Shown here one piece after another: positions 1-64,000 of a stretch of DNA of 64,000 nt. The stretch is taken from the sequence record MH494197.1; one strand, given 5' to 3'. How positions within the stretch are numbered: the first letter of the stretch is position 1; the number at the start of each line of letters is the position of its first letter. The notes under the pieces are model-generated. The model was not told the DNA's origin and did not search any database. It saw only the letters and a list, made by a program, of their open reading frames with translations. The position numbers and the translations under genes are program-made. This DNA comes from Escherichia phage CMSTMSU.

Positions 1-478
1 TCAGCACCGAATTCTTCTTCCGCACCAACTTCAACTTCTTCGTCGTCAGAACCTAGGTCAACTTCATCACCACCGATTTCGTCAAACATTTGTTGTAGGC
101 CACGGAAAGCATCTTGAATAGATTCCCATTGGTCTTCGGAAGGAACTTCTGCACCAACTTCTGCTTCAGCGTCAACTTCTTCGCCATCAGCATCAGCAGA
201 GAATTCAACTTCTTCTTCTGCACTTTCATCTTCTTCACCTAGGGTGTATTCGATTTCAGCATTTAGACCAGCGTCTGGTTGAACATCAAAGTCTTCGTCA
301 AGTTTTTCTTCGTCTTTGACTTCAACTTCACATTCTTCTTCGTCCATGCTTTCTTCTAGTTCTTTATTGATTTCTTGAGCTTGCTCAACAAAGTACTTAC
401 GCATTTTTTATCAGCAACATCTTGTTCGCCGTTTGCAAACGCTTCAATTGCTTCTTGTAGTAGTTTTAAATTCGCCAT
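1..478 (-). CDS. Acidic Asp/Glu-rich protein; C-terminus lies beyond window start. Prohead core/scaffold-like by position downstream of portal.
   Basis: Minus-strand translation MANLKLLQEAIEAFANGEQDVADKK...EEEVEFSADADGEEVDAEAE; ATG at 478..476 preceded by GGAGGA; one frame break near 400-410 at a homopolymer run. Confidence 0.45.
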
Positions 479-595
479 TATATCCTCCATAGATATATTA
501 CATTCATATAAAGTATGATATTATTTAGTACTGAAAAATTTCGCCATTTTAAAAGCTTTAAAAGTGCGATTTTTGTTTACATTAATCCTGAACCA

Positions 596-802
596 TCACC
601 GGATGGTTGCTGCATAAACAACAGCGACAACATTTTTGCGTCGTTGTTCTTCATTAGCTTTAAATTCACGGTACTTTCTTAAATTATTAAGTACTTGTAA
701 TGTTAGTTTTGGTTTTCTGGAATCAGTAATTTTATATACGTTCTGATCATCTTCAGGGTCGTATAAAGAATCACTGCTAGATTCAAAGATGTCCTTTAAC
801 AT
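596..802 (-). CDS. Small hypothetical protein (68 aa), between portal and acidic protein
   Basis: Intact ORF in track; AAAGGAGA Shine-Dalgarno 5 nt upstream of ATG; TAAATA late-promoter-like core on minus strand at 867..872. Confidence 0.5.
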   Translation of the reverse strand: MLKDIFESSSDSLYDPEDDQNVYKITDSRKPKLTLQVLNNLRKYREFKANEEQRRKNVVAVVYAATIR

Positions 803-865
803 TTCATCTCCTTTGAATATGCATTATAATGAGGGCAACTAATGTACCCTCATTCTTATACATTG

Positions 866-2600
866 TTATTTATGATTAAAAGAATCGCCTAAATTATTCG
901 GGTTAAAACCTGCACTTCCTTGTTGTTCTTGGTATTCAGCATCGGCACTTTCTAAGTTACCGTCATCATCAATACCCAAATCCATACCGGGATCGTTAGG
1001 AGCATCTATACCAACAGATTGCAACCCAGCAGCATCTTCTTCACCACTTGACGGAGCGGAACCATCTTGTGGATTTTCTTGGAGCCACATTTGCTCATTC
1101 TTAACAATATCAGCTTTAGAAAGCCCATTTTTCAAGAATAGTTTGTTTTGCCATATATGGCAGATCGTTAAGTGGGAGATAGGTGTTAATTAGTTTAGCA
1201 TCTAGTTCCGCTTTACGATAAGCCAAGTTAATAGGTGGATTCATAATTACTTCAAAAGATGAAGTACTAATGTTATATCCATTTTAACCATAAAACGTTT
1301 AAATTCTGCATCAAATAGTTTTGCAACTAAACGTTGATAACGCATACATTGGTTATTAAAACGTAATTCACTTGCCATTGCTTGTGTTGCACCATCACCA
1401 AATAGTGATACACCACCATCATCTGGACCTTGCGGTAGATATGAAGCTGGGATTTGCAAACCACGAATCAATTTATTGTTGAAGTAACGCAAGTCATCAA
1501 TCTGACCTAAGTTATCACCACCGGAAGTGTTTGTACATCTGAACCACGACCTTCAGAAGTTTGTGGGAAGAAGTAATCTTCTAGAATACTTAATGGATTA
1601 TATGCTGCATCCATTAGAGAAGTACTGCCACCTTTATTTGAAGGAATACGTCTTTGGTGAATTTCATTTTTGAATCGTTCTACGTATGCCATTGCTTGGT
1701 GAGTTTGCATATCACCAACGTCAATTTTAAATACACGACGCTCTGGAGCACGTTGAACACGATAGATAATAATACTATCTTCAAGTAATTCTTTTGTTTA
1801 TAGACTTTGAAAACATCTTCAAGTATACTAGTACCAAAAGGCCAAACTCCATCTTGTCCTGTATTTAGGGTTAGATGAATTACATGTTCTGCACCAACTG
1901 GAATAACATCAAGACGACCGTTAGTACTGAATGGGTCAGCAGAGTTTCCTTGGTTAGTAAAGCCAGATGCACCACCTGCTGCCACTGAACCACCACCACC
2001 TAATGTGGTAGGGATTGCACCGGGTATGCAGTTTTATCAAATCCAACTTGTAAGTTACTAAACACTTTATCTTTAAGATTCAAAGATACGTCACGAATAT
2101 AATAAATTACAGGGTTTTTCCGGTTGCTTCGTTAACGAATACTTGTTCAACGTTTTTGGGCTTACCCAGTACCAGTCAAATGTTTCTGGGTCACGAATGA
2201 AGAATTGGTCACCATATTTTAATAGGCCACGTACAATTTCATACATTCTGGTTTTAAAATCATTTTGTTCAGTCCATGCATCCAAACGGTCTTCAATAGT
2301 AGTTACTTCTGTATCACCAATATCATCTTTATATTTGATTTTATATGGAAGACCAAAATCTTCAGTACTTTGTGTACAGAAGTCAGCAATGATATTAAGT
2401 GCTGTTCTAATTTCAGGATCTTGGTCCATCTGTTCATACTGACTATAACGTTCAGTACGGTTAGCTAAACCATTGTATACTACTGGAAGATAGGAAGCGA
2501 AATTTGTTTTCGTTCCTGTTGATTTGTTGCTATTACTGGACTGATTAGGGACGACCGATAACTTCGATCTCCCCATTGTCATATGTCGTTTCCAACTCAT
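866..2600 (-). CDS. Portal vertex protein (T4 gp20-like), interrupted by several frame breaks
   Basis: ORF fragments 2091..2600, 1680..1985, 1507..1710, 1247..1492, 866..1135 form one reading; segment ...LRFNNQCMRYQRLVAKLFDAEFKRF and ...EDYFFPQTSEGRGSDVQTLP resemble conserved T4 gp20 C-terminal region from memory; acidic C-terminus; SD AAGGACG before ATG at 2600. Confidence 0.8.
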
Positions 2601-2612
2601 TATTGTTCGTCC

Positions 2613-4789
2613 TTAACTGTTTCTCTCACCTTGGGTGTTTTCAGAGATAGTTCTTAGATAATTATTTGTCTGTTGTACAGCAGATAGTGATTGTTCATTA
2701 ACATCGGCAAGCTTTTTGAGTATTTCTTTCATTTCATCAGAAATCGGTGCTGGTGGTCCAGTTCTCGATGTCACTGCACTACCATTATTTATCATCTTCT
2801 TAATTGCCTCTGTATCGTCAGGTTTTGGTGGAACTGGTGGTTCACGGTGCCCATGCAGTTTTATCAAAATCTTTACGAGATACAGTTATTTCTGGAGCAA
2901 CGTTATTGGTTTTCAATAACAGGACGAATACGTTCTACTCGGACGGTTGAATAAACTGTCAGCATAATCAGATGGTAGTGGTTTTGGTTCTTTGTAGTTA
3001 CGTGAGGTGTTCCATTTGTTGAACTTATCCCACATCCCTGCAAAATAATCACTAACACTATTTACACCGTTGTCAATGATGTTGTTTACGCTTTCTGCTG
3101 GGGTTTCAGTACTGTTATTGAGTTTTATATCATTATCAGAACCACCACCGAACCAACTTTTAACAGAATTCCATAGGTTACCGGTAAATCCATTAAGTTA
3201 TTCATAAAGGTATCAAATGCTTCTGACACTTTAGAGTAACCTGAACCGAATATATCTGCACCCAATCCATCCAACCAAGCTGTAAATTCAGCACCAATAC
3301 GATCAAGGTAAGCAATTGCATCTTTAGCAATAGGTACTAACCCAAATCCATCAAGAGCCAATTCCCCAATAAACTCCCATGCACCATCAGTTCTGTCTGC
3401 AATGTCTGAAAGATAATCCACAATTGAATTTTGTGTATTAGCATACATTGTATTAAATGGTTCAGTGAATTCTTTACTAATCCACATATTGAAGCGGTTA
3501 GTAAATTGAGTTAATTTATCAGCGGGATTATTTTTAGGTTCATTTACGGTTGCTTCCATATCCAATAGTTGTTGGTAGAAGGTTGCAGCAGTTGTGTTTC
3601 CTAATTGAATCTGGTTAAGCAAATCTTGCTTAATTAATTCTTTATTCTTTTAACGAATTCTAATTGTTGGCGACGAATTTCTTGTGAATCAGTTACACCA
3701 CTACGTACAAGATTTTCACCTAAATCAGCGAACTGGTTCAGTACTGGAGTGAGTAGGTCATCCGGTACACCACCAATAGACAATCTGTGTGATATCAAAC
3801 GGAGGAAATCTGCACCTGCATCACCCATTGCACCCGCAGCTTCGTTGAACGCCTTAGATGTTGCTACAGCAGCTTTACTGGATAGTCCAGAGTAGTTCTG
3901 CAATGCAATTTGCATAGAACGCGTATCGAGTGATTTATCTAGGTTTTGTGTTTTGTTTAGTAATGCATCAACGGATTCACCCATGCTTTTACTGAATTTA
4001 GTCATGCTCATGATGAATTGTTCAGTACTTTTAGCTTGTCCATACTACGAAGAGCTTCACGACCACCATATTGTTTTGGAACTTAATGTTTCTTGCAGTT
4101 AAATCAGTTAATGTTTTTGAGAAATACCATAAAGGCCAAGTTCATTTTGAGCTTGTTGAACAGTTCCTAATAATTTACCAAAGGTAGCAACACCATCACC
4201 ATATGCCCCATCCAACTGAGCTACTACAGAACTATGTGTTTGTAGAGCTTCACTGAATCATCCATACTCAACATAGATGCACCTGCACCTTTCAGTACTG
4301 AACCATAACCTTCAGCCAATGCAACACCAGCACTGTTAATTCTGGTATATACTTCCAATTGTGCATTAAGTGCGTTATATACAGCAAGACCAGCACCAGT
4401 AACGAGTTTAAATGCTGCTGCCGCTGCACCAATTGGACGGCATCATTGCTAATGAACCAGCAAATGATGATGCACTAACGCCTAATGAGTTTACTACAGT
4501 ACTTACGTTCGTACTGGAGTTCATCATTGTTTTGCTTACATTGGAAACTTCAGAAGATAGTGATTTGAACAATTTACCAAATGCTTTCCCATCATCGGCT
4601 TGTGCACTTCCACGATTACTGGAAGAACTGGAACTGGAACCATTCTTTTTACCATTTGAACCTGATTTTTCTTATCATTCTTTATATTTTCAGCTAATAA
4701 CTCACGGATAGCAGTCAAACTATCATTGTTATCTTTAGTTTGATTAACCAACTGCTGTAGTAGGTAATCACTTGTATTGACAGCCATAA
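2613..4789 (-). CDS. Large Ser/Ala/Gly/Asn-rich virion protein (about 725 codons), heavily frame-broken; function unknown (internal or tape-measure/hub-like is speculation)
   Basis: Fragments 4536..4853, 3634..4011, 3125..3622, 2613..2867 plus sub-60-aa pieces read as one protein when frames are switched; AAAAGGGA SD before ATG at 4789; TAAATA core on minus strand at 4820..4825. Confidence 0.45.
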
Positions 4790-4930
4790 CATTCCCTTTT
4801 AATAGATGTATTATAGAAATATTTATGAATCTATAACGAATAAAAAGACCCATCTATAACATTTGTCCAATTTGTCCCATTTTTGGTAATAAATACTACA
4901 GAGACATTTATTACATGGAGATTTAATAAA

Positions 4931-5787
4931 ATGGCAATGAACCCACTAGCTAAGTATACTAAAATTGAAGAACTTGGTACAAAATTGGTCACAAATGGCG
5001 TGATTCCTTATAAAGAAGGAGTTCTTGGCTCTAAAGGTATCAAATGTGGCATTTGTGCTCGTAGTGCACGCGATGAAATGACACTCAATACACCAGATAT
5101 GCTTCTAAATGGTGATGCAATTGCTCGTGTTATTGAAAACTGCGTACCTAACGTACTTGATGCAGATGAACTTTATGTAAATGACGTAGAGCAACTACTT
5201 ATCGCTATTAAAGTAGCTTCTAAAGAAGAATCATATGATATTAATGTGACATGTCCTGAATGTAACAAAGAAGGCCGTTTTGAGCGTAGCTTATCATATC
5301 TACTAGAAACAGCACAAACTTTCAGTGAAGTTCCTACTGTACAATTGGATAATGGACTAAGTTTAGAGTTTAGACCACTTACTTGGAAGGAATATTCTAA
5401 CTTCGCAGAAAGAATGTTTACAGAACAACAAAAACTAAATTCCTTGAAACTGCCGAAATGGAGCAGGAAGAAAAAGTTAAAGTGTTTGGTGAAGTATTTG
5501 AAAGTATGGCACAACTCAACTTTGATATGATCGCAGGAGTTATTGCTAAAGTAATTACTCCTGAAGGTGATGAAGTAACTGAAAACGAATTCATTGCTGA
5601 ATGGCTAGGTCAGCAGTCCAAAGGAACACTTAAAATAATTCGTGAAAAAATGGATGAAGTACTTGAAATTGGTGTTTCCCATACTATGGAAGTTGAATGC
5701 AGTGACTGTAATCATCAATGGGAAATTAATGGACTGAAATATGACCCAAGTCATTTTTCGCATAATGCTTCTCCACTCATCTCCTGA
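4931..5787 (+). CDS. Zinc-ribbon protein with three CxxC pairs (CGIC, CPEC, CSDC); likely virion/baseplate-associated
   Basis: ORFs 4883..5530 and 5458..5787 overlap in different frames (one frame break); GGAG SD upstream of ATG 4931; TAAATA core at 4890..4895. Confidence 0.5.
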
Positions 5788-6028
5788 AGAAATACAAGAA
5801 GTACTGAAGGAATTTGAGTTGAATAAGTCAGATATTAAAACTGCATTAATGGAGTGTTCTGTTTATATGGAAAGTGTTGATTACGGAACACTACTTAATA
5901 TGCCACTAATTGATAGAGACTTATTAGTTAAGTCTTTTAATAAGAAAATTAAAAACAAAACGAGAAGCACTAACTCACAAGGAGCCAGCACATTGTTGCT
6001 GGTTTTTGGTTTTAAACTACAGAATTGA
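5765..6028 (+). CDS. Small hypothetical protein
   Basis: ORF 5741..6028 in track; start choice uncertain, overlaps end of preceding gene. Confidence 0.3.
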   Translation: MLLHSSPEEIQEVLKEFELNKSDIKTALMECSVYMESVDYGTLLNMPLIDRDLLVKSFNKKIKNKTRSTNSQGASTLLLVFGFKLQN

Positions 6029-6217
6029 TTGAATTGAATTATGAAAGGAATTAATTATTTTATAGTGAACTCATCTAACTCATTTCATTCGTTAGCTGAA
6101 GAATATTCGTTACTACGTAACTCATATTCATTTCTTATAATTAATTATAAAGAACTTTAAAAGATTTAATACTTGACGGGATTTGTTGAAGACATTTTCA
6201 TCCCCACAGGGAATGAA

Positions 6218-6245
6218 GACAATAAAAAGAGACAATTAAGTCTCT
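6218..6245 (-). terminator. Rho-independent terminator, minus-strand orientation
   Basis: Minus-strand hairpin AAGAGAC-TTAATT-GTCTCTT followed by TTTATTG. Confidence 0.45.
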
Positions 6246-6682
6246 TAATTCTTGACGCTGATGGTTTCAGCATTTATTGTATTGCGAATTTCTTAAAATT
6301 CATTAAGAACGAAAGCGGGTTGCTCTGTTTCTCTCTATCGCAGTCATGTGCAACGGTCGTCAGTCTTAATCATCCTGACACTCACCTGAAAGTCTATACA
6401 ATCAAACTTCAGGCTGTTTATTAAATCACTTAATAAACTCCCTTAGCAAATCTGGTAAGGTGCGATCCTTATACATCTATCGAGGAACTCTCTGTATGCT
6501 TATCGGAGTTCTTTATTGAGCCGTGTCGCCGTGAGGGGTTCAAACTATGCCCACATCTAACGGGTTTCTTCTGCTCATCGCACTGTTGAACTGCTCATCT
6601 GCCATCTACATTTTCGATAGGATCAGGTTCTAATTTATATGCATTTCTGCATTCAACAGGATTGTCATCACTACAATTAACA

Positions 6683-6716
6683 TTATAGCACCAAATTCAA
6701 AAGTGTCTCACTATTA
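6683..6716 (-). promoter_or_regulatory. Candidate promoter with extended -10 (TGcTATAAT) on minus strand
   Basis: Minus-strand TTTGGTGCTATAAT; same 13-mer recurs at 11363..11376 upstream of the gp55-like gene. Confidence 0.35.
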
Positions 6717-6802
6717 TGATAAAAATTTATAAAAAGTACATAATTCTTGAACATTGAAGTAACGCATAAATATTTTGATAAGAATTAGTTTAGTGGGGAT
6801 TT

Positions 6803-7263
6803 ATGAAGAAAAGATTAAAAGATAGTAAAGAAGCTGCAAACTATCGAAATGAATTACTAAAGAAGCAAAAGGAATTGATCCTATAATTAAGGAACCAATA
6901 ACTAAGCCAGTACTTGATCACTATCACTTCGAGAATCAACACTGTCGTGAAGTTCTCCAGAACGAAGTGAACGCATGGGAAGGTAAAGTACAGAACAGCT
7001 TTAATCGCTATATGAAGCACTTAACCGATAAACCCTTATACGAGGTACTACGAAATCTTGCGGATTATCTGGAGCGTAATAACAGCATTCCTGAAGATGA
7101 GCAAGTTATACATCACACTGCACTAACAATCGATACGAATAAGTTTAAAAGGCTCCCAGCCGGACAACAGAATGCAATACTGGAAGAGTTAGGTGTTATC
7201 CACGTGCAAACAATGCTGCTCGTGTTAAGCAAGCCAGAAAGCTTATCAAGGAAGGTAAATTAA
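6803..7263 (+). CDS. Endonuclease VII-like (HNH-type) protein, atypical: zinc-ligand cysteines not evident
   Basis: VLDHYHFENQHCREVLQNEVNAWEG resembles Endo VII core HLDHDH...RGLLCNLCNAAEG from memory; N-terminus MKKRLKDSKEAANYRNELLKKQK joins ORF 6967..7263 after one frame break. Confidence 0.4.
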
Positions 7264-7277
7264 ATATGGTAGATATA

Positions 7278-7305
7278 AAAAGGGAGCTAAGGCTCCTTTC
7301 CTTTA
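7278..7305. terminator. Bidirectional rho-independent terminator between convergent genes
   Basis: AAAGGGAGC-TAA-GGCTCCTTTCC hairpin with flanking A/T runs. Confidence 0.6.
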
Positions 7306-7306
7306 A

Positions 7307-9423
7307 TTAGAATACATCATCAAGAGTTGTATACTCAACAGTACTGAAACCATCCTCTTTAACTACTTTTAGGATTTTCTCAGTCTTAGAAAGCAATTCT
7401 TCTCTGTGAGAAATGGCATATACATTCTTACCACGCACAGCAGCCATATCTTGGAAGATAGACCACACGCGAAGAACACCACTTGAATCAAGACCTTGGT
7501 CAATCATCTCATCAATGATAAGAATATTGATACTTTGATACAATGACTCATATGTATCACGGAAAGCACAAGATAAAGCAATGTTTACCCTTGTACGCTC
7601 ACCACGACTAAGCTGTTTATAGTCAAAGTACTGACCACTTTTCTCAATTTCTACACTCAAATCATTCAAGAACACAACATTATGTTCAGAACCACACATA
7701 TCAATGTAATATTGAAGACGTGTATTCAGATACGAAATGTTTTGTTCAATAATACGCTTACGGACATAAGAATCCTTGTTTAACAACAATTTAACCAAGA
7801 AATCTTGGTGATTTGCCATCTTATCAAGGTTATTATAGTCACTATAGTCGATTGGTACTAATGAATCGGTCGTAAGTGTATTAATTTGTCCAATAAATGT
7901 GTTAGTAGTTTTCAATTCACGATCTAATTGCTGTGATAATGAAGTTACTGTCATTTCTAACTCTTTTACTTCAGATTTATTCAATGTATCTGGTACTTCT
8001 TGAAGAACATGTGCGTTCAGTTCTTCATATGATGACATAAGTTCATTAGCATAGATGTTAATTTGCTCTTCTTCACTCTTTTAATAAGTTCTTGAAGCTT
8101 ATGCTCATGCATTTGTGCTTCAGTTAGTGTAGAATAGAATGTCACAGGCTTAGGTGGCATATCAAAAATCTCAATACTATCAATTTCCTGAAGTATTGTT
8201 TCAATTTCAGAAGTGGAACTATCAATTTTCGATTGAAGTTCATTAATAGTATTTTGAATTTTATCTTTAATAGACGAAGTATGTTCATTATGTTCTAATT
8301 CGGACATACAAAGTGGACATTTACTACTCTCCACTGTTGCTAATTTGTCCACCTCAGCACGTAACGAACTCTCATGACCATTTAAAGCCACCTTTAATGC
8401 GTTAAGTTTTGTTCTTTGAAACGTTTTTGGTTATTATTCTCTTTTAGAATACCCTCCAACTGTTTCCATATCTCCAACTCATTGTGATTTTCTAATTCAG
8501 TACTGATATCAATAGTTTTTAGCTTATCAATACTTACATTTAATGCTAATTTTGCTGTTGCTAGTTCACGGTCATATGCATCATACTTCAAAGCTAACTC
8601 TTGCACACGTCTTTCTATTTGATCACGAGCAGCATTATGAATAAGAGCTTTCTCTTTCACTTCTGCCAAATCATAGAGATCGTTGAAGTCTAAAGTTTTG
8701 TAGATATTCAATTCTTCAGTCAACTTAGATACTCTATTATTTTTATCAATCTCAAATTGGTTAGCTTGTTCTTGTAATGATTCAATACTTTTTGAATACG
8801 TTCATTACTTGCAGCCACAGTTTCAATTTTGAACTTTTCTTGTTCAGCTAAACGTTTAGAATCTTTATACATATCCTTTAATAGTTCAGCTTTCTCTGTT
8901 AATTGTGTGATGCCCAGAAGTTCCTCAATCATATCACGTTGTTTCTGTGATGATAATGCAAGAAACGGCTCTACGTTAGCATTAAGTACTACAATATGTT
9001 CAAATAGTAGTTGAGAAATCCCAAGAATCTCGTTTAGATCTTCTTGTGTATCTTTCTTCTCCCCTCTTGACTCATCTTCGACCTTATTATCTTTACCTAA
9101 TGTAATAAAGTTGAAATACGTGGACTTCTCCCACGCTCGACGAGATATTGTACACCATCTTTCTCGAACTCAACAGATACTTCACAGTTTTAGCATTAGT
9201 TTTATTAACTAAGTTTGGAATTTTGATATCGTTACCAATACTTTTCCAAACAAACCAAAACTAAACCTTGAATGATGGCACTTTTACCAACACCATTACG
9301 GCGACCGGAACTATCACCACCTTCAATAACTGCATCATTGTTTTGACCAAGAACTAACGATATATCAGCACCAGACAAATCAATTACTTGTGGTGCATTG
9401 CCAAATGAAAAGAAGTTCCTCAT
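7307..9423 (-). CDS. Recombination nuclease ATPase subunit, SbcC/Rad50-like (T4 gp46-like), frame-broken
   Basis: N-terminal Walker A GRRNGVGKS (ORF 9232..9447); coiled-coil middle (8017..8932 fragments); C-terminal ABC signature LSRGERTRV, Walker B LIIDE, H-loop (ORF 7307..8038). Confidence 0.85.
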
Positions 9424-9459
9424 TGATATACGTGTAATGTTTAGCACAATAAATTTCCC

Positions 9460-10485
9460 TTATAGTGATCTGTAAATTTGGATTAGAAGATTTTTATCGA
9501 ACATAGGTGAATCAATTTCCATGATTTGTTGTAACACAATCTCATCAACTGACTCAGTACTTTCAAAGCTTTCACCATCTTCAATAAGTTCTTTGATACT
9601 TTGCTTGCTAGTAACAACGTTAAACTCACGAATGTTATAAAGTTTAGTAAAAGTATCACGAATAAAACTAATCTCATCAGTAGTGATAGCAATATCAACT
9701 TGAACCTTTGAAATAGTATTGTCTTGAAGATAATAACTTGGATCTGTTAATAGTTCTGAAAGTGTAAATGTTCTATATTTTGGTGCTTCTGACCAAGAAT
9801 GGAAAGTTGGTTCTTTACCATGTTCTAAAATCATCACACCTCTTGCATCATCCCATGTATCAGAAAAGTTATGTGGAAACAGTTACCTGTGTAAATTACA
9901 CGAGTTCCTTTGGATGTTGTTTTGCTTGTCTCTTGTGGAAATGCCCACTAAAAACATACTCACAACCACCAAAAGAACCTTCAGTCTCTTTACCATGATC
10001 TGGCATCTCAACCATTTTATTGAGCAAGTAGCGTAACTCTAAGTGACCAAAACATACTTACTTTTAAGTTGAGGTAGAACTTTGTATTCATCTTCAATCA
10101 TAAATGGAATGAAAGTACAATCATCAAATGTTGTGATTTCATTAATGAACTCGATGTTCTCATAAACTTGTGCCATATTAATACTAGTAATGTCACGTTT
10201 ATTTTTATGATACATGTCATGGTTCCCAACTAAGAAGTAAACCTTATCAAAGTTGTCATTTAGTAATTGTAGAATTTGTAAACCATAGTTTAATGTTTGA
10301 ATGTTAATATTACTGCGGTTATGGAAGTAATCTCCCATAAACACGCATACAGTAATACCATTTTTCTTAGCAAGTTCAATCATAAACTTGATGAAGTTCA
10401 AACAATCTTCGTTGTGCTGCTTGCTGTTATTCTTTAATCCTAAATGAATATCAGTAAATGTAATTGCTTTATCAAATAGAGCCAT
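9460..10485 (-). CDS. Recombination nuclease subunit, SbcD/Mre11-like phosphoesterase (T4 gp47-like), frame-broken
   Basis: Calcineurin-like motifs DIHLG, GDYFH, GNHD in ORF 10039..10503; C-terminal part in ORF 9460..9837. Confidence 0.85.
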
Positions 10486-10509
10486 CTTCGTTTTTCCTTT
10501 CAATCATGT

Positions 10510-11283
10510 TCATTTCAATTTCGATTTGACGAGTGTGTGATGGTGTAAAACCATGCATCTCAAGTAAATCGTCTCGATGTTACGAACATTTTTCTCACTA
10601 TTAAGAATCGAACGGAAACTATTGTTAACGAACGAAGTATAGTAAGAGAAAGGATTCAACTGTACTGCTGGTTTATCTTTTTGTAAAGAATACTCTCTTT
10701 AAAGAGAAGTGCGTTTTAACTAATTGTATTCTGGCATCACCCATCATTTCATCCAAATATGTATAGTTTCTATAGTTGGATTTGTGTGAGATTTCCTCTG
10801 CCAGTTTAATGAACATTTTACCTAGTTCATTAGTGATTTTACCATGAACAGTGCTGAATTCTCCGTCTTCAAGATCACCTTTCCAGTGAGAACGAACGAC
10901 TTCGTACAGAATACCTTCTTCATCTACAATGTAATGTTTGAATGGTTCAAAATTAACTCTTGTATCTGCTGGGATATGTTCATCGGTAATTACACGAATA
11001 ACCACCTCATCGATAGGTACATCAGTCAGTACTAAATTGTGCTCATCTGCGTATTCCTTCGCTTTCTTCGCACTCATACCTTCTTTTCACGAATTGCATC
11101 AAGCATTTCATTGTTGAGACGTTTAATACGTGCTGCTTTAGCTTTATCTAAAAGTTCTGCTGTGATTTCGGATTCATCAAAACGATATAATCGTACATAC
11201 TGTAGCACTTATCAAGTAACCAGCAATATGAGATTTTACTTTTTGTATCTCACGAAGTAAATCAGCATTGTTAAGATACTTTT
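10510..11283 (-). CDS. gp55-like sigma factor for late transcription, frame-broken; N-terminal extent uncertain
   Basis: ELGKMFIKLAEEISHKSNYRNYTYLDEMMGDA and PFSYYTSFVNNSFRSILNSEKNV match my recollection of T4 gp55 conserved blocks; GGAGAG SD before ATG 11283. Confidence 0.5.
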
Positions 11284-11391
11284 ACGCTTCGGCCTATTTG
11301 TCATTATTTCAACTCTCCATGTTTTAAATCCAATAGGTACATTCCTTGTACCATCAATGTTATTATAGCACCAAAACGTCTTTGTCCCACG

Positions 11392-11399
11392 TATAAATA
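11392..11399 (+). promoter_or_regulatory. T4-type late promoter TATAAATA
   Basis: Exact TATAAATA about 35 nt upstream of first structural ORF on + strand. Confidence 0.55.
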
Positions 11400-11432
11400 C
11401 ATCAAATGTTCCTTCTTATGGAGAATCAAAAG

Positions 11433-12115
11433 ATGATTGATCGTAGAATCCGATTAAGACCTAAAACCGCAGGTGCTAACTATGTGTATGGTGATTTTGG
11501 CAACAGTTCAGAGCCAACATTGCTGTCGTTTCTGCGTCCAACAAATGGTTTGGTTTGGACTGTAACCCCAACTGTAACTGAACAAAGGTCGGTTCAATAT
11601 GAAACACAGTCCCTATACATACTAACAGTAACTACAACAACTACAAGAATACAACAAACACAATTTTCACTATCCAAGGTGAGTTTTATGCAAACACTGC
11701 TGCTGAAGCAATGTATGCATTGGCTTGTGTTCATTTTATTCGTTCCGTGTCCTTAATGGACTTTGGTCGTCAAGCAGCATCTGCTAATAATCCCGAACTA
11801 GCAATTGCAGGTGCACCACCGCCAATTTTACTATTAAGTGGGTATGGTCGTTATACATATAATGATATTCCTGTTATTTTGAAAGCATATAATTTTACAT
11901 ATCCAAATGATGTTTCTTACATTCAGGTTCCATTGAATAGTAGTGATAGTACTTTTAATTTATCTGATATGGATAGTCGTCAATTCTTCGAACAGCTTAG
12001 AAGTACTGGATATATGAATCCACAAGATGAGGTATGGGTTCCACAGAAAATATCTGTAATGCTTCAACTTGAAGAACAACCAACATCTGATTACATGACT
12101 AAAAGTTCAACCTAA
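11433..12115 (+). CDS. Baseplate structural protein (tail-tube-fold gp48/gp54-like is a guess)
   Basis: ORFs 11406..11756 and 11711..12115 joined by one frame break; GGAG SD before ATG 11433; position next to gp53-like gene. Confidence 0.45.
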
Positions 12116-12161
12116 ATGCATTTAAGCGTGGTGAACTATTACGTAATGGAGGATTTATCTA

Positions 12162-12476
12162 ATGTCCAATTATAGTCAATACTCTCCTTATGCAAAGGTT
12201 AAACAAACGTGGTATCTTGGTTACAATTTACCACGTGATATGGTTCCTGCTGATACTGACGACTTCTATGTAATTCCATTGAAGTATGAGCATCAACCTT
12301 GGCGTTTAGCATACGAAATGTATGGTAATGAACGTCTGTATTATGTATTTGCCCTATTGAATCCTGATATATTAGGAGAAGACCCAATATACAATTTTAA
12401 TAGTGGTATCACAATTCGTGTTCCCTCAAATCAACGAGTGCAAAACTATTTGAACGGTACTCGTAACATAGGTTAA
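12162..12476 (+). CDS. Baseplate wedge protein, gp53-like (LysM-like fold)
   Basis: YVIPLKYEHQPWRLAYEMYGNERLYYVFALLNPDI resembles gp53 pattern Y.I...P..LA...YGN..LY.V.L..N; intact ORF. Confidence 0.5.
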   Translation: MSNYSQYSPYAKVKQTWYLGYNLPRDMVPADTDDFYVIPLKYEHQPWRLAYEMYGNERLYYVFALLNPDILGEDPIYNFNSGITIRVPSNQRVQNYLNGTRNIG

Positions 12477-12487
12477 TGGAGTAAAGT

Positions 12488-13798
12488 ATGGCAGATTTAC
12501 AAAGTTCTGTTGATAATTTTAAAATGATATTTCAAACATCACAAGTTCTGCAAAGGCAGCAAAAGAAACTGCAACAAGTACTATTGAAAGCTTAAAAGCC
12601 ACTGCTAATACTTTGCAAAATGATCTTGAAAAAGTAAAAACAATTTTAAAGCTAAGGTTAGTAACGTACAGTCTTTACCAAAGCAAAGTGCAAGCGTTGA
12701 CCAAGTGTATGAAGACTTGGATCTAAGTGAGTTTGTTATTCCTTATGACAATAAATTGTTAAAGTATGACAATCCAACTTGGCACTTTTCCCGCATTAGA
12801 CAAGGATGATTTCAAAACTTCTGGCTTTACCCAGATGCTGAAGTTCAACGTCATGTCATCTCTGAAAGTGGTGTAACTGGAAAGTATAATATCACAAGTG
12901 TTCAGATGACACAAGCTGGTCCTTCAACTCGGGATGACAACCAACTATTGCTTCAACACAGCAGTACTGAACCTTTCAGAAAACAATAGTATGAGTTTAT
13001 ATGATGAACTAATTTCTTTAAGTAATAAACTAAGGTATCATAAGTTCATGGACTTACCTTTGATATTAGAATTGAAATTTATTGGATTCAATACTAATGG
13101 TGTACCTGAAACTATACCAGAAACAACTCGTAGATGGTCCGTGAAGATTAACAGTGTTACCGCTAGTGCATCACAAAGTGGTAGTACTATGCTGTATTCT
13201 ATGAGTCTTGTTCATAACCGTGCGGCTCTAGTGGATAATGTGGAATGGACTCTTAAAGAACCATTTACCTGCACAGCAGAAAACTTTGGTGATTTTTGTT
13301 TTGATTTGGAAGATAAATTGAATCAAATGGCAGACCAGCAATATGGTTATTTGCGTTATAAATTTGGTGAGTTAGCAGAAGGGAAGTTCTTTGAATTCAA
13401 AGTTGCACCAGATTTACAGGATTTGTTTATAAACTATGATTCTAAACAGATGGCAGAAGCTGGAGCTACAAAAAGTGGTGCACAGGGTTCTAAAACTTTT
13501 CATGGAATCCAAGTACTCCAATTTCTCGAATTATCGATGACGTAATAGATACCTGTACTGTACAGGCTGATGATAGTACTAGTGTTCGTCAATTTGTTAA
13601 TATAATCCCACTTAAACAGTATGTTGGATTTGATAATTACCGAAACACGTCAGTTTATAAAGTTGTTTTCTATATAGTTCGTTTTAAAATTGGTGATATT
13701 GTTCATGAATCCGATTTACAGCCAGAAAACTTTACATTTGAGTATTTCTTTGAAAATGCCGAGAAATATGTAGACCCAAATGACCAAAACCAAAGATT
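12488..13798 (+). CDS. Structural protein (about 436 codons), frame-broken; function unknown
   Basis: ATG 12488 MADLQSSVDNF...; continues through ORF 12934..13545 and to stop near 13798 via frame switches. Confidence 0.4.
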
Positions 13799-13801
13799 AA
13801 C

Positions 13802-14727
13802 ATGAAAACTTACAATTATCAGTTTAGTGGACTCAATAGTGAGATTCTAGACCTTGATTTGAAGTTTGATCAGCAATTCTTTGTAGCTACAACTCGTAAC
13901 CCGGTCCAATACAGGACGTTGCGAACCATGCTGGTACACACATCACAAGAATTGAATATCCAAGGTGTTCAGTACAACAGTATACCAGATGCGTGGGCAA
14001 AACAAGTGATTTACGCGTCACACGTGATCTTGGTGGTATATTAACACAGGCACAAGAGCAACTTTTAAATCGAGTAGAAACTTTAGCAAGAGAACAAATG
14101 CAGGTTGGTAATGCTGAAGAACAGGATCGTTATAATAACTATCAAGTAAACGTTCTACCACAGTATATTGAAGATTATGTAACCACATATGAAGAAAATG
14201 ACGGTGGAACCGATGGAATTGGTCATCGATATGGTGAAGTATTCACAATGCCAACTGAAGCAACCAATAATGAAACAACATTATCTGCATCATTGAACGA
14301 TAACAGTAGTACATATGAAATGGACCGCCGTAAAATTCGTGACAACTATTACAATCGTCCATTCTTGTGTAAATTGGATATGCGTGTAGTTGGTGACCCA
14401 TATTGGTTAGGTTGGAGTGATTATTCATATATCCAATATCTTGAACAGGTAATTAATGGAGAAGATATGGAAATTAATCCAGAAGATTACCATGTAGCAA
14501 ACTACATTACATCTGAAGCATATCTTTTATTGAAATTACAACCTGTAGTTTCTATAAATGATAACACTGGTGTTCTTGATATTAATACCCCAACTACATT
14601 TAACCAAACTGTTTATCGTGTAAACAAAATTGTTCATGATTTTGGTGCAGGTGGATCATTTACACAACAAATTCAGGCTGCAATTGTAATTCGTGCACTC
14701 AAACGTCACGATAGTATAATTGAATAA
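13802..14727 (+). CDS. Structural protein immediately upstream of spike gene (hub gp27-like role by position only)
   Basis: ORFs 13802..14044 and 13993..14727 joined by one frame break; TAACATG stop/start junction. Confidence 0.4.
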
Positions 14728-14740
14728 GGAATAATTTAAG

Positions 14741-16255
14741 ATGGCAGATACAAGTAAGAAATATGCCCAACAACAGTTGGGTCGTTTTGACCCTTCGTAT
14801 CCACAACTAGCAACCGTGATGGATAACCGTGACCCAACTAAATCCGGTAAGCTAAAAGTGTGGATTCAAGGTTCACAAAGTGATAAAAATTCAAAAGAGT
14901 CATGGATTGAAGCATCATACATGTCTCCATTCGCTGGTAAAACTCGGGATACCAAGTGCTGATGCTTATGGTCAATATCCAAAGGGATATGGTTTTGGGC
15001 AGTTCCACCTGATGTCGGATGTACTGTTGTTGTTATATTTGCACAAGCAAGAACATTCCAAGCGTATTGGATTGGTTGTGTTTATGACCAACGTATGAAT
15101 ACGATGGTTCCGGATGGCTACTGAAATAAGCAATTATGCAGGTACTGATATGCCATTACCCGTAACTGATTATGACCGTAATACAATTTCTACCAGTACT
15201 CAAGACAAATATGCAAACGTTCCAATTATTGCAGGTCTGAAAAACAAAACTTACTTTATGATGAGGAAGCGGGTGTTGCTAACCGTAGCAGTACTCGCCA
15301 AACTACCAGTACTGTTTATGGTCTTTCCTCACCTCGTGGTAACAGTTTTATTATTGATGATGGTTACACAGAAGAAGAATTAACAGCACCTACATGGGAT
15401 CAAGATCCAGATGGTTATCAGGATACCCAATTCAATAACCCAGTGAACGATACTCGTGTTGGTTCTCGTAAAAATGAAGGCGTTGTAATTAAAACACGTA
15501 GTGGTGCACAGTTGTTGTTATCTGAAGCCTCTGGTGATGTTCTTTTAATTAACCGTGATGGTACTGCACGTATTAAATTCACTGGTGAAGGTGACATTGA
15601 AATGCACTGTGATAAGAATATTAACATTCGTGCAGGACAAGATATTAACATGGTTGCGGGTCGCTCATATAATATTGAAAGTGGAGCAGACTTCAATGCT
15701 CGTGTTGGTGCAAACACTAAACTAGATTTGGTTGGTGCATTGGATGCTAAAGTTGGTGGTCAGGTTGTTATTAACGCTGGAGCAGATTTACGTTTAGTAA
15801 CAGCAGCTTCATTACGTATGCAAAGTGGTAGCAGTACTGATATAACTGCTGGTTCTAATGCGTCAATCTCTGCTGCTACCAGTGCTAATCTTATTGGTTC
15901 TTCATCAGCTATTATTAGTGGTGGTGGTCAAACCCTTACTGTTAACAGTGGTGGTAATAGTGGTACTGCTGAATTTAATGCACCAAACTTCCGCACCCCA
16001 TCTGCTGGCTTGAATGATCATATACATGATATATCGGCTTGGGTTGATGCAGAGAATCACGGCAGTACTGTTGAACCTCCACGTCAAGGTGGTGGTAGTG
16101 GGAATAGTGAATCCCCAGTTCAACCCGAACCTGCTAATGATGTAGCTCCAACTTTAGCTCCAGTACAGGACACTGAAGCAATTCAATATGTAAATTATAC
16201 AACAGAAACAGAACAAGTTCAAACACAAGATTTAATGACTTCTGATCCGGCATGA
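14741..16255 (+). CDS. Baseplate central spike protein, gp5-like: N-terminal OB-fold plus C-terminal beta-helix; no lysozyme domain inside
   Basis: YGFWAVPPDVGCTVVVIFA OB-fold-like segment (frame-joined 14741..15098); long Gly/Ser/Ala/Thr beta-helix-like repeats in ORF 15443..16255. Confidence 0.6.
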
Positions 16256-16620
16256 CTGGTTATAGCATTACGTATGAAGGTCTTCATATGTTCATGCCGT
16301 GTAGTGGAACCATTCGCCAATACGGTTATTGGGGAAAGGTGTCCCGACTAGTGGTGGTGGTAAAGCTGATAGAAGTGGCTGGGAAATACAGTGCAAGGGT
16401 GATGTTGTAGCTCCAGATGGCGGTGTAGTTGTTATCACTAATGGTGCTTTATTGGTTCAACATAAGTCTGGATATAAATCTGTATTTTATAATATTCAAT
16501 CAGATTTGCTCAATAAAGACGTTGTTCAAAAGGTCAAGTTATCGGGAAAGCAAATGGTGTTATACAATTTGAAATACGAGTAACTTCTGCCAACGTACTA
16601 GGATTTAGTGGTTCTGTTGA
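16252..16620 (+). CDS. Degenerate LytM/M23-peptidase-like domain (possibly N-terminal part of the following lysozyme-domain protein)
   Basis: APDGGVVVITNGALLVQHKSGYKSVFYNIQ...ANGVIQFEIR resembles M23 fold ending HLHFEIR, but His ligands replaced; two frame breaks. Confidence 0.3.
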
Positions 16621-17393
16621 CCGGATTATTTTATGCATCACAGACTGGCACAGGTTCTGAAGCGGGAAATAAAACATTAATTGCAGGACAAGCAACGAAC
16701 CAAGCAGCACCGAAAGCTGTTGTTCAACCTTCTGTTGATAGTGATGAATTAGTTGTCACAACTAAAATTAAAACTATCGGTACTGGGTATTCTCAACGTG
16801 GTTCTCGTCATGTCCCTCGTCGTAGAAGAACACAACGTTCAGGTGGTACTCCAGTACCTACGGCACAAGAATCATACAATGTGGGTAATGTTGATAAGAC
16901 TGCAATTGATTGGAAAGTTGTTCCGGGTGATTCACAATTTATTTCTGAATTGAAAGAATATGAAGGAACAATGGCGTATCAACAAGCTAAAGGATATTAC
17001 CGCAATGGTAAATTTTGGAGATATTTGGATAGTCGTGGATTCCCAACTATTGGTTACGGTCACTTGATTGTTAGTGGTGAAAACTTCTCTGGTGGGATTA
17101 CCGAACAGGAAGCCAATGATATGTTGGTGCGTGATAGTAGTAAGGCTATATATGACGCAAAATCCATTTACGCTTCTTATAAGATGAAAACACCTTACAT
17201 GGCACAACAAGTTCTATGTCAAATGGTATTCCAGATGGGTAAAGGTGGTGTAATGAAATTTAAGTCAATGCTATCTGAAATGGCAAAAGGTAACTACAAG
17301 CAAGCTGCTGCTCAAATTCGAAATTCAGCTTGGTATCGTCAAACTACACGCCGTGCTGAATTAATGGCACGTAGATTAGAGGCATGTCAATAA
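16605..17393 (+). CDS. T4-lysozyme-family (GH24) muramidase domain with about 100-aa N-terminal extension; likely virion-associated lysin
   Basis: EYEGT...YLDSRGFPTIGYGHL...QMVFQMGKGGVMKFKSMLSEMAKGNY...NSAWYRQTTRRAE matches T4 lysozyme catalytic E/D/T and C-terminal helices. Confidence 0.8.
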   Translation, partial: LVVLLTGLFYASQTGTGSEAGNKTLIAGQATNQAAPKAVVQPSVDSDELVVTTKIKTIGTGYSQRGSRHVPRRRRTQRSGGTPVPTAQESYNVGNVDKTAIDWKVVPGDSQFISELKEYEGTMAYQQAKGYYRNGKFWRYLDSRGFPTIGYGHLIVSGENFSGGITEQEANDMLVRDSSKAIYDAKSIYASYKMKTPYMAQQVLCQMVFQMGKGGVMKFKSMLSEMAKGNYKQAAAQIRNSAWYRQTTRRAELMARRLEACQ

Positions 17394-17405
17394 ATATTTC
17401 AGTAC

Positions 17406-17413
17406 TATAAATA
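17406..17413 (+). promoter_or_regulatory. T4-type late promoter TATAAATA
   Basis: Exact TATAAATA 18 nt upstream of ATG 17431 with GAGGAAA SD between. Confidence 0.55.
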
Positions 17414-17430
17414 ATAATGAGGAAATCTTT

Positions 17431-17914
17431 ATGAGTAAATGGGAAATCAAAAATACCGACGAACAATTTTTAAAGAAATTAAAGAATTTGAAGGTACTAT
17501 TGCGTATCAGAAAAACTTGGTTATTTTAAAAATGATAAGTTTTGGGTATATAAAGACAGTCTAGGTCTTGATACCATTGGTTACGTCACCTTGTACTTAA
17601 GGGTGAAAGTTTCAAAATGGACTCACTGAAGCAGAAGCTGATGCTCTCCTTATAAAAGATGCTCAGACCGCTTACAATGACGCAAAATCAATCTATGATC
17701 AATTTGGAATGACTGCTCCAGTACAGGTTCAGCGTGTATTGTGGTTTATGGTGTTCCAAATGGGTAAATCAAAAGTTTTAAATTTCAAAAAGCGATGGCT
17801 GCTCTCGGTCGTGGTGATTATAAAACTGCTGGTAAAGAAATGCGTGATAGTTCGTGGTACAAACAAACCACATCCAGAGCGGAGAAGATGGCTCGCATCG
17901 TCGAATCCGTATAA
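17431..17914 (+). CDS. e: Stand-alone T4-lysozyme-like endolysin (GH24), frame-broken in this sequence
   Basis: Frame-switched reading MSKWEI...FEGTIAYQ...DTIGYGHLVLKGE...VLWFMVFQMGKSKVLNFKK...SSWYKQTTSRAEKMARIVESV; paralogous to 16605..17393. Confidence 0.75.
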
Positions 17915-17929
17915 TAAAGGAAACACATA

Positions 17930-18321
17930 ATGGCAATTGTTTTAAAGGTTTTTCAACTCCAGTGGTTGGAAGAACTGAAACATTGTATGACAGTGAATTG
18001 GTTCGTCAGGATTTAATGAATCATTTCAATACAAAAAAGGTGAACGTGCATTTGATGCTGATTATGGGTTCATTGCGTGGGATTTGCTATTTGAATTGGA
18101 TGGTTATAATACAATCAACCTTTTGGAAGCAGATGCCCGTAGAATTATTAGCTTGGACCCACGTTTAAGCTTAAAGAAACTTCAAATATCAAGAATTGAG
18201 TACGGTTATCAGATGGATATAGTACTTGAATATGTTATTCTCAATACTCTTGAAGAATTAACTATAGTTTTGATGCAAGAAGTAACAACAGAATGGCTAC
18301 CTATTCTGTATCATCTTTTAA
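17930..18321 (+). CDS. Baseplate wedge protein gp25-like (GPW/gp25 family)
   Basis: ETLYDSELVRQDLMNHFNTKKGERAFDADYGFIAWDLLFELDGYNTINLLEADARRIISLDPRLSL; AAAGGAAA SD; one frame break. Confidence 0.55.
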
Positions 18322-18326
18322 ATTAT

Positions 18327-18356
18327 AAAAGCACTCTTCGGGTGCTTTTCTTTTGG
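18327..18356 (+). terminator. Rho-independent terminator
   Basis: AGCAC-TCTTCGG-GTGCT hairpin followed by TTTTCTTTT. Confidence 0.55.
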
Positions 18357-18421
18357 ATAAATATTTCTATATATAATTCCCAGTACTGAACTAGTACTTT
18401 ACTGATTTAAAGGAATAAATT

Positions 18422-21400
18422 ATGTCACAACAAAAAGGCAATCAAATTTATACGCTGGTGAAGATTGGACTCAAGTATATGAAAGCTTTTATAAGATCAA
18501 TCTAACAGCTTATGACTTTGATACAATCCGTCAAAGTATGATTGACTATCTACGTGCTACGTACCCAGATTCTTTCAACGACTGGATCGAAAACGACCAG
18601 TTCATCTTTATTCTAGATACCATTTCTATGCTAGGACAGAACTTAGCATTCCGTATGGATTTAAACACTCGTGAGAACTTCCTAGATACTGCTACTCGTC
18701 GTGCATCAGTACTGAAACTCGCAAAAATGATTTCTTATTCTCCACGCCGTTCATATCCAAACGCAGTTGCTAAATTAACAGAAATAAAACCAACCAAGAC
18801 GTTCGTAATAGTTTTAACGAATCACTTAAGGATAAAATCATTCGTTGGAATGACCCAATGGACACAAACTGGTATGAGAACTTCATTCTAGTTATGAACA
18901 GTTCATTTGTCAGTACTAACCAGTTTGGTAATCCGGTTAAACGTATCGATATCAATGGTGTTTCTCGTCAGCTATATCGTATGAATACAATTCCAATGTC
19001 AGCACCAAGTCTTCCATTCACAGCTACAGTTAATGGTGAATCGATGACATTTGAAGTTGTCAACCCTGATATTACAGCAGTTGGTGTTGAAGAGCGTCAC
19101 CCTGAACCACAAGAGCAAAAATATATCGTTTATCAGAATGATGGTAACGGATTTAGTTCACCAAATACTGGTTTCTTCGTTTATTTTGTTCAAGGGACAT
19201 TGACATACCAAGATTACCAATATAATATTCGTGAAGAAAACCGTATCCAAGACATCAACGTAGATAATATCAACGAAACTGATGTTTGGGTTCAGGAAAT
19301 CAACGAAGATGGTATTGTACGTACTAAATGGACCAAAGTTCCATCTATGGAAAGTATCGCATACAATACGGTTAACCGTCAACTAAAACAATCTTTGCTG
19401 TCACAACTCGTGATAAAGACCAGATTACTATTAAGTATCCTGATTCTCGTAGTGGTGTTGTTCCTCGTGGACGTATCGTGTATGGTATCGTGTTAGTAAT
19501 GGTGAAACATACAACATTAAAACGTCTGAAATCCAGAACAAAAGTGTAAAATACACCTATAGAACCAAAACACAATCAAGCTATGAATCCAGTACTTTGG
19601 ATATTCGTTTCACATTGCAATATGAATCAGATCGTGCACAAAGTGCAGAAACAATTGAACAAATTAAGGCTCGTGCTCCACAAATGTATTACACTCAAAA
19701 CCGTTTTGTTAACGGCGAAGACTATAACATTGCTCCGTTGAGTTTGGGTAACACAGTTCTTAAATCTAAAGCAATTAACCGTTTATATAGTGGACAGTCA
19801 CGATTCATTGATATTAATGATCCAACTGGTAAGTATCAAAACACTGATGTGTTTAGTGATGATGGTTCAATGTATCAAGAAAACACACAATTTAATAAAT
19901 CTTTACAATTACCAACTACCAAAACAAATGCTAGTATTGTAATTGATAATATTCAGCCATTGATTGGTGAGAATGCTGTAATCCAACGTTATCAAGCATA
20001 TCCACCGAATACAATTGGTATTGAAATTCAACAAAATGGACACCTGAATACAATTCTAATTACGCAACTAATACGTATGGTCGTATTATGGGAGCAACAG
20101 GTAACGTATTCGGAAATTATCAAGTTGGTACGTTGATTAAGTTTTCAAATGCCGGAACCACTGTGTGGGCTAGTATTGTTAGTGTTCTTGATAATGGATA
20201 TTACGTTCTAAGTACTTCAGTTTCATCAAATATGCAAGCACAAGAGTACATTTTACAATACAGAACACGTTTTAATAGTGTCGAAGTGCAAGCAATCGCT
20301 GCAATGCTTGATAAAAAGACAGATTTTGTTATTATTCATGATAAAGAAACAACTTCTTGGATTCCATTAGAAATCAGTACTGATGAAGATACTATTTCTT
20401 ATAATGGAAATGAAGTTCTTGTTATGATTAACATCAAATATACTGCTGAAACATGGGAATTTGATGCGAATGGCGTTGAATATGTGTTCGTTGGTGGTGA
20501 TAAAGTTCGTTTTACTTCGTTTCTTCTAAAAAGATAACTGATATTAGTACTGGTAGTGTTCAAAGTGACAAAATTGAAATTTTATCATCAAATACCACAA
20601 GCAATAGTAATGCTGGGTTAACAAGTAACATTGATTTCCAAATTTATGATACAATTCAACAAGAAAACGGTTATCTTGATGGATCTCGTGTGATTATCAC
20701 CTCTGAAAATGTTGATAGTAATGGCATTCCACTAGAACCTAATCAATTCAGAGAAATTGTACCTAATTGGACTGGTGAAGATGCAGTTAAATATGGTGGT
20801 ATATTGGTTTTCCAAGAAAATGATGACTTCACTATATCAGTACTGTCATTACCGAGCGATACTTTCACTATTCTTGATTCTTCATGGGCTTATACAATGG
20901 ATCAGGCACTTGCAGAAACTAATGCGTATAAGAGAAGTGAATTTGTTCGCAACAATGCTATTCGCTCAACAACATTGAGTGGTATCTATAGTAAAGGTTC
21001 AGGCTTTATGGTTGGCTTTAAATACGATGGTAAATATTACTTCATAGAACAAACTGTTGGTAATAATAATGACCGTTTAAACCAATTAATTGAGAACTTG
21101 ACCTATTCTGATGATACAACTGCTGCAACTCCTGAACTTGCGTTTTATCGTGCTATTGTTAATATCGGTACTAATGCTGATGTTAACCAGAAGTTAGATT
21201 ATTATGGTTATAAAGATGTAACTTCACAATATACCGTAAAACGAATGCAAGAACTGGTATTGACTTCCACTGGAAACATTATGCACCAGATGATAATCGC
21301 ATTGACCCAAGTAGAACAAACTTGATTGACATGTATGTATTAACCAATTCATACAAAACTGAAGTTGATGTATGGTTGAAGAATGGAACACAAGGTAATA

Positions 21401-21872
21401 TGCCTAAACCGCCAACATCTGTTGAATTGAAAGACATTTTTAAAGAAGTTGAACAAAAAATAGTCATCAGTGACAGTATTATTTGGCATAGTGCAGAATA
21501 TCTACCATTATTTGGTGCGAGTGCTGCTGAAGATTATAAAGCAGATTTCAAAGTTGTAAAATTGCCTAACAGTACAATGAGTGATGATGAAATTCGTCAA
21601 AATGTCGTAGCACTAACTAACGAGTATTTTAATGTTGATAACTGGGACTTTGGTGAAAGTTTTATTACACAGACTTGTGTACATACATTCATTCCCAATT
21701 AGGACGACATATTAGTACTATTGTTATCGTAGCTCAAAATCCTAACTCTAAATTTGGTTCACTATTTGAAATACCTTCACGTTCTGACCAGATTTTCTTA
21801 AGTACTGCATCAGTTGATAACGTACAGATAGTCAATTCCTTGGCTAAGAGTAACATTAACATTGGTTCATAA
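18422..21872 (+). CDS. Baseplate wedge protein gp6-like (N-terminal about 700 codons) plus contiguous downstream reading that may hold a second baseplate gene; frame-broken
   Basis: YDFDTIRQSMIDYLRATYPDSF...LDTISMLGQNLAFRMDLNTRENFLDTATRRASVLKLAKMISYSP aligns with T4 gp6 N-terminal block from memory; ORFs 18538..21872 chain by frame switches. Confidence 0.55.
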
Positions 21873-21878
21873 CACATT

Positions 21879-21905
21879 AAGGCGTTCTTCGGAACGTCTT
21901 TTTAT
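21879..21905 (+). terminator. Rho-independent terminator
   Basis: AGGCGTTC-TTCG-GAACGTCT hairpin followed by TTTTTAT. Confidence 0.55.
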
Positions 21906-21938
21906 ATCATAAATAAATCAAATGAATGAACGAATTAT

Positions 21939-23563
21939 ATGGAGTCCAAAATGACTAATAATTTTAAGTTTCAACCTACACAGATGGCTGAAGCAGTACA
22001 GAAGAAGCTTTTCATAAAAAGATTGCCTGAGTGGATGCAAGGCTTAGAAGATATTCAGAAAGTCAGTGATGATGTTATCCAACAATGGTTTAATCCGGCT
22101 GAAAACGAATTAGTTGACGGCTACATTGGTGACATGGGTTCTCCGGCAGCAGCAGGGAACATCTTCTTACACGAGTCAACAGTCGCACGTCAACTATATC
22201 AGTTGTCCTCTGCGTATGTCTCAAGAAATGATGACTCCAGCATTCGTTCAATTCAATTTTATGATGATCTAGTTGGTTATATGAATCATTACGGTGCACT
22301 AACCGAAAATGAAAGCCGTTTGTTTAATGGTAAGTTCTATTCATGGACCCACCAATTAACCCAAATAAAATGAACAACTACAGTTCATACCTATGGGATT
22401 CCAAGAATAGCTATAATATCACAACTCCAGATTATATTGTAATGGAACGTGGTGCAGAAAATGGTAACACTTGGTCACTACAAAACTTCTGGTACACATT
22501 AGGTGAAACTTTAGAAGATGGTACAATCCTAACTGAAGAACTAATGCAAGATTCCGTTTTGTTCGTGCTCGTGCTCCAATTATCGAATACAATAAAAATA
22601 TCGAACTAATGAACTACGGTACTAAATTCCGTGGACAGTTGATTTGTTCTCTGATATTATTAAACCTGAAGATATCGTACAAAAAGATATTAACAGCGGT
22701 ATACGTATTGATGGTATTATTCCACAAGATGGTATGCGTATTCTTTTCACCAGTATTGGTAACAATGGTGAAAACAACCGAATTTATAAAGTATATGTTA
22801 AACGTATGCAAGATGGAACACGTGTGTATGGTCTAGCATTAGACCCAGACGAAGAATCTGAAAGCCGTCCGAGTGGTGAACCACAAGATGGTGACGTAGT
22901 TCTTATTATCAAAGGTAATGAATTTGGTAACAGTTCCATGTATTGGGACGGTTCTCATTGATTCAAGCACAGTCTAAAACTTCTGTGAACGTATTTCCAC
23001 AATTCCAATTGTATGACCGTAATGGTGTTAAACTAAACAACACTACTACCTATCCATCAAGTACTTTTACTGGTTCTTCATTATTTGGTTTTAAAATTAA
23101 CTATAATTATGCAACCGATAGCGTTTATGGTTATAACATTGAACTGGGTGATTACAATTATTACACCTATGAGAATTTCCTACAATCAACTCGTTATACT
23201 TACGAGCATTTGGGTGTGGAAGTTGAAATTGATGGACTATATTACTATAACGTAATTGGTGAAGGTAATACAATGAACCTAGAAACTGATTGGGTTCGTA
23301 GTACTGAATACTCCAAACAATATGTTAAACAAACTCCACAGGTTGAACGTACAGTAATGTTCCGCGTGTTCAGTACTGTTTATGACATGGAAAGTTTCAA
23401 AGAACCAGTTGAAGGAATGTATGCTTATGTAATTGAAGTTGACCGAACTTATCAATATTACAAAGCAGAACGTGAAACATATCTTGATTGGCATGTTATC
23501 GTTGGTGATGGAGTACAAAGCGTTAAGTACAATCATACATTTGAATTGGCACAAAAGTACTAG
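21939..23563 (+). CDS. Baseplate/fiber structural protein segment (boundaries uncertain)
   Basis: ORFs 21939..22373, 22343..22609, 22644..22961, 22943..23563 chain into one reading via frame switches. Confidence 0.4.
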
Positions 23564-23571
23564 ATAATTCT

Positions 23572-26150
23572 GATGATATTATCGAACTAGTTGTTGATGG
23601 TGTGGAAATAAAAGAATACACCAAAACTGTAGTTAATAATCAAGTACAAAGTATTACAATTGATAGCTCTGTTGATTTGGATGAAGATTCTGTTGTACAA
23701 ATCAGAACTTATAGTAGCACTATCACTCCTAATAAAGAGTTGGGTGCATATGAAGTTCCAATTAACCTACAAAATAACCCATATAATTCAAACATTGAAT
23801 ACATCAACCAAGGTGATTACACCTGCACTTCCAAGATATTATTCAAAAGAATATTACATCTGGTTCTGCTGATGACTTTAACAATTACGAAGAACGTTTG
23901 GCTGCTGGTTTGGTTAATAATGGTGTAGGTACTAAAATTATTCAAAACGAAGCGTCTATGCTACCACTAATGGCACATACCGCTAATGAAGATATTGATT
24001 TGTTTGAATCAATCATGTTTATGCAAGCAGAATACTTCCGCTTCATCAACAAGTTCAACACTCAAATGCTTCGTTTGTATGAAGAAGACCCAAGTGCATT
24101 TCTTGGTAATAGTGCATCAAACATCGTAGATGCGATTCTAACAGCTATTAATATGGGACGTGATAGTACATTCCCATTCTACTATGACAACGTTGCAAGC
24201 ACTGCTGGGTTTATTCGTGCATTTGTCCCACCAACTCCACAGTTCTTGGGTATTTTGCAAGCTTATACGCCACAAAAAGCAACATTCTTAACTGCTGGTA
24301 GTAAATCTAGCTGGTATAATATCAGTCATACTGGTATTATTTCAAAAGCATACCGTGTTATCAATGGTGTTGATAAAATGGATGACGTTGTTTTCGAATT
24401 GGAGAATCGTATCTTTAATAGTATTGACCTTACTTTCAAGGATATTGATTATAAACCAGTACTAAACAGTGAAGACCTATTCCCAACTCCATATTTCACT
24501 GGTACTGATTATAGTGCAGAAGAAAAGAAAACTCTATTGCTACGTGGTTACATTAACTTCACAGCAACCAATGGTATTAGTAACAGTACTCATGATTATG
24601 ATGCAAATAACTGGAGAACTTGGAACTATACTGGTAGTTATTATGTTGTTGATGGTCAGCGTACTGAAATTCCTGCTCGTGGTTCATGGCGTGCAATCTA
24701 TACTGATCAATACGGAACATATCGTCCAGCAACCCACCCGTGGGAAATGATGGGCTTCTCTCAACGTCCTACTTGGTGGAACCAAGAATACGAACCAACC
24801 GCAGTTCAAGTTGGTGAACGTGAGGGTGATGTTGTTTATGTGTATGAAGCACTAGTAATGAATGAAAGTGGTGATTTGGTCCCAAGTGGATTGTGGGATA
24901 TTGATGGTACTATCGGTGACAGCAGCACTGGCACTATTTTGTCCGGTGAACGCCGTGGTCAATATGACAAATACAAGCGTTTCGGTGTACAGCCATTTAA
25001 AATCACTAAGACTGGCGAGAAAACCAGTACTGGTATTGATATTTGTGAAGTTGAGTATATTGCACCTGAAGTTTTAGGTCTTGTTAGTGGTAATTTGGAT
25101 CATCGTGCAGAACCGTGGGCTTATGGTGACATGGGTGACATGGAATTCACTTACATGAACACTGCGATGTTTGCTTATGACCAAATGCTTCTTCTATACA
25201 AAGCAAAACCAGCACAGTTTGCAAACTATTACTGGGATACCCGTAATGATAACCTTAAACCAGTTTATACTGATGGTTCACAGTTCCTTTATGGTGAAAC
25301 TCGTAAGCGTCTAAACTTTGACAGTACTACATTAGTACATGGTGAGAAAAACACCCGTACTATCGGTTATCAAATGTTTGTTAGTGACTATTTGATGTAT
25401 CAGAACAAGAACATTACCACCAAATACGGTGACGTTGTTCGTTCTTCTTATGTTAATGTTGCTCACAAAATTGGTGGCTTTACTAAAGCAGACCAATTGA
25501 CATTCACTGCTAAATCTTTCGGTTTGATTTCACAAGAAAACCAAACTATCGGTCTAGTTCGTTCCAATAACATTCGCGATGAGCAAATGAGTGCAGTAAA
25601 AATTACTTGGAATGGTAGTGCATATCAAATTGATGGTTATGATTTAGTTGGTGCTAAATTTAAATATAAAATTCCAGTTAAAAATGGAAGAAAAGTAACT
25701 CTTAAATTGGAAGACAGAACTGTTGTTCATTACAATGAATGGAAATCTGAAGGTACATTAGAATATGGTAAAATATTCAATACATACCAAGAAGTTTATA
25801 CTTTCATTTGTGGATATGGTGAATATCTAAAAGAACATGGCTGGATTTTTGAAGATGTAAATGATAGTGGTGCTCAACAAGACTGGACAACTATTGCTAA
25901 AGACTTTGTTATTTGGAGTCAGAATAATTTAAGTACTGGTGAGTTCATCTCCTGTACTCCAAGTGCAGCTAATGCTAAATTTGGTGCAGATTTTGGTTCA
26001 GTTCAATCTGTTACACAGAACAGTGGTGGTGTTTGGTCATTACTTGATGATGAAAACCAAGGTATCCGTCAATATGAAATCGAAACGTCGCGTATCGGTA
26101 ACGTATTCACAGTGAGAACTACATCCGAATCACAAAACGTATGGCGTTGA
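23572..26150 (+). CDS. Baseplate/fiber structural protein segment (boundaries uncertain)
   Basis: ORF 23898..26150 (750 aa) continuous with upstream 23602..23928 by frame switch; reading continues from previous segment. Confidence 0.4.
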
Positions 26151-26159
26151 TTCGTTTGA

Positions 26160-27530
26160 GCCTAAGTTCATATGAACACGCAGTTGTTTTGATGATAAAA
26201 CTATCTTTGGCGATTACATTTACCAACCAACTTATGGTGCTATTCAAGAATTGATTAAAATGTATGGTTACATTACTGGGTCATGGACTGGTCGCCTACA
26301 AGCACCGGTTTCATTATCCTAGAAGCAGGAACTTTACCATCATTTGAAAAATTAGTAACTGATTTTGAATTATATTATAATAGTGAAACTCCTGTGAGTG
26401 ATGTTCAGCTTCAAGAGTTATCAAATCACTTGATTGGCTATCAAACTCGTGATTATCTACAACGTATGATTAGTAGTGATGTTAGTCGTGTTGATTTCTA
26501 TAAAGGATTCATTCATGACAAAGGTACTAACCAAGTAATGGAAAAAGTACTCGCGTTTCTAAATCTTACGACACTGATGAATATAAAGCACTACAGGAAT
26601 GGGCATTTAAGATTGGCACTTATGGTAATATCAATGGTAAGAAAAATCTACAATTTAAACTAATCAATGACCAATTTAAACAACAACCACAGATGGTTTC
26701 GTTTGATGTTAATGCTACATCAAATGGTACTGGTAATGGTATTGTTTATTACGGTGAACAAGGGGTTGACTCACGCTGGATTACTCGTCCAAATGGTAAG
26801 TTTTCATTCCCAATGCGTAGTGGAAGAAGTGAGAATATCCAACTTCCAGACATTGGTCCTGTAACACTAGATGAAATTTCATACGTTACTAAAGATTTCA
26901 GTACTGCATATAATGATCGTATCAATTATATGAATAACAGTGGTGAAATCCCAGATTCTGTATGGATGTTTAAAGATGGTAATGATTTGTGGAATATTTT
27001 CGAACTAGTAGACACTGAAGTTGAGATGCTCTCTATCGTTCCAATTGAAAATACCGATGTATATGCAGAACAATTCTGTAAAGTAACTCTAAGTGATGAT
27101 ATCCCACTAAATGATGGTGATTATTATTACTTTGTTGATGAAACTAACTTTATGCCAGATACATTGACTATAGAAAGTCAATATTATACTGCGGGTAATG
27201 ACCCTAGAGTTATGGTAGTTCCGTTTGACACTTCAATCACTATTGACTTCACTGATCCTGATACTCGCCCACGCTTGTATCGTTATGTTTCACGATTCAG
27301 TACTGAAGAGATGCGTCAGGAATACATTGACAGAAAATATAGTTTTAAAGCTCCACAAAGTACTTTGTTTGACCGCCCAACCACATATGATGAGCGTACT
27401 AACATTACTGCGTTGTACCTAAACGTGTTTGACCCAATCAACGGTGTTATTCCGGTGCAGCGATGCAGAACGTTACCTACACATCTCCAGTTGACCCAGC
27501 ACAATACAACAGCAATGGTGAATTGATTCA
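26160..27530 (+). CDS. Baseplate/fiber structural protein segment (boundaries uncertain)
   Basis: ORFs 26283..26663 and 26693..27526 joined by frame switches. Confidence 0.35.
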
Positions 27531-30035
27531 AGCATGGGGTGCTGATAAAGTTGGTCAGGTTTGGTGGAACACCAGCACTGCTTTCTACTTAGATTACACT
27601 CGTGCAATCTATGATGCTGATGGTAATGTGGATGTTGATGCAACAAATGAATATAAACGTTATAACTGGGGCAGATTGCTACCGCACAGTACTGTTGATG
27701 TTCTTGAATGGGTATGTTCGCCAGTTGAACCATATAACTGGGACAAATACTGCAAAGACGTTGCTAACAAAAATAAAACAACACTATGTACCTACCAAGT
27801 GGAACCGCATTGGAAGATAATTATAGTACGTTCTTAGAATATGATAGCACAACTGATACTTATGTTACAAAATACTATTTCTGGGTACGTGATACAATCT
27901 ATGTACCACCATTGCATTCCAGAACTAAATCTTGTACTGATATTGCTCGTATTATTAAAGAACCAGCACAGCTTAACATTCCTTGGTTTGCACCAATCAA
28001 TGAAAGCTCGTTCATTCTAAGTAATATGCAATTTGAAGTCAACGATGACACAAGTATTTTAACTGTTTCTTATTACATGGATAATACTGAAGTTATTAAA
28101 CATGACCAGTATCAATTATGTAAAGAAGGTGATAGCTATAACTTCAATCCATCAATCTGGACTTCTATGTGGAATTCTATGATCGGTCAAGAAACTACTG
28201 AATCAGGAACTGTTATTGATTTACTATATCCTTTAGTACCAAACGGTTTAGGTTCTAATAAGACTTGGTTCCAAGATGTAATTGAAGCTCGTAGAAACTT
28301 TGTAGAAAGTGCAAATAACTATTATCGCTCACAGAATATAACAACTAACACTGTTCTAATGGACGAAGTGTTTAATGTTAAAACTACTGAAGTTAACCCG
28401 AATGAAGTATCATATCGTGTACTAACTTACAATAGTGAATTAGTCATTGCACCTGAAAGTGACAAGTTCAAAGAAAACGACGCAGTACTAGTAAGTACTA
28501 GTGGTGTATTACCTAACCCACTATCAACTAGCTCTGTATATTTTGTGCATATTGATGCTAATGGTTATATTCATCTAATGAATAGTCCATCAAGTGCTGG
28601 TAGTGTGGTTACCATTACATTGGAAAACCGTGGTGAAGGTCAACAGAAAATGATTAAACAATCAGACTATGTTGAAGCACTAGGAACTTCATTGGACATG
28701 ACCCAGTACTGGTCACTAGCAGATTGGTATGATATTGGCTACGATAAAAATACTGCATATACACAAGAATCCAGCCTAGAAGATGCAAACACTAAGAACT
28801 ATCAAGTTGGCGACATTATCAGAATTACAGATGTTGATGGCATCTGGACATTGTACATTAAAGCACAATCACGTGATTCAGTTTACTGGAAAGCAATTGG
28901 TCGTGAAAATAGTACAGTTGAATTGAATGATATGTTATACGCTGACTATACAGTTCGTGATGCTAATGGTTCGTTGAGTAATCGTGAGATTAACGTTCGT
29001 AAAGCACTAGCTTTATTGAAGAACTCATTCGACTTACATCAGAGTGAAATTGTGTTTGATATGGTTAAGTATGTTCACGTAGAACAAAGCGTTGTTGATT
29101 GGGTATTCAAAACATCTTACATTTATATTGTAGGTTTAGAACAATCATTAGTACAGAACTATTCCAACGACAACTTGATTAATCAAATCGTTGAGTACTT
29201 TGAAGAAGTTAAACCATATAGAACTAAGATTCGTTCCCAGATTGAACAGAAAACTTCAGATGATGATTTAATTAAAGGTTTGTGTAATGATTTAGATCCT
29301 AATGGCTATATATTTGCAGATGGGACTTGGGTTAAAACGGAAAAAGACATTTGGGATTATGAATATGCTCAATTCAATGAGGTAACTCAACGTTGGGAGC
29401 AAGTTGGTGAATTGCCAAGTGATTTCGTAGCACCTAATCGCCGTTTCCAAGAAATTGATGTTATCATGCACTACGACAACACTCAATGTAAACCAAATGA
29501 TAATTTGGCAAGTGTTGATGTATTGGAAGAAGTGAATAAGAAATATCAATCTAATGCACAAGATGTTGTTAGTAATTTTGAATTACAACGTTACAAATAT
29601 ACATTCCCAGAATACAGTGATGAAGATTTCGACCTATTGGTTGCTTATCAGATGCAATTGTATTACCCAGAATTGAACGTAACTCTAGGGATTGCTTACG
29701 GTGTTAACCAATGGTATGCAGACCATGCAGATGATTTGGTAGCAACCGCAGAATTCACAGAAACGTTGAATCGTGTATATAAAGAATCAACACAAAATGA
29801 AATGTTTAATGACGTAAATCATTACGTTCAGTATAACACACTCTCTAACCGTTTGAAATTGTACACAGGTGCAGATGATGAAGTAATTCATGATGAAGTT
29901 GGATGTGGATTTAGTGGGTTAACCTATGATGATAATCCAAGCACCAGACTACCGTTTGGTTATGCATCCAGTACTGATTATAACTTTGGTTACTTTGAAG
30001 TTAGTAGTGAGTTGTATAAAAGTATGTTTCTTTAA
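27531..30035 (+). CDS. Baseplate/fiber structural protein segment (boundaries uncertain)
   Basis: ORFs 27463..27837 and 27786..30035 (749 aa) joined by frame switch. Confidence 0.4.
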
Positions 30036-30039
30036 TTAA

Positions 30040-31907
30040 AGAAAACAATACTACTGCAACTGATGATGAAGTTAGAATTATACTTGAAGTTGAATATGGT
30101 GTTTATTCATATCGCCATGTAGATGAAGATGGAAATCAACGATTCTACAATGACGCAATTCATGTATTGTCCGGTATGCGTGGTTTGTATGACAAAGATG
30201 CTACCGACCATTATGAAAAGGCTGAAGAAATACTAAGTAGAATGCCTATTGATATTCATGCATTTACTATGATGCCACGAAAATATGTTTATGTTAATGT
30301 TAATGGTGTATACGAGAGTATCCCAGATGACCAAAGCATTGATGATTTCATGGAAGACAAATTCATAACTGACGGTCAACTAGTTCAATTGGCAGAAATA
30401 AATCTTGATGACTTACCTCTTGATAGAAATAACCCAATGTACAGTGATTATCAGCACATCCTAGATAGCATCACCGATGCTAAGTACTACGATGATATGA
30501 ATGCATTTGATAACCTAGCACTTGAATCACAAACTTCCGAGTTAAAATGGGAAGTTGAAGGTGACGAAGTAGATCCGTACATAATCGACATTTCTGATAT
30601 TAACCCATCAGGAAGAAAGATTGGTCAGATTCGCTTCACAGTTGATGGTTATGGATTCAATAGTGTTTCACTAGTTCAATTGAGAGACAATAGTAGATAT
30701 AAAACTGAAGGTATGGTTATTATCAACCCTTATAAAACAACAGAAGCAATTGTTAGTATTCCTTCTTACGCTAAGATTGAAAATGATATTAGTAAATCAT
30801 ACAGTAAGTATGATGAAAAATACTTCTATAAAATTAAATCAATTGTTAGTGATACAGAAGCTGAAGTAATTGACAATACCCTATCTGATGGTGATAAGGT
30901 TATGATATTCACAACTGATGGTGAAGATTATGTGAGATACCAAAACAATGCATGGGAAACCATCTTGAGTGTATCAAAAATCAAAACTGACACCACACCA
31001 ACCTTGTACACAGTAAGAAACACTGCGAACGGAACTGTAGAACTACTAGATAGTACTGGAGTTGTACTTCGTTATGATAACATCACTAAACAACAACAGA
31101 ATGAACCAGCAATACCTCTAGCATTGAACATCGTTCGTATTAGAACCTTTGCTGATCCAGAATTCTTGGTTGATGGTGTTAAGTTGTATGAAACAAATAG
31201 AAACTATGCTATCGACGCAATGAACTATGAAGTATTCTACGACACAACACTATACGGTGGTTCTTATAATGATGGAATTACACCAGATGACGTTGATGTT
31301 TGGGTAGTGTCTAACGAGATATTTGAAGTTGATGGTGTTACCATTGATAACGGATATAACTTACCAATTACTGGTGCAGGTGTTCTTAGTGAGTTAGTGA
31401 GAACCAAAATGACTGATAGTGTGGAAATTAACGTGTTCGAGTATGATGTTGGTATTATTCAACCAGTACTGAATACTGAAGGGGTATGGGAATATGCATA
31501 TCCACTAGTTAGTGATACATATATTGGTGTAGTTGGTGGAACAGTAACTAACATTACTGCTATCAGTGAAGAAAATGCTACTTATGTTTCACAACCAGAT
31601 TCAGTTAGTCCATATAGTGTTACTAATAATGTTCTATCTGGTGCTGGTGCAAGTATGAATGATATTATTTCTCTTGGTTTTGAAAAAGTTGAAGTACGTT
31701 TTGCAAATAACTACTCCGTGGGTAATGTATAGTGCAGAACACGACTTTAAAGAGAATGTGACATATTCATTTAATGGCTTGAACTTAGGTAAAGTTAATT
31801 TACTAAAACGTTATAGTGTTAACAGTTATCCAATCGAACTATCTGTTTACTCCGATAGTTTGCAAATAAGTGGTAATGACATTAAAAATCTATTAGAAGT
31901 TAAATAA
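30040..31907 (+). CDS. Baseplate/fiber structural protein segment (boundaries uncertain)
   Basis: ORF 30167..31732 (521 aa) extended upstream and downstream (31659..31907) by frame switches; ends at terminator. Confidence 0.4.
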
Positions 31908-31908
31908 C

Positions 31909-31935
31909 AAAAGGAGAGCATTTGCTCTCCTTTTC
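31909..31935. terminator. Bidirectional rho-independent terminator
   Basis: AAAAGGAGAGCA-TTT-GCTCTCCTTTTC hairpin between convergent genes. Confidence 0.65.
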
Positions 31936-31938
31936 TTT

Positions 31939-34216
31939 TTACGCAATAACTTTTTCTATTGCTTTAGTTCGTTTAGGTTTGATAGCCAATTTACCATCAA
32001 TCACATCAAACGTTACGTTACCACCATTAACCAGAGAACCACACAACATCTCTTTAGCTAGTGGAACACGGATGTTTTGCTCAATAGTGCGTTTCATTGG
32101 ACGTGCACCCATCCCAACTTTAACACCATTTGTTGCCAACCACTCACGTGCCGCTTTAGTCAGGAAACTTTAACTTTGCGGTCTTTGATTTGTTCATTCA
32201 GACTACCCATGAACTTATCAATGATGCTGTCAATCGCTTCGCTGCTTAGGTCTTTGAATGTCACAATACTATCGATACGGTTGATGAATTCAGGTGGCAA
32301 GAATGCTTTAATCGCTTTATCTTGTGCTGTATCACTACCGCTCATCCCAATACTACGCTTGGTTGAATCTGCTGCACCAAGGTTAGTTGTCATAATAACA
32401 GTTACGTTATTGAAGTAAACAGTTTTACCTTGTGAACCAGTCAAACGTCCTTCGTCCAGAACCTGTAGGAAGGTTAGTAGTACTTTACGATCAGCTTTTT
32501 CGATTTCATCAAGCAACAGTACTGCATTCGGGAACTGCTCAATCTTGTCGAGTAGCAGACCGTTACCGGAATCGTGACCAACATAGCCGGAGGTGAACCA
32601 ATCAGTTTAGCAACAGTATGTTCCTGTGAAAACTCGGACATATCGAAACGAATCAGTTCAGAGCCAGTTGCATCAGCCAGTGCTTTGGTAATTTCAGTTT
32701 TACCAGTACCAGATGGCCCAACAAACATGAATGCACCTTGAACACTTGATTTATCACGCAGACCAGCACGAGCTACCATCACGTTATCAACCAGTTTCTG
32801 TACTGCTTCTTCTTGACCGTATACACGAGAACGTAGTGCATCTGGTAGATTACGCATACGTTCACTTTCAGTGCAAGCAACCACGTTAATATCTAGGTTT
32901 GCGATACCTGCAACAACTTCTTGAATCAGTGCAACAGTGATGATGTTATCATCAGTTTCACGAGAACGTACTTTCGCTGCTGCCGCATCCATTAGGTCGA
33001 TTGCTTTGTCAGGGAAGTGTTTGTTCTTCAGGAACTTATCACTTAGTGTAATAACTGCATCCATTGCTTCAGTACTGAACTCTACGTTATGGAAAGTTTC
33101 ATAAGTAGATTTCAAACCATTCACAATCGCACGGGTTTCATCAATTGTTGGCTCAACTACATCAATTTTCATGAAACGGCGAGTTAGTGCACTATCTTTT
33201 CGATGTTTTACGATATTCATCGTAAGTTGTTGCACCGATTACACGAATCTCACCACGAGATAGTGCAGGTTTGAGCATGTTACTCATATCCATAGAACCG
33301 TTGCTTGCTGAACCAGCACCAACCATAATATGGATTTCATCGATGAACACAATAGTGTTTTCACGTTTCTTCAGTTCTTTGAGTAGGTTATCGATACGTT
33401 CTTCGAACTCACCACGGTACTTAGTACCAGCAGTCAGTGCACCTACGTTCAGAGACAGAATTTCAACATCTTTAAGATGCTCTGGTACTTCACCATCAGC
33501 GATTGCCTGTGCTAGACCATCAATGATTTGAGTTTTACCAACACCAGCTTCACCAGTCAGGATGGCATTCTTCTTAGTCTTACGGGCCAGAGTTTCAATC
33601 AGTGCAGAAAGCTCTTTCTGGCGACCAATCATTGGTCAAGTTTACCTTCTTTGCAAGTGCGGTTAGGTTAGTGGTGTAATCTTCTAAACCTTTTGTTTGG
33701 ACGATGGTTGTTGTTGTGCCACTTTTTCTCCCCAGTTGGCTCATCACTAATGCTTTGAAGGTTGATTCCGTTGTCGATTGCTTCTACGTGCTTCTGTAAA
33801 GTTCGTGCTGCTTCAGTACAAGTGATACCCTCTTCACGCAATGCTGCTTCTAGTGCAGTATTTGGGAATGACAAACACTCAAACAGTACAAAATAAGCAT
33901 CAATTGAGAAATCATCACGTTTAAGTTGCTCAATTACTGATTTCTTAGAAAGTTCCTGAACTACACGGTTCACAAGAAGTGATGTGCGGTTCGCTTCATC
34001 ACCATCAGCACTTTTAGGTGCATGTGGAATGTTGTATTTTTCAGATATGCAATCAAACGACCGTGTAGGTTGTCTGCATCGATGTTCATATCTTCAAATA
34101 CTGCTTTGATGCTATCGATTGTCAGTACTGTAGCACTTAGATGGTCAATAGTCAAGAAGGTATGACCCAGAGAAGTTGCCAGTTCGTCGCTTTTTGAATA
34201 ATTGGGTAAGATTCAT
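31939..34216 (-). CDS. ClpA-like two-ring AAA+ unfoldase (Clp N-domain, D1, D2, C-terminal domain), frame-broken
   Basis: N-domain [12 protein letters not shown]; D1 Walker [25 protein letters not shown], Walker B IVFIDEIH; D2 Walker [19 protein letters not shown], Walker B MLDEIEKA; C-terminal [11 protein letters not shown]; about 758 codons as in E. coli ClpA; AGGAGA SD before ATG 34216. Confidence 0.85.
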
Positions 34217-34254
34217 GTATTCTCCTAAATGAGTAGTCACTCTAATTAATAAAC

Positions 34255-34282
34255 ATTATATCACATTCTTTGCGTTTGTCAA
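34255..34282 (-). promoter_or_regulatory. Strong sigma70-type promoter (TTGACA-16 nt-TATAAT with TGn extended -10), minus strand, upstream of ClpA-like gene
   Basis: Minus-strand TTGACAAACGCAAAGAATGTGATATAAT. Confidence 0.6.
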
Positions 34283-34325
34283 CAAGGTAAATAAAGATAT
34301 ACCCGATTTATTTTGGAGACAAACA

Positions 34326-35810
34326 TGGCATATAGAATGTGGAAAAAGGTAGAACCAATGATTACAAGTTCATTGACTCTGCCATAGCAGAACAATACAA
34401 CATCGGTGGTGTTGACATGTGGCTTTATGCCTATGTCGGACCAAAACAAGTCGCTGATAACACTGATTTATCATATGGCGGTGATTATTATGGATCAGAT
34501 AGTACCGTTGTGTCAAGCATTGGTGATTTAATTTTGGTGACACTCCAAGTCGTAACTATAATCTCGAAGCTATCACCTTAAGTTGCGTCTACCAAGTCCA
34601 AGAAGCAACTCCTGACTTGAAAATCCCGATTGTTCTTCAACTTTAACACTATGGACATCACAATTCATTATAACACAATGATTCAGCGTTTGGGAAGAAA
34701 AATTATGCCGTGACGTAATCGAACTTCCTAACTTACGTGATTTTGATGTACTTGGTAAAGATTCTGGTTTAAACCGCTTCTATGTAGTACAAGATGGGTT
34801 TAGAACGTCAGAAGGTTACTCAGTTACATGGCAACATCACATTTACAAACTCCGTGTTAAACCTCTTACTGATTCACCAGAGTACTCTGACCTTCTAGGT
34901 AACAATAACTACCCTGATGACCCAGATGATCCAAACAACGGCAATGGTAATACTGATGATGGCTCTTCAGAGAACAGCAGCTATGGTAATGAAATGGATA
35001 TTATGAACCGTATCATTATGCAAGCTGATGATGAAGTACCATACATTCATTTTACTAACGAACACTTGTTCGATGACAGACCAGATACTGTTGATTTGTC
35101 TAAGTATATGCTAAATGGATACGAATTACCAGAGGAACCAGCAAATAAAATGTATTTCCTCAAGAAAACTTACCCAGTACTGAAAGAACTATCTAATGAT
35201 ACATGGATTTCTGTAGAAGTCAAGCGTGGAACAATCTTTCCTCGCAAACCGATGGATGGTGACTTCTTCTTTAAAGAAAACGAGGCTGATGTCACTGGCT
35301 TCTCATTGTATCAATACGATAAATCTGCCAAAAGTGGCTAAATTGTGATGTTGAGTATACTACAGAAAGCACACCACCACAAGGGGTTGATGATTTTTAT
35401 ATTGAATACAAAGAACCACACATTTATCAGTACTTAAATGGTAAATGGGGAGAACCAGAAGTAACTTACGTTAATGACCCATTCACTTCTAATAGTGTTT
35501 ATGGAAATATCGATTCACAACAAGATTATCGTCCTAAGATTCCTCCAGCACGAGGTACAGTTCCTGAAGGTAACATGTTCCCAAGTGATGCAGTTGATGG
35601 TGATTACTACTATCGTACCGATTATACACCAGTAACCCTATGGGAATACAGTGCGTCCAAGAATTCTTGGGTGATTTTCGATTACGGTGGTAGAAAACCG
35701 TGGAAGGTGCAGATCTTGCTCTAACAGAATTTGTTAATAGCCCGAACCGTGTGCCATTACATGATGCAGTTAAACCTAATACAGTGTATCGTATACATAA
35801 GGATTCAGAA
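34326..35810 (+). CDS. Large hypothetical protein (about 495 codons), frame-broken
   Basis: GGAGA SD before ATG 34326; fragments 34339..34581, 34994..35341 and sub-60-aa pieces chain to stop near 35810; TAAATA core at 34290..34295. Confidence 0.4.
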
Positions 35811-37132
35811 TGAAAATAGATTATTATTATGATGGTCAATTTCGTCGAGTACTGAAACATCTTATCAGAGTGTTTGGTGAATTTCAAGTACAAAATGGTG
35901 TTGATGCTGACGGAAAACCAAAATATAAGAAAGTTCCTTGCCGCTATGCAGATATTTCACGTATGGCAGCAGCAATTATTAATGGTAACAGTGAGAACGT
36001 GCTTCCAACAGCACCAATCATGACCATTAGTGTAAACCAACTTAAACTAGATCGCAAGTCAGTTCGTTCAAACGCAAATGAAACATTGGTTATGGGGACT
36101 AACAAGTCCCGAATTAACGAATATACTAAAGACTTAGATAAACAGTATAAAGTAACTCGTCATAACCCAGTACCTTGGACATTTACTTTTGATGTTAATA
36201 TTTGGGTTACACAAACACAAACCAAAATGGAACTATTTGAGCAAATTTCAACATTGTTTGCTCCTAGTATTCAATTACAACTCTCCGAGAACCCATTGGA
36301 TTGGACATCATTGAGTGATGTGGAGTTAATTGACTGTCAATTTACTACTCGTGGTTTCCCACAAGGAACCGATAGTGATTTGGATATAATGATTTTGACA
36401 TTTGAAACAACAATTTGGTTCTCTTTGCCAGCTATTGTTGAGAAACCAAAACTTATTCAACAAATTACCACCAATATTAAAGGTGCTCGTGATGAACTTG
36501 ATTTTGAAATTGGTAATTACTCGGATATCATTACTGATGTATTCACACCAAAGAACTTATGTATTAAAGTTGATGAAATAACAAACTCTGAACTTAATAT
36601 TCCAGATACTTACCAACTCACTCTTGTTAGTCAATCACTATCAGAAACATCACCAAATGGTGGAATTTATTCATGGGAAAAATACCTTAAGTACTTGGAC
36701 CCAGAATATGAAGACAAGACGGTTGGTATCAAATTCCAACAAGCTATAGAAGAGGACAACCCACTAAAAGGACACATCTCTTCATTTGGTGAAGGTGCTG
36801 AATCTAACAAGATTGTAGTTCAGCTTGATAATAGTAATTATACTGTTGATTATACAATACATGGATTCATTAGTAAAAGCTCTTTGTTATATAACGCACT
36901 GCCTGAACAATATTATGTAAATAATAGCATACATAACATCATTTACAAAGAGACTGAAATCCCAGCGAACTATTTGTTTAAAATTACCAATGATGGAGCA
37001 GAACTTATTGAGCCATCACTAGTACACAACTATGTTTATAATATGGAAGATAGTGGATATTATAGATATAATGACAAATTCAAATGGCATAAGAGTATTA
37101 TGTCAGTATATCGTCAGGGTATTGGAAAATAA
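35810..37132 (+). CDS. Hypothetical protein, 440 aa, intact (structural by context; tail-tube-fold family is speculation)
   Basis: Uninterrupted ORF; AAGGA SD; overlapping stop/start with upstream gene. Confidence 0.55.
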   Translation: MKIDYYYDGQFRRVLKHLIRVFGEFQVQNGVDADGKPKYKKVPCRYADISRMAAAIINGNSENVLPTAPIMTISVNQLKLDRKSVRSNANETLVMGTNKSRINEYTKDLDKQYKVTRHNPVPWTFTFDVNIWVTQTQTKMELFEQISTLFAPSIQLQLSENPLDWTSLSDVELIDCQFTTRGFPQGTDSDLDIMILTFETTIWFSLPAIVEKPKLIQQITTNIKGARDELDFEIGNYSDIITDVFTPKNLCIKVDEITNSELNIPDTYQLTLVSQSLSETSPNGGIYSWEKYLKYLDPEYEDKTVGIKFQQAIEEDNPLKGHISSFGEGAESNKIVVQLDNSNYTVDYTIHGFISKSSLLYNALPEQYYVNNSIHNIIYKETEIPANYLFKITNDGAELIEPSLVHNYVYNMEDSGYYRYNDKFKWHKSIMSVYRQGIGK

Positions 37133-37161
37133 CTTTCACTGACAAATAAGGAGGTGTTGTT

Positions 37162-37623
37162 ATGAATGAAGCAGTAGGTGCTATATTTTTATCTAAAAGT
37201 ACTGGACATATGATGTTAAACTTGAGATCAGAAAGAAGTACGTATTCTAACAACTGGGCATTTGTTGGTGGGAAGCTTGAGTATAATGAAACTCCGTTAC
37301 AGGGTCTTATGCGTGAGATTAAAGAAGAGCTAGGTGATTCTATTCCAACGATAATAGATATTATACCATTTGATGTATTCTGTACGAAGAATGGTAAATT
37401 TAAATATTATTCATTTGTCATTGTAGTTGAAAATGAATTCGTACCTACTTTAAATCATGAGAGTTCGGGTTATGCATGGGTTAAGATTGGCTCATGGCCC
37501 AAACCATTACATCCGTGCAAAAACACATTACTTAACACAAATTTAATGAAGGATTTCTATTCATTGTGGGAAAGTATACGACAAGGTACACAGTTTGTCA
37601 ACAGCTTACCATATCGATATTAA
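37162..37623 (+). CDS. Nudix hydrolase
   Basis: Nudix box GGKLEYNETPLQGLMREIKEELG (GX5EX7REUXEEXGU); AGGAGGT SD; intact ORF. Confidence 0.85.
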   Translation: MNEAVGAIFLSKSTGHMMLNLRSERSTYSNNWAFVGGKLEYNETPLQGLMREIKEELGDSIPTIIDIIPFDVFCTKNGKFKYYSFVIVVENEFVPTLNHESSGYAWVKIGSWPKPLHPCKNTLLNTNLMKDFYSLWESIRQGTQFVNSLPYRY

Positions 37624-37624
37624 T

Positions 37625-37650
37625 AAAAAGGAGCCAATGGCTCCTTTTTC
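37625..37650. terminator. Bidirectional rho-independent terminator
   Basis: AAAAAGGAGCC-AAT-GGCTCCTTTTT between convergent genes. Confidence 0.65.
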
Positions 37651-37651
37651 T

Positions 37652-38325
37652 TTATACCCCAATTAGTGGGATACCTGTTATGTTAAGTAGAACAGATGCT
37701 TGAAGCTTAACTGACTCACCTGCCGAAAGGTTGTTTACTATACCATCGACGCGGAACCCTAAGTTTTTATTAGAGTTGAGAGAGTTAATCACCCAGTTTT
37801 CGTAATCCGCTTTTGTAATACCATTCGGATTTGGGAGAGTTGGATCAACATCATTAATTACCATAGAAACATCCCAATTCGGGCGACTACTTGTAATTAC
37901 ATCCTTGATTGATTCTAGTTGTGTAATGCGACGTGGATCTGGAATCTGACTTGCACCAATTGAACCGAAAAATGTACCTTGGTTATCAACATAGAACTGA
38001 CCTTTAATGAAAAATGTTTTGAATTATACGGAAGAGAAACAATTTCACCTGATGAATCACTAACTTCACGAATCATAATTTTCAATTCATAAAAATAGTT
38101 ACTACCAAATTCAAACACACCAGTACCATTTGTGAATGTTGTCCAGTTATTTGAATCAACCTGTGAAGTACCACCCATATTGAAGTACGCTAATGGCTTA
38201 GTACTGTTACTTTGTGTAAATTCAATATATTTCTTACCTGTATCATAGTTGATATCAAGTAGTGTTGAGTACTCTTTATTTTCTGGACGAGATGTTTGAA
38301 TTTCACGCCATTCTTTATTTTTCAT
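37652..38325 (-). CDS. Hypothetical virion/fiber-associated protein, frame-broken
   Basis: ORFs 37915..38325 and 37652..37864 joined by one frame break; TAATG overlap with upstream gene. Confidence 0.4.
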
Positions 38326-38745
38326 TAGGACACGAAGGAATCACCATTACTGGTAAGAACCATACGACCCATAATACTATTTTCACCATCTGGTACTGTG
38401 TTGAAAATTGAAATCATTGGGATAGATGCCCAGTCAGCTTCAGATGCAGTATCTACTGGCTGACGAGCATTATCAACTAATGCAAGAAGTAGTTCGCCAG
38501 TGTTGCCAGTATTTCTGTACCAAATCTGACCATTAACGTTACCACGAGGTGCAGTAGCTCCACTGAAGTTCTCAACCAAGTGGAGGAAGTTTTCGTTCCA
38601 TGCTTGACCGTAACCAACTTTATTTCGACCTGCAAAGTTTAACGGTACTGGGTTACTACCGTTGGTTTGGTCCTAATATTACGTTATTTGGAATGGTAGC
38701 ATAAACGCTACCATTACTTCTATAAATTGTATAACTTACACTCAT
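38325..38745 (-). CDS. Hypothetical protein (about 140 codons), frame-broken
   Basis: MSVSYTIYRSNGSVYATIPNNVI... joins ORF 38325..38579 (NENFLHLVENFSGATAPRGNVNGQIWYRNTG). Confidence 0.4.
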
Positions 38746-38757
38746 ATCATCACCTTA

Positions 38758-39363
38758 TTATTGTAGTTGGACACGAACTGTGTATTTGATTTGCAAAACA
38801 CGGTTAGCACTTTTCTCAACTGGGTGAAAAATAATATGGGTAAGTGGAATACCGCTATCACCATTTGTATATAAACCCAATTCGTCAAATACATATGTCC
38901 CATCCATGCTAGTACCAGAGCTAACACCTTGGTCAGATGGCTCACCTAAACCTAATGTGCAAATACAGACGATATCAGTGTAAGCTTGGCACGGAATGTG
39001 AACAGTTGTAATGTTGTTATATTGTGAATCAATACCAGCAGAGATACGTGGGTTGATTTTTTCAGATAAGTCTGAGAATATAGACCACCGAAAGAAGTAA
39101 CGCGTGGTTTCTTGTATGTGATACGACCAGTACTCAAAACTACTGTTCCACCATTACCAAAACGCATCTCACTAATAGATCCAATAGGAATACCAGTACT
39201 ATCTTGATTATAAGCCAACGCATTAGCAATAGCAGTACTCATATTTTCAGGGTGAATTGCGTTTGATTTATCCAAAACGATTTTTGGTTAGATGGATCAG
39301 TAACGTCAGTAATTAGTACATGACCCTTAACAAATAGTTTTGGTTGTTCTGTTTCTAATTTCA
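38758..39363 (-). CDS. Hypothetical protein (about 200 codons), frame-broken
   Basis: MKLETEQPKLF... joins ORF 38952..39275 and a C-terminal frame ending QIKYTVRVQLQ. Confidence 0.4.
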
Positions 39364-39408
39364 TTTCTAATCCTTAGTAGTTAATTAAAATTTGTTCTAA
39401 CTTACCAG

Positions 39409-39870
39409 CTAAACTTTTTGTACATCAGATGGATACTTGCTAATGTAATCACGGTCAATACCGACTTTCAGATAGGTAAAGTTTCCGGTTAAGGTTTCAG
39501 CGAATGTACCAGTTGTACCTTGTTCTCTAATAAGGTCACCGCCATTTGGGTTAAGAATGACATTATCAGTAAATTCAAGATAGAAGTTGCAGCTTTCGGT
39601 AAATTTAATTGGGAACCAATCATCGTCAGATGGATTACTTGCCAGTGTAGCGAGTACGTAAATTCTACCAATGAAGTTACGTAGGGTAAAGGATATTGTA
39701 TGTAATCCTGTAGTACTACCATAATAGCCGCCACTAGCTAATGGTAATGTTTGTTCGTTCCAATGATAATCTAAGTTAGCAGGATACCAGCTATCTGATT
39801 CAGGAAATTCTTGCCATGAACCATCTTTAGTTTTTCTTTTGAAGAGGAAGTCTTTTGATCTTAATGCCAT
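39409..39870 (-). CDS. Hypothetical protein, 153 aa, intact
   Basis: ORF 39409..39870; AAAAGGG SD; TAAATA core on minus strand in divergent intergenic region 39871..39979. Confidence 0.5.
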   Translation of the reverse strand: MALRSKDFLFKRKTKDGSWQEFPESDSWYPANLDYHWNEQTLPLASGGYYGSTTGLHTISFTLRNFIGRIYVLATLASNPSDDDWFPIKFTESCNFYLEFTDNVILNPNGGDLIREQGTTGTFAETLTGNFTYLKVGIDRDYISKYPSDVQKV

Positions 39871-39979
39871 TGTTAAGCCCTTTTAGTAGTGAACTTTCAT
39901 TTATTTATTAATGGCAACGAAATGTATTTTGTACTGATAAATATTGGTATATGACATTAACTCATACAAGGGAAATATT

Positions 39980-41105
39980 ATGACAATTTCATTCAACAAT
40001 GGGTCAGGTGGTTCATGTAATAATTCTGGCATCAAAAGTTTAGTTATTAACGCTGCTGGACATTTAATTGTAACCTATTCCGACAATACAATCCAAGACC
40101 TAGGTCTAGTGGTTGGACAAAATGGTGCTAACGGTAGAAACTTTTATCCAAATGAGATAGGTTTTGAAGTTCCTAATGAACTCTTCCGTGTTGGTGAAGA
40201 ACTAGGGTGGTGTTATCTTAGTCTTGCAAACGGCACTAGTACTTTATATTTTAAATCAAACGATGCCCAAGAAACAATTAGTACTTGGAACCGTGTAGAG
40301 TTTGGTAAAGGTGATACTGGTGAAGCTGGTAAACCATTCCACATTGACAGTTCTGGTACGGCGTTTCCAACAACTGGTCTTTTCGATAATTACACATTCT
40401 ATAATACTGAAGATGGTAAATTATATTTCTATCAAAGCGTAACTGCAACATGGAGTGATGGTATTCCTTTCCGTGGTGAACAAGGTCTACGTGGTCGTTT
40501 CCATATTGATAGTACTGGTAGTCAATTCCCAAGCATTGATAATCTACCACAAGATTATTGCTTCTATAACACGACAGATGGTAATTTGTATTATGTCGAT
40601 ATCGTAACTACATCATCAACCCCAACTAAAGAGTGGAGTGCTGGTATCTTATTCCGTGGAAAAGACGGTGAAGAAGGTAAGCAAGGTGAACAAGGTATTC
40701 AGGGTGAACGGTAAAGATACAGTTGTTATCATCAACACTATTGATCATTCATGGACTAACGCATTGTTAGTTATTGGTACATGCCCTGCTGGATACCTAG
40801 TAACTAATATCGAAGTTGATATTAACCAAGCATATGATGAACCAGTAAATGAAATGTTTGTACGTTTCGGTGGTGAAGCACAAGAAGATATTGGTGGTAC
40901 TGTAATTGCACCTGTTGATTATTTCGATATCAACCGCAAAATGCGTTACATTGTTAACGAAACCAACCACGAAGTATCAAGTAAAGATGAAATCATTTCT
41001 TGTGTATTCAATGATTCCGTAAACAACAGTTCATTTGGTGAAATGAAGATCGTTTGTACTTTATCATGGCAAGCACCTATTCAGCCTATTCAAGATAACA
41101 TTTAA
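39980..41105 (+). CDS. Fiber-like protein with internally duplicated module and short collagen-like G-X-Y run
   Basis: Two copies of FHID..G..FP...Y.FYNT.DG.LY...FRGEQG; GKDGEEGKQGEQGIQGE; joined to ORF 40638..41105 by one frame break; AAGGGA SD before ATG 39980. Confidence 0.5.
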
Positions 41106-41116
41106 AGAGGGTTGAT

Positions 41117-43207
41117 AAATGGCAGTTTTTCCAATTTAGAAGGGACCATGATGCCAACATTCAAGTTGGGTAAACGTGGTGCTTCTATTAATTTTGTAAA
41201 CGATTCTGTCGCAATCAAAGACTTTTAGGCGAAACGTTCCTACCTGTTAAGGTGGGAACTCCTAATGACGATGATTCCGCAGTAAACGTTAGGTATCTTG
41301 AAGATAACCCAAATGCTTTATTTGGCGTACTTCCACCAACAAATGACATTGGTAAAAATAACAACACTTATTTTCAAGTTGATTCTGAGGGTATTGTTGA
41401 TATCTTTGCAAAACAAATGATGTTTGGGTAAAATCATTATACATTAATAAAAATGTCCTTTCCAGTGTTAACGGTGCTGATTATATCGGACTTATTACTG
41501 GAGGAACACTTCAACAGGCACAGTTTTACATAACACCAGAAGAGTTTGGTGCAAAGGTGATGGCATCACTGATGACACGGCGGCGTTAACGCATGTGCAG
41601 TTTATGCTAAAGAACACAAAATCCAAATTCAAGCTGGTGGTAATTATCGTATCAGAACTGCTGTTTATTTGAATGATATTCAATGGTTTGGTGGTACAAT
41701 CACTGGTAACGGTGGCACAATGGTATCGGTACTGAATAGTACAATCCAACAAGCAACATTAACAGGATGTTATTTAAAATTCTTTGGTGGTAATGGTAAA
41801 TTTTATTTTAATAAATTTATTAATATTACAAGTACTGCTGCATTTCTAATGCAAGGTATGACTGAATCAGGTACTATCGACTTCTGCTTTAATGAAATGA
41901 CACAATGTAAGTACGGTGTTCTTCAGCAAGGCACTGGTGAAAAATGACAGTTGGGCGTTATTCATACAACCACATCCATGATATATATGGTGATGCAATT
42001 GAATTGAACGTAGTCAACTCACATTACCCAGACGGATTTGTAATAGAAGGCAACTTGATTGAAAACGTAGATGGTACAAATGCACCAATTCCTCTTTCAA
42101 ACTGGGGTATTGGTATCGGTGTTGCAGGTTCTGGTCCTTATGATGTGAATGCTGATGATTCACAATATGTAAAAAATTCGTTATAAAAATAACCGCTTGT
42201 ACAATGTCCGTCAATGTATTCACGTTGAGTTGGGTAAAGACTTTAAAATTCTCAATAATGAAGTTTATCCATCAACGTTGGTATCAATTGGTACTGGTTT
42301 GACAACCGCTGGTGTAATTACTTATGGTTCTGTTGATTTTATTATTGATGGCCTATCTGGGCATCTATTAAATGATCCATCAGTAACTAACCGTATGGTT
42401 TCTATTAACTGGGGCGTAACATCTGGTAAATTTGCTGGTCCTCCACGAAACTTTAAATTATGTAATCTCCACATTCCTGAGTCGTCTATTATTGTGTATA
42501 CTTCAGGCTCTGATAATTGGCTAAATACTACTGAACTTTCTAATATTACATGTAGTAGAATTCAATGGCGTGGATTGCCGTCATCTTCCAAGTTTAATAA
42601 TATCAGTACTAAAGAACTTGATGTTATTGGACAACACCTTGCAACTGAAGGTGAAGGAGGGGCTTATATACTCGCTCTAAATATACATATACCAACTGGA
42701 CTAATTGTGTTGTTCAAGATGATTGTAACATATCAAAATATAGTTTCTCAAGAATGTATGTTGACCGTATTGACCAATCATCTAATAACTTTAAAGTAAC
42801 CACTGCAATTGATGGAACGGGTCATCGTGGACCTGTAGTAATACCTGTAGTTGAACAGTATTACGTGCCTTATGATGTTTTTCCGGTGGGAGATATTTCC
42901 CAACAGGAACAATTATCCATAAACAATCAGGTGGAAAATTTATTGTTACAGTAGGTGGTTCTTTCTTTGGTCGATATGACACAATTAGACAAACAGTTGC
43001 AGGACAAACTTATATCGAAGCATTGGGTGTATCATGGGGTGATAATCAATATGCTAAAGCTGCTGGAACCGAAATCCTAATCACAGGAGCAGGGGAAAAT
43101 GGCGAAGATTTAAAACATATATCACTAGAGCAGTTTATGTTGTTAATAATGCGTATCGTATCGATATTGCCGATCCGATTGTTACTGCTACCGCAGCAGG
43201 GCATTAT
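41117..43207 (+). CDS. Tail fiber/tailspike with pectate-lyase-type beta-helix (depolymerase-like) motif; frame-broken
   Basis: PEEFGAKGDGITDDTAAL motif typical of right-handed beta-helix polysaccharide depolymerases; N-terminus MAVFSNLEGTM restored by one homopolymer correction. Confidence 0.5.
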
Positions 43208-43262
43208 TGAAAGCTGCTCAACCAATAACATATATCACCCTATCTTAAAGGAGATTATAAAA

Positions 43263-44157
43263 ATGGCAGTTTTTCTAATTTAGAAGGAACCATGAAGAAG
43301 ACCTTCATACTTGGTAAAAATGGTGCACAAATTGCCACTAATGGTAATGTTGTTCAAATCCAGAACTACACGGGTACACAACTTCTTCCTGTTTCAGCAG
43401 GTGACCCAACCGCAAATACACACTTGGTTACATTGGGTTATTTGAATACACATAGCGGTGGTGGTGGCGGTTCCGGTATTTTACGTGGAACTATTGCACC
43501 ATCTGAATCAATCGGTGTAGATGGTGACGCTTACTTCTTAGTTGACAGTACTAATATTATTCAGATCTATATTAAAGACCTTGGTGTTTGGAAGCCTCTC
43601 CAAAGCACAACTCCGTACTGATAGTTCTTACGTTACTACTGAAATCGTTCCTGTATCGGCATTTACATTAGTTCACGGAACAACAGATCAATATACTTAT
43701 TCTTTACCTGAATCAGTACATGGTCGTGGTCCAGATATTATGGTTCAGCTACAGGGTGATCCCGGTAACATCCCACTTGACACTGTATTCCAAACTAACG
43801 TCACTGTGAGTGGTATTGGTGACATTACGATTGATGTTATTGGTCAAATTACTGAATACACAAGTGTCAAAGTCAACATCATAGGAGCAACAACAATGAC
43901 AGTACCTTATAGTAAATTAATTAATATAGCAGATTGGGTAGCATCTGGTGATGATTACACCATTACTGTTCCAGCGTCAGAACATAACCAAACACCTGAC
44001 AATTTGTATATTTCTATATATTCAAATAAAACACCGCAGTACAGCAGCATCACCATTTGAACTGGTAATAACCGAAACTCAAATTGATGCAAGTGGTAAT
44101 GTTACATTCACTTCTGATGAAGCGTTTAGTGGTAAAATAGTAATTTCCGGTAAATAA
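43263..44157 (+). CDS. Second fiber protein sharing the MAVFSNLEGTM N-terminus, divergent C-terminal part
   Basis: ORFs 43292..43621, 43542..44060, 43948..44157 chain by frame switches; leader nearly identical to 41103..41152. Confidence 0.5.
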
Positions 44158-44164
44158 AAAATAA

Positions 44165-44196
44165 TCCAGACTGCGTTCCATCGAGTCTGGATTTTT
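44165..44196 (+). terminator. Rho-independent terminator
   Basis: ATCCAGACT-loop-AGTCTGGAT hairpin followed by TTTTTAT. Confidence 0.6.
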
Positions 44197-44271
44197 ATAT
44201 TAATAACTAAATATATGTATATTAACAAGGTCAAATGTATTTTATGCTTTTGCCTATTTGGAGGGAACTAA

Positions 44272-47200
44272 ATGTACTCGATTAAAACAGATCTAGATAT
44301 AACTGGTGGTGCAACGGTTGGTAAAGATCTTCTTGTGAAAGGCGATGCAGTATTCAATAAAAATCTAACAGTTAATGGAACTGTAACTTTTGCTGACGCT
44401 GTATTCACTGCAATTGAAGCAGGAACTGTAGACATTTCATCTACACTAGATGTTGCTGGTAAAGCATCATTGAATGGTGGAATTGAAGTTCATGGTAATT
44501 CCGTAATTGGTAATTTGCCTGTTGGCTCTGATACTGCAACGATTAATTCTAATGCACAATTCCAAAGCCCAGTATCAATGGCAGGTAACCTAACACAAAC
44601 CGCTGGCACTGCTGTACTAAAAGATACCCAAGTGGCATCAATGGATGTTCTTGGAACTTCTTCATTTAAAGGTAATATTACTGCTGAAACTGGCACTACC
44701 GCAGCATTTGACAAAATAACTGCAACTGATGCAACATTCACAAACACTGCAACTACTGATATCACATCAACTGGAACTGCAAACTTTAAAGATGTGAATA
44801 TTTCCGGTACACTAGGTGGAACATTTAGTCTATCTGATGTTAATGCAACAACTCTAACTGTTTCTGGTTTAACCAGTCTACAAGGTGGTGTTACATTAGG
44901 TTCCAACATTACTGGTGTGAATAGTAGTGCAAACTTCCGTGATATTAAAATTGGTTCCAATGCTGCAAACACTAACTACCGTTTGAGCTTTAACTATTCT
45001 GCTCCAAGTCTTCGCCCAACTGTAATTCTACAGAACGAAATCCAATCAGAATTGATGTCTCCAGCTACCCTAAGTGTATTGAAAACTGCATCTTTTGGTG
45101 ATTCGTCATTATCCACTTTTGGTATTACTGGTAATGGTCTAAACAAACTAGATTACCTAACAGTATCTGGTAACTCTGTTCAAGATCCAGCAACTCCACT
45201 ATTACAAGTAACTTCAGGTAAAACTAAAGTTCATGATTTCGAAGTAACAGGAACTGCAACTATTCCTAACATTGAAAGTACTGGTACTGCTAATTTTAAT
45301 AACATCAACGTATCTGGTACACTCGGCGGTACTTTCAGTCTTGATGATATTGAAGCAAACACTCTAACTGTTTCTGGATTAACTAGCCTTGTTGGTGGTG
45401 TAACTTTAGGTGCTGATATTTCCGGTGCTAATAGTACTGCTAATTTTAAAGCAGTAAGTTTAGGACAAAACGCAGCCGATGCTAACGTTAAGTATGGTTT
45501 TGCTTATTCTGCCCGGTGCTCGTCCAACTGTAATTCTACAAAATGAAATTCAGTCTGAACTAGTATCTCCAGCAGTACTAAATGTACAAAAACTGCTACC
45601 TTTGGTGATGCATCTCTTGCAACCTATGGTATCACAGGTAACGGTCTAAACAAACTAGATTATCTATCTATTACTGGTAATGGTACACAAAGTCCAGCTA
45701 CCCCACAACTACAAGTAGCTGGTAAATCAGTACTAAATGATGTTGAATTCACTGGTACTGTAACTGGTCTAACTGTTGATGTGAGTGGACAAGATCTAAC
45801 TCCTAAATCAGTAGTTGCTGCTGAAGCAATCAAAGGTCAAACCCTTGAATCAGTTGGTCAAACCACCGTAGGAACTAACCTACAAGTTGGTGGAACTGCT
45901 AATGTTGTTGGTGCACTAACTGGTACTGCTGCTACCTTCACTGGTGATGTAAGTGCTGCTAAAGGTACTTTCAGTGGTGATGTTAGCGTTACTGGTCAAA
46001 CTGTAACTGTACGTGATTTAGTAGTAACTGGTACAACTACTGGTGTAACTGCCCAAGCTGATGTTGATGGTCTTGATATCGCCCCAAATAAAGTTGATGT
46101 TACAACAACACTATCTGTTGCTGGGGACACTACTTTAGCTGGCCTAACTGCTAGTTCAGTAACCAGTACTGGTGATGTTACTGGTGCGTCTGTATCTGGT
46201 AATACAGTAACTGCGGCTGGTGCACTATCTGGTGGTTCTCTTGCAGTAACTGGTGCTGGTTCTATGGCTTCACTAACTGTTCCAAGTATTACTGGTGACA
46301 CTACTTTTGCTAATAACGTAACTATTACTGGAACACTAACTCCGAGTAGTATAGATTTAAGCACTACTGATGTAAGTGCTGCTTCTTTAACAACTACTGG
46401 TAACGTAACTGTTGGTGGTTCTCTTGCAGTAACTGGTGCTATTGATTTGTCTGCTGCTGATGTAGTAACAAAATCAGTTAGTGCAACTAACCCAAGTACA
46501 TTTGGTGTAATTAATGCATCTTCTGTTGTCGCAACTGGTGACGTTTCAGGTGGCACTCTAACTACTACTGGTGCAGCGAAAGTAGGAACACTAACTAGTA
46601 CTGGTGTAGTATCTGGTTCGCGTTTGTCTTCTGGTACTGCAACAATCTCAACTTCTGTAACAGTTCCAACTTTACAAGCTGAAGCTGCTGGTGCTGGTAC
46701 ACTAAATCTAGCAAGTAATGTTGTCGCGGCAAAGATCTAACTGTCACTGGTGTATTCAAACCTGAAGGTGGTCTTGACCTAACAACTGTTGATATTACTG
46801 CAAACTCACTAACTACTACTGCTGATGTTAATGTTGGTGGAAACTTAGTAGTTGATGGTACTTTTGACCTAAGTGCTGCTGATGTGTCTGTGAAATCTCT
46901 TGCAAGTGCAGAGACAATTACAAGTGCTGGTGTTATTACCGTTACCGATTCAACCAATACTAGTTCGTTACCTAAAATTACTTCAACTGATGCAACACTC
47001 TTTACAGTAAATGCAGGTACTATTAATGCAACTGGCAACAGTGTACTACAAAGTGTATCAGCTACTCAAGTAACTGCAACTAGTGCTGAATTGACTGGTG
47101 TTGGTCTTGGTCTTCAAGTCGATAATGATGCAAACGTTGGTGGTGCATTATCTGTTGGTGGAATCGCAACTGTTGGTTCTTTAACAACAACTGCTGCTTC

Positions 47201-49201
47201 TCTTAATATTGCAAAAATACTGCAATCACTGGTGATTTAGCTGTATCTGGCACACTAACTGCTGGTTCAATCGACCTAAGCAATACTGATGTAACCGTTA
47301 AATCTCTTGATTCACTAGGTAACGCACACATTGCTGGTGACCTAACTGTAGATGGTGCATTCGACTTAAGTGCAACTAACCTTGTAGCTGCAAGTCTAGC
47401 AAGTACTGGTTCTACTACTGTTGGAACTGATCTAGTACTAACAACTGGTGTTGTGACTGGTAGCCCAGCTATCTCTGGTAATACAACAATCGGTGGAACT
47501 CTTGGTGTAACTGGTGCTGTTAACCTAACTGATATTGTTAATATCGGTAAGAAAGTAACAGTGAGTACTGGTGGTATTCAGGTAGTTGATGGTGGTATCA
47601 ATACTAACACAATTAACGTTTCTGGTGCTTCTACTCTAGCAGGAACTTCCATTACTGGAACTTTAGGTGTAACTGGTGCTTCTACTCTAGCAGGTGTATC
47701 TGCGACATCACTAACAGTTTCTGGTGACAGTACTGTTCAGAAACTAACTGTCCAAGGTGAATTGATCCCACAAGGTGGTCTTGACCTAAGCGGTGCAGAC
47801 ATTACTGCTAATAGTCTAACTACTGCAACAACTATCAATGCAACTGGCCTAAGTACTCTAAGTGGTGGTGTTAGTACTTCTACTGTGACTGCATCTGGTC
47901 TAGCAACTGTTGGAAGTTTAACTTCTACTGCAAACGCATCAGTTGGTGGCAATTTGGGTGTAACTGGAACTCTAGATGTTACTGGTGCTACTACTGTATC
48001 TTCACTAACAGCTACTGGTGCAGTGAAAACTGGCACAACCCTAACTGTTGGTACTCCAGTTGGTGAACAACCTGAAACTGTACAGATCATTCCAGATACT
48101 TATATTGCTGGTAAATTGCGTGTAATCGGCGGTATTAACGCTGAAATCGACGTAAGTGGTCAAACACTAGAACCATATGCAATTGAAGCTGCTGCAACAC
48201 TATCTGCTGTTGGTAACATTACTTCTGGTGCAACCATCGTTTCTAAAGCTGCAACAATTGGTGATGTTGGTTCACAAAACAACAACCTAACTGTTAATGG
48301 TAACGTAGTAACTAATGGTGACTTCACCGTTACTGGTGTACTAAATGCACAATTGAACCAAGCAGATTCCGATGTAGCTGTTAAATCTTTAACTGCAACT
48401 AATAACGTTGCGGCTGGTACTTCAATCACTGCTGGAACATCCATCACTGCATCAGGCTTACTAAAAGGTAATTCGTTAGAAGTCACCACTACTGGTTCAT
48501 TTGGTGGTGCAGTAACTATGTCAAGTGGTGCAAACATCACTGGTACTGTTGGTATCACTGCTGGTGACCTAACAGTAGGTGGTAATATCTCTGCAACTGG
48601 GACTGCTGGATTCGGTGCAACAACCGTTTCTACCATTACAACATCAGGTTTAGCTACACTTGCAAGTGCATCTGTAACTGGTGCTCTAACTGTAGGTGGT
48701 ACATTAACTGCAAATGGTAACACTGTGATTGGTGATGCTGCTGCTGATACTTTAACTGTAAATGCAACATCGACATTTAAAGAGAACGCAACATTTGATA
48801 AGAACCTAACAGTGACTGGTTCTATTAACACCACCACTGCAAACTTCACCACAAACAACATGGTAACTAAGAAATATTCTGTTATCCCTGCTAGTGTTAC
48901 TGCTTCTACTGCTGCTGTAGGTGGTACTTGGACACCAGATGGTACTACTAACGTATATCGCTTAACTCTTGACCAAAGTGTTACAATGGATTCCATCGCG
49001 GGTCTAATTGGTAGTGGTCAAGCATGTTCAGTGTATATCTATGTAACTCCATCTGTTGCTGATACTACTTTCACCTTCGGTGGTGCATACTCTGTAGTTT
49101 CTGGTACAGTAAGTGCTGTAGTTGGTCAAACAAGTATTATCCAAGTAATCTATGATGGTTTCAGTACTGTGTTTGATACCTTCGTTGCACAACGTGTATA
49201 A
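44272..49201 (+). CDS. Giant repetitive fiber protein A (about 1640 codons), Thr/Gly/Val/Ala/Ser-rich, frame-broken
   Basis: ORFs 44272..45546, 45781..46740, 46884..47240, 47453..49201 chain; GGAGGGA SD; starts MYSIKTDLD; ends ...VIYDGFSTVFDTFVAQRV. Confidence 0.6.
45781..46140 (+). repeat. Segment of fiber A nearly identical at nucleotide level to 50701..51130 in fiber B
   Basis: GTGAGTGGACAAGATCTAACTCCTAAATCAGTAGTTGCTGCTGAAGCAATCAAAGGTCAAAC... present in both genes. Confidence 0.7.
48040..49201 (+). repeat. C-terminal module of fiber A, paralogous to 53860..55050 of fiber B
   Basis: Long near-identical runs, e.g. CCTGAAACTGTACAGAT...TTCACAAAACAACAACCTAA...CATCACTGGTAC. Confidence 0.65.
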
Positions 49202-49220
49202 CATTTTAAATTAATAATTA

Positions 49221-49250
49221 AAGCCAACTAAAATAGTTGGCTTTTTCTTT
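49221..49250 (+). terminator. Rho-independent terminator
   Basis: AAGCCAACTA-AAAT-AGTTGGCTT followed by TTTTCTTT. Confidence 0.65.
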
Positions 49251-49347
49251 GTATTAGATAATAGTGTTTTGTGAATTAAACTAAATATAAGTATATTAAC
49301 AAAAGATGGGTTATGAATATATAGTTCATCGTTATAGGAGGGACTCT

Positions 49348-52300
49348 ATGTACTCGATTAAAACGGATCTTGATGTATCTGGTAATTCCACGGTAGGTAA
49401 GGATCTTTTGGTCAAAGGTAATGCAGTATTCAGTAATGACCTAACGGTTAATGGGGAAGTGTCTTTTGCTAACGCAGTATTCACTGCAATTACCGCTGGT
49501 TCTGTGAATGTCACAGGTGCATTGGATGTTGCTGGTAAGGCAACCTTATCCGGTGGTGCTGATGTTTCAGGTGCTGCGACATTTGCAGGAAACATTACTG
49601 CTGCTGACGGCACAACTGCAAAATTTGATAACTTAGAAGCTAATTCAGGATCATTTAATTCTGTTGAATCAACTGATATTACTTCAACTGGCACAGCAAC
49701 TTTTAAAGATGTAAACATTTCTGGTACACTTGGTGGTACTTTTAATCTTTCTGATATTAATGCTACAACACTTAATGTGTCTGGTGCTTCAGCACTAACT
49801 GGTTCAGTCACATTGGGTGCAAATATCACTGGTCTTGCAAGTACTGCAAACTTCCGTGATATTCGTATCGGGCCTAATGAAGAAGGTCAAGCATATAGAC
49901 TAAACTTTGGTTACACCGTTCGGACAACGACCAACCGTTCTTCTACAGAACGAAGTTCAATCCGAACTAATGTCTCCTGCTAAGTTGAATGTTCTACAAA
50001 CTGCAACATTTGGTGATTCTTCACTTTCAACTTACGGTATTACAGGTAATGGTTTAAACAAATTAGATTATGTAACTATTTCTGGTAACGCAATTCAATC
50101 ACCAACCACTCCTTTACTTGAAGTAACTAAAGGTAAAACTAAAGTTGTTGATTTAGAAGTGACTGGCGTAGCAACTATTCCTAATATCGAAAGTTCTGGT
50201 ACTGCAAACTTTAACAACATCAACGTATCTGGTACTATTGGTGGTAGTTTTGATTTAGATGATATCCAAGCAACAACATTATCAGTATCCGGTGCTTCAG
50301 CACTAACTGGTGCAGTTACATTGGGTGCAAACATCACTGGTCTAGCAAGTACTGCAACATTCAAAGCAATCAATTTGGGTCAAAATACCGCTGATGCTAA
50401 CGTTAAGCTAGGTTTTGCATATACTGCACCTAGTGCACGTCCAACAGTCTTGTTAGCAAACGAAGTTCAATCTGAACTAATGTCTCCTGCTAAGTTGAAC
50501 GTTCTACAAACTGCAACCTTCGGTTCTGCTGCACTATCTACCTATGGTATTACTGGTAATGGTCTAAACAAATTAGATTATCTAACAATTACTGGTAACG
50601 CAACACAAAACCCTGCTACTCCACAACTTCAAGTTGGTGGTAAAGCAATTCTTAATGATGTTGAATTTACAGGTACTGTAACTGGCCTAACTGTTGATGT
50701 GAGTGGACAAGATCTAACTCCTAAATCAGTAGTTGCTGCTGAAGCAATCAAAGGTCAAACTCTTGAATCAGTTGGTCAAACAACTGTAGGTTCATCTCTA
50801 CAAGTTGGTGGTACTGCAACTGTTACTGGTGCATTATCTGCTGCCGCTGGTACTTTCAGTGGTGATGTTAGTGGTTCTAAAGGTATCTTCAGTGATAGCG
50901 TATCCGGTACAAGTGCAACCTTTACTGGGGATGTTAGCGGTGATAACGCAACCTTTAGTGGCGATTTATCTGCTGTAGCTGGCACTTTCAGTGGTGATGT
51001 AACCGTAACTGGTCAAACAATCACTGTTAAAGACTTGGTAGTAACTGGAACTTCAACTGGTGTAACTGCAATCGCTGACGTTGACGGTCTTGATATTGCT
51101 CCAAACAAAGTTGATGTTACAACAACTCTATCTGTTGCTGGTGAATCAACTCTTGCTGGTGTTACAGCAACTTCAATCAATAGTACTGGTGCAATTGCAG
51201 GTACTGCAATTTCTGGCTCTACTATTACAGCAACTGGTGAAATTTCTGGTGCATCATCTGTAGTAACTGGTCTTTCTAAATCTGGTAGCGTTGAAACTGG
51301 TGCTCTAAAGGCATCTTCTGTTGAAACTGCAATCATTAGCAACACTGCTGGTGTGTCAATAACAAACAACACTTCAATTGCAGGTAATCTATCTGTAACT
51401 GGAACTGTTACCCCGTGCAATTGACCTAAGTACTACTGATATTGATGCTAAGTCTCTAACAACTACTGAAGGTGCTAACATTGGTGGTGACCTAGTTGTT
51501 GCAGGTACAGTTGATCTAAGTGCTGCTGACGTTGCTGTTAAATCTCTAACCAGTACTGGTGCAGTTATTAGTTCTGAAGGTACAGTAAGTAGTGTTCTAC
51601 CTAAACTTTCCAGTACTGAAGCTAATATTACCACAGTAACTGCAACCACTGCAAATGCTACCACACTAAATGTAACTGGTACATCAACTCTAGCTGGTGT
51701 TAACGCTTCTGGTGCTATTACTTCTGCAACTAACATTACCGCTACTGGTGTATTAAAGGTGCATCTGTTGAAACTGCGTCAATCAGCAATGCTGATGGTG
51801 TAGCAATTAACAATAACACTACAATCACTGGTAATTTGGACGTATCTGGGACATTGACCCGTGCAATTGACCTAAGTACTACTGATATTAGTTCTAAGTC
51901 TCTAACCACAACTGAAGGTGCTACAATTGGTGGCGATCTTGTGGTAGCAGGTACTGTTGATCTAAGTGCTGCTGATGTGTCGGTGAAATCTCTTGCAAGT
52001 GCAGAGACAATTACAAGTGCTGGTGTTATTACAGTTTCGGATACAGTGAATTCTAGCACTCTACCAAAACTAATTACTACTGATGCAACTATTGGTGCTG
52101 TCCATGCAGCTACTATTGAAACAACTGGTTCAAGTACACTAAAACAAGTATCTGCTACTGAAGTAACAGCTACAAGTATTGTACTAAATTCAGTTGGTGA
52201 AGGTTTACGTGTTGACAATAATGCAAACATTAATGGTATATTAAGTGTTAATAATATTACTTCTACCAATGATACTATTGCAATTGCGAAAAGTGCTGCT

Positions 52301-55050
52301 ATTACTGGTGATCTGACCGTATCTGGAACTGTTACCCCGGTGCAATTGACCTAAGTACTACCGATATTAGTTCTAAATCCTAAGTACTACTGAAGGTGCT
52401 ACAATTGGTGGTGACCTAGTTGTTAATGGTTCAATTGATTTAAGTTCTTCCAATGTTTCAGCAATTACCCTTGCTAGTTCTGGTAATACTACCGTTGGTG
52501 GTAACCTAGTACTAACAACTGGTGTTGTGACTGGCAGCCCATCTGTATCTGGTAACCTTTCAGTTGCAGGTACTGCGGCAGTAACTGGTGCAACTACCTA
52601 ACTGATATCGTAAATATCGGTAAGAAAGTAACTGTAAGCACTGGTGGTATTCAAGTAGTTGCAGGTGGTATTAATACCGACGCTATATTAGTATCCGGTG
52701 ATACAACTTTAAACAACACTACTGTAAACACTACCTTAAATGTAACTGGTCAAAGTACAGTTGCTGCACTAAGTGCTGCATCTTTGAATGTATCTGGTGA
52801 TAGTACTGTTCAAAACTAACAGTTGAAGGTGAATTGGTTCCACAAGGTGGTATCGACCTAACTGGTGCAGATATTTCTGCTAATAGTCTTGCAACTGCTT
52901 CAACAATCACTGCAACTGGACTAAGCACACTAAGTGGTGGTGTAAGTACTACTAATGTTACTGCATCTGGTACAGTGAATGCTGGTAGTTTGGATGTTAC
53001 TAACAACGCAACCGTTGGTGGTAATTTGGGTGTAACTGGTTCATTAACTTCTGGACCATTGAGTGTAACAGGCATTGCGAATATTACTGGTGTAACAACT
53101 GTTGGTTCATTGGTTTCCGGTGCTGTATCTGGTAGTACTGGTACATTTAGTTCAACATTAGGTGTAACTGGTGCAGCTACATTTGACAATGACGTAACTG
53201 TTGAAGGTGTATTCACCCCAGCAGGTGGTTTAGACCTAACAACTTCTGATATTACAGCTAAGAGTTTGTCAGTATCTGAAACTATTCACTCTGATGGTGC
53301 AGCTTCCTTTGGTGGTAACACAACAGTAGGTGGTACATTGGGTGTAACTGGTGCAGTAACTGCTCCATCGGCAACCCTAAGCGGTACTGGTACTGCACTA
53401 GCAGTAACTAATAATGCAACTATTGGTGGTACATTGGGTGTAACTGGTCAAGCAACACTTGGTTCTATAGTAACTTCTGGTGTATCTGCAACAAGTGGCT
53501 CTTTCAGTACTACTCTTGGCGTTACTGGTGCTGCGACATTTGGAAACGATGTAACTGTAGTTGGAACACTAACTCCGGTAGCTTAGATCTAACTGGTGCA
53601 GATATCTCTGCTAAAACACTAACTCTATCTGAAACATTAAATGCGACAGGTAATACTACCCTTGGTGGAACATTAGGTGTAACTGGTTTAGCAACAATTG
53701 GTGGAACACTAACGTCTGGTGCAGTAACTGCTCCATCTGCAACCTTGAATGGTTCAGGAACTGGTCTAGCAGTAACTAACAACGCAACCGTTGGTGGTAC
53801 ATTAGGTGTAGTTGGTCAAACAACACTAGGTTCTGTTAAAACTGGTGCAACTCTAACAGTTGGTACACCATTAGGTGAGCAGCCTGAAACTGTACAGATT
53901 ATGCCAGACACTTATATTGCTGGTAAACTACGTGTTGAGGGTGGTATTAACGCAGATATCGATGTTGGTGGACAAACACTAGAACCGTTTGCAGTAATAG
54001 CATCTGATTCTTTATCTTCTGCTGGTAATATTACTGCTGGTGCGGCAATTATTTCAAGTTCTGCAACAATTGGTGAAGTCGGTTCACAAAACAACAACCT
54101 AATCGTTAATGGTAACGTTGTAAACAACGGTAACTTCACTGTTACTGGTGTACTAAATGCACAATTGAACCAAGCAGATTCCGATGTAGCTGTTAAGTCT
54201 TTGACTGCAACTAACAACGTAGCTGCTGGAACCACATTAAGTGCAGGTACTGCAATTACTGCTGGTACTTCCATCACTGCAACTGGATTACTTAAAGGTA
54301 ATACTTTATTACTACTACTGGTTCATTTGGTGGTGCAGTAACTATGTCAAGTGGTGCAAACATCACTGGTACAGTGGGTATTACTGCTGGTAACCTAACA
54401 GTGGGTGGTGATATCTCTGCAACTGGCACTGCTGGATTCGGTGCAACAACCGTTTCTACAATTACAACATCAGGTTTGGCTACACTTGCAAGTACATCCG
54501 TTACTGGTAACGCAACAGTAGGTGGAACACTAGCAGTAACAGGAGCACTAACTGCGAATGGTAACGTAACATTAGGTGACGCAGCGGCTGACGTTCTAAC
54601 CGTTAATGCAACTTCATCATTTAAAGAAAATGCTGTGTTTGATAAGGCAGTAACAGTAACTGGTGAACTAACCACTACTAATGCTAACTTAACTACTACA
54701 ACAGTAACTACCAAAAGTATGATGTAATCCCAACTCAAGTTACATCATCAGTAATTGCTCCAACCGGAACATGGACTCCAGATGGTACAAGTAACGTGTA
54801 CTTCATCACTCTAGACCAAGATACCACGTTGGCTCCAATTACTGGCCTAATTGGTGGCGGTAAAGCTGCATCAGTATACATCTATGTTAAACAAGATACA
54901 ACTGGTAACAGAAACTTTACAACTGATGGTACTTATGCTGTTGTTGATGGTGAACTAAACAAAACTGCTGGTAGCGTGACCATTTACCAAGTAATTTATG
55001 ATGGTGTAAGTCCAGTTACTGATTTGTTCATTGCACAACGTACTGCTTAA
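49348..55050 (+). CDS. Giant repetitive fiber protein B (about 1900 codons), paralog of fiber A, frame-broken
   Basis: ORFs 49306..49983, 49907..51424, 51836..52354, 52834..53586, 53745..54341, 54344..54727, 54796..55050 chain; AGGAGGGA SD; starts MYSIKTDLD; ends ...VIYDGVSPVTDLFIAQRTA. Confidence 0.6.
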
Positions 55051-55066
55051 TAATTATAATAAAAAA

Positions 55067-55090
55067 CGGTGTCATCAATTATGGTGACAC
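55067..55090. terminator. Stem-loop after fiber B (orientation ambiguous)
   Basis: GGTGTCA-N10-TGACACC perfect 7-bp stem; A-run upstream, no T-run downstream. Confidence 0.35.
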
Positions 55091-55114
55091 CATCTTAACA
55101 AGTGAGGTAGTTAT

Positions 55115-55891
55115 ATGTTTACATATGTAAAAGGTAGTTCTAAAGAAAATTATGAATTGGGTAACATCATCTCCAACCCAGTTGGTGTTAAGGGTTTAAA
55201 AGAACGCCGGGCAACTCCAGATGATGAACAAACATATCGTTATTTGTACAGTGATATTCGTGCACTTTATGGTATTTCAAGTAAAGATGGTTCTGAAATT
55301 GAACCTAATAACGCTGTTCGCAAAGAAGAGGGTTTCTGGTGGTTGGAATATAAGAATGTTGGTAATGTGAACGCAATTAATGAGAATTTGGAATATATTA
55401 AACTACAAGATAGTAATCAACCAGTCATCACATTCTTAGAAGAAGCAGAAGGTGAATATAAAGAGTTAACAGTACTGAAAACTTATAATTATGTTGATAT
55501 GGACATTGCAGCAGTTAAATCTGATCTGAAAGCACGCACAGTATCATCTCGTAGTGATCGTATTAATGCTGGTTATATGTTTAACGGTCATCGTTATAGT
55601 ACTGATCTAGCTGGTCGTCAAATGCTTCTTAATTATTATACACAAGTAACTTCCGGTTCAGATAGCGTTTCGATTTTCCTTGATGACGCAATTGTAAAAC
55701 TATCTGCTGCTGAAATGACTCAACTATACACTGAAGCATTTGCTATGGTTGAATCCCTATTTGCAGAGTGTAATAAGCAATGTGCTGACATTGATGCAGT
55801 TCCTGATGCTGATGAAGATGCAATTTATAAAGCACAACAGGCGGCTGTATGGGTATATGAAGGTATTGATATTCCTGAGCGTACTCGTTAA
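55115..55891 (+). CDS. Hypothetical protein, 258 aa, intact; possible fiber assembly/accessory protein by position
   Basis: Uninterrupted ORF between fiber genes; functional call is positional only. Confidence 0.5.
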   Translation: MFTYVKGSSKENYELGNIISNPVGVKGLKERRATPDDEQTYRYLYSDIRALYGISSKDGSEIEPNNAVRKEEGFWWLEYKNVGNVNAINENLEYIKLQDSNQPVITFLEEAEGEYKELTVLKTYNYVDMDIAAVKSDLKARTVSSRSDRINAGYMFNGHRYSTDLAGRQMLLNYYTQVTSGSDSVSIFLDDAIVKLSAAEMTQLYTEAFAMVESLFAECNKQCADIDAVPDADEDAIYKAQQAAVWVYEGIDIPERTR

Positions 55892-55904
55892 TTTATATTT
55901 TTTT

Positions 55905-55935
55905 AAAGGTCAACTATGGTTGGCCTTTTCTTTTA
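55905..55935 (+). terminator. Rho-independent terminator
   Basis: AAAGGTCAAC-TATG-GTTGGCCTTT then TTCTTTT. Confidence 0.5.
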
Positions 55936-55982
55936 TCTAAAATAAATACTTAATATATAATCTATTCTGAGGAAATATTTAA

Positions 55983-57943
55983 ATGAGTATAAATCGAATT
56001 AGAGGTGATGGTGGTGTAATTATAGATAGTCAGGCATTTCTAGAATTACCTAAAGCACCGACTAAAGAAACCGCTGATGTGGTTAGATCAGGGATGATTA
56101 GATACAATAAAGGATGGAAAGCATTTGAAGGTGTACTAGACTTTGAAGATGGTTCAATGGCATATCGACGTTTTGCAAACCTAGATGCAAACGGTAAACT
56201 TCTTACTTCCCAATTACCAGATTCAGTAACTAGTGGTTTACAATTTGTTGGTACATATAATCCCATCCCAGATGATATCGATCCACCTTTAGCACAAACT
56301 CCACTACCAGCACCATCACCATCGCTTAATGGTGATTATTATGTCGTTCGTGGTATAATGGATGCCGCACAAGCACATTATGAAGCAAATAATCCACAAA
56401 CAAGTCCTGTTACATTTACACCTACAAATCCAACTGGACAAGGTAATTGGATTGAAATTTTATATTATGTTGACTCTAATCCAAATATATCTGGTGCTAA
56501 ACTAGTAACATACGCTTTTGCTAGAATTATTACTGCATCTATTCCCAGTACTGGACATGATGGCCTTGAAAATTTAGCAACAGATACTGACTTGACCAAA
56601 CCATTTGCATCTGGTGTTCCAATGAACCAAACTGCACTTTCAGATGGCGATTGGATTATTATAACTGAAGATAAGAATATACGTCTTCGTCAGTCAAGAA
56701 CAAGCATTTCCGCTGCTTCAGTATTATATGACAATACTGTAATGATTGCAAATCATCGTCAATTTAGAACAAACGCAGGGACCGTTCAAACATCCATAGA
56801 TAACGTTGTGATTGAGTGTTTACGTAGAACTGGCGATTCCATGTATAATGATGGAACAGACGGCTCTGGGCGTTTTGGGGTGGTGTATGGCAGTGCAGCA
56901 GCACCAGCATTGACATTTAATAATAATCCGTTTGACCCAACGAACAACCCGTAATGACCCAACTAAGTGGTCCGATGCTAATACTGGTATATTCCATCCA
57001 GCAGATGATGCAATTGGTTTTACAACAGCCGGAACTGAGCGTGTTCGAATTAATAATGGAACACTAACATTATTCCAAACTACCGCTACACCAGCAGCTA
57101 CGCCAGTAATACGTTTTGATAATGCATCAAACACAAACGTAGGGATAAGTGCAAGTAGTAATATTATTTCTTTAAGTTCAATGAATAAAATTCAAGTTGA
57201 ATTTAAAAATGGTGAATCACATTTTCATGGAAATATTATTGTAGATGGATCAACATCACTAACAGGTGATTTAAACGCAGGTAACATCACTGCCAGCGGA
57301 ATTTAGTTGTTAAAGGTAATACAACACTAGGCGACACTACTGGCGACACTATTACAGTTAATGGTGTTAGTACTTATAATGCAAATACTAATTTCAATGG
57401 AACTAATAACAAATTCAAAACATAAACTTACTAGAGAATGGTGTATTCACATTAGAAAGTACTACAAACCAAAGTGATATAAAACTACTTGGTGCAGACT
57501 TACGTTTCACTATGGGAAGTTATGCTGATGTAAGTATATATGATAACGGTGTTATTCGTACTCGTTTCAACCGATATGGTATTCAATTACCAGTACTGGC
57601 TACAATTGATAACTCAGTTGGTGTTGATGGTATGATTGCATACTCAAATACCGAACGTACATCGATGCAGAAGGTCCAAGGACAATGGGTTCCAATTGGT
57701 TCTGGTTCTGTACGTACTGACCCGTTTACTGCGTCAGCGTGGGTTTTAAACGGCTCATATTACACATTAACAGTAACTGCTAGTAACATAGTAACTGCTG
57801 AAATTCAAGAACTCGTAAGTACTGGTGTTTACACTCGTGTTGAAGTTGATAGTGTCACATTCAATGGAACAAGCGTAGTGTTCAGTATTCCTGCAACTCC
57901 TGATGTGAGATTTGCCGGACGTACACTGGTTACATTAAGATAA
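55983..57943 (+). CDS. Fiber-like protein (about 650 codons), frame-broken
   Basis: ORFs 55983..56954, 56932..57306, 57512..57943 chain; Gly/Thr/Asn-rich; ends at bidirectional terminator. Confidence 0.5.
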
Positions 57944-57944
57944 T

Positions 57945-57971
57945 AAAAAGGAGACTTATGTCTCCTTTTCT
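57945..57971. terminator. Bidirectional rho-independent terminator
   Basis: AAAAAGGAGAC-TTAT-GTCTCCTTTTC between convergent genes. Confidence 0.65.
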
Positions 57972-58899
57972 TTATACAGCCATTGGTGCTTTGATCGTTG
58001 GCATTGGATCGTAATTAACTAATTTGAAAGAATCCATAGTGAAATCTTCAATATCAGTAATAGTAGGATCTAACCATAATTCTGGTAATGTACGTGGTTC
58101 ACGTTGGAGTTGCTCTTTTACTTGTTCAATATGGTTTTGATAGATATGGCAGTCGCCACCATTCCAAATAAATTCACCAACATCTAACCCTGTAATTTGT
58201 GCAATCATATGAGTTAGTAGTGAGTAACTACTAATATTAAATGGCACACCAAGGAATAGATCAGCACTACGTTGATGAAGAATACAACTTAGTTTACCCT
58301 GTACAACACAAAACTGCACAAAGCTATGACAGGGTGGCAAAGTCATAGCATCAAGCTCACCAACGTTCCATGCACTTAGAATGTGACGACGACCATATGG
58401 ATCAGTATTGATACCTTCAATAACTTGTTTTAGCTGGTCAGTTACGACGCATAATAACACCATGTGAACCAGTATAATCAATAACTTTATACCCTTTATC
58501 TTTTAGTTCTTGAATTTCTTCAGTACTGGAACTGAATTTATAATCTTCCCATTCACGCCATTGTTTACCATAAACTGGGCCAAGCTCACCATCAGAATAC
58601 CCAAGGCTTACACCTTGATTAAGGTAGTTGTCTGTCCAAATTGTTTTCTTTTCTACATCACGTGTCCCGTGTAAAATTTCACACAGACGACGCTCATCGT
58701 GAGAACCTTCAATAAACCATAACAATTCTGAAGTCATTGCTTTCCAAGCTAAACGTTTAGTAGTTACTGCTGGGAAACCTTCTTTTAGGTCAAAACGCAT
58801 TTGTTGTCCGATTAGCTTGATAGTGCCAACACCAGTACGATCAACGCTTTCGACACCTTGATCCAGAATTCTTTGATATAGTTCTTGTAGTTGTTTCAT
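57972..58899 (-). CDS. td: Thymidylate synthase (ThyA/td), one frame break, no intron evident
   Basis: N-terminal half in ORF 58438..58962 ([31 protein letters not shown]), C-terminal half in 57972..58481 with active-site LPPCH; halves overlap at 58438..58481. Confidence 0.9.
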
Positions 58900-58900
58900 T

Positions 58901-59390
58901 TTACGTCCTTGAAAAATGTAATAAAGTGTTCCATGTGTTTTGTGTAGCATTACGTGAACCAATCCCAGTCCAGTTACCGTGTGGTGCTGGTATTGAGAAT
59001 GTTTCAGTAAACTCTTTCAGTACTGTATCATAATAAAATACAGAGCGAGTGTTCATATCATAACAATATATTTCTGGATTGTCAACTGAATCCATATACA
59101 TCTGTACGGCCCATGCAGTTCCACCTGAAACTTGCGTAGGTGATGTAATATTTGCAATACAATATACTCTTTTGTATTAAGTATCTGGTAACTATTCCTT
59201 GCAAGTAAGTTATATACATACGAACCGCTTAGGAACTTTACGGCGTAAAGAGTAACATGCAATGTTTAATTGTTTTAATATTGAACTATCACAAAGGATA
59301 TTGGGTGGAATTTCTAATATAGTATTTTCATCTACGCTGCTTTGGTGACCCTTGAATGAAAAATTTATTACTTCAAATCCATTGTCTTTT
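58901..59390 (-). CDS. Disrupted/uncertain coding region upstream of td (hypothetical)
   Basis: Only short ORF fragments (58901..59101, 59053..59262) in different frames; no recognisable motif. Confidence 0.25.
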
Positions 59391-59403
59391 GCATAGATAG
59401 AAA

Positions 59404-59432
59404 AAGGCGGTCAGCACCTGCTGCCCGCCACT
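59404..59432 (-). terminator. GC-rich rho-independent terminator, minus strand
   Basis: Minus-strand GGCGGGCAGC-AGGT-GCTGACCGCC followed by TTTTTCTATC. Confidence 0.5.
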
Positions 59433-59492
59433 GAAACATACATTAGATAAACCATTGATTGCTTCATCTAATTCTATTTTATTCATTTATAT

Positions 59493-60143
59493 TATTTTGC
59501 TTTACGTTCTGCAAATGCCTGTTTAACTTTCTCAATTGCTTTGGTTTGTGAAATTCCTTCTGGGATTTCAATATAGAAAGTTTTGCTATCAGGTGCTACA
59601 GGTGTTGCTTGAACTTGTGGACGTAGAGATGGTTCTAAGTTGTAAGCACGTTCAAAGTGCTCTTTAGCCAACTGCTCATAACGTTGTGCATCTTTAAGTA
59701 GTTGCTCAACAATGGTAGCTTCTTCAACAGAAGTATCAACTTCTTGTGGCTTGAATGGGTTGTATTCTTTAACTTTACCATCTTCATGTTTTTAGCATCA
59801 TTATCATTGATTGCGTTGTTTAGAACATCAAGAGAAATCTTACTGTTTCCACCAACATGCATATCAATATCACAAGTACGTGCACGACGCAAATGTTGTA
59901 GATTATGAAGAACATCTAGCATTTTGCGACCGTCTAGATGACCAATCTTATGCATAACTTCCCACAAATCTACATTCGATTGACCTTGATTCATTACTAA
60001 ATCTGCAACAGATTGAGCATATGCTTCAGGAAGTGAGTCGCGATAAACAATGAGACAATGTTCTGGATCATCAGGAGTGAACGCCATACCACAAATACTC
60101 GTGAACCCGTATTACGTACTACACCAACGTGACGAATAGCCAT
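59493..60143 (-). CDS. Hypothetical protein (about 215 codons), frame-broken
   Basis: MAIRHVGVVRNTGSRVFVV... joins ORF 59635..60087 and C-terminal frame ending KQAFAERKAK; AAGGAGA SD. Confidence 0.5.
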
Positions 60144-60146
60144 TAT

Positions 60147-60389
60147 TATTCTCCTTTATTTTGTTCAGCAGCAGCTTGTGCAGCATCAGCTTCTTCTTGT
60201 GCTTTGATATCTTCGAGTGCAGAGTTAGCAAACTCAACAAACTTAGATACGACTGGAGCAACATCAACAAGTTCTTCGACTTTAAATGAATTACGAGCCA
60301 CAGCAGCTTCCATGATTTTAGCAGCGTTGATTAGGTCGATTAGTGTTAGTTGAATTTTTCTGGTTCTTGTTCCATTTTAATACTCTCCA
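60147..60389 (-). CDS. Small acidic hypothetical protein
   Basis: MESIKMEQEPEKF...LIDLINAAKIMEAAVARNSFKVEEL...AEQNKGE with one homopolymer frame break; stop overlaps SD of downstream gene. Confidence 0.4.
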
Positions 60390-60475
60390 TGTATGTTGTT
60401 ACAAATATAATTATATCACCTTTTTCCAAGCTGTCCCGCTGAAAAAGTAGAAACGGAATTTTCCGTTCTCATTAT

Positions 60476-61889
60476 TTAGTACTTAGCTACGTTGACGCTT
60501 TTGTCAGCTTCATATTCGTAGTGTACAGTTTCGCCAAATGGTGCTTGTTTGTTAGGATTGCTGTGGATAACAAACAGTGTCTTACAGTAATCAGGATCAC
60601 CCCATGACTGCCACGGCTCACCATCGGTAAACATAATAAGCTGTTTAGGCTTATAGTTGTCATGCTTCATATGAACCCATACTGCTTCAAAGTCAGTACC
60701 ACCACCACCTTTCACTGGATATTCGAGAATCTTACTCTCTTCACCAGTTTTGTAATCTTTCACAGTATAAACTTCAGTATCGAACGTCATGATACGGATT
60801 TTAAATTGTTTAAACTGCTTAGTGATACCCAGTACTTCACTGATGAAATCACGGAGCATATCTTCAGAGATAGAACCGGATGCATCTAGTGCAATTGCAA
60901 TATCAATATCATCATCTGGTTTCATACCGGGAAGATTGGATTCCCGTAGAATGAACCAGAACTACCAAAACCAGCACCCCATGAACGACGATTAGGATTT
61001 TGATAAGTTGCATCAGACTTCAACCAGCTACGCAGTGTGCGGTGAAGTTTAGAACGCCAGTCAATCTTAGGTTCTTTGAAGTTGTTAATCATACGTGCGA
61101 TTTCAGCAGGAGTACCACCTGCACGAGCAGCATTCATCATTGCTGTTTTGAAATCATCCATATAATCACGTTTTTGTTTCTCACTTGAACCACCCTCTTG
61201 ACCTTCTTGTGGAACGTCATGCTGGTCGATTGTTGTACCTTTGCCTTTACCATCTTTGATATCACCAAAAGTACCGCGTGATTTACCTTCACCCTCACCA
61301 CTACCAGCCTGTGGATTTCCTTCACCTTCTCCGTCTTGATCCTGCTTATCTTCTTCTTCGAGAATATTATAAATCTCTTCAGCAGTCATACCATCGTACT
61401 TTTTATCGTACAGCCATTGGCTTTGGATTTTACCAATTTTATCACGAACAAGAATCTGGTTAATTGCATAGTCAGCAGCACGGTTATAACGCTGCGGGTC
61501 ACGCATACCACGACGCAAGAAGTGGTCATATGCACAGTGAAGAATTTCATGACAAATAACTGCAATCAGGTTTTCATCAGTCAAACCTTCTGTCATTTCT
61601 TTAAGTTGTTCTTCAGTTACTTCAGGATGTTTCTCACGAATTGCTTCTTCGTATGCTGACTTTTGGATTGGTCCTGAATACCCATGATGAATTCTACGTT
61701 GTAGAATAAATGCTTACCATCTACAGCCAAAGTACGACACCATGTGTTGTTTGCAACTGGACGCAGACGAGAAGCCAGTACACCAAAGAATGGGAATGTT
61801 AGCATTAAAGATGTGCGAGCTAAGATCAGACGATCTTGACATTCTTTCTGGAGAGCCGGAGTAACATCACTGAAACGTTTATCTGACAT
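60476..61889 (-). CDS. Two-domain protein: N-terminal HExxH metallopeptidase-like domain plus C-terminal VWA-like domain with MIDAS DxSGS; frame-broken
   Basis: ICHEILHCAYDH in ORF 60922..61596; ALDASGSI and Gly-rich GGGGTD in ORF 60476..60925; N-terminal piece 61617..61889. Confidence 0.6.
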
Positions 61890-61962
61890 TTGTATTTCCT
61901 CGTTTAGTTAAGATAAAGAAGGATACCATGTGGTATCCTCCTTGTCAACACTCTTTTAATTA

Positions 61963-63288
61963 TTAACCAAGAGAGCGTGCTTTACGTACTAGGTCAGAGT
62001 ACTTCATAACGAAGTCTTTAAACGCTGGTACATCTTTAATCGTAATCGCTACTTTATGAAGCGTGATGGTACGAATCGCCAGTACTGCCAGTTCTGCTTG
62101 AGTTGCAGAGAAGTTATGGTCTAGGAAGGTGATGAAGTTGTTGCACAGCTTACCCCAATCTTCCACTGGTAGACGTTGTTCTTGCTTCTCATTGTAGAGG
62201 TCGATAATTTTGTAAACCAGATTCAGAGTGATGAAGTAGTTCGCGGAAATATCGAGCGAAGCATCAATCTCTTTAATCTCACCCTGTAGGATGGACATGG
62301 TATCTGGTAGTTTAGCTACGTTATCAACATACTCGATGTATTCAGTTGCTACGCCTTCACCAACACGACCTGCAATCATCGCACGGAACACTTCTTTATC
62401 AATGTTCTTAACTTTCTTCAGATCTTCGTAGCGTGCTACTGCTTCCCATGAACGTGGAGAAGTACCACCACAGTGAGAAGGATCTTGTGGGCTAAGGGTG
62501 TTGAAGTGTTTAGCACCAGTGTTGTTGATGAACGCTACAGTTGCTGGGTTCAAACGCTTGCCAATCGCATAATCGTTAATCCAATCTTGATGATAAGGAA
62601 TCATTTCGATGTGGGTCATACGGTCACGCAGTGGTGTAGCTAGAGAGAACGTTACACCGCCATCAGTTTCACGGTTACCTGCTGCGAGAATCAGTGCAGT
62701 CTTAGGTAGCTTCATCTCACCAACACAACGGTCGAGGATTAGCTGATAAGACGCTGCCTGTACAATCGGCATTGCAGAGTTGATTTCGTCAAACAGAATA
62801 ACACCTTTCCAATCTGGAGACAGTTTCAGTACTTTAGGTGCTGCCCACACAACTGCTGTTTCAGCGATGTAATCTTGTGCACTAGCCAGTTCAGATTCAA
62901 TCAGTTGCTTACCATCCATATCAAGGAACACTTTCTCTGGAACTGGGATACCACGAAGGTCACTTGGTTCAATCTGAGACAAACGGAAATCGATAAAGTT
63001 AGTGTCTTGGTCGATTAGTTTGGCTTCAAACGCTGCCAGTTCACGGCGAAGTTGATCAGCATTTTCAGTATCAGCTTCGATTTGTTGTTTCATGAACTCA
63101 ATTTTGCCACGTTATCTTTACGCAGTGGGTAGTTCTCATCAGCGTATTGACGTGCGATAGCAGATTTACCGATACGGGCTACCCCAAATCATCAGGCTAT
63201 CTTGAATCATGTCAGCCAGTGCCATTGCTTCTTTAGCTTTCTTAGGAGTCAGTTTTACGTTCAGGATATCGTTGTTTTGAGTAGACAT
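61963..63288 (-). CDS. AAA+ ATPase of MoxR/CobS type, partner of the VWA protein; frame-broken near N-terminus
   Basis: Walker B ILFDEIN, sensor region LILAAGNRETDGG in ORF 61963..63093; Walker A-like IGKSAIARQYA in upstream frame; AAAGGAAA SD before ATG 63288. Confidence 0.7.
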
Positions 63289-63455
63289 GTATATTTTCCT
63301 TTTGTTGGATAAAATCGTTTAGGTTTCTATTATAGCCAATCCGTGGGCAAAGTAAAGGAACTGTGTTAAAAGAATTTTAACTTATCAGTTCCTTTGTTAC
63401 TTCATGAATCATCCGTGTATTTAAAAGGCATTTCTCTTTGCCGTCTTGATGTGTC

Positions 63456-63483
63456 ATTATATCACATCGTTCAGGCTTGTCAA
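63456..63483 (-). promoter_or_regulatory. Strong sigma70-type promoter (TTGACA-16 nt-TATAAT, TGn extended -10), minus strand
   Basis: Minus-strand TTGACAAGCCTGAACGATGTGATATAAT. Confidence 0.6.
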
Positions 63484-63546
63484 CAACTTTTTTATTTCTT
63501 TTCAATCTCACATCTTGTGATTTTGAAAACTTGCTTCGTGGTGGTC

Positions 63547-63574
63547 ATTATAACACATCATTCGGCGTTGTCAA
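63547..63574 (-). promoter_or_regulatory. Second tandem sigma70-type promoter (TTGACA-16 nt-TATAAT), minus strand
   Basis: Minus-strand TTGACAACGCCGAATGATGTGTTATAAT; about 90 bp direct repeat of 63456..63483 unit. Confidence 0.6.
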
Positions 63575-63597
63575 CATCTTTTTCTTTATTTTCGAAG

Positions 63598-63974
63598 CTA
63601 CATGTGCATCGAAAATAACATTCTAAAATCATCACCACACAATGTTAACTCTGTAACTATCATTTGCGTCGAGAGGTATATGTACTGCCCTTCTACATAG
63701 TAGGGTGAAGTACATATCCTATCAAGCGATGTAAAGATTATAGAACTTTTGAACTCTCTTTGCAAGGGGATTTTTGTAAATTCGTAAAGAATGTTTTCTT
63801 TACAAATTGTATATCCAAACTTGCTAAGTCTTAAACCACCGCCAGTTCTGAAATTTTCAAAATTGACATCAGAAGCATACGGTCTGTTAATTCAGCGTCT
63901 GATCCATGTACTTCTCTAACTTTTAAAAGTACATCGTTTTGAAATTCAGTACTGTTGTGTGGTTCAGGAATCAT
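63598..63974 (-). CDS. Hypothetical small protein at window edge (frame-broken)
   Basis: MIPEPHNSTEFQNDVLLKVREVHGSDAELTDRML...; weak SD; one frame break. Confidence 0.3.
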
Positions 63975-64000
63975 AAATTACATCCCCACGAAACCCTGTC

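Follow-up and report, generated by a model that had tools for sequence, protein, structure and literature searches.

A 64-kb stretch of the genome record of Escherichia phage CMSTMSU (MH494197.1), whose 64,000 nucleotides we refer to as the window, raises the question of why almost none of its genes can be read through in one frame. The initial annotation had attributed these interruptions to systematic indel errors and had offered a degraded, prophage-like element as the refuting alternative. Our comparison of the window with related phages indicates that the broken genes are almost certainly sequencing errors, of a kind that characterizes unpolished nanopore data, rather than the result of gene decay.

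The closest relatives of the window are the Asteriusvirus-like jumbo E. coli phages EC.P1, Ecwhy_1 and WPEC5, isolated lytic phages with ~99% identity to the window and intact genes. Positions 163085-227369 of the EC.P1 record are collinear with the whole window from end to end, and a nucleotide alignment of the two gives 98.99% identity, with 360 mismatches and 227 gap openings. Across the EC.P1 group (EC.P1, Ecwhy_1, WPEC5, fEgEco12 and TH47), identity to the window ranges from 98.7 to 99.3%; none of the phage records searched matches it completely, and even the best, at 99.3%, shows indel differences. Ecwhy_1 (98.7%) and TH47 (~98%) are both filed under Asteriusvirus, and 121Q and PBECO4 are more distant Asteriusvirus relatives with ~81% identity; the genomes of the relatives measure 352-384 kb. 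We took the gene map from EC.P1 and the gene names from Ecwhy_1 and WPEC5, and checked the identities with Pfam. A tRNA scan of the window found none. The phage behind the window is a real strain in its own right, and an ordinary member of this known group of Asteriusvirus-like jumbo E. coli phages.

Counted against EC.P1, the window contains 227 indel events, 226 of them deletions and a single one an insertion, and 220 of these events shift the reading frame; the same deletion bias is seen against Ecwhy_1 and WPEC5. At least one frameshifting indel is present in 37 of the 39 genes of the EC.P1 map, and the frame is kept in only two, which encode products of 104 and 259 aa (Table 1). The initial annotation had listed the portal, the gp46- and gp47-like nuclease, the ClpA-like protein, thymidylate synthase, the lysozyme and the large structural genes as interrupted, and this holds for every one of them. 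No open stretch of the giant virion gene exceeds ~750 aa in the sequence as given. Three good references, which differ from each other by the same substitution divergence, differ mutually by 5-17 indels, whereas 227-232 separate each of them from the window. The indels among these references are multiples of three or lie at a stop codon when within genes, and those that would alter a frame are intergenic. Natural variation at this divergence is therefore far below the indel load of the window. By simple arithmetic from the indel and substitution counts, ~300 erroneous bases in 64.3 kb correspond to roughly Q23. A few indels of the window are probably real, including a difference of one 9-nt repeat unit at 4607, in frame within the 732-aa structural gene, an AAG difference at 1219 and intergenic runs (for example at 6002, ~37.8 kb and ~58.2 kb) that also vary among the references.

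Table 1. Features of the window and their lesions relative to the related phages (coordinates are those of the window).
Feature	Coordinates	Strand	Observation
Whole window	1..64000		Structural/morphogenesis and DNA-metabolism block; 226 private deletions and 1 insertion vs EC.P1
T run named in the initial annotation	403..409		T7 in references, T6 in window
Portal (Portal_T4; 578 aa in relatives)	876..2600	-	9 frameshifting deletions; Pfam
732-aa structural protein gene	2613..4787	-	11 frameshifting deletions
Intergenic T run	6002..6007		T8 in EC.P1, T5 in window
gp46-like SbcC-type recombination nuclease subunit	7307..9447	-	7 frameshifts; Pfam
gp47-like SbcD nuclease (Metallophos)	9460..10485	-	5 frameshifts; Pfam
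Example error cluster	10028..10050		Reference TATCCAGGTAAC to window TAGCGTAAC, Dcm site lost; 16 bases on, A5 to A4
104-aa structural protein gene	12162..12476	+	No indel, frame kept
Baseplate hub / tail lysozyme (887 aa)	14741..17393	+	8 frameshifts; Pfam
Small phage lysozyme (162 aa)	17431..17914	+	5 frameshifts; Pfam
Baseplate wedge, Baseplate_J-like (1153 aa)	18422..21872	+	10 frameshifts
Giant virion protein (3323 aa in relatives)	21951..31907	+	15 frameshifts
ClpA/ClpB-like double-AAA ATPase (762 aa)	31939..34216	-	10 frameshifts; Pfam
Long tail fibre gene 1 (1644 aa)	44272..49201	+	4 frameshifts
Long tail fibre gene 2 (1906 aa)	49348..55050	+	10 frameshifts
259-aa gene	55115..55891	+	Frame kept; 3-nt in-frame loss at CCCTGG Dcm site, 55208
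Thymidylate synthase (309 aa)	57972..58899	-	Cut into two pieces by one 2-nt deletion (AC) at 58443; Pfam

The deletions depend strongly on run length. For single bases of the reference, the probability of having suffered a deletion is 0.06%; it reaches 3.8% for runs of four, 47% for runs of five and 93% for runs of six, and is 80% and 100% for runs of seven and eight. Compression sets in from ~5 bases in A/T runs and from ~3-4 bases in G/C runs, the latter being deleted in 5.8% of cases at length 3 and 25% at length 4. This class comprises 143 events, and the window has 10 runs of at least six bases vs 57-58 in the relatives. The initial annotation had suspected that the frame breaks gather at homopolymers, and counting them bears this out: 142 of the 220 frameshifts occur in reference homopolymers of at least four bases, which make up ~5% of the sequence. 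Its example at 400-410 is likewise a shortened run (Table 1). The T runs that it had noted as breaks in both fibre leaders are a different matter, since these are the T tracts of terminators, at 44191 and 49247, that precede the start codons; they are intergenic and hence break no frame. The first break in each fibre gene is instead a Dcm site, at 45514 in gene 1 (reference CCCCTGG to CCCGG) and at 49921 in gene 2 (reference CCAGG to CGG). Among the good references the intergenic run at 6002 spans T8 to T11, so that its true length in the window is not inferable.

The Dcm motif CCWGG defines another class of error. Relative to EC.P1, 42 of 44 CCWGG sites (95%) are corrupted, whereas other motifs are nearly untouched, with changes in 1 of 101 GATC, 0 of 131 CTAG, 2 of 143 CATG and 4 of 211 ACWGG sites. 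The window consequently contains no CCWGG at all, where shuffled sequences lead one to expect 50.4 +/- 5.9 and the relatives carry 44-48. Outside both the homopolymer and the Dcm classes are 28 events (25 frameshifting), which we term background deletions. We also considered losses of GGG to GG, several of which occur in GTGGGA, as a possible second methylation motif. Only 6 of 30 GTGGGA sites are affected, and G/C runs simply need to be less long than A/T runs for compression to occur; on these grounds the idea was dropped. The CCWGG class, the shortening of G/C runs of three and four bases and the near-exclusive direction of the events toward deletion had all been missed in the initial annotation.

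None of the 226 deletion alleles occurs in Ecwhy_1, WPEC5 or TH47, and at 187 deletion sites three references agree with each other against the window. An exact 42-mer covering three of the errors gave no hit in IMG/VR. Substitutions behave differently from indels, as 162 of the 360 are common to other phages. Those private to the window comprise 110 synonymous (84%), 20 non-synonymous and 0 nonsense changes, which indicates that purifying selection acted on intact frames. When the indels alone were reverted and the substitutions of the window kept, 38 of 38 complete ORFs were restored. Two records among the relatives were examined as possible exceptions. TH47, an UNVERIFIED and unannotated record, was considered as a sibling sharing the errors; its indels vs EC.P1 are few and balanced in direction, most of them being +1/-1 pairs produced by the alignment where the sequences diverge, and TH47 is free of the artefact seen in the window. 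The gp46-like gene of Ecwhy_1, annotated as a misc_feature, was considered as a natural pseudogene; it has no internal stops, only an unusual first codon, and because it translates through it sets no precedent for real decay.

These observations allow the readings that accept the sequence as it stands to be weighed. Were it accurate, the window would represent a jumbo phage, or a defective derivative of one, with ~220 frameshifts, no CCWGG and all long homopolymers shortened, implying either an unprecedented mechanism of recoding or slippage across the whole genome, or an element whose degradation was very recent and very peculiar; we regard this as highly improbable. The more specific proposal, that the window belongs to a phage or prophage remnant that is decaying and no longer functional, with pseudogenes in place of genes, would account for the interruption of 37 of 39 genes in the sequence as given, and we consider it equally improbable. 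A search with a 10-kb query gave no hit among 5,426 complete E. coli genomes, and the nearest relatives are isolated lytic phages with intact genes. Natural decay would be expected neither to produce 226 deletions vs 1 insertion nor to remove 93% of 6-mers and 95% of CCWGG while sparing GATC and CTAG. The absence of nonsense changes and the 84% share of synonymous private substitutions likewise stand against 220 frameshifts, and the relatives share no lesion with the window. A further proposal, in which the phage gets around real frame breaks by slippage during transcription or by programmed ribosomal frameshifting at A/T runs, draws on the many breaks in such runs, a type of site where slippage can happen. 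Yet the relatives, at 99% identity, have the same proteins in one frame with the run one base longer, about one-third of the breaks lie outside runs of at least four bases (at Dcm sites, G/C triplets and isolated bases), and up to 15 breaks per gene would leave a negligible yield of full-length protein. As no break is conserved in the relatives either, this is the least credible of all the readings, with next to no chance of being correct.

Sequencing error could also have arisen on another platform prone to homopolymer errors, such as Ion Torrent, 454 or low-coverage PacBio CLR. Flow-based chemistries also under-call homopolymers with a deletion bias, and the homopolymer class, taken by itself, fits several platforms equally. 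However, flow-based platforms use amplified, unmethylated templates and PacBio base-calling is undisturbed by 5mC, so that these platforms fail to explain the corruption of 42 of 44 CCWGG sites next to clean control motifs. Near-deterministic compression of all runs of at least six bases in a consensus is typical of R9 nanopore data. The pairing of Dcm and homopolymer errors is, moreover, what Wick et al. (PMC6591954) describe for ONT. Another platform is thus very unlikely, if somewhat less so than an accurate sequence.

We conclude that the sequence is, with high probability, an unpolished long-read consensus of a genuine phage strain, most likely obtained by Oxford Nanopore sequencing of native, methylated DNA. 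That the errors lie in the sequence and not in the biology, as first proposed, is supported by the direction of the deletions, their dependence on run length, the Dcm motif, the privacy of the alleles, the selection signature and the restoration of the ORFs upon repair. The Dcm class takes the account a step further, since it points to nanopore sequencing of native DNA as the likely platform; the error spectrum is our sole basis for naming the platform, and the absence of polishing is likewise inferred. The DNA would have been sequenced natively, with its methylation, and read by an older, methylation-unaware base-caller. Under-calling of homopolymers would be the first systematic error in the conversion of signal to bases, and 5-methylcytosine at CCWGG would distort the current signal such that CCGG, CGG or CCG is called in place of the motif. 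Together, these two processes would account for nearly all frame breaks and a thin background of isolated single-base deletions for the remainder, while the genes of the phage itself would be intact. An observation that runs against nanopore sequencing is that GATC (Dam) sites are unaffected, which requires either a base-caller able to cope with 6mA or unmethylated GATC.

The finding is correct but ordinary, a matter of quality control rather than biology. Taken at face value, the window would lead to the false conclusion that ~95% of its genes are pseudogenes, would contribute a proteome of ~200 truncated proteins that pollutes protein databases, and would display a complete avoidance of CCWGG that might be misread as a way of escaping restriction or methylation. 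The sequence needs polishing or correction before it is annotated, and neither homopolymer lengths nor Dcm-site content should be taken from the record as given. Comparing the counts of CCWGG and of runs of at least six bases with expectation offers a rapid way to flag this artefact without a reference. The error footprint may also have a small use of its own, as an accidental readout of methylation at the time of sequencing: it provides indirect evidence that the packaged phage DNA was Dcm-methylated at essentially every CCWGG and not otherwise hypermodified.

In its gene order and T4-like hallmark genes, the window matches other Asteriusvirus-like jumbo phages, from which it is set apart as a separate strain by 131 private, mostly synonymous substitutions; among the Asteriusvirus-like sequences compared, the systematic deletions are confined to the window. 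It resembles decaying prophages and reducing genomes in its many interrupted frames. Unlike them, it shows no nonsense substitutions, relaxed selection or shared lesions, has one insertion among 227 indels, and bears its lesions only at sites that are hard for sequencing technology to read. The closest likeness is to R9-era ONT assemblies of native enterobacterial DNA. Wick, Judd and Holt (2019; PMC6591954) reported ONT consensus accuracy of ~Q22 with the final Albacore version, with errors in Dcm motifs first and in homopolymer lengths next, and the window shares the CCAGG/CCTGG and homopolymer classes, the deletion bias and a quality of ~Q22-23 with that profile, whose platform is documented whereas that of the window is inferred. 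In their Klebsiella data ~70% of errors fell in Dcm motifs, whereas homopolymer errors outnumber Dcm errors in the window, because the phage is AT-rich (~37% GC) and has only 44 CCWGG sites in 64 kb. Homopolymer indels also cause frameshifts in R9.4.1 assemblies (Sereika et al. 2022; PMC9262707), and correction tools for gene fragmentation in long-read-only assemblies include Kastor (PMC12007338). Compared with such fragmented assemblies (PMC9262707), the frameshift density of the window is extreme, and one frameshift per ~290 bases, with 95% of genes broken, suggests that no polishing was applied at all.

The frame breaks that pervade the CMSTMSU window are almost certainly a sequencing and assembly artefact, as the initial annotation proposed, and not a biological feature. 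In a megablast search of a phage collection, the window was collinear with jumbo phages of E. coli (352-384 kb), at 98.9-99.3% identity to EC.P1, fEgEco12, WPEC5, WPEC3, Ecwhy_1, Turkey3, vB_Ec-M-J, BF17 and TH47 (databases file Ecwhy_1 and TH47 under Asteriusvirus) and at about 81% to 121Q and PBECO4. The entire window aligned in a single piece to EC.P1 163085-227369 (64,000 versus 64,285 bases; 360 mismatches, 227 gap openings, 287 gap columns). The matching stretch of EC.P1, Ecwhy_1 and WPEC5 carries 39 intact genes, including those for the portal, gp46/gp47-like nucleases, a gp55-like sigma factor, baseplate and lysozyme proteins, a 3323-aa virion protein, a ClpA-like ATPase, two long tail fibres and thymidylate synthase, and Pfam matches of intact homologues (Portal_T4, AAA_23, Metallophos, AAA_2/ClpB_D2-small, Thymidylat_synt, Phage_lysozyme) confirmed the key identities. 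When EC.P1 genes were mapped onto the window and frameshifting indels tallied per gene, 37 of 39 contained at least one, so the pervasive breaks in essential genes described in the initial annotation are real; the longest stop-free stretch was 777 aa, compared with 3336 aa in the relatives.

This load far exceeds natural variation. Pairwise, these three good references differ by 389-479 substitutions but by just 5-17 indels; comparisons of the window with each of them gave 360-503 substitutions and 227-232 indels. Relative to EC.P1, 188 indel events are intragenic and 97% of all events (220 of 227) break the frame. Among the good references, in-gene indels have lengths divisible by three (GGT, an 18-mer, TTC, AAC) or lie at a stop codon, and frame-altering indels are length changes in intergenic A/T runs.

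Window features, frameshifting indels per gene, indel events per context class and shortened reference runs (context classes and run lengths from the EC.P1 sequence)
Feature	Window position	Count or description
Portal		9 frameshifting indels
732-aa structural protein		11 frameshifting indels
gp46-like nuclease		7 frameshifting indels
gp47-like nuclease		5 frameshifting indels
Sigma factor		8 frameshifting indels
Hub/lysozyme		8 frameshifting indels
Small lysozyme		5 frameshifting indels
Baseplate wedge		10 frameshifting indels
Giant virion protein		15 frameshifting indels
ClpA-like ATPase		10 frameshifting indels
Colanic-acid-degrading protein		12 frameshifting indels
Tail fibre 1	44272..49201 (+)	4 frameshifting indels
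Tail fibre 2	49348..55050 (+)	10 frameshifting indels
Thymidylate synthase		1 frameshifting indel
Homopolymers of 5 or more		123 events, 120 being A/T
Homopolymers of 4		20 events
Within 4 nt of CCWGG		37 events
G/C triplets		18 events
Elsewhere		28 events
Insertion		1 event
Run length 1		22/34,260 shortened (0.06%)
Run length 2		9/9,988 shortened (0.09%)
Run length 3		18/2,270 shortened (0.8%)
Run length 4		20/531 shortened (3.8%)
Run length 5		72/153 shortened (47%)
Run length 6		41/44 shortened (93%)
Run length 7		8/10 shortened (80%)
Run length 8		2/2 shortened (100%)
GGG read as GG	9121, 9874, 19468, 22632, 34025, 35701, 38336, 57297, others	mostly preceding A (GGGA/TCCC)
Corrupted CCWGG, examples	1522, 2021, 2845, 2940, 3182, 4438, 10030	
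Intergenic A/T runs	~4880, ~6002, ~37800, ~56140, ~58190	6-11 bases, varying among well-assembled relatives
Terminator hairpins with T tracts	44165-44196 and 49220-49250	5' of the fibre start codons
Fibre paralogue pair	44755-45978 vs 49672-50894	
Fibre paralogue pair	48007-48703 vs 53819-54529	
Fibre paralogue pair	46774-47967 vs 51867-53039	

The indel spectrum is one-sided. Relative to EC.P1, the window has lost bases in 226 of 227 events. Single-base losses account for 184 deletions, two-base losses for 33 and three-base losses for 6; 4, 5 and 9 bases are missing once each, and the sole insertion is 1 nt. Of the 220 frameshifting events, 142 (~65%) fall in runs of at least four bases, which cover just about 5% of the reference; ~15% are at Dcm sites (CCWGG), ~8% at G/C triplets and ~11% elsewhere. 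The initial annotation was correct that breaks often coincide with A/T homopolymers (its example at 400-410 is a reference T7 read as T6 at 403), but it overlooked the Dcm class and omitted the G/C triplets. G/C runs fail at smaller lengths: shortening affects 5.8% of those of length 3 (0.1% for A/T triplets) and 25% of those of length 4. The recurrent loss of one base from GGG looks like a k-mer-dependent base-calling bias; a strict motif was ruled out, just 6 of 30 GTGGGA sites being affected.

Of the 44 CCWGG sites that EC.P1 has across the alignment, 39 are hit by a deletion in the window; with private mismatches included, the number affected rises to 42 (95%). The usual misreading is CCGG, CGG or CCG. 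Control motifs were affected far less often: GATC 1/101, CTAG 0/131, CATG 2/143, GTAC 7/389, ACWGG 4/211 and TCWGG 6/147. With nearly all sites corrupted, CCWGG is absent from the entire window, against 50.4 +/- 5.9 expected from shuffles and 44-48 in the matching stretch of relatives; this absence is an error footprint, though it could be mistaken for motif avoidance. The pattern implies phage DNA carrying Dcm methylation at almost all CCWGG sites when sequenced, with no other hypermodification, and hence a dcm+ host. GATC, which is read correctly, is neutral as to Dam methylation.

In both tail fibre genes, the first in-gene break falls where a Dcm site has been lost (45514 and 49921). The T5 runs that had been singled out in both fibre leaders are the T tracts of strong terminator hairpins just 5' of the fibre genes. 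One is indeed a shortened run (T6 to T5, 44191) and TTTT beside the other has become TTT (49247), but neither of these intergenic changes disturbs a reading frame. AT-rich, promoter-like sequence follows each terminator, an arrangement suggesting that each gene is its own transcription unit. The two adjacent genes are paralogues, with several segments at 73-84% identity, and these shared segments are natural recombination substrates. Relative to the window, TH47 (MT446416.1) lacks ~5 kb corresponding to 48703-53819, between 83%-identical repeats of the two genes, and thus appears to carry a single chimeric fibre gene; this may be a true recombination product or a collapse during assembly, the record being UNVERIFIED and unannotated.

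Some differences are likely genuine. The 131 window-private, mostly synonymous substitutions are probably real and mark a distinct strain, as probably is the in-frame AAG loss at 1219. At 4607, the window is one copy short of the 9-nt tandem unit TTCCACGAT compared with EC.P1, an in-frame difference that probably reflects repeat-number variation and not error. Natural homopolymer-length polymorphism was seen nowhere but in the variable intergenic A/T runs; some window run lengths there are possibly real, and reference-based correction at these sites is therefore unsafe. At the megablast level, 3534-4260, within the 732-aa structural protein gene, aligns to EC.P1 and Ecwhy_1 but not WPEC5 or TH47, marking a locally variable region among phages otherwise 99% identical. 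In Ecwhy_1, the gp46-like gene (7835-9979 of its stretch, L003) translates without internal stops and is only a misc_feature in the UNVERIFIED record; its unusual first codon is probably why a CDS call is missing.

The breaks could alternatively belong to a degraded prophage-like element, yet the evidence contradicts this reading, raised in the initial annotation as the alternative to indel errors. A 10-kb query from the window had no match among 5,426 complete E. coli genomes, and the window's lesions, all in one direction, are limited to technically difficult sites. They are also private: when the local 24-nt context of each event was looked up in Ecwhy_1, WPEC5 and TH47, none of the 226 deletion contexts was present, and around 187 deletion sites EC.P1, Ecwhy_1 and WPEC5 are identical. 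By comparison, 162 of the 360 substitution alleles are common to another phage, as expected of real polymorphism. Selection on the window's genes is not relaxed, since a lineage tolerating 220 frameshifts would not keep third-position-only change without stops: private substitutions comprise 110 synonymous, 20 non-synonymous, 1 intergenic and 0 nonsense changes, the same profile as shared ones (135 synonymous, 23 non-synonymous). Reverting the indels alone, with all window substitutions retained, gave back a full-length ORF free of interruptions for each of the 38 complete genes, which likewise supports errors over pseudogenes. Programmed slippage bypassing the breaks is contradicted as well, given that relatives at 99% identity have single-frame genes and a third of breaks lie outside runs of at least four bases.

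As to the source of the errors, a different homopolymer-prone platform would account for the run errors but leave the CCWGG class unexplained; Ion Torrent and 454 read amplified templates and are incapable of methylation-motif errors. Because of this, and of the combined Dcm and homopolymer signature, we infer nanopore sequencing of native DNA without effective polishing. Pseudogenes, truncated proteins, CCWGG absence and homopolymer lengths should accordingly not be read off the window sequence. The published Oxford Nanopore consensus signature of native enterobacterial DNA read with base-calling models untrained on Dcm methylation has three components, all present here: homopolymer compression by deletion only, near-total corruption of CCWGG (the 5-methylcytosine motif), and accuracy at the remaining bases. 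Wick et al. 2019 (PMC6591954) divided consensus errors between Dcm motifs (CCAGG or CCTGG), homopolymers and a remainder, with Dcm motifs dominating, followed by homopolymer lengths, and Sereika et al. 2022 (PMC9262707) reported that R9.4.1 assemblies carry the resulting frameshifts and need short-read polishing. Here, ~300 wrong bases in 64.3 kb correspond to roughly Q23, and the consensus from the last Albacore version was ~Q22 (Wick et al. 2019).

Follow-up and report, generated by a model that had tools for sequence, protein, structure and literature searches.

Late promoters of bacteriophage T4 consist of the octamer TATAAATA at positions -13 to -6 and are served by gp55 together with gp33 and the gp45 clamp. 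Strong late transcription in T4 requires both gp33 and the clamp. In the literature, 32 of 50 T4 late promoters are perfect octamers (64%; Geiduschek and Kassavetis 2010, PMC2988020), and distant T4-like phages carry (A/T)ATAAATA (RB49, KVP40, and S-PM2) or CTAAATA (Aeromonas phage Aeh1) (Nolan et al. 2006, PMC1524935; PMC2988020). For Pectobacterium phage CBB, Buttimer et al. (2017, PMC5259590) used MEME and obtained ATAAATA ahead of structural genes at 35 places; they also attribute this motif to Cronobacter phage GAP32 (Abbasifar et al. 2014, cited in PMC5259590).

The DNA analysed here, a stretch of 64 kb (the window), belongs to a RaK2-like (Asteriusvirus-type) jumbo myophage and is 98–99% identical to Escherichia phage WPEC3, the closest good-quality genome, which was used for genome-wide statistics. 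T4 served as the comparison genome in an identical pipeline, and the 14 other hexamers of four A and two T (A4T2) served as control words of equal composition. The gene map behind the statistics is heuristic and matches 34 of the 42 annotated genes of the window region exactly. A search of the accessible literature found neither transcript 5′ ends nor expression timing for the RaK2-like group, and the term late promoter is used below as a prediction from sequence.

TAAATA Is Rare and Concentrated Upstream of Genes

Dinucleotide shuffling predicts 88 copies of TAAATA in the window, which holds 36, compared with a median of 80 for the control hexamers. Sixteen of the 36 lie 17–64 nt before a same-strand start codon, against a baseline of 2.2% (binomial p = 1e-17). 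In WPEC3, at 98.8% identity to the window, the word occurs 185 times and each other A4T2 hexamer 482–694 times, making it about threefold rarer genome-wide than words of equal composition (0.33 of the control median). In T4, too, no word of this composition is rarer than TAAATA, although the avoidance is weaker there (0.57 of the control median). Among hexamers upstream of WPEC3 genes, TAAATA is the top one that is not a Shine-Dalgarno word (80 genes versus 14.7 expected), and it ranks first of all 4096 by the share of copies found 10–100 nt upstream in the sense orientation (37% versus a 7.4% baseline). Sense copies outnumber antisense copies upstream by 68:15, and the distance to the start codon peaks at 20–50 nt. 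None of the 18 single-substitution variants is enriched upstream of genes, all of them resembling background, and TAAATA is avoided in coding DNA on both strands.

The predicted sites precede portal-operon, capsid, prohead protease, baseplate, sheath, tube, adaptor, and fibre genes. Few of them lie in early small-gene regions, and the non-late genes examined (sigma, ClpA-like protease, and ATPase) have TGnTATAAT promoters instead. The portal and CDS404 genes show no hexamer within 100 nt; such structural genes are presumably co-transcribed with the gene upstream.

Candidate Late Promoters in the Window

The initial annotation had found exact TATAAATA upstream of genes only twice, and this holds for the full 64 kb: the octamer occurs at 11392–11399 and 17406–17413, both on the plus strand and both preceding gene starts, compared with 6.7 copies expected from shuffling. 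It is thus present at 2 of the 16 promoter-position sites (Table 1). Nine other late-gene starts had been listed as preceded by variants containing TAAATA. The hexamer was confirmed at all nine places, at the very coordinates given in three cases (867–872 and 4820–4825, minus strand; 4890–4895, plus strand); the other six positions were off by 1–18 nt and are corrected here, by 1–2 nt (21911 to 21910, 34290 to 34288, and 39940 to 39938) or by 8–18 nt (44216 to 44208, 49273 to 49282, and 55925 to 55943). Four equivalent sites had been missed (522 and 39902, minus strand; 6767 and 18358, plus strand), as had 17391 (+), a second TAAATA 17 nt 5′ of the TATAAATA at 17406.

Two pairs of sites diverge back to back, 4820 (-) with 4890 (+) and 39902 (-) with 39938 (+). 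The portal gene comes next after the 2.2-kb virion structural gene that starts at about 4787.

Upstream of orthologous genes, the hexamer persists in G17, PBECO4, A4, CBB, Yen9-04, Munch, and RaK2, and its flanks, positions -12 and -13 included, change among orthologous sites. All orthologous CBB sites that were compared along with G17 have the hexamer.

Table 1. Candidate late promoter hexamers and features of the predicted late-sigma gene in the window, with the sequences at orthologous places
Feature	Position	Strand	Sequence	Gene downstream, distance	Orthologous places	Context
Candidate hexamer	522..527	-	octamer ACTAAATA	structural-protein homologue of WPEC3 CDS371, 43 nt	G17 ACTAAATA; CBB TATAAATA	
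Candidate hexamer	867..872	-	CATAAATA	small hypothetical gene (577-802), 64 nt	G17 and CBB CATAAATA	
Candidate hexamer	4820..4825	-	CATAAATA	2.2-kb virion structural gene, 32 nt	G17 CATAAATA; CBB AATAAATA	
Candidate hexamer	4890..4895	+	AATAAATA	hub-like gene (start ~4931), 35 nt	G17 and CBB TATAAATA	
Candidate hexamer	6767..6772	+	CATAAATA	gp49-like endonuclease VII gene, 30 nt	G17 TATAAATA; CBB ATTAAATA	
Candidate hexamer	11394..11399	+	within full TATAAATA	first gene of baseplate operon, 33 nt	G17 and CBB TATAAATA	points away from late-sigma gene
Candidate hexamer, upstream tandem member	17391..17396	+	AATAAATA	small hub/lysozyme gene, 34 nt	hexamer retained in WPEC3, PBECO4, A4, CBB, Yen9-04, Munch; RaK2 has one TAAATA at a different relative position	
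Candidate hexamer, downstream tandem member	17408..17413	+	within full TATAAATA	small hub/lysozyme gene, 17 nt	hexamer present in PBECO4, A4 (AATAAATA), Munch (ACTAAATA); missing from CBB, Yen9-04	
Candidate hexamer	18358..18363	+	GATAAATA	large baseplate wedge gene, 58 nt	TAAATATTTCTATAT kept in PBECO4, A4, CBB, Yen9-04, Munch	terminator hairpin 18327-18349 directly 5′
Candidate hexamer	21910..21915	+	CATAAATA	10-kb virion structural gene, 35 nt	G17 and CBB CATAAATA	preceded by terminator hairpin 21879-21900
Candidate hexamer, G at -12	34288..34293	+	GGTAAATA	virion structural gene CDS392, 31 nt	G17 GGTAAATA; CBB AATAAATA	
Candidate hexamer	39902..39907	-	AATAAATA	structural-gene operon (start 39870), 31 nt	G17 AATAAATA; CBB TATAAATA	
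Candidate hexamer	39938..39943	+	GATAAATA	tail-protein operon, 36 nt	G17 and CBB GATAAATA	
Candidate hexamer, C at -12	44208..44213	+	ACTAAATA	tail-fibre gene 1, 58 nt	G17 ACTAAATA; CBB AATAAATA	preceded by terminator hairpin 44163-44196; inside shared block AACTAAATATATGTATATTAACAA (44205-44228)
Candidate hexamer, C at -12	49282..49287	+	ACTAAATA	tail-fibre gene 2, 60 nt		inside block AACTAAATATAAGTATATTAACAA (49279-49302), paralogous to 44205-44228
Candidate hexamer	55943..55948	+	AATAAATA	structural gene CDS405, 34 nt	G17 and CBB AATAAATA	preceded by terminator hairpin 55905-55934
Predicted gp55-type late sigma factor gene	10472..11303	-				resembles T4 gp55 in profile and fold; 279 aa in relatives
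Sigma-70-like promoter	11362..11388	-	GGGACA-N15-TATAAT, TG before -10	late-sigma gene	equivalent in G17 and CBB	

Base Preferences around the Hexamer

At 70 upstream sites in WPEC3, position -13 is uninformative (A25 C11 G14 T20), and no position from -33 through -13, counted from the start site, exceeds 0.16 bit; no -35 or other upstream element was seen. Position -12 prefers A (34 of the 70 sites, about half), accepts C or G, and is biased against T, which is found at 0 of the 16 promoter-position sites in the window compared with 10 of the 20 other copies. The window sites read ATAAATA in 12 cases and CTAAATA or GTAAATA in 4, and those with C or G are unchanged in G17 and have A in CBB. 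Of the four NTAAATA words, ATAAATA has the highest fraction of its WPEC3 copies upstream of genes (35/48), and CTAAATA (15/35) and GTAAATA (13/30) are each about sixfold enriched there (p = 8.5e-9 and 7e-8). Relative to the control median, genome-wide abundance falls to 0.34 for CTAAATA, 0.30 for GTAAATA, and 0.27 for ATAAATA. Downstream, purines peak exactly 6 nt past the hexamer (A42 + G15 = 57 of 70 sites genome-wide; 15 of 16 in the window), a position that fits the -13 to -6 geometry of T4.

The full TATAAATA accounts for 8 of about 70 upstream sites in WPEC3 (11–12%), whereas the same pipeline finds it at 23 of 52 in T4 (44%). Moreover, T4 is enriched only for (T/A)ATAAATA, in contrast to the enrichment with C or G at -12 seen here. 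Because position -13 is uninformative, position -12 is tolerant, and the enrichment in T4 is confined to those two octamers, the view of the initial annotation that the late-promoter core is relaxed to TAAATA is supported in silico, with the hexamer rather than the T4 octamer as the conserved selected unit. All computational tests that were applied point the same way. The relaxation is complete at position -13 only; position -12 is not free, given the disfavoured T.

A gp55-Type Sigma Factor Gene

The predicted late sigma matches phrog_234 at 1.5e-16; T4 gp55 matches the same family at 2.9e-69 and the late sigma's own family, phrog_12791, at 4.8e-7. A direct hhalign comparison of the late sigma with T4 gp55 gives 91.6% probability (E = 8e-7), and the fold is sigma region-2-like and matches solved gp55. 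Searches by pairwise phmmer and against Pfam, NCBIfam, and PDB sequences returned no match. In T4, pockets of gp55 (N13, L54, R57, F86, H95, Y97, and T99) hold the flipped bases -12, -9, and -8, and an inserted A(-12) is stacked on Y97. Under the hhalign alignment, F86, Y97, and T99 have identical counterparts here that are invariant in the family (F203, Y223, and T225), L54 and R57 are conservatively replaced (I173 and K176), H95 of the -9 pocket is F, and N13 falls outside the aligned region.

Unlike T4 gp55, the late sigma has an additional N-terminal domain of about 139 residues, which is conserved, specific to the family, and without a structural match. In the clade of the window the protein ends in ..IERKNEDGSI and does not have the LDFL-type clamp-binding tail of T4 (..LDFLYEAND); acidic tails with IFDF or MFDW motifs are confined to distant family members. 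Several single-base deletions shift the reading frame of the window copy and break the gene. The late-sigma gene has no TAAATA of its own and is preceded by the sigma-70-like promoter listed in Table 1; a divergent RpoD-like promoter has been described before its CBB orthologue (Buttimer et al. 2017, PMC5259590).

A Model for Late Initiation and Its Alternatives

Based on these data, a simple model would suggest that TAAATA is the -10-like element (-11 to -6) of phage late promoters and is read by the gp55-type sigma, an interpretation that we consider likely. The pairing of this sigma with the word follows the analogy of T4. A sigma-70-type promoter would drive the gene for this sigma (10472–11303, minus strand), and its product would take the place of the host sigma on the core RNA polymerase of E. 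coli and would recognise TAAATA with no need for a -35 element. Transcription would begin late in infection, probably at the purine 6 nt past the hexamer, and yield 5′ leaders of about 10–60 nt bearing the ribosome-binding site of virion structural genes. Specificity would be maintained by the purge of TAAATA from the rest of the genome.

The core would not be truly relaxed to six bases if the functional promoter were the published 7-mer ATAAATA (PMC5259590) and the sites with C or G at -12 (34288, 44208, 49282, and 522) were non-functional or very weak. A is the commonest base at -12 in both WPEC3 and the window, ATAAATA has the top upstream fraction, CBB has A where the window has C or G, and Y97, the stacking partner of A(-12) in T4, is conserved here. 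CTAAATA and GTAAATA, however, are themselves enriched upstream and are depleted genome-wide as strongly as ATAAATA; the variants with C or G are identical between the window and G17 and constitute the sole candidate promoters of both tail-fibre genes and CDS392. The same test applied to T4 shows no enrichment for C at -12 (2/31) and little for G (7/51), which indicates that the upstream test can discriminate. A strict seven-base requirement is regarded as unlikely.

The hexamer could also be a genuine transcription signal with another reader, either host sigma-70, for which it would be a weak -10 element, or the second sigma of the phage, which is annotated as FliA and has sigma-70 regions 2 and 3 (WPEC3 73048–74013). 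Despite the resemblance of TAAATA to an AT-rich -10 element and the TATA(A/T)T-like sequence after many sites, this reading appears very improbable: the sequence upstream of the hexamer carries no -35-like information, a separate class of TTGACA/TATAAT promoters precedes non-structural genes, sigma-70-like promoters show no excess in the baseplate region (30 versus 25 expected), known gp55-dependent promoters of T4-like phages have TAAATA as their conserved core, and a gp55-fold sigma gene adjoins the sites. There is still less to recommend a role in RNA, for example as a leader processing site or translation signal. Such a role would suit a hexamer that is always sense and within about 65 nt of the start codon, and primer-extension 5′ ends do not tell initiation from processing, a warning also given for T4 (PMC2988020). 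Yet the spacing to the ribosome-binding site and start codon ranges over 17–64 nt, five sites lie directly 3′ of intrinsic terminators, where no upstream transcript is expected to run on, the two divergent pairs suit promoters, and avoidance of the word on either strand of coding DNA suits a signal in DNA. An artefact of base composition, arising from AT-rich intergenic DNA, terminator tails, and stop codons, was rejected, its probability being negligible. Although intergenic DNA is 67% A+T and the large hub gene terminates at the TAA of the 17391 hexamer, the 14 control hexamers are neither depleted nor concentrated upstream, and the orientation bias, the retention of TAAATA across genera while its flanks diverge, and the binomial test in the window all stand against it.

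Clamp-Activation Partners

Neither gp33 nor gp45 of T4 has a phmmer or tblastn match in WPEC3, in which the same pairwise search detects the gp44 clamp loader at 1.3e-22. Three genes beside the clamp loader lack Pfam matches, and none of them belongs to the gp45 family phrog_223. The CBB paper found no gp33 homologue (PMC5259590), and the RaK2 paper reports a homologue of neither gp45 nor gp62. According to Iyer et al., 'group 2' jumbo phages generally have gp33 orthologues. Since neither the pairwise search nor the papers on RaK2 and CBB revealed gp33 or gp45, activation may proceed differently from that in T4. It is conceivable, although we hold it to be somewhat doubtful, that RaK2-like late transcription combines a bare six-base promoter, no T4 clamp coupling, a sigma with a new N-terminus and a lost tail, and the purge of TAAATA elsewhere. 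If so, promoter specificity would come from clearing the word out of the remaining 360 kb of the genome, to a greater extent than in T4.

Relation to Other Systems

The window phage and T4 share the TAAATA core and an equal predicted distance to the start site, lack a -35 element, and have sites before virion genes on either strand. Distant T4-like phages resemble it further in that position -13 is degenerate, position -12 is changeable (C in Aeh1), TAAATA is fixed, and a diverged gp55 accompanies a diverged consensus; each of them fixes one base at -12, however, whereas A, C, and G coexist here within one genome. CBB and, as far as the CBB paper describes it, GAP32 belong to the same RaK2-like group as the window phage and share with it the motif before structural genes and the AT-rich segment downstream. 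CBB, from another genus, has hexamer sites orthologous to those of the window; its consensus is the 7-mer, whereas A(-12) is a preference and no requirement here, being absent from four of the 16 sites in the window and roughly half of those in WPEC3. Since related phages were already predicted to have a similar signal, the TAAATA signal is real but mostly expected, extending the ATAAATA predictions for CBB and GAP32 and the degenerate -13 of T4-like phages. Beyond the CBB and GAP32 predictions, the six-base word is strict, avoided elsewhere, and conserved across genera.

Poxvirus late promoters have a TAAAT initiator at the start site and are transcribed by a viral multisubunit polymerase; the likeness is one of letters only, the machinery being unrelated.

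The contrast with T4 in the relaxed -12, the sigma architecture, and the lack of visible clamp partners leads to predictions on the specificity of the -12 pocket and on the replication dependence of late transcription, and it illustrates how short a promoter may be once a genome has been cleared of decoys. For annotation of RaK2-, 121Q-, and PBECO4-type jumbo phages, many of which are now being sequenced for therapy, the rule would be TAAATA not preceded by T and 20–60 nt ahead of the start codon. Public records with gene starts placed too far upstream may be corrected in this way; two WPEC3 CDSs, for instance, run over intergenic regions with predicted promoters.

A strict TAAATA hexamer is concentrated upstream of genes

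By several independent measures, the distribution of TAAATA is more than chance. The window contains 36 copies, where shuffling predicts 88 and the 14 remaining hexamers composed of four A and two T have a median of 80. On a gene map carried over from a near-identical phage, 16 of these copies sit 17–64 nt before a start codon on the same strand, in positions that make up 2.2% of all strand-specific sequence (p = 1e-17), and 15 of these 16 carry a purine 6 nt past the hexamer. With the hexamer placed at inferred positions −11 to −6, these sites carry the octamers TATAAATA (two), AATAAATA (four), CATAAATA (four), GATAAATA (two), ACTAAATA (three) and GGTAAATA (one). The initial annotation had reported the exact T4 late octamer, TATAAATA, only twice upstream of genes, and exactly two copies were counted in the window, at 11392 and 17406. 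TAAATA was likewise present at all other places it cited, with coordinates that were exact in three cases, off by 1–2 nt in three and off by 8–18 nt in three; hexamers at 522 (−), 6767 (+), 17391 (+), 18358 (+) and 39902 (−) were absent from its list.

Genome-wide, the near-identical Escherichia phage WPEC3 holds 185 copies of TAAATA, compared to 482–694 for controls of equal composition. TAAATA ranks first among 4096 hexamers in the share of copies located 10–100 nt before a start codon in the sense orientation (37% versus a 7.4% baseline; 68 sense to 15 antisense), and an unbiased k-mer enrichment on WPEC3 places it alongside Shine–Dalgarno words. In WPEC3, no such enrichment or depletion is seen for any of the 18 single-substitution variants, which indicates that the six bases are strict. 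All four NTAAATA words are depleted across the WPEC3 genome, to 0.27–0.39 of the control medians.

Choice of reference genome

The window originates from an E. coli jumbo myophage of the RaK2-like type. It spans the block of portal, baseplate, tail and tail-fibre genes, along with a gene whose annotation names a late-transcription sigma factor. It is 98–99% identical over its entire length to the Escherichia phages WPEC3, EC.P1, fEgEco12 and BF17, and about 84% identical to PBECO4, 121Q and G17; phages of other genera (CBB, GAP32, Yen9-04, Munch and RaK2) show 67–76% identity in conserved genes. Relative to WPEC3, the window carries 230 deletions and 10 insertions. The deletions fall in homopolymer runs in 163 cases, with many of the remainder at CCWGG sites, a pattern typical of uncorrected nanopore-type basecalling of Dcm-methylated DNA. 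These deletions shift the reading frame of most long genes, splitting the portal gene into five ORFs and spreading the sigma gene over three frames. Gene-level statistics were therefore obtained on the whole WPEC3 genome, with the second copy of the terminal repeat removed, and its gene map was projected back onto window coordinates. Gene starts were assigned by an approximate heuristic that agreed exactly with 34 of the 42 annotated genes in the window region. A Dcm methyltransferase gene is annotated in WPEC3.

The motif is shortened at its 5′ end relative to T4

In an aligned logo of 70 upstream sites from WPEC3, position −13 carries no information (A25 C11 G14 T20), and position −12 shows a weak preference of 0.19 bit (A34 C15 G13 T8); no signal emerges farther upstream. 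Among genomic copies in WPEC3, the fraction located upstream is 34/48 for A at −12 (p 6e-28 versus the 7.4% baseline), 15/35 for C (p 8.5e-9), 13/30 for G (p 7e-8) and 8/54 for T (p 0.04). Within the window, T at −12 occurs in none of the 16 promoter-position copies, compared to 10 of the remaining 20. The WPEC3 statistics thus bear out the proposal that the late-promoter core is relaxed to TAAATA rather than the strict octamer: −13 is uninformative, C and G are enriched at −12, and the six bases are kept.

The T4 genome was put through the identical pipeline as a control. There, TAAATA is likewise the rarest word of its composition class, yet it reaches only 0.57 of the control median, TATAAATA occupies 23 of 52 upstream sites, and C and G at −12 show no or bare enrichment (2/31 and 7/51 upstream, respectively). 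Of 50 T4 late-promoter sites in the literature, 32 match the octamer perfectly and nine are variants with A at −13 (PMC2988020). Taken together, the control and the T4 literature indicate a genuine shortening of the present motif at the 5′ end. Its six-base core equals that of T4 in strictness, or is stricter.

A TATA(A/T)T-like stretch a few bases past many hexamers was considered as a second promoter box and rejected. In the aligned logo it shrinks to a purine at the inferred start site, with a peak six nt past the hexamer (A42, G15), and to A/T richness, and it is therefore taken as the initiation region.

Conservation across genera and relation to published predictions

G17 and CBB keep the hexamer ahead of orthologous structural genes (12 gene pairs), and PBECO4, A4, Yen9-04, Munch and RaK2 likewise keep it ahead of the hub and wedge genes. 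Its flanks drift: ACTAAATA becomes TATAAATA in CBB, GGTAAATA becomes AATAAATA at an orthologous site, and CATAAATA becomes TATAAATA in G17 and ATTAAATA in CBB.

In CBB, MEME identified ATAAATA at 35 places before structural genes; the same motif was reported in GAP32, and its likeness to TATAAATA was remarked upon (Buttimer et al., PMC5259590). Most T4-like phages show weak conservation of position −13, and Aeh1 uses CTAAATA (Nolan et al., PMC1524935). In light of these reports, the relaxed core is a correct idea, but one that extends published predictions to another genus. What is new is that A at −12 is preferred, not required, in the lineage of WPEC3 and the window; that the hexamer is a strict one, strongly selected against in the rest of the genome and maintained across genera; and that the late sigma factor is a structurally confirmed gp55 relative of different domain architecture. 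For the RaK2-like group, no transcript mapping was found in the literature searched.

Genes and elements around the predicted promoters

The genes behind the hexamers encode capsid, prohead protease, portal-operon, baseplate, sheath, tube, adaptor and fibre proteins, and hexamer sites are sparse across roughly 250 small early genes. Several hexamers directly follow intrinsic-terminator hairpins, assigned in part from the ARNOLD terminators of the G17 record (see table). This layout is kept in G17 and CBB and would insulate each late transcription unit from the preceding one. CBB also retains both divergent hexamer pairs.

Coordinates of predicted promoters and associated features (window positions unless stated)
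Feature	Coordinates (strand)	Remarks
Sigma-70-like promoter, TG-extended TATAAT	11362-11388 (−)	late-sigma gene
Sigma-70-like promoter, TG-extended TATAAT	34255-34282 (−)	ClpA-like protease gene
Sigma-70-like promoter, TG-extended TATAAT	63329-63351 (−)	ATPase gene
Terminator hairpin and hexamer	18327-18363	hairpin 8–11 nt before hexamer 18358
Terminator hairpin and hexamer	21879-21915	hairpin 8–11 nt before hexamer 21910
Terminator hairpin and hexamer	44163-44213	hairpin 8–11 nt before hexamer 44208
Terminator hairpin and hexamer	55905-55948	hairpin 8–11 nt before hexamer 55943
Hairpin and hexamer	about 49225-49287	hairpin about 30 nt upstream of hexamer 49282
Divergent predicted promoters 4820/4890	4820-4895	back to back on opposite strands; hexamers about 65 nt apart
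Divergent predicted promoters 39902/39938	39902-39943	hexamers about 31 nt apart
Tandem TAAATA pair	17391-17413	copies 17 nt apart
24-nt promoter block AACTAAATATA[T/A]GTATATTAACAA	44205-44228 and 49279-49302	before tail-fibre genes
Adjacent paralogous tail-fibre genes	44272-49201 and 49348-55050	
Sense GATAAATA	2786-2791 (−)	185 nt before portal start
RCC1-like array	WPEC3 stretch L003 27280-46430	outside the window
CDS374	WPEC3 stretch L001 2633-5038; window about 2613-4992	public start about 200 nt too far upstream
CDS382	WPEC3 stretch L001 10548-11486; window about 10472-11402	public start about 100 nt too far upstream

The tandem pair precedes the small hub/lysozyme gene. The TAA of its first copy coincides with the stop codon of the hub gene ahead of it, and this copy persists in the seven phages with that gene order; RaK2, which lacks this order, has one TAAATA, located elsewhere. 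The second copy is missing in CBB and Yen9-04. The two tail-fibre genes share a common promoter block, and G17 has one fibre gene only at this place. The portal gene has no hexamer of its own, and the GATAAATA within the 3′ portion of the preceding 2.2-kb structural gene could serve as its internal promoter.

Outside the window, WPEC3 contains a tandem array of twelve paralogues whose annotation reads 'regulator of chromosome condensation' (RCC1-like), with near-identical upstream sequence, GATTAAATATAGTATAATGAATA, in which T occupies −12 and the hexamer lies 25–26 nt before the start codon. These may be late promoters with a disfavoured T, or another promoter class. Since they are copies of a single event, the 12 ATTAAATA sites of this array were omitted from the statistics.

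Sigma-70-type promoters as a distinct class

The genes for the late sigma factor, the ClpA-like protease and the ATPase lack a TAAATA of their own and are preceded instead by TGnTATAAT sigma-70-like promoters, two of the three with a −35 element (TTGACA or GGGACA). All three are conserved in G17, and those of the sigma and protease genes in CBB as well. Such a promoter at the late-sigma gene is consistent with a cascade where promoters of an earlier class drive production of the late sigma factor. TTGACA/TATAAT elements constitute a separate sigma-70-type class, found mostly before small early genes. Both words also cluster upstream of genes in WPEC3, with sense-to-antisense counts of 60 to 12 for TTGACA and 137 to 51 for TATAAT. 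An RNA-seq study of PA5oct reported only TATAATA/TTGAC promoters.

The presumed reader is a gp55 relative

The presumed reader of the hexamer, the late sigma factor encoded at 10472-11303 (−), has 279 residues according to both the G17 annotation and our gene call. Searches of Pfam, NCBIfam and PDB sequences gave no useful match, and T4 gp55 did not recover it from WPEC3 by phmmer or tblastn. At the profile level, the protein matches phrog_234, the family of T4 gp55 (2.9e-69), at 1.5e-16, and T4 gp55 matches the late sigma's own family, phrog_12791, at 4.8e-7. Alignment of the 41-member sigma family with gp55 by hhalign gave 91.6% probability and placed residues 140–240 on gp55 residues 21–114. 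Only PHROG profiles, hhalign and fold comparison link the protein to gp55, of which it is a structurally confirmed relative with a different domain architecture: residues 1–139 form a conserved alpha/beta domain that resembles no PDB structure.

When T4 gp55 forms the open complex, it accommodates three flipped bases, A(−12), A(−9) and A(−8), in pockets made up of N13, L54, R57, F86, H95, Y97 and T99 (PMC7892883). According to the hhalign register, the late sigma factor shares F86, Y97 and T99, which are invariant across its family; L54 and R57 have conservative replacements, F stands in place of H95, and N13 is unaligned. Judged from these residues, the protein is compatible with the same reading mechanism, with a −12 pocket that would be of altered selectivity.

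The window-clade sigma ends in ..IERKNEDGSI and has no LDFL-type clamp-binding epitope of the kind found at the C-termini of T4 gp55 and gp33, and the clade of E. coli, Klebsiella and CBB phages has no acidic motif tail. Distant homologues (P0096, P0097, P0099, P0101, P0108 and P0111) have acidic tails with IFDF, MFDW or LFPF, which resemble the T4 epitope. Pairwise phmmer and tblastn searches of WPEC3 with T4 gp33, gp45, DsbA and gp62 returned no match, which does not prove their absence; the gp44 clamp loader was found by pairwise search. Three neighbours of the clamp-loader gene were examined as clamp candidates and showed no Pfam match and no membership of the gp45 family phrog_223. The RaK2 and CBB (PMC5259590) papers likewise describe no gp33 or gp45 homologue. 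A review assigns gp33 orthologues to 'group 2' jumbo phages generally (Iyer et al.).

Two public WPEC3 gene starts touch on these promoters. As annotated, CDS374 covers a predicted late promoter and overlaps the divergent gene, and CDS382 covers its own sigma-70-like promoter and the adjoining predicted late promoter. Shorter forms of both are favoured by the G17 annotation and by ribosome-binding sites.

What the first reader, a model, noticed from the sequence alone, without database searches (positions are those of the whole stretch)
6030..6790. ORF-free 0.7 kb stretch bounded by a minus-strand promoter and terminator: candidate structured ncRNA
This is the longest interval without convincing coding potential in an otherwise dense genome. 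A minus-strand extended -10 promoter (TTTGGTGCTATAAT near 6683..6700) faces a minus-strand terminator near 6218..6245. The interval 6430-6660 looks more GC-rich than its surroundings. The only track ORF (6173..6424) needs a TTG start and uses atypical GC-rich codons.
Basis: inference. Interest (0 to 1): 0.5.

Follow-up and report, generated by a model that had tools for sequence, protein, structure and literature searches.

The report
Novel large structured jumbo-phage RNA
The gene-free stretch encodes a roughly 0.5-kb, intricately folded non-coding RNA from an undescribed family. Rak2-like giant phages carry 4-5 evenly spaced copies of it, and a few bacterial chromosomal islands carry one copy. 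It is either a new kind of large functional RNA or the RNA core of the phage's replication origins.

Summary
Window 6030-6790 has no credible ORF. A minus-strand extended -10 promoter (6682-6711) faces a minus-strand terminator-like hairpin (6219-6246).

The window is an Asteriusvirus (Rak2-like jumbo phage). The stretch holds a roughly 510-nt element on the minus strand (about 6165-6676). It is more conserved than the flanking genes and is recognisable at 67-75% DNA identity in distant genera.

49 distinct copies align with 90 invariant positions. A 62-pair, 14-helix model that includes 4 pseudoknot helices is 98% paired, and 42 pairs show compensatory changes. Among 27 held-out metagenome copies it is 93% paired. 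G-U pairs outnumber A-C pairs 214 to 13, which fixes the transcribed strand as the window minus strand. No Rfam 15 family, tRNA or conserved ORF matches, and I found no paper describing it.

Each genome has 4-5 dispersed, co-oriented, nearly evenly spaced copies (P about 1e-3). Each has its own promoter and a conserved AT-rich repeat module downstream. An intact copy also sits near integrase genes in two kinds of enterobacterial chromosomal island.

Identity as a new structured RNA family: about 0.9. Function is inferred: origin-like cis unit about 0.4, trans-acting RNA about 0.27.

The parts
6682..6711 (-). Promoter of the RNA: -35-like TGAGAC (6705-6710), 17-nt spacer, TG, and -10 TATAAT (6682-6687). 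The predicted start is about 6675.
   Evidence: Promoter scan. The motif 'TGAAAC-17-TGnTATAAT' is conserved upstream of all aligned copies. It matches the 'divergent RpoD-like' promoter class (TGAAACG / TATA) reported for phage CBB (PMC5259590). The start site is inferred, not mapped.
6165..6676 (-). Conserved structured RNA element, about 510 nt. It holds helices P1-P14 and the pseudoknot pairings PK0-PK3, plus invariant blocks GAUGAG (6594-6599), CGGC..GGC (6520-6531), GAUAG (6477-6481), UAAGGGAG (6438-6445), CGACCGUUG (6351-6359) and AACCCGC (6315-6321).
   Evidence: An nhmmer profile of 49 copies hits the window once, at 6165-6672 minus, E = 3e-111. Alignment A2. Covariation. Helix and motif coordinates. 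Folding z-score -3.06.
6278..6400 (-). Best-supported long-range pairings. PK2: P8 loop 6398-6400 with 6278-6280, which extends to UUGUAU:AUACAA. PK3: GUUGC 6350-6354 with GCAAC 6319-6323, inside the P11 loop. P10: 6338-6342 with 6283-6287. P11: 6331-6335 with 6311-6315.
   Evidence: Each pair shows 2-3 Watson-Crick types across copies and 97.8-100% pairing. On held-out copies these helices are 98.5-100% paired.
6219..6246 (-). Intrinsic-terminator-like hairpin (GAGAC-UUAAUU-GUCUC) followed by a U-run. It is an optional insert within the family.
   Evidence: Terminator scan. The stem covaries (GAGAC/GUCUC against AGUAC/GUACU) and is absent from two of the five paralogue lineages.
6197..6217 (-). 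P14, a C-run/G-run hairpin (family consensus UUCAUUCCCC-UGCG-GGGGGAUGAA). The G-run is invariant in the family. The window copy is shortened by a probable homopolymer error.
   Evidence: A2 columns 647-660 show only C-G to U-G changes. The window has a 3-nt deletion here compared with fEgEco12.
6165..6196 (-). Conserved 3' tail (CAACAAAUCnCGUCA(A)G). Conservation ends sharply here. A second copy of the CGUCA(A)G motif lies at 6251-6257.
   Evidence: Alignment A2 columns 675-690. Motif positions.
6040..6164 (.). AT-rich (23% GC) downstream module with short direct repeats: AACTCAT at 6068, 6077 and 6119, and ATTCGTTA at 6087 and 6105. It is a degenerate version of a module that in other paralogues ends in a promoter.
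   Evidence: AACGAA occurs 48 times against 4.3 expected in the 160 nt downstream of all copies, and motif spacing clusters at 18-21 nt.
5967..6012 (.). Terminator hairpin (CCAGCA..TGCTGG plus a T-run) at the end of the convergent upstream gene ('595'). It bounds the unit on the low-coordinate side.
   Evidence: G17 and UE-S1 annotate a terminator here.
6173..6424 (+). It is not a gene and lies antisense to the RNA.
   Evidence: No PHROG or Pfam hit. It is truncated to 45 aa in G17. The longest ORF per copy has a median of 64 aa. For the window copy it is 83 aa, against 57 +/- 17 in shuffles of that copy.

Best explanation
SHOWN. The stretch is a gene for a roughly 0.45-0.51-kb non-coding RNA on the window minus strand. 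It has a sigma70-type extended -10 promoter. It folds into a compact architecture of at least 14 helices, 4 of them pseudoknot or long-range pairings. It is one of 4 paralogues in this phage (5 in related genera), from a family confined to Rak2-like jumbo phages and a few enterobacterial chromosomal islands. It matches no described RNA family.

INFERRED, about 0.4. The whole unit is promoter, structured RNA, invariant C/G-run hairpin, sharply ending CGUCAG tail, and then AT-rich DNA with short repeats. I propose it works in cis as a replication-origin-like element. In this model the folded transcript is a pre-primer or R-loop-forming RNA. This is in the manner of ColE1 RNA II and of the middle-promoter R-loop origins oriF/oriG of T4. 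DNA synthesis would begin near the end of the conserved tail, at about 6165-6172, and run in the direction of transcription, which is the direction of about 85% of the genes. Evenly spaced copies would divide the roughly 350-kb genome into segments of about 55-115 kb. Chromosomal islands that carry a single copy would be amplified by the infecting phage's replisome.
For: IDENTITY.
- The 771-nt region is 91.9% identical to 121Q-type phages, against 86.4% for the surrounding 3.3 kb. It is 67-75% identical in Mimasvirus, Eneladusvirus, Xanthomonas, Erwinia and Klebsiella phages.
- 49 distinct copies share 90 invariant columns.
- Covariation: 98.2% of cells paired, 42 of 62 pairs with double changes, 0 of 500 shuffles as good. 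27 held-out copies are 93% paired, with all four pseudoknot helices at 100%.
- G-U 214 against A-C 13.
- Conserved promoter.
- No Rfam hit or tRNA, and no ORF family hit.

CIS / ORIGIN READING.
- Copies are almost evenly spaced. Gaps in CBB are 62, 80, 84, 78 and 74 kb. The CV of gaps is 0.10-0.20 in 5-copy genomes, with P(CV <= observed) of 2e-4 to 4e-3; in 4-copy TH47 P = 0.02.
- All five positional orthologues are retained across genera.
- All copies lie on the strand that carries 85% of the genes.
- The promoter belongs to the class CBB uses for DNA-synthesis genes.
- Conservation continues past the terminator-like hairpin through an invariant G-run to a sharp boundary.
- The downstream DNA is 23-30% GC with repeated AACGAA/TGAGTT motifs at 18-21-nt spacing.
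- The window paralogue faces a convergent gene, so it is not a leader.
- The element alone, without any neighbouring phage gene, has been captured near tyrosine integrase genes in two different chromosomal contexts. One copy is fully intact: 90 of 90 invariant columns, 60 of 62 pairs, and 6 compensatory changes.
Against: - No transcript, R-loop or replication datum exists for any of these phages.
- GC skew in TH47 follows gene orientation only and shows no inflection at the copies.
- 90 invariant nucleotides and a multi-pseudoknot fold are more than a primer RNA is known to need. They are typical of ribozymes or RNP scaffolds.
- In the 4-copy Asteriusvirus the spacing is less even: 56-116 kb.
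- The spacing test was made after seeing the coordinates, and the 5-copy genomes are syntenic, so they count as roughly one observation.
- Co-orientation is partly explained by the general gene orientation.
- The AT-rich repeat module is also the upstream region of a promoter in most paralogues.
- The structure model was derived from the same alignment it was first scored on. Helix P1 is only 58% paired in held-out copies, and a covarying alternative helix competes with it.
Confidence: 0.4

Rival explanations
1. Trans-acting large functional RNA: a ribozyme, an RNP scaffold, or a self-assembling 'ornate' RNA like ROOL or GOLLD. It would be made as a stand-alone transcript and would act away from its locus. 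The several paralogues would give dosage or specialised variants.
For: - Each copy has its own promoter, and three of the five lineages have an intrinsic terminator.
- An upstream-gene terminator precedes the promoter in the copy-4 lineage (visible in the alignment).
- The fold is compact and multi-pseudoknotted, with 90 invariant, mostly unpaired nucleotides.
- GNRA-capped P2 hairpins are present. A modular insert carries a self-complementary loop (UUGUACAA or CAAUAUUG) in several paralogues, which could mediate kissing contacts.
- The window copy is not followed by a co-directional gene.
Against: This reading does not predict the following:
- near-even spacing;
- conservation beyond the terminator;
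- the conserved downstream repeat and AT-rich module;
- capture of the element alone near integrase genes in chromosomal islands.

In addition, no partner protein or target is identified and there is no Rfam relative.
Confidence: 0.27
2. Cis-acting transcription element. In this reading it is a very large put/nut-like RNA that modifies the transcribing host RNA polymerase. The polymerase then reads through the terminator that follows and through the long co-directional gene arrays. Alternatively it is a giant regulatory leader.
For: - The architecture promoter, RNA, terminator-like hairpin, then co-directional genes holds at four of the five positions in CBB and at three of four in TH47.
- These phages lack a recognised RNA polymerase of their own. 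The related PA5oct relies on the host enzyme.
- Periodic placement along a largely unidirectional genome would suit re-loading stations.
- A covarying helix competes with P1, which hints at alternative conformers.
Against: - The window paralogue and its orthologues in all genera face convergent genes and a second terminator.
- Most paralogues are followed by a separate promoter for the downstream genes.
- At about 500 nt, the element is far larger than put (about 70 nt).
Confidence: 0.1
3. A DNA-level repeat with no RNA product, for example single-strand DNA hairpins serving as priming or recombination signals, or a relic of a mobile element.
For: - Dispersed multi-copy organisation, plus presence in integrase-bearing islands.
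- UE-S1 annotates a 'repeat_region' here.
- G-T wobble is also tolerated in folded single-stranded DNA.
Against: - A conserved promoter reads exactly the strand that folds.
- The positions are orthologous across genera, so the element has not been recently mobile.
- The helices, pseudoknots and GNRA loops are RNA-like.
Confidence: 0.05
4. A protein-coding gene hidden by frameshift errors in this assembly.
For: - The window has many homopolymer deletions.
- fEgEco12 annotates two small hypothetical ORFs in the gap.
Against: - Several better-quality relatives (121Q, G17, PBECO4) annotate nothing in the gap.
- The longest ORFs are not conserved between copies.
- No PHROG or Pfam match.
- Copies differ by many 1-2-nt indels inside conserved blocks.
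- The substitution pattern is compensatory pairing, not codon-like.
Confidence: 0.02

Closest known systems
ColE1-type plasmid RNA II (pre-primer RNA)
   Same: A roughly 0.5-kb transcript from a sigma70 promoter whose folding matters. A G-run/C-run element lies near the 3' end. There is a defined end point followed by the start of DNA synthesis. These are established properties of ColE1, stated from my own knowledge.
   Different: - No sequence or Rfam relationship.
- No conserved antisense RNA I-like promoter was seen.
- Here there are several copies per genome.
- The fold here is far more conserved and pseudoknotted.
- Hybrid formation and RNase H processing are untested.
Phage T4 oriF(uvsY)/oriG(34) R-loop origins
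   Same: A phage of the T4 superfamily. A non-early ('middle'-like) promoter class. AT-rich DNA downstream. Several origins per genome. The T4 properties are stated from my own knowledge.
   Different: T4 origin transcripts are short and are not known to be structured or conserved. No replication data exist for Rak2-like phages.
GOLLD and ROOL (large ornate RNAs, often phage- or prophage-borne; Rfam RF01998 and RF03087)
   Same: Size class of 0.5-0.8 kb, many helices and pseudoknots, phage association, unknown function (bioRxiv 10.1101/2024.12.08.627333, found).
   Different: - No covariance-model match.
- No nearby tRNA genes.
- Different hosts: enterobacterial jumbo phages.
- Here there are 4-5 dispersed paralogues per genome, and oligomerisation is untested.
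HK022 put / lambda nut antitermination sites
   Same: A promoter-proximal RNA followed by a terminator, acting in cis on host RNA polymerase, with more than one site per genome.
   Different: put is about 70 nt with two stem-loops. The window copy has no downstream operon to antiterminate.
PA5oct 'putative lncRNAs' ncRNA001-004 (found by RNA-seq in a distantly related jumbo phage)
   Same: ORF-free, 0.24-0.62-kb transcribed regions in a related jumbo phage (PMC7318152).
   Different: Not homologous. nhmmer --max gives no hit at E <= 100, and the family's invariant motifs are essentially absent (only isolated GATAGA and CGTCAG matches).

Membership tests
Any Rfam 15 family (4,227 covariance models) | Score at or above the family's gathering threshold | tested here: not met
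   No hits in the whole window. At E <= 10 over 5500-7300 only chance-level hits appear, none on the element core. Eleven paralogue loci at E <= 1 give no hit on the element.
tRNA / tmRNA | Cloverleaf or tmRNA detected by ARAGORN | tested here: not met
   No genes in the 64-kb window.
Group I intron | Match to the intron model, and interruption of a host gene with flanking exons | tested here: not met
   No RF00028 hit at E <= 10. The element is intergenic and has its own conserved promoter.
Bacterial RNase P RNA | Match to the RNase P models, or similarity of conserved regions to rnpB | tested here: not met
   No Rfam hit. The best local alignment to E. coli rnpB scores 16-19, equal to shuffles (about 18 +/- 2). 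The resemblance I recalled from memory was not borne out.
GOLLD / ROOL ornate RNAs | Covariance-model match; frequent adjacency to tRNA genes | tested here: not met
   No covariance-model hit. No tRNA in the window. The resemblance is only in size, complexity and phage association.
Covariation-supported structured RNA (generic) | Helices kept by compensatory changes beyond shuffled and slid controls, on one strand | tested here: met
   98.2% paired against 80.8% in shuffles and 37-46% in slid controls. 498 compensatory cells against 128. Held-out copies 93.1% paired. G-U 214 against A-C 13.
Sigma70-type promoter plus intrinsic terminator transcription unit | -35 and extended -10 upstream; GC-rich hairpin plus U-run downstream, on the same strand | tested here: met
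   The promoter is conserved in all copies. The terminator hairpin is present in only three of the five paralogue lineages.
ColE1-type RNA II origin | Persistent RNA-DNA hybrid at the origin, RNase H processing, and DNA synthesis starting at the RNA 3' end | not testable with these tools
   Only indirect features were seen: transcript size, an invariant G-run hairpin, a sharp 3' boundary, and AT-rich DNA downstream.
ColE1-type RNA II origin | Antisense regulator RNA (RNA I) with its own promoter | tested here: inconclusive
   Plus-strand promoter-like sites at 6252-6280 and 6375-6402 are no more frequent than in shuffles (5 found against 4.4 expected). In the alignment the TTGACG hexamer reads CTGACG in most other copies.
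T4 oriF/oriG-type origin | Middle-mode promoter followed by a DNA-unwinding element; replication initiates there | tested here: inconclusive
   The promoter matches the second promoter class of CBB. Downstream GC is 23% in the window and 30% on average. GC skew gives no signal. Initiation itself cannot be tested here.
put/nut-type antitermination element | Lies between a promoter and terminators at the head of a co-directional operon | tested here: not met
   This holds for other paralogues. It does not hold for the window copy or its orthologues, which face convergent genes.
Protein-coding gene | A conserved ORF or a family match | tested here: not met

The most novel reading that the evidence does not exclude
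The units are RNA-defined replication origins of a giant phage. Each would consist of a highly conserved, multi-pseudoknot 'origin RNA' with a G-run hairpin and an adjacent repeat and AT-rich module. They would be placed at near-optimal even spacing along a roughly 350-kb genome. Small enterobacterial chromosomal islands, one of them carrying the candidate defence system PDC-M45, would have copied one unit so that the infecting jumbo phage amplifies them. That would make these islands the first satellites or phage-inducible islands known for this phage group. The equally novel alternative is a new large ribozyme or self-assembling RNA class.
Probability: 0.35. Interest if true: 0.9.

Novelty: new variant of a known kind. 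Interest (0 to 1): 0.8.

Why it matters
- Large RNAs with complex, covariation-proven tertiary folds are rare. Each new class (RNase P, group I/II introns, OLE, GOLLD, ROOL) has opened new biochemistry.
- This one sits in cultivable E. coli, Klebsiella, Salmonella and Erwinia phages, some of which have been isolated as candidate therapeutic or biocontrol agents, so it is directly testable.
- Its genomic behaviour is unusual for an RNA gene: 4-5 ancient paralogues, near-even spacing, a conserved downstream DNA module, and capture by integrase-bearing bacterial islands. This points to a genome-level role, and how jumbo phages start replication is an open question.
- It also flags roughly 0.7-kb 'empty' gaps in jumbo-phage annotations, at least 70 records in the phage collection searched, that hold a real gene.
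- It suggests a possible new phage-island (satellite or defence) interaction.

Tried and rejected
- **Known RNA families.** Rfam at gathering and at E-value thresholds, on the window and on 11 paralogue loci, gave nothing. The weak Arrc14 and STnc hits fall on terminators outside the element. ARAGORN found nothing.
- **RNase P lead.** I recalled that 'ACAGAGCAACCCGCUUUCG' resembles the 3' region of M1 RNA. I fetched E. coli rnpB and found local alignment no better than shuffles.
- **PA5oct RNA-seq ncRNAs 001-004.** I hoped these would give expression evidence. They are not homologous.
- **Coding potential.** Not supported: no conserved ORF and no PHROG or Pfam match.
- **GC-skew test of the origin idea.** Uninformative, because skew tracks gene orientation.
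- **Thermodynamic strand choice.** Uninformative: z = -3.06 sense against -3.19 antisense. The strand was settled by G-U/A-C counts and by the promoter.
- **Conserved neighbouring gene.** None. The flanks differ at every paralogue position.
- **Specific inter-paralogue kissing complementarity.** Only shared palindromic loops were found, with no paralogue-specific partner code.
- **Island neighbours as captured phage genes.** No homologues in Rak2-like phages.
- **Plasmids.** No match.
- **Literature.** Seven searches found no description of the element.
- **Not done.** I did not build a covariance model, because the nhmmer profile already gave unambiguous hits.
Full report
**1.

Window 4800-8100 is 99% identical to Escherichia phages EC.P1, fEgEco12 and Ecwhy_1. 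It is about 86% identical to 121Q, PBECO4 and G17. All are roughly 350-kb Asteriusvirus (Rak2-like) jumbo phages.

The finding lies between a 70-aa gene ('595', downstream of the baseplate hub gene) and endonuclease VII. The ORF list shows nothing of 30 aa or more between 6425 and 6802, and only four short ORFs in 6030-6424. The interval 6422-6852 is the longest in the window with no stop-to-stop frame of 60 aa or more.

The minus-strand promoter (TG-TATAAT ending at 6682) and the minus-strand terminator-like hairpin (6246->6227 plus a T-run) are both found by the scan. The region has 3 terminator-like sites against 0.3 expected. GC is 0.40-0.47 in 6400-6650, against 0.24-0.29 on either side.

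The window assembly has 14 deletions in 3.3 kb relative to fEgEco12, nearly all in homopolymers. This explains the apparent frameshifts in the hub and endonuclease VII genes. In several better-quality relatives (121Q, G17, PBECO4) the gap is unannotated. Others annotate only short 'hypothetical protein' ORFs, such as the 40- and 71-aa ORFs in fEgEco12.

**2. It is conserved non-coding sequence, present several times per genome**

- The 771-nt stretch is 91.9% identical to 121Q-type phages, while the surrounding 3.3 kb is only 86.4% identical.
- Window 6155-6645 is still alignable at 67-75% identity in GAP32, CBB, Serratia BF, Yersinia fHe-Yen9-04, Xanthomonas XbC2, and Erwinia, Klebsiella and Salmonella jumbo phages. 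Each record has 4-5 matching places.
- Pattern scans of IMG/VR returned 59 loci, nearly all on 350-378-kb contigs, with 3-5 matches per complete genome and always on one strand.
- A metagenome scan returned 71 more loci.
- A profile search of the complete TH47 genome (98% identical to the window) finds exactly four copies, at 49.4, 146.0, 262.0 and 345.5 kb. The 262-kb copy is the window's. The window itself has one copy.
- Sequence clusters correspond to genome positions across genera. The paralogues are therefore ancient, and each has been retained.

**3. It is a structured RNA read from the minus strand**

Every copy is preceded by 'TGAAAC-17 nt-TGnTATAAT'. This matches the second promoter class described for CBB.

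In the 49-sequence alignment A2, 90 columns are invariant. RNAalifold gives 51 pairs, 30 of them with compensatory changes.

A covariation scan added long-range pairings:
- the P8 loop with a distant strand. Three co-varying versions occur: UUGUAU:AUACAA, GUCGAAU:AUUCGAC and UUCAUGU:ACAUGAA;
- GUUGC with GCAAC, inside a 15-nt loop;
- AUG with CAU;
- a 3-bp helix that competes with P1.

The combined model has 62 pairs in 14 helices. Results:

| Measure | Value |
|---|---|
| Cells paired, observed | 98.2% |
| Cells paired, shuffles | 80.8 +/- 0.4% |
| Cells paired, partners slid | 37-46% |
| Pairs with changes on both sides | 42 of 62 |
| Compensatory cells, observed | 498 |
| Compensatory cells, shuffles | 128 +/- 12 |
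| Shuffles reaching the observed value | 0 of 500 |

The model was derived from A2, so I tested it on 27 metagenome copies that are 69-96% identical to any A2 sequence. They were added by sequence alignment only. 93.1% of cells pair, 13 of 14 helices are 92-100% paired, and all four pseudoknot helices are 100% paired. P1 is weak at 58%.

G-U/U-G cells number 214 and A-C/C-A cells 13, so the folding strand is the window minus strand. Folding energy is below that of shuffles on both strands (z about -3), which does not discriminate between them.

No Rfam family, tRNA or tmRNA matches. ORFs are not conserved and match nothing.

**4. Anatomy in window coordinates**

| Feature | Coordinates |
|---|---|
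| Promoter | 6682-6711 |
| Predicted start (inferred) | about 6675 |
| P1 | 6652-6659 with 6583-6589 |
| P4 / P5 domain | 6517-6577 |
| P6 | 6486-6510 |
| P7 | 6456-6471 |
| UAAGGGAG | 6438-6445 |
| P8 | 6392-6407 |
| CGACCGUUG | 6351-6359 |
| P10 / P11 / P12 | 6283-6342 |
| Terminator-like hairpin | 6219-6246 |
| C/G-run hairpin | 6197-6217 |
| Conserved tail ending in CGUCAAG | ends at about 6172 |

- The terminator hairpin is an insert found in three of the five paralogue lineages. The G-run hairpin and tail are conserved in all of them.
- Other paralogues carry a roughly 35-nt module (UACAAUAUAGAUCCGUCC...) at either of two sites.
- Downstream of the tail, most copies share an AT-rich module. 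It has repeated AACGAA/TGAGTT motifs (AACGAA 48 against 4.3 expected, spacing 18-21 nt). It ends in a promoter for the next gene.
- The window keeps a degenerate version of this module at 6040-6164, at 23% GC.

**5. Genome-level behaviour**

In 5-copy genomes the copies are nearly equidistant.

| Genome | Gaps between copies (kb) |
|---|---|
| CBB | 62, 80, 84, 78, 74 |
| A 366-kb IMG/VR viral contig | 67, 80, 81, 63, 75 |

The CV of the gaps is 0.10-0.20. P(CV <= observed) is 2e-4 to 4e-3 per genome for the 5-copy genomes, and 0.02 for the 4-copy TH47. This test was made after seeing the coordinates, and the genomes are syntenic, so it amounts to roughly one observation.

All copies lie on the strand that carries about 85% of the genes. 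Four of the five CBB copies sit in 660-740-bp unannotated gaps between unrelated co-directional hypothetical genes. The window's positional orthologue faces convergent genes. GC skew gives no origin signal.

**6. Copies outside phages**

- Two of 5,426 complete E. coli genomes carry one chromosomal copy. No plasmid does.
- In strain LR-29-1 the copy lies in a roughly 10-kb island inserted next to ffs. The island has an IS3-interrupted tyrosine integrase, a serine recombinase and the candidate defence system PDC-M45 (DuOB, DUF488, mSLOG/DUF4326).
- That copy is intact: 90 of 90 invariant positions, 60 of 62 pairs, and 6 compensatory changes relative to the nearest phage copy, which is 80.6% identical (Serratia BF and Erwinia phages).
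- The copy's protein-coding neighbours have no homologues in Rak2-like phages.
- In a second context, Enterobacteriaceae bacterium RIT714, a copy sits just downstream of a tyrosine-integrase gene.

So the element alone has been acquired by integrative elements.

**7. Interpretation**

Identity as a new structured-RNA gene family is well supported (about 0.9). Function is inferred.

I rank an origin-like cis unit first, at about 0.4. It alone accounts for all of the following:
- the even spacing and the retention of every positional copy;
- conservation past the terminator to a sharp boundary with an invariant G-run;
- the attached AT-rich repeat module;
- the stand-alone window copy;
- capture near integrase genes in bacterial islands.

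The known analogies are ColE1 RNA II and the T4 oriF/oriG origins, stated from my own knowledge. The extreme conservation and the multi-pseudoknot fold argue against it. They favour a trans-acting ribozyme, RNP or ornate RNA (about 0.27). A put-like antitermination role (about 0.1) fits four positions but not the window copy.

None of this is testable further with sequence alone. The decisive experiments are marker-frequency and R-loop mapping, transcript-end mapping, cis/trans complementation, and an island amplification test.

**8. Novelty**

There is no Rfam 15 match, and seven full-text searches found no description. The only annotation hints are a 'repeat_region' in UE-S1 and some spurious small ORFs. 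The PA5oct lncRNAs are unrelated.

Noticed in passing
window 4841-8078: The window has 14 deletions relative to the 99%-identical fEgEco12 genome, nearly all one base missing from A/T homopolymers. These split the baseplate hub gene (4883-6028 appears as three ORFs) and endonuclease VII (6803-7263 appears as two ORFs). They look like assembly errors, not biology.
   Followed up: yes
CBB, GAP32, Serratia BF and IMG/VR contigs (loci L004-L086); TH47 L087-L094: Copies of the element are almost evenly spaced around the genome: gaps of about 50-85 kb in 5-copy genomes, with a CV of 0.10-0.20. The five positions are orthologous across genera. Asteriusvirus has four copies, with one 116-kb gap.
   Followed up: yes
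L177 7958-18302 (E. coli LR-29-1, NZ_AP027515.1): A roughly 10-kb island next to ffs carries an intact copy of the phage RNA. It also holds an IS3-split tyrosine integrase, a serine recombinase and the candidate defence system PDC-M45 (DuOB + DUF488 + mSLOG/DUF4326). It may be a satellite or a phage-inducible island for jumbo phages.
   Followed up: partly
L177 12550-13258: About 700 bp of further non-coding DNA lies downstream of the island's RNA copy. It contains repeated and inverted ATCGATCGTT / AACGATCGGT motifs (about 12960-13030), which look like iterons or operators.
   Followed up: no
L095 1-1627 (Enterobacteriaceae bacterium RIT714, WJYB01000004.1) and L096 (Clostridium sp. MAG contig): Two further non-phage records hold a copy. 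In RIT714 the copy follows a tyrosine-integrase C-terminus and a 50-aa ORF. The 2.8-kb MAG contig is probably a mis-binned phage fragment.
   Followed up: partly
downstream of copies in L006, L050, L052, L055, L058 and others: The promoters that follow most paralogues (TTGACA/TTGACT-17-TAnnAT, or TGGAAC-17-TATAAT) have a 5-bp inverted repeat in the spacer. Its sequence differs between paralogues but stays self-complementary (CATTC-GAA-GAATG, CTAAC-GGA-GTTAG, CTTGC-TTCA-GCAAG). This may be a hairpin or an operator of unknown role.
   Followed up: no
alignment A2 columns 345-390 and 525-560 (for example L055, L050, L038, L006); absent from the window copy: A roughly 35-nt module (..UACAAUAUAGAUCCGUCCAAAAUUUG) is inserted at either of two different sites in different paralogues. 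The E. coli island copy appears to carry related module sequences at both sites, judged by eye from the sequence. The module's apical loop is often a perfect palindrome (UUGUACAA or CAAUAUUG), which makes it a candidate kissing loop.
   Followed up: partly
window 6580-6594 against 6583-6589 / 6652-6659: A fully covarying 3-bp helix (A2 columns 118-120 with 131-133; U-A 30, A-U 11, C-G 8 at the middle pair) brackets the 3' strand of P1 and cannot coexist with it. P1 is the only helix that fails on held-out sequences. This suggests alternative conformers or a mis-drawn P1.
   Followed up: partly
window 6172-6178 and 6251-6257: The heptamer CGUCAAG (CGUCAG in most copies) occurs twice in every copy. 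It flanks the segment that holds the optional terminator and the G-run hairpin. Its role is unknown: a protein site, a processing site or an old duplication.
   Followed up: no
window 5922-6017: Weak Rfam hits (Arrc14 at E = 0.035, STnc30, patAB leader) all fall on the terminator hairpin of the upstream gene. They only reflect a generic hairpin followed by a U-run.
   Followed up: yes

What the first reader, a model, noticed from the sequence alone, without database searches (positions are those of the whole stretch)
6803..7263. Endonuclease VII-like protein lacking the expected zinc-ligand cysteines
The core DHYHF...HCREVLQNEVNAWEG aligns with the Endo VII pattern HLDHDH...RGLLCNLCNAAEG as I recall it, but the cysteine positions are replaced by Gln/Glu/Val. 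This could be a divergent junction-resolving or HNH-type enzyme.
Basis: partly seen in the sequence, partly recalled or inferred. Interest (0 to 1): 0.4.

Follow-up and report, generated by a model that had tools for sequence, protein, structure and literature searches.

The report
Zinc-less endonuclease VII of jumbo phage
This is the already-annotated endonuclease VII (DNA-branch-cutting) gene of a 121Q/Rak2-like jumbo coliphage. It keeps every catalytic residue of the phage T4 enzyme but has lost all four zinc-binding cysteines, as does a large group of phage relatives, and its apparent frameshifts are sequencing errors.

Summary
Window 6803-7290 (+) encodes a 163-aa homologue of T4 endonuclease VII. 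The window is an Asteriusvirus (121Q/Rak2-like jumbo phage) sequence with systematic one-base deletions in homopolymers and at CCWGG sites. Three such deletions break this gene, and clean relatives have an intact ORF annotated "endonuclease VII".

Correcting the frame does not restore the cysteines. T4 C23/C26/C58/C61 align with D26/I29/Q53/V56. All 120 close relatives lack the Cys4 site, as do most of 149 more distant cluster representatives and the rV5-like phage 4MG. The catalytic residues D39, H40, H42, R49, N57 and E60 (T4 D40, H41, H43, R54, N62, E65) are invariant in the close family.

Homology holds despite a sub-threshold Pfam score: hhalign 98.5%, and a pLDDT 93.7 model whose only significant PDB matches are T4 endo VII, over its full length.

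Best reading: a zinc-independent, probably late-expressed branch and junction resolvase that clears branched DNA before packaging. It is a variant of a known kind and of modest interest.

Noticed in passing, and possibly more interesting: the ORF-free stretch just upstream (about 6150-6690, minus strand) looks like a roughly 500-nt structured RNA. It has strong covariation, four copies per genome, and no Rfam match.

The parts
6803..7290 (+). Endonuclease VII-like gene: 163 aa once three artefactual deletions are repaired. ATG at 6803-6805, stop TAA at 7288-7290.
   Evidence: Identical or near-identical intact ORFs are annotated 'endonuclease VII' in vB_Ec-M-J and 121Q.
6867..6867 (+). Artefactual 1-nt deletion (A5 read as A4). 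It creates the first apparent frameshift.
7200..7205 (+). Artefactual deletion and miscall at a CCTGG (Dcm) site (CCCTGG read as CCACG). It creates the second apparent frameshift and the false stop at 7263.
7277..7277 (+). Artefactual 2-nt deletion (A7 read as A5) near the 3' end of the gene.
6877..6888 (+). Codons D26-P27-I28-I29, which occupy the place of the first zinc-ligand pair of T4 endo VII (C23-L-I-C26).
   Evidence: hhalign alignment. D26 is invariant in 120/120 relatives; position 29 is I, T, L or V.
6913..6984 (+). Catalytic beta-beta-alpha-metal core: L38-D39-H40-Y41-H42 ... C48-R49 ... N57 ... E60-G61, equivalent to T4 D40, H41, H43, R54, N62, E65 and G66.
   Evidence: These residues are invariant in 120/120 relatives.
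6958..6969 (+). Codons Q53-N54-E55-V56, which occupy the place of the second zinc-ligand pair of T4 endo VII (C58-N-L-C61).
   Evidence: Position 53 is never Cys in 120 relatives; position 56 is Cys in 19 of 120.
6766..6772 (+). ATAAATA, a T4-type late-promoter-like motif about 30 nt upstream of the start codon. The corresponding site in 121Q reads TATAAATA.
   Evidence: The late-promoter consensus ATAAATA for Rak2-like phages is given in PMC5259590. That it functions here is inferred.
6793..6799 (+). Shine-Dalgarno-like GTGGGGA ahead of the ATG.
   Evidence: Read directly from the sequence.
7280..7299 (.). G+C-rich hairpin flanked by A and T runs, lying between the convergent endo VII gene (+) and the gp46/SbcC-like gene (-). 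It looks like a bidirectional intrinsic terminator, and the stop codon sits in its loop.
   Evidence: It is conserved in vB_Ec-M-J, 121Q and GAP32.

Best explanation
The locus encodes a functional, zinc-independent member of the T4 endonuclease VII lineage (the 'DHHRN' beta-beta-alpha-metal nucleases).

Proposed mechanism, by homology with T4 gp49:
- D39 and N57 hold the catalytic Mg2+.
- H40 acts as general base.
- H42, R49 and E60 complete the active site.
- The long helices and the C-terminal helical domain build a dimer that binds four-way junctions and other branched or mismatched DNA and nicks two strands.

The structural Cys4 zinc site that staples the N-terminal hairpin to the start of the catalytic helix in T4 has been replaced. 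An invariant Asp-Pro turn (D26-P27-I28-I/T29) takes the place of the first CxxC. A polar residue at the start of the catalytic helix (Q, D, E, S or H at position 53) plus a hydrophobic residue (V56) take the place of the second.

The gene sits next to the gp46/gp47 (SbcCD-like) recombination nuclease genes and carries a late-promoter-like ATAAATA. It probably acts late in infection to debranch replicated and recombined DNA before headful packaging of the roughly 350-kb genome.

Shown here: homology, fold, conservation of the catalytic residues, absence of the zinc ligands, and the artefactual nature of the frameshifts. Inferred: activity, dimerisation, late timing, and how the fold is stabilised without zinc.
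For: Homology and fold:
- PHROG 423 'endonuclease VII', E 2.7e-34, over residues 1-148.
- Family profile against the PDB hits only T4 endo VII (1e7d, 1en7, 1e7l, 2qnc, 2qnf), E 4e-7, aligning residues 31-130 with T4 32-135.
- hhalign of 120 jumbo-phage relatives against 31 canonical gp49 sequences: 98.5% probability, E 3.4e-15, 135 columns.
- The AlphaFold2 model has pLDDT 93.7. Its only significant PDB matches are T4 endo VII, at full length, TM 0.64.
- Its best matches among predicted viral structures are all Endo VII-type phage proteins.

Conservation:
- D39, H40, H42, R49, N57, E60 and G61 are invariant in 120/120 relatives.
- D39, H40, H42, R49, N57 and G61 are kept in 145-147 of 149 distant cluster representatives.
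- These include the D, H, H, R and N residues that Fang et al. 2018 (PMC6083498) found conserved and named DHHRN.

Zinc ligands:
- 0 of 120 relatives carry more than one Cys at the four positions.
- Among the 149 distant representatives, 84 have none, 54 have one, and only 4 have all four.
- Canonical T4-like sequences are all CCCC where the region is aligned.

Context:
- The position next to gp46/gp47 is conserved in vB_Ec-M-J, 121Q, GAP32 and CBB.
- It is the only Endo VII-like gene in a related 350-kb genome, TH47.
- Published surveys list the T4 endo VII-like enzyme as the junction resolvase of this jumbo-phage subgroup, in a pattern complementary to RuvC (PMC7824862; PMC5259590).
- A late-promoter-like ATAAATA lies upstream.
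Against: - No biochemical data exist for any zinc-less member.
- Pfam Endonuclease_7 scores 16.4 bits, below its 23.6-bit cut-off, and the Pfam dimerisation-domain model PF09124 does not match.
- In T4, the C23S and C61S mutants are inactive and do not bind DNA (PMC6083498 citing Giraud-Panis 1995). Loss of all four ligands would be expected to be harmful unless something compensates.
- I could not inspect model coordinates, so the proposed turn and helix-cap replacement is an inference from sequence alone.
- E60 is replaced by Leu, Ile, Val or Met in about half of the more distant representatives, so that residue is not universally required.
Confidence: 0.75

Rival explanations
1. The protein still binds a structural metal, but through a non-canonical ligand set: some combination of D26, C48, H42, H104 and H105, all invariant or nearly so in the close family. 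On this reading it is a re-wired zinc site rather than a zinc-free fold.
For: D26 is present in 120/120 relatives, C48 in 119/120, H104 in 120/120 and H105 in 119/120. Asp and His are legitimate zinc ligands. In distant relatives position 26 alternates between D (79) and C (59), and position 53 is often His (39 of 149).
Against: In the wider zinc-less group, position 48 is V or I in 91 of 149 representatives and position 105 is Pro in 93 of 149, so no alternative four-ligand set is conserved. Sixty-five of the 149 representatives have neither Cys nor His at any of the four canonical positions. I had no coordinates to test whether these residues lie close together.
Confidence: 0.12
2. The enzyme is catalytically active but is not a junction resolvase. 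It could be a sequence-specific or nicking endonuclease, such as a homing enzyme like F-CphI, that re-uses the Endo VII catalytic motif.
For: The Endo VII catalytic motif is used by homing and restriction enzymes such as F-CphI and Hpy99I (PMC6083498). Homing-endonuclease-like ORFs are common in these genomes; TH47 has a T5orf172/MUG113-type ORF inserted right after this gene.
Against: The similarity to T4 endo VII covers the full length, including the helical C-terminal half, rather than only the catalytic core. The gene is single-copy, has a fixed position next to gp46/gp47 across genera, and is 57-99% conserved across 120 clusters. That pattern fits a core gene, not a mobile one.
Confidence: 0.08
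3. The frameshifts are real and the gene in this particular phage is a decaying pseudogene.
For: Read literally, the window sequence gives three ORF fragments.
Against: All 118 gaps against the closest relative over 28 kb are deletions in the window, at homopolymers or CCWGG sites, and they hit every gene alike. Between the indels the sequence is about 99% identical to intact genes.
Confidence: 0.02
4. The protein is a non-catalytic DNA-binding relative that has lost nuclease activity along with the zinc site.
For: Mutating the zinc ligands inactivates the T4 enzyme.
Against: Every catalytic residue is invariant in 120 close relatives, and D39, H40, H42, R49 and N57 are kept in almost all of 149 distant clusters. 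That conservation would be unexpected in a dead enzyme.
Confidence: 0.03

Closest known systems
Bacteriophage T4 endonuclease VII (gp49; PDB 1EN7, 1E7D, 1E7L, 2QNC, 2QNF; Pfam PF02945 + PF09124)
   Same: The length is similar (163 vs 157 aa) and the order of secondary-structure elements is the same. The predicted fold matches over the full length (TM 0.64). The catalytic residues D, H, H, R, N and E and the NxxEG helix start are shared, as are the FNR, LxNLxxYL and IH motifs of the helical part. The presumed role is also shared: debranching DNA for recombination and packaging.
   Different: All four zinc ligands are replaced: C23 by D26, C26 by I29, C58 by Q53 and C61 by V56. Four residues are deleted before the LDH motif, which removes T4's invariant H38. 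Overall identity is about 20-30%. Both Pfam models fall below threshold or do not match. In this genome the gene lies beside gp46/gp47.
rV5-like (Vequintavirinae) 'EndoVII packaging and recombination endonuclease', e.g. Escherichia phage 4MG gp123
   Same: About 48% identity over residues 5-95. It shows the same cysteine-less pattern (GLDPVL ... CRGVLSQCVN) with the DH-H, R and N residues intact.
   Different: The C-terminal half has diverged and the phage lineage is different (genomes of about 140 kb). I found no experimental characterisation of it either.
'DHHRN' Endo VII-motif nucleases (F-CphI, Hpy99I and SP6-like phage endonuclease VII such as Proteus phage PM93 gp22)
   Same: They share the catalytic D-H-x-H ... 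R ... N signature on a beta-beta-alpha-metal scaffold.
   Different: As described, those enzymes keep the CX2-4C and CX2C zinc ligands (PM93 gp22 has CPLC ... CRGC). F-CphI and Hpy99I are sequence-specific rather than structure-specific.
Classical HNH nucleases (Pfam PF01844)
   Same: They belong to the same His-Me finger superfamily. PHROG 36860 'HNH endonuclease' matches weakly (E 3.7e-4).
   Different: No Pfam HNH family matches at E up to 1. According to PMC6083498, T4 Endo VII and F-CphI lack the central Asn of the HNH motif. I did not check that position in this protein.

Membership tests
T4 endonuclease VII family (Pfam PF02945 Endonuclease_7) | Score at or above the Pfam gathering threshold for PF02945 | tested here: not met
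   16.4 bits against a cut-off of 23.6, E 0.0086, aligned over residues 12-91. The T4 control sequence scores 77.9 bits.
T4 endonuclease VII family | Significant profile-level homology to canonical gp49 sequences | tested here: met
   hhalign 98.5% probability, E 3.4e-15, 135 columns. hmmsearch of the family profile against the PDB finds only T4 endo VII, E 4e-7. PHROG 423, E 2.7e-34.
T4 endonuclease VII family | Catalytic residues D40, H41, H43, R54 and N62 (plus E65) | tested here: met
   D39, H40, H42, R49, N57 and E60 are invariant in 120/120 relatives.
T4 endonuclease VII family | Structural Cys4 zinc site (C23, C26, C58, C61; the CX2-4C ... CX2C pattern) | tested here: not met
   The aligned residues are D26, I29, Q53 and V56. 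None of the 120 relatives has more than one Cys at these positions. Canonical T4-like sequences are all CCCC where the region is aligned.
T4 endonuclease VII family | The overall endo VII fold, over the full length | tested here: met
   The AlphaFold2 model has pLDDT 93.7. Foldseek against the PDB returns only 1e7l, 1en7 and 2qnf as significant hits: E 5.7e-7, TM 0.64, 157 aligned columns.
T4 endonuclease VII family | C-terminal dimerisation domain (Pfam PF09124) | tested here: inconclusive
   PF09124 does not match. However, the hhalign and Foldseek alignments run through this region, T4 residues 104-157.
T4 endonuclease VII family | Domain-swapped homodimer | not testable with these tools
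   Only monomer structure prediction was available.
T4 endonuclease VII family | Mg2+-dependent, structure-specific cleavage of four-way junctions, branches and mismatches | not testable with these tools
   This needs a biochemical assay.
Classical HNH nucleases (Pfam PF01844) | Match to an HNH profile | tested here: not met
   No HNH family was reported at E up to 1 in Pfam. The only HNH-type hit is weak: PHROG 36860, E 3.7e-4.

The most novel reading that the evidence does not exclude
The Rak2-like and rV5-like phage enzymes, together with hundreds of metagenomic clusters, form a large clade of Endo VII-fold resolvases that fold and work without the structural zinc that the T4 enzyme needs. 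On this reading the Cys4 site has been replaced by an Asp-Pro turn and a polar residue at the start of the catalytic helix. That would be a natural experiment in removing a structural zinc site from a His-Me finger nuclease, and no member has been studied biochemically or structurally.
Probability: 0.6. Interest if true: 0.35.

Novelty: new variant of a known kind. Interest (0 to 1): 0.3.

Why it matters
T4 endonuclease VII is the textbook phage junction resolvase, and its Cys4 zinc site is treated as part of the family signature. In T4, the C23S and C61S mutants are inactive.

This work shows that a large, conserved group of phage orthologues keeps the catalytic machinery and the whole fold but has none of the zinc ligands. 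The group includes the only recognisable resolvase of the roughly 350-kb Rak2/121Q-like phages, and the rV5-like phages.

Three things follow:
- Annotation pipelines that rely on Pfam PF02945 will miss or under-score these genes.
- The variant offers a test case for how a structural metal site can be replaced.
- It could be a simpler, metal-independent scaffold for junction-cleaving enzymes.

It does not change the picture of how these phages resolve DNA branches.

Separately, the window's indel pattern is a warning. Every apparent frameshift or pseudogene in this window should be treated as a sequencing artefact.

Tried and rejected
For the endo VII gene:
- Single-sequence phmmer against the PDB found nothing. 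A family profile was needed to reach T4 endo VII.
- Pfam gave only a sub-threshold Endonuclease_7 hit and a spurious GAAD hit.
- I looked for a second, canonical Endo VII in a related complete genome (TH47, 350 of 352 kb). tblastn with T4 gp49 found nothing. The jumbo-phage protein found only itself plus an E 0.29 match inside a 287-aa ORF that has no Pfam domain. I rejected that match as noise.
- A cluster-member look-up for ten distant representatives returned no names.
- Literature searches found the gene listed as a T4 endo VII homologue. None of the passages I read in those papers mentions the missing cysteines. The ZRANB3 HNH paper, which I checked as a possible precedent, describes a domain that keeps its Cys4 zinc site.
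- I could not obtain model coordinates, so I did not test which residues pack where the zinc would sit.

For the upstream RNA-like element:
- No tRNA or tmRNA gene was found.
- No Rfam family matched on the noisy window sequence or on clean copies.
- No ORF is conserved. The best candidate mini-ORF carries an in-frame TAG in the Yersinia phage copy.
- Passing resemblances to a hammerhead core (CUGACGA) and to group II intron domain V (GAGCCGUAU) do not fit those structures and have no Rfam support, so I dropped them.
- Two literature searches for a described ncRNA in Rak2-like phages found nothing relevant.

Full report
**What the window is.** Megablast of window 6000-8500 finds 99.2% identity to Escherichia phages EC.P1, WPEC3, vB_Ec-M-J and fEgEco12, and about 89% to 121Q, PBECO4 and G17. 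These are jumbo myoviruses of the genus Asteriusvirus, the 'Rak2-like' group, with genomes of about 350 kb.

In vB_Ec-M-J and 121Q the matching stretch holds the following genes in order:
- baseplate hub
- a small hypothetical gene
- an ORF-free gap of about 840 bp
- a 163-aa gene annotated 'endonuclease VII' (EcMJ_328; 121Q gp594)
- on the other strand, the SbcC-like (gp46), SbcD-like (gp47) and late sigma factor (gp55-like) genes

**The frameshifts are artefacts.** In the window the gene reads as three ORF fragments. Alignment with the two reference phages shows three deletions:
- a missing A in an A5 run at 6867
- CCCTGG read as CCACG at about 7200
- two missing A in an A7 run at 7277

Over window 1-28414 there are 118 gaps against EC.P1. 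Every one is a deletion in the window, and almost all lie in homopolymers of 5 or more bases or at CCWGG sites, the Dcm methylation motif. From general knowledge, this is the error profile of unpolished nanopore assemblies. It also explains why the neighbouring gp46-like gene appears in pieces. The real gene spans 6803-7290.

The repaired protein is MKKRLKDSKEAANYRNELLKKQKGIDPIIKEPITKPVLDHYHFENQHCREVLQNEVNAWEGKVQNSFNRYMKHL.... It contains one cysteine, C48.

| Comparison | Result |
|---|---|
| Pfam Endonuclease_7 | 16.4 bits (cut-off 23.6) |
| Pfam T4 dimerisation domain PF09124 | no match |
| Single-sequence search of the PDB | nothing |
| BLASTP against T4 gp49 | 30% over 70 residues, E 7e-5 |
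| PHROG 423 'endonuclease VII' | E 2.7e-34 |
| Profile of 36 relatives against the PDB | only T4 endo VII, E 4e-7, residues 31-130 with T4 32-135 |
| hhalign, 120 relatives vs 31 canonical T4-like gp49 | 98.5% probability, E 3.4e-15, 135 columns (residues 16-154 vs 13-157) |

My recalled T4 sequence is 99% identical to database protein P0121, which carries both Pfam domains.

**Structure.** An AlphaFold2 model built on the 120-sequence alignment has mean pLDDT 93.7. In a Foldseek search of the PDB, the only significant matches are the three T4 endo VII entries: 1e7l (E 5.7e-7, TM 0.64, 157 aligned columns), 1en7 and 2qnf. Against predicted viral structures the top matches are all phage Endo VII-type proteins, from rV5-like, Pseudoalteromonas H101, Campylobacter IBB35 and Xylella Prado phages. 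The homology therefore covers the whole protein and not only the catalytic motif.

**Which residues are kept and which are lost.** The alignments give these equivalences.

| T4 gp49 | This protein | Role in T4 | Conservation in 120 close relatives |
|---|---|---|---|
| D40 | D39 | binds catalytic metal | invariant |
| H41 | H40 | general base | invariant |
| H43 | H42 | catalytically important | invariant |
| R54 | R49 | in the active site | invariant |
| N62 | N57 | binds catalytic metal | invariant |
| E65 | E60 | active-site residue (role from my own recollection) | invariant |
| G66 | G61 | start of catalytic helix | invariant |
| C23 | D26 | zinc ligand | D in 120/120 |
| C26 | I29 | zinc ligand | I, T, L or V |
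| C58 | Q53 | zinc ligand | Q 91, D 18, E 7; never Cys |
| C61 | V56 | zinc ligand | V 94, C 19, I 4 |

The first five conserved residues are the ones Fang et al. (PMC6083498) found conserved across 313 Endo VII-motif proteins and named DHHRN. The same paper reports a conserved CX2-4C ... CX2C pattern. It also recalls that T4 C23S and C61S are inactive and fail to bind DNA, whereas C26S and C58S are tolerated singly but not together. No close relative has more than one Cys at the four sites.

**How wide the zinc-less group is.**
- An exhaustive profile search of 1.84 billion cluster representatives found 590 clusters at E up to 1e-3 and 193 at E up to 1e-10.
- Among the best 149 representatives, 84 have no Cys at the four positions, 54 have one, 4 have two, 3 have three and 4 have all four. 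D39, H40, H42, R49, N57 and G61 are kept in 145-147 of them.
- All canonical T4-like sequences are CCCC where the region is aligned.
- tblastn against 50,697 phage records finds 365 records. These include the rV5-like Vequintavirinae at 48% identity over residues 5-95.
- Phage 4MG gp123, annotated 'EndoVII packaging and recombination endonuclease', is equally cysteine-less. An SP6-like enzyme, Proteus phage PM93 gp22, keeps CPLC ... CRGC.

The cysteine loss is thus an old, clade-wide trait with the catalytic residues under continued purifying selection. It is not decay in one genome.

**How it probably works.** By homology with T4 (roles as summarised in PMC5481773, and PMC6083498), D39 and N57 bind the catalytic Mg2+, H40 activates the attacking water, and H42 and R49 complete the site.

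How the fold holds together without zinc is my inference from sequence alone:
- The invariant D26-P27 followed by I/T29 sits exactly where the first CxxC 'knuckle' is. It could form an Asp-capped turn that imitates the knuckle.
- Position 53 lies where the catalytic helix starts in the model (helix 54-70). It is filled with residues common at helix starts (Q, D, E, S or H).
- V56 would pack into the core.

I could not inspect coordinates. A re-wired metal site using D26, C48, H104 and H105 therefore remains possible. However, those residues are not conserved in the wider zinc-less group: position 48 is V or I in 91 of 149 representatives and position 105 is Pro in 93 of 149.

**Biological role.**
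- The gene keeps its place beside gp46/gp47 in Asteriusvirus and in Mimasvirus phages GAP32 and CBB.
- In the related complete genome TH47 it is the only Endo VII-like gene, and T4 gp49 finds nothing else.
- Published comparative work lists the T4 endo VII-like enzyme as the junction resolvase of this jumbo-phage subgroup, in a distribution nearly complementary to RuvC (PMC7824862). CBB_248 is listed as the T4 gp49 homologue (PMC5259590).
- ATAAATA lies about 30 nt upstream of the start codon (6766-6772). 121Q has TATAAATA at the same place. ATAAATA is the late-promoter consensus proposed for Rak2-like phages.
- A G+C-rich hairpin flanked by A and T runs at 7280-7299 closes both this gene and the convergent gp46 gene.

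Late expression and debranching of DNA before packaging, as in T4, is the most economical reading. None of it has been tested experimentally.

**Novelty and score.** The gene and its family assignment are already in public annotation and in the literature. The clade-wide absence of the zinc site is not discussed in any passage I read in the papers I searched. No zinc-less member has a solved structure. I file this as a new variant of a known kind, with modest interest of 0.3.

**Noticed in passing: a candidate structured RNA just upstream.** The ORF-free gap upstream of the gene is better conserved than the genes around it. Between vB_Ec-M-J and 121Q it is 94-97% identical per 100 nt, against 70-90% for the flanking genes.

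Distribution:
- blastn finds a core of about 500 nt at 68-75% identity in Mimasvirus (GAP32, CBB, XbC2), in Eneladusvirus (Yersinia fHe-Yen9-04) and the Erwinia pEa_SNUABM phages, and partly in Klebsiella RaK2, with 4-5 places per genome.
- In GAP32 and CBB the best copy is again upstream of endo VII. In Yen9-04 and XbC2 the best copy lies elsewhere in the genome.
- A scan of IMG/VR with an invariant 18-mer brought in 16 more loci. nhmmer delimited the copies.
- In TH47 there are four full-length copies, all on the same strand, at about 49.6, 146.3, 262.2 (next to endo VII) and 345.8 kb.

Evidence for structure, from an alignment of 13 distinct copies that are 57-96% identical:
- RNAalifold predicts 82 pairs in 14 helices, and 36 of the pairs show compensatory double changes.
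- 96.8% of pair cells are paired, against 84.6% in column shuffles (0 of 500 shuffles reach the observed value) and 35-50% when partners are slid.
- The covariation score is 0.368, against 0.05-0.08 in the slid controls.

Evidence for the strand:
- G-U cells outnumber A-C cells 124 to 15 on the window's minus strand. This count is biased, because the structure was predicted on that strand.
- An unbiased refold of both strands favours the minus strand only mildly, -170 against -159 kcal/mol.
- On the minus strand an extended -10 promoter (TGnTATAAT) precedes the element in most of the aligned copies and in three of the four TH47 copies. A hairpin plus U-run follows it at window 6246-6220.

No ORF is conserved, no tRNA is found, and no Rfam 15 family matches. 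Two literature searches found no description of it. Its function is unknown. This candidate multi-copy RNA of about 450-500 nt in Rak2-like jumbo phages deserves its own follow-up.

Noticed in passing
window ~6150-6690, minus strand (promoter-like TGcTATAAT at 6690-6682; hairpin plus T-run at 6246-6220); equivalents at L001 3150-3700, L004 1500-2082, L005 1500-2080, L006 1510-2076, L007 1495-2060: The ORF-free gap upstream of the endo VII gene holds an element of about 500 nt that is conserved across genera of Rak2-like jumbo phages and present in four same-strand copies in the TH47 genome. Across 13 diverse copies, RNAalifold predicts 82 pairs, 36 with compensatory changes. 96.8% of cells are paired against 84.6% in shuffles (0/500) and 35-50% in slid controls. 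There is no conserved ORF, no tRNA, no Rfam 15 match and no description in the literature searched. It is a candidate new multi-copy structured ncRNA of unknown function.
   Followed up: partly
whole window (measured on 1-28414): There are 118 gaps against the closest phage, EC.P1. All are deletions in the window, at homopolymers of 5 or more bases or at CCWGG (Dcm) sites. This is the signature of an unpolished nanopore-type assembly, so every apparent frameshift or pseudogene in this window is suspect.
   Followed up: yes
window 7307-~9430, minus strand: The gp46/SbcC-like recombination nuclease gene (a single ORF of about 2.1 kb in reference phages) appears as at least four ORF fragments in the window. 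The homopolymer deletions at 8079, 8407, 8789, 9122, 9188, 9246 and 9257 account for this.
   Followed up: partly
TH47 (MT446416.1) 263092-264114, i.e. L029; absent from the window: In the related phage TH47, a 340-aa ORF with MUG113/T5orf172 (GIY-YIG-like homing endonuclease) similarity is inserted between the endo VII gene and gp46. This explains why TH47 matched the query in two pieces.
   Followed up: partly
TH47 144715-145509, 146553-147197, 344323-344964 and 346903-347514 (L026, L030): ORFs with weak, below-threshold HNH similarity, and a pair of paralogous ORFs of about 213 aa, lie within 1-2 kb of two of the other copies of the RNA-like element. Whether this association means anything was not tested.
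   Followed up: no
window ~7150-7260 (C-terminal ~45 residues of the endo VII-like protein): In the PDB fold search, SAP-domain structures (PIAS1, the rice SUMO E3 ligase SAP domain, SAF-A/Acinus-type) appear among the weak, non-significant hits, aligning over 39-51 columns of the model. The output does not say which part of the protein they cover. The C-terminal sequence LPAGQQNAILEELGVIPGANNAARVKQARKLIKEGKL has the look of a SAP-like helix-loop-helix, so that is my guess for the matching region.
   Followed up: no

What the first reader, a model, noticed from the sequence alone, without database searches (positions are those of the whole stretch)
14741..17914. Split spike/lysin arrangement: gp5-like spike without lysozyme, then a degenerate M23-like plus GH24 protein, then a second GH24 endolysin
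In T4 the lysozyme domain sits inside gp5. Here the spike gene (OB-fold plus beta-helix) is followed by a separate reading with an M23-like segment lacking the expected His ligands and a clear T4-lysozyme-type domain. A second stand-alone GH24 gene with its own TATAAATA promoter follows. This suggests a virion-associated lysin separate from the endolysin.
Basis: partly seen in the sequence, partly recalled or inferred. Interest (0 to 1): 0.5.

Follow-up and report, generated by a model that had tools for sequence, protein, structure and literature searches.

The report
Jumbo-phage tail spike fused to lysozyme
The apparent "split" between a tail spike and a separate cell-wall-cutting enzyme comes from sequencing errors: it is one already-described 887-residue spike protein of RaK2/PBECO4-type giant phages that carries an inactive peptidase-like domain and a lysozyme at its end, followed by a small duplicate lysozyme gene.

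Summary
The window is an error-rich (nanopore-type) assembly of an Asteriusvirus-like jumbo coliphage, 98.7% identical to phages BF17 and fEgEco12. Against fEgEco12 it shows only deletions: 35 in homopolymers, 7 at CCWGG sites, 7 elsewhere. No CCWGG survives in 64 kb.

[quoted passage not shown] The "split spike/lysin" is therefore an artefact.

- gp5/VgrG OB-fold and beta-helix;
- an invariant HxH motif;
- a C-terminal GH24 lysozyme with its catalytic residues intact.

The 162-aa GH24 gene (17431-17914) is a 50%-identical, gapless paralogue of the spike's C-terminus. It has its own TATAAATA late promoter and appears co-transcribed with gp25. Two distant syntenic relatives lack it. Its endolysin role is unproven, because a third, membrane-anchored LysM-GH24 protein is the literature's predicted endolysin.

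The RaK2 (2013) and CBB (2017) papers already describe this architecture, including the M23 hint and virion mass spectrometry. Interest is low.

The parts
14741..17393 (+). Single gene for the 887-aa central spike / tail lysozyme. It is broken in the window by 8 deletion events totalling 11 missing bases: 14945/46 (2 nt), 14992/93, 15111/12 (2 nt), 15239/40, 16248/49, 16330/31, 16527/28 and 16622/23 (2 nt).
   Evidence: The corrected ORF is 887 aa with 1 aa difference from fEgEco12 g332. It matches PHROG 13211 over 887/887 positions at 1770 bits.
14807..15085 (+). gp5/VgrG-type OB-fold domain (aa 23-116)
   Evidence: Pfam Phage_base_V at 29.8 bits, above the 23.8 cutoff. A profile of aa 1-452 hits the VgrG OB-fold region.
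15467..15994 (+). Beta-helical spike shaft (about aa 245-420)
16019..16027 (+). HxH motif (H429-I-H431), a candidate histidine cage (iron site) of a P2 gpV-type apex
   Evidence: H429 and H431 are invariant in 80 sequences. HxH is the signature used to identify spike apex domains (bioRxiv 10.1101/2023.02.25.529910). Metal binding is inferred, not shown.
16291..16679 (+). Degenerate LytM / M23-like domain (about aa 520-650) with the zinc ligands replaced
16911..17390 (+). C-terminal GH24 (T4-lysozyme-type) domain (aa 728-887)
17406..17413 (+). TATAAATA, a T4-type late promoter motif, 17 nt upstream of the small lysozyme ATG. The ribosome-binding site GAGGAA lies at 17419-17424.
   Evidence: Sequence. 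There are only 2 copies in 64 kb (6.7 expected), and both sit just upstream of late structural genes. RaK2 also has TATAAATA 37 nt upstream of its small lysozyme ORF073. ATAAATA was proposed as the late promoter of Rak2-like phages (PMC5259590).
17431..17914 (+). Stand-alone 162-aa GH24 lysozyme gene, a paralogue of the spike's C-terminal domain. It has 5 single-base deletions in the window: 17466/67, 17510/11, 17584/85, 17613/14 and 17786/87.
   Evidence: The corrected product is identical to fEgEco12 g331. It is 50% identical over 159 aa without gaps to spike aa 728-886. Pfam Phage_lysozyme at E 4e-9.
17930..18321 (+). gp25-like baseplate wedge gene, downstream of the small lysozyme in the same apparent transcription unit (coordinates approximate because of frameshifts)
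   Evidence: Pfam GPW_gp25 at E 1.5e-8 on the fEgEco12 orthologue. Annotation.
18327..18349 (+). Terminator-like hairpin with a T-run, closing the lysozyme-gp25 unit. The next ATAAATA is at 18357.
   Evidence: pattern matches only.

Best explanation
Window 14741-17393 encodes one 887-residue central tail spike of a RaK2/PBECO4-type jumbo myovirus.

Proposed mechanism, with status of each step:
1. The N-terminal half (OB-fold, trimeric beta-helix, HxH motif) is the membrane-piercing needle at the tip of the tail tube. The homology is shown. The trimer and the metal site are inferred.
2. Behind the HxH motif each chain continues through a Pro/Gly/Gln-rich linker into a non-catalytic LytM domain and then a catalytically competent GH24 lysozyme. 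Both are shown by sequence, profile and fold.
3. On sheath contraction the spike carries three lysozyme copies through the outer membrane. They open the peptidoglycan locally for the tail tube, as the T4 gp5 lysozyme does, but with the cargo at the C-terminus as in 'evolved' VgrG spikes such as V. cholerae VgrG-3. This step is inferred.
4. The LytM domain has lost its zinc ligands. It most likely acts as a peptidoglycan-binding, positioning or packing module rather than as an enzyme. This step is inferred.

The eight frameshifts that break the gene in the window are assembly errors.

The downstream 162-aa GH24 gene arose by duplication of the spike's 3' end. It is expressed from its own late promoter together with gp25. 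Its role is unresolved: a soluble accessory endolysin or a baseplate-associated lysozyme.

The confidence of 0.85 applies to the single-gene architecture and the sequencing-artefact explanation. The inferred mechanistic steps (3 and 4) are less certain, at roughly 0.6.
For: Sequencing artefact:
- Only deletions, at homopolymers and at all CCWGG sites.
- The corrected ORF is 1 aa from fEgEco12 g332.
- Intact 887-aa ORFs are annotated in fEgEco12 and PBECO4.
- 86 protein clusters of 869-984 aa share the architecture.

Domains:
- Pfam and PHROG hits; PDB sequence and profile hits.
- Ligand loss and catalytic-residue conservation; invariant HxH.

Virion location of homologues:
- phAPEC6 Gp241 and CBB_240 were found by mass spectrometry.

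Duplication:
- 50% gapless identity between the small lysozyme and the spike C-terminus.
- In distant relatives L004 and L005, gp25 directly follows the spike gene.
- All listed cultured Rak2-like phages have 3 GH24 places per genome, 2 in one partial record.

Transcription unit:
-.
Against: - No experiment here shows muralytic activity, trimerisation, metal binding or where the C-terminal domains sit in the virion.
- An HxH cage also occurs in tail fibres as a simple trimer clamp, so it need not mark the tip.
- A 455-residue extension beyond an apex is not described for P2 gpV-type spikes.
- RaK2 gp078 itself was not detected by mass spectrometry.
- The AF2 model is a monomer, and its pTM of 0.49 says nothing about how the domains are arranged.
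- The role of the LytM domain is purely inferential.
Confidence: 0.85

Rival explanations
1. The genes really are split: a lysozyme-less spike, then a separate M23-like/GH24 virion lysin. The cause would be genuine frameshift mutations, pseudogenisation or programmed frameshifting.
For: In the window as given, the spike reading ends at 16255 and new readings start at 16252, 16329 and 16608.
Against: - The break at 16248/49 is a 1-nt deletion inside CCTGG.
- The same error class hits every gene across 11 kb: 49 deletions, 0 insertions, all 8 CCWGG sites destroyed.
- The spike part itself would be split into four or more pieces, and so would essential genes such as gp25.
- Fully annotated relatives, fEgEco12 at 98.6% nucleotide identity and the more distant PBECO4, carry one intact 887-aa ORF.
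Confidence: 0.02
2. The stand-alone 162-aa GH24 is the phage's (or an accessory) endolysin. It would be a soluble cytoplasmic lysozyme made late and released to the wall through holin lesions, like T4 gene e.
For: - Intact GH24 with catalytic Glu, Asp and Thr and no signal sequence.
- Its own late promoter and a strong ribosome-binding site.
- One GenBank record (Turkey3) annotates an endolysin under the matched stretch.
Against: - It sits inside the baseplate module and is apparently co-transcribed with gp25. The lysozyme-gp25 adjacency holds even in RaK2, where four ORFs separate it from the spike.
- No holin or spanin neighbours.
- The group has a third GH24 with an N-terminal anchor and a LysM domain, which the literature predicts to be the endolysin.
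- gp25, a genuine baseplate protein, was also missed by mass spectrometry in CBB and phAPEC6, so non-detection is weak evidence.
Confidence: 0.45
3. The stand-alone GH24 is a baseplate- or virion-associated lysozyme, or an assembly factor, that works with the spike and gp25. It would be a trans-acting counterpart of the fused domain.
For: - Genomic position and the sub-operon with gp25.
- Conserved next to gp25 in RaK2.
- Conserved in all cultured Rak2-like phages.
Against: - Never detected in a virion proteome.
- Distant relatives build the same baseplate module without it.
- The GenBank annotation is homology-driven, through the gp5 lysozyme domain.
Confidence: 0.35
4. The M23-like domain is still an active endopeptidase that uses alternative metal ligands, which would make the spike a bifunctional muramidase/peptidase like phi29 gp13.
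For: - The fold is a well-predicted LytM fold.
- A few family members keep His at the first ligand position (5 of 87), and the window has Glu at the Asp position.
- A distant spike relative, P0118, carries an intact M23 (HPGVD, YGH, HCH).
Against: - The positions equivalent to the catalytic and ligand His of YxH and HxH are Asn/Asp/Gly, Val/Ile/Thr and Glu/Gln/Thr, with no His among the residues listed for them.
- The closest structural and profile matches include the inactive LytM factors EnvC, DipM and SpoIIQ.
- The window protein scores below Pfam's M23 cutoff.
Confidence: 0.05

Closest known systems
[quoted passage not shown]
   Same: It is the same protein. There is 1 aa difference from fEgEco12 g332, and it matches PHROG 13211 over the full length. 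The gene neighbourhood is the same: 750-aa structural protein, spike, small lysozyme, gp25, wedge, giant protein. The unusual domain order and a possible M23 domain were already noted in PMC3622015 and PMC5259590.
   Different: Nothing substantive differs. The window copy is merely corrupted by assembly errors. Details I did not find in the papers I could search are: the loss of the zinc ligands in most or all family members, the invariant HxH motif ahead of the cargo, and the duplication origin of the small lysozyme.
Bacteriophage T4 gp5 (tail-associated lysozyme / central spike)
   Same: OB-fold, GH24 lysozyme and triple-stranded beta-helix in one spike polypeptide. The lysozyme domain hits the gp5 lysozyme at E 1e-11 to 6e-10. 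It sits in a baseplate cluster with gp25, gp53 and gp48 homologues. The presumed function, local peptidoglycan digestion during penetration, is the same.
   Different: T4 has the order OB, lysozyme, helix and a separate PAAR tip (gp5.4). Here the order is OB, helix, HxH, LytM, lysozyme. The lysozyme is therefore C-terminal to the needle, there is an extra LytM domain, and the protein is 887 rather than 575 aa.
'Evolved' T6SS VgrG spikes with C-terminal effector domains (e.g. Vibrio cholerae VgrG-3 with a peptidoglycan-degrading domain; from general knowledge)
   Same: The OB-fold and beta-helix are homologous (Pfam DUF2345; PDB VgrG hits at E 3e-6). The enzymatic cargo is appended after the beta-helix, so it travels on the needle.
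   Different: There is no gp27-like N-terminal module: the profile aligns only to the gp5-like part of VgrG, residues about 360-615. It is a phage virion protein, carries an HxH motif, and its cargo is LytM plus GH24.
P2 gpV / phi92 gp138-type spikes with an iron-loaded apex
   Same: OB-fold plus beta-helix followed by a universally conserved HxH motif.
   Different: In gpV-type spikes the HxH apex is near the C-terminus. Here about 455 residues follow it. Iron binding and tip geometry are untested.
Degenerate LytM factors (E. coli EnvC and NlpD, Caulobacter DipM, Bacillus SpoIIQ)
   Different: Those are cellular regulators or adaptors of amidases or of a sporulation channel. This domain is embedded in a phage spike and fused to a lysozyme. 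No specific sequence affinity to EnvC was seen: the active LasA scores best, while EnvC scores E 0.05.
phi29 gp13 (tail-knob protein with lysozyme plus M23 endopeptidase; from general knowledge)
   Same: A virion-borne protein that combines a muramidase-type domain and an M23 domain for cell-wall penetration.
   Different: phi29 gp13 is not a spike/OB-fold protein. Its M23 domain is active and C-terminal, and its lysozyme is N-terminal. The host is Gram-positive.

Membership tests
gp5/VgrG-type central spike | N-terminal OB-fold (Phage_base_V) | tested here: met
   PF04717 at 29.8 bits, above the 23.8 cutoff, aa 23-116.
gp5/VgrG-type central spike | Beta-helical shaft homologous to VgrG/gp5C | tested here: met
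gp5/VgrG-type central spike | Trimeric assembly at the tail-tube tip; present in virions | not testable with these tools
   The only evidence is from the literature: homologues were detected by virion mass spectrometry in phAPEC6 and CBB, and RaK2 gp078 was not detected.
T4 gp5 architecture | Lysozyme domain inserted between the OB-fold and the beta-helix | tested here: not met
   The lysozyme is at aa 728-887, C-terminal to the helix (about 245-420).
P2 gpV-type apex | Conserved HxH motif after the beta-helix | tested here: met
   H429 and H431 are invariant in 80 sequences. The criterion is from the paper read.
P2 gpV-type apex | HxH near the C-terminus, forming the tip with a buried iron ion | tested here: not met
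   455 residues follow the motif. Iron binding cannot be tested here.
Peptidase M23 (active metallopeptidase) | LytM/M23 fold | tested here: met
Peptidase M23 (active metallopeptidase) | Zinc ligands and catalytic His (HxxxD, YxH, HxH) | tested here: not met
   The window has R547, E551, N587, V610 and Q612. No His is listed at 587, 610 or 612 in the 87 sequences; His at 547 occurs in only 5. The mapping of N587 and Q612 is supported by HMM alignments to lysostaphin and SpoIIQ. The mapping of the HxxxD positions rests on motif inspection.
Peptidase M23 (active metallopeptidase) | Pfam gathering score | tested here: not met
   18.1 bits for the full protein and 23.4 for the isolated domain, both below 28.7. 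The score of the best member (E 7e-11) was not reported.
Degenerate LytM regulators (EnvC/NlpD type) | LytM fold with lost metal ligands | tested here: met
Degenerate LytM regulators (EnvC/NlpD type) | Binds and activates a partner hydrolase (amidase) | not testable with these tools
   No interaction or activity data are available.
GH24 (T4-type lysozyme), spike C-terminus and 162-aa protein | Phage_lysozyme domain above the curated cutoff | tested here: met
GH24 (T4-type lysozyme), spike C-terminus and 162-aa protein | Catalytic Glu, Asp and Thr (T4 lysozyme E11/D20/T26 equivalents) | tested here: met
   E745 and D767 are conserved in 86 of 87 sequences and T773 in 61 of 87. The paralogue has the aligned EFEG, YKDS and DTIGYGH motifs. 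The Glu-Asp spacing is 22 residues against 9 in T4 lysozyme (sequence inspection).
Endolysin (for the 162-aa GH24) | Lysis-cassette context (holin/spanin neighbours) or an export signal | tested here: not met
   The neighbours are the spike gene and gp25. There is no N-terminal hydrophobic segment (sequence).
Endolysin (for the 162-aa GH24) | Required for lysis; absent from virions | not testable with these tools
   Not detected in two virion proteomes, but gp25 was missed there too.
T6SS VgrG | gp27-like N-terminal module fused to the gp5-like module | tested here: not met
   The protein starts with the OB-fold. PDB VgrG alignments cover only VgrG residues about 360-615.

The most novel reading that the evidence does not exclude
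The ligand-less LytM domain between the spike's HxH motif and its lysozyme could be a regulator rather than inert packing. Like EnvC/NlpD, it might recruit and activate host periplasmic amidases (AmiA/B/C) at the penetration site. Alternatively, it might gate the fused GH24 domain until the spike reaches the periplasm. Either would be a phage-borne use of the bacterial degenerate-LytM activation mechanism, delivered on a needle whose cargo hangs beyond an iron-cage apex.
Probability: 0.1. Interest if true: 0.65.

Novelty: already known. Interest (0 to 1): 0.15.

Why it matters
- For the scan: this window is an unpolished long-read-type assembly. Every CCWGG site and many homopolymers carry deletions, so any 'split gene', 'degenerate ORF' or 'frameshift' finding in it must be checked against polished relatives first.
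- For biology: the locus is the known central spike of RaK2/PBECO4-type jumbo phages. It delivers a lysozyme as C-terminal cargo behind the needle, which is a different solution from T4 gp5 and resembles evolved VgrG spikes.
- Still uncharacterised: the role of the inactive LytM domain, whether the HxH motif forms the tip, and what the duplicated small lysozyme does. These are modest open questions for phage-entry specialists and for people mining phage lysins.

Tried and rejected
1. I read the window ORFs at face value and rejected that reading after comparison with relatives.
2. NCBIfam gave nothing useful beyond a weak GH24 hit.
3. A single-sequence Pfam hit to M23 was below the cutoff and could have been dismissed. 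I tested it further with a family profile, per-member scans and a fold search, and it held.
The mapping of the HxxxD positions therefore rests on motif inspection.
5. I looked for a third GH24 in the window by tblastn and found none. It lies outside the window in relatives (fEgEco12 g275).
6. I searched for structural work on this spike. The phiKp24 cryo-EM paper does not describe it, and no paper in the searchable library links LytM to this spike beyond the CBB remark.
7. I considered that the HxH motif proves a gpV-type tip. I downgraded this, because the same motif also clamps tail fibres and no PDB apex hit was obtained.
8. I did not use the second structure job, the representative-library search or the metagenome scans. 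They would not change the verdict.
Full report
**What the window is.** Window 14000-19000 matches 39 phage records. The best matches are Escherichia jumbo phages BF17, EC.P1 and fEgEco12 at 98.6-98.7% identity, followed by PBECO4/121Q-type Asteriusvirus at about 85%. The 5,001 query bases span 5,028 bases in those records, so the window is shorter.

A base-by-base alignment of window 11001-22000 with the fEgEco12 locus L001 shows 79 substitutions and 49 internal indel events. All 49 are deletions in the window:
- 35 lie in homopolymers of four or more bases;
- 7 lie at CCWGG sites;
- 7 lie elsewhere.

All eight CCWGG sites of the reference stretch are destroyed, seven by deletion and one by substitution. 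The whole 64-kb window contains no CCWGG, although about 49 are expected from base composition. This is the signature of uncorrected long-read basecalling at homopolymers and Dcm-methylated sites. That attribution rests on my own knowledge. The pattern itself is a tool result. It is not a biological feature, and it fragments every gene in the region, including essential ones.

**The observation.** Filling the gaps with the reference bases turns 14741-17393 into a single 887-codon ORF. [quoted passage not shown] Likewise, 17431-17914 becomes a 162-codon ORF identical to g331. Eight deletion events (11 bases) interrupt the first gene and five interrupt the second.

It falls at residue 505, in an interdomain linker. 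fEgEco12 and PBECO4 annotate one 887-aa CDS here. The corrected protein matches PHROG 13211 over 887 of 887 positions at 1,770 bits. A search of 5.8 billion proteins returns 86 clusters of 869-984 residues, down to 34% identity, that cover 97-100% of the query (aa 1-706). The 'split' is therefore an artefact.

**The domains are real.**
- Pfam finds Phage_base_V (aa 23-116) and DUF2345 (aa 278-329) above their cutoffs. It finds Phage_lysozyme (aa 765-882, E 1e-10) and a sub-threshold Peptidase_M23 hit (aa 550-607, E 0.003, 18.1 bits against a 28.7 cutoff).
- A profile of aa 1-452 from 17 family members hits VgrG and contractile-injection-system spikes (E 3e-6), the cyanophage A-1(L) and Klebsiella KP1 central spikes, and the T4 gp5 beta-helix in PDB.
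- A profile of aa 503-660 from 36 members hits M23/LytM structures: LasA 4e-7, SpoIIQ 2e-6, DipM 5e-5, zoocin A 1e-4 and EnvC 0.05. 31 of the 36 members individually hit PF01551, best 7e-11.
- An AlphaFold2 model built on 80 homologues has mean pLDDT 80, with 85-92 across the LytM-like and lysozyme domains.

**The M23-like domain is degenerate in most or all family members.** At the positions equivalent to the M23 motifs the window has R547 and E551 (HxxxD), N587 (the His of YxH), and V610 and Q612 (HxH).

Across 87 aligned sequences, position 547 is Arg in 71 and His in 5. Position 551 is mostly Ile. Positions 587, 610 and 612 show no His among their listed residues. The mapping of N587 and Q612 is supported by HMM alignments to lysostaphin and SpoIIQ. 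The HxxxD mapping rests on motif inspection. The domain is best described as a non-catalytic LytM domain of the kind seen in EnvC, NlpD, DipM and SpoIIQ.

A distant spike relative, P0118 (619 aa), carries an apparently intact M23 at its C-terminus (HPGVD, YGH, HCH). Peptidoglycan-hydrolase cargo on this spike lineage therefore takes more than one form.

**The lysozyme looks active.** The T4-lysozyme E11, D20 and T26 equivalents are E745, D767 and T773. They are conserved in 86, 86 and 61 of 87 sequences.

**An HxH motif precedes the cargo.** H429 and H431 are invariant in 80 sequences, and they lie directly after the beta-helix. In P2 gpV-type spikes three HxH motifs form a histidine cage around an iron ion in the apex, and the motif is used to recognise apex domains. 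It also occurs as a trimer clamp in fibres (bioRxiv 10.1101/2023.02.25.529910). Here 455 residues follow it, which is unlike gpV. Whether it forms the tip is an inference.

**How it most likely works.**
- Shown: one polypeptide combines a gp5/VgrG-type needle with a C-terminal LytM-GH24 module. Homologues are virion proteins: phAPEC6 Gp241 (95.9 kDa, 7 peptides; PMC7247149) and CBB_240 (3 peptides; PMC5259590).
- Inferred: on tail contraction the trimeric spike carries three lysozyme domains through the outer membrane. They digest peptidoglycan locally for the tube. This is functionally like the T4 gp5 lysozyme, but the cargo sits behind the needle, as in evolved VgrG spikes. The LytM domain serves binding, positioning or packing rather than catalysis.

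**The second lysozyme.** The 162-aa protein is 50% identical, without a gap, to spike residues 728-886. It is therefore a duplicate of the spike's 3' end.

Distribution:
- It is present in all listed cultured Rak2-like phages, which each have three GH24 places per genome (two in one partial record).
- In two distant metagenomic relatives with the same gene order, gp25 follows the spike gene directly (L004 and L005). It is thus a lineage-specific addition.

Expression:
- TATAAATA (17406-17413) lies 17 nt upstream of its ATG, with GAGGAA as the ribosome-binding site.
- The octamer occurs only twice in 64 kb (6.7 expected). Both copies sit just upstream of late structural genes.
- RaK2 has one 37 nt upstream of its orthologue ORF073.
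- ATAAATA was proposed as the late promoter of Rak2-like phages, which encode a gp55-like sigma factor.
- A terminator-like hairpin at 18327-18349 follows gp25. Lysozyme and gp25 therefore appear to form a late sub-operon, and in RaK2 the lysozyme stays next to gp25 although four ORFs separate it from the spike gene.

Whether it is an endolysin is open:
- It has no export signal and no holin neighbours.
- It has not been seen in virion proteomes, but gp25 was also missed in CBB and phAPEC6. [quoted passage not shown]
- The group has a third GH24 with an N-terminal hydrophobic anchor and a LysM domain (fEgEco12 g275, outside the window). This is the type the CBB paper predicts to be the endolysin.

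- Simoliunas et al. [quoted passage not shown] They also listed three lysozymes per genome.
- Buttimer et al. [quoted passage not shown]

The following details I did not find in the searchable literature, and they are incremental:
- loss of the zinc ligands in most or all family members;
- the invariant HxH ahead of the cargo;
- the duplication origin and sub-operon of the small lysozyme.

**Verdict.** The anatomy is confirmed, the headline interpretation is refuted, the feature is already known, and interest is low. The most novel reading not excluded is that the LytM domain acts as an EnvC-like activator or gate. I put its probability at about 0.1.

Noticed in passing
whole window (1-64000); examples at 12927, 13898, 14942, 15107, 16244, 16619, 16920, 18754: The window contains no CCWGG at all (about 49 expected). 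All 8 CCWGG sites of the homologous fEgEco12 stretch are deleted or mutated, and 35 of 49 deletions shorten homopolymers. The window is therefore an unpolished long-read-type assembly of Dcm-methylated DNA, and all ORFs in it are likely to be fragmented artificially.
   Followed up: yes
fEgEco12 PP777464.1 118272-119198 (L007:13273-14199), outside the window: Third GH24 paralogue of the phage group (g275, 308 aa). It has an N-terminal hydrophobic segment, a LysM domain and a GH24 domain. This matches the type predicted in the CBB paper to be the signal-anchored endolysin.
   Followed up: partly
protein P0118 (619 aa, metagenomic): A distant relative of the spike carries an apparently intact M23 peptidase at its C-terminus (HPGVD, YGH, HCH motifs) instead of LytM plus GH24. 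Different wall-hydrolase cargos therefore occur on related spikes.
   Followed up: partly
window 11392, 17406 (TATAAATA); 18357, 21909 (ATAAATA): T4-type late-promoter motifs are depleted overall (TATAAATA 2 against 6.7 expected; ATAAATA 13 against 25). The copies listed here in the baseplate module lie just upstream of structural gene starts. The same placement is seen in RaK2 and in a distant metagenomic relative (L004: 1744 and 8037).
   Followed up: partly
window about 21950-32000 (+): A giant ORF follows the baseplate wedge gene (fEgEco12 g328, 9,972 nt, 'hypothetical protein'). Counterparts of 3,321 and 3,508 aa occupy the same position in distant relatives L005 and L004. Its function is unknown.
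   Followed up: no
spike protein aa 681-700 (window about 16770-16830): A strongly conserved basic stretch (consensus SIGSGYSQRGSRHVPRR) lies in the linker between the LytM and GH24 domains and is followed by a low-confidence segment (aa 702-719). It could be a processing or docking site.
   Followed up: no
window 12486-14727 (+): The 750-aa 'virion structural protein' immediately upstream of the spike gene (fEgEco12 g333; phAPEC6 gp240, found in virions) has no Pfam match. By position it could be the gp27-like hub partner of the spike.
   Followed up: partly
window 32001-34000: There is a local GC rise (0.42 against about 0.35-0.38 in the flanks) with negative GC skew. It roughly coincides with a minus-strand gene annotated in fEgEco12 as a Clp ATPase subunit (g327).
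   Followed up: no
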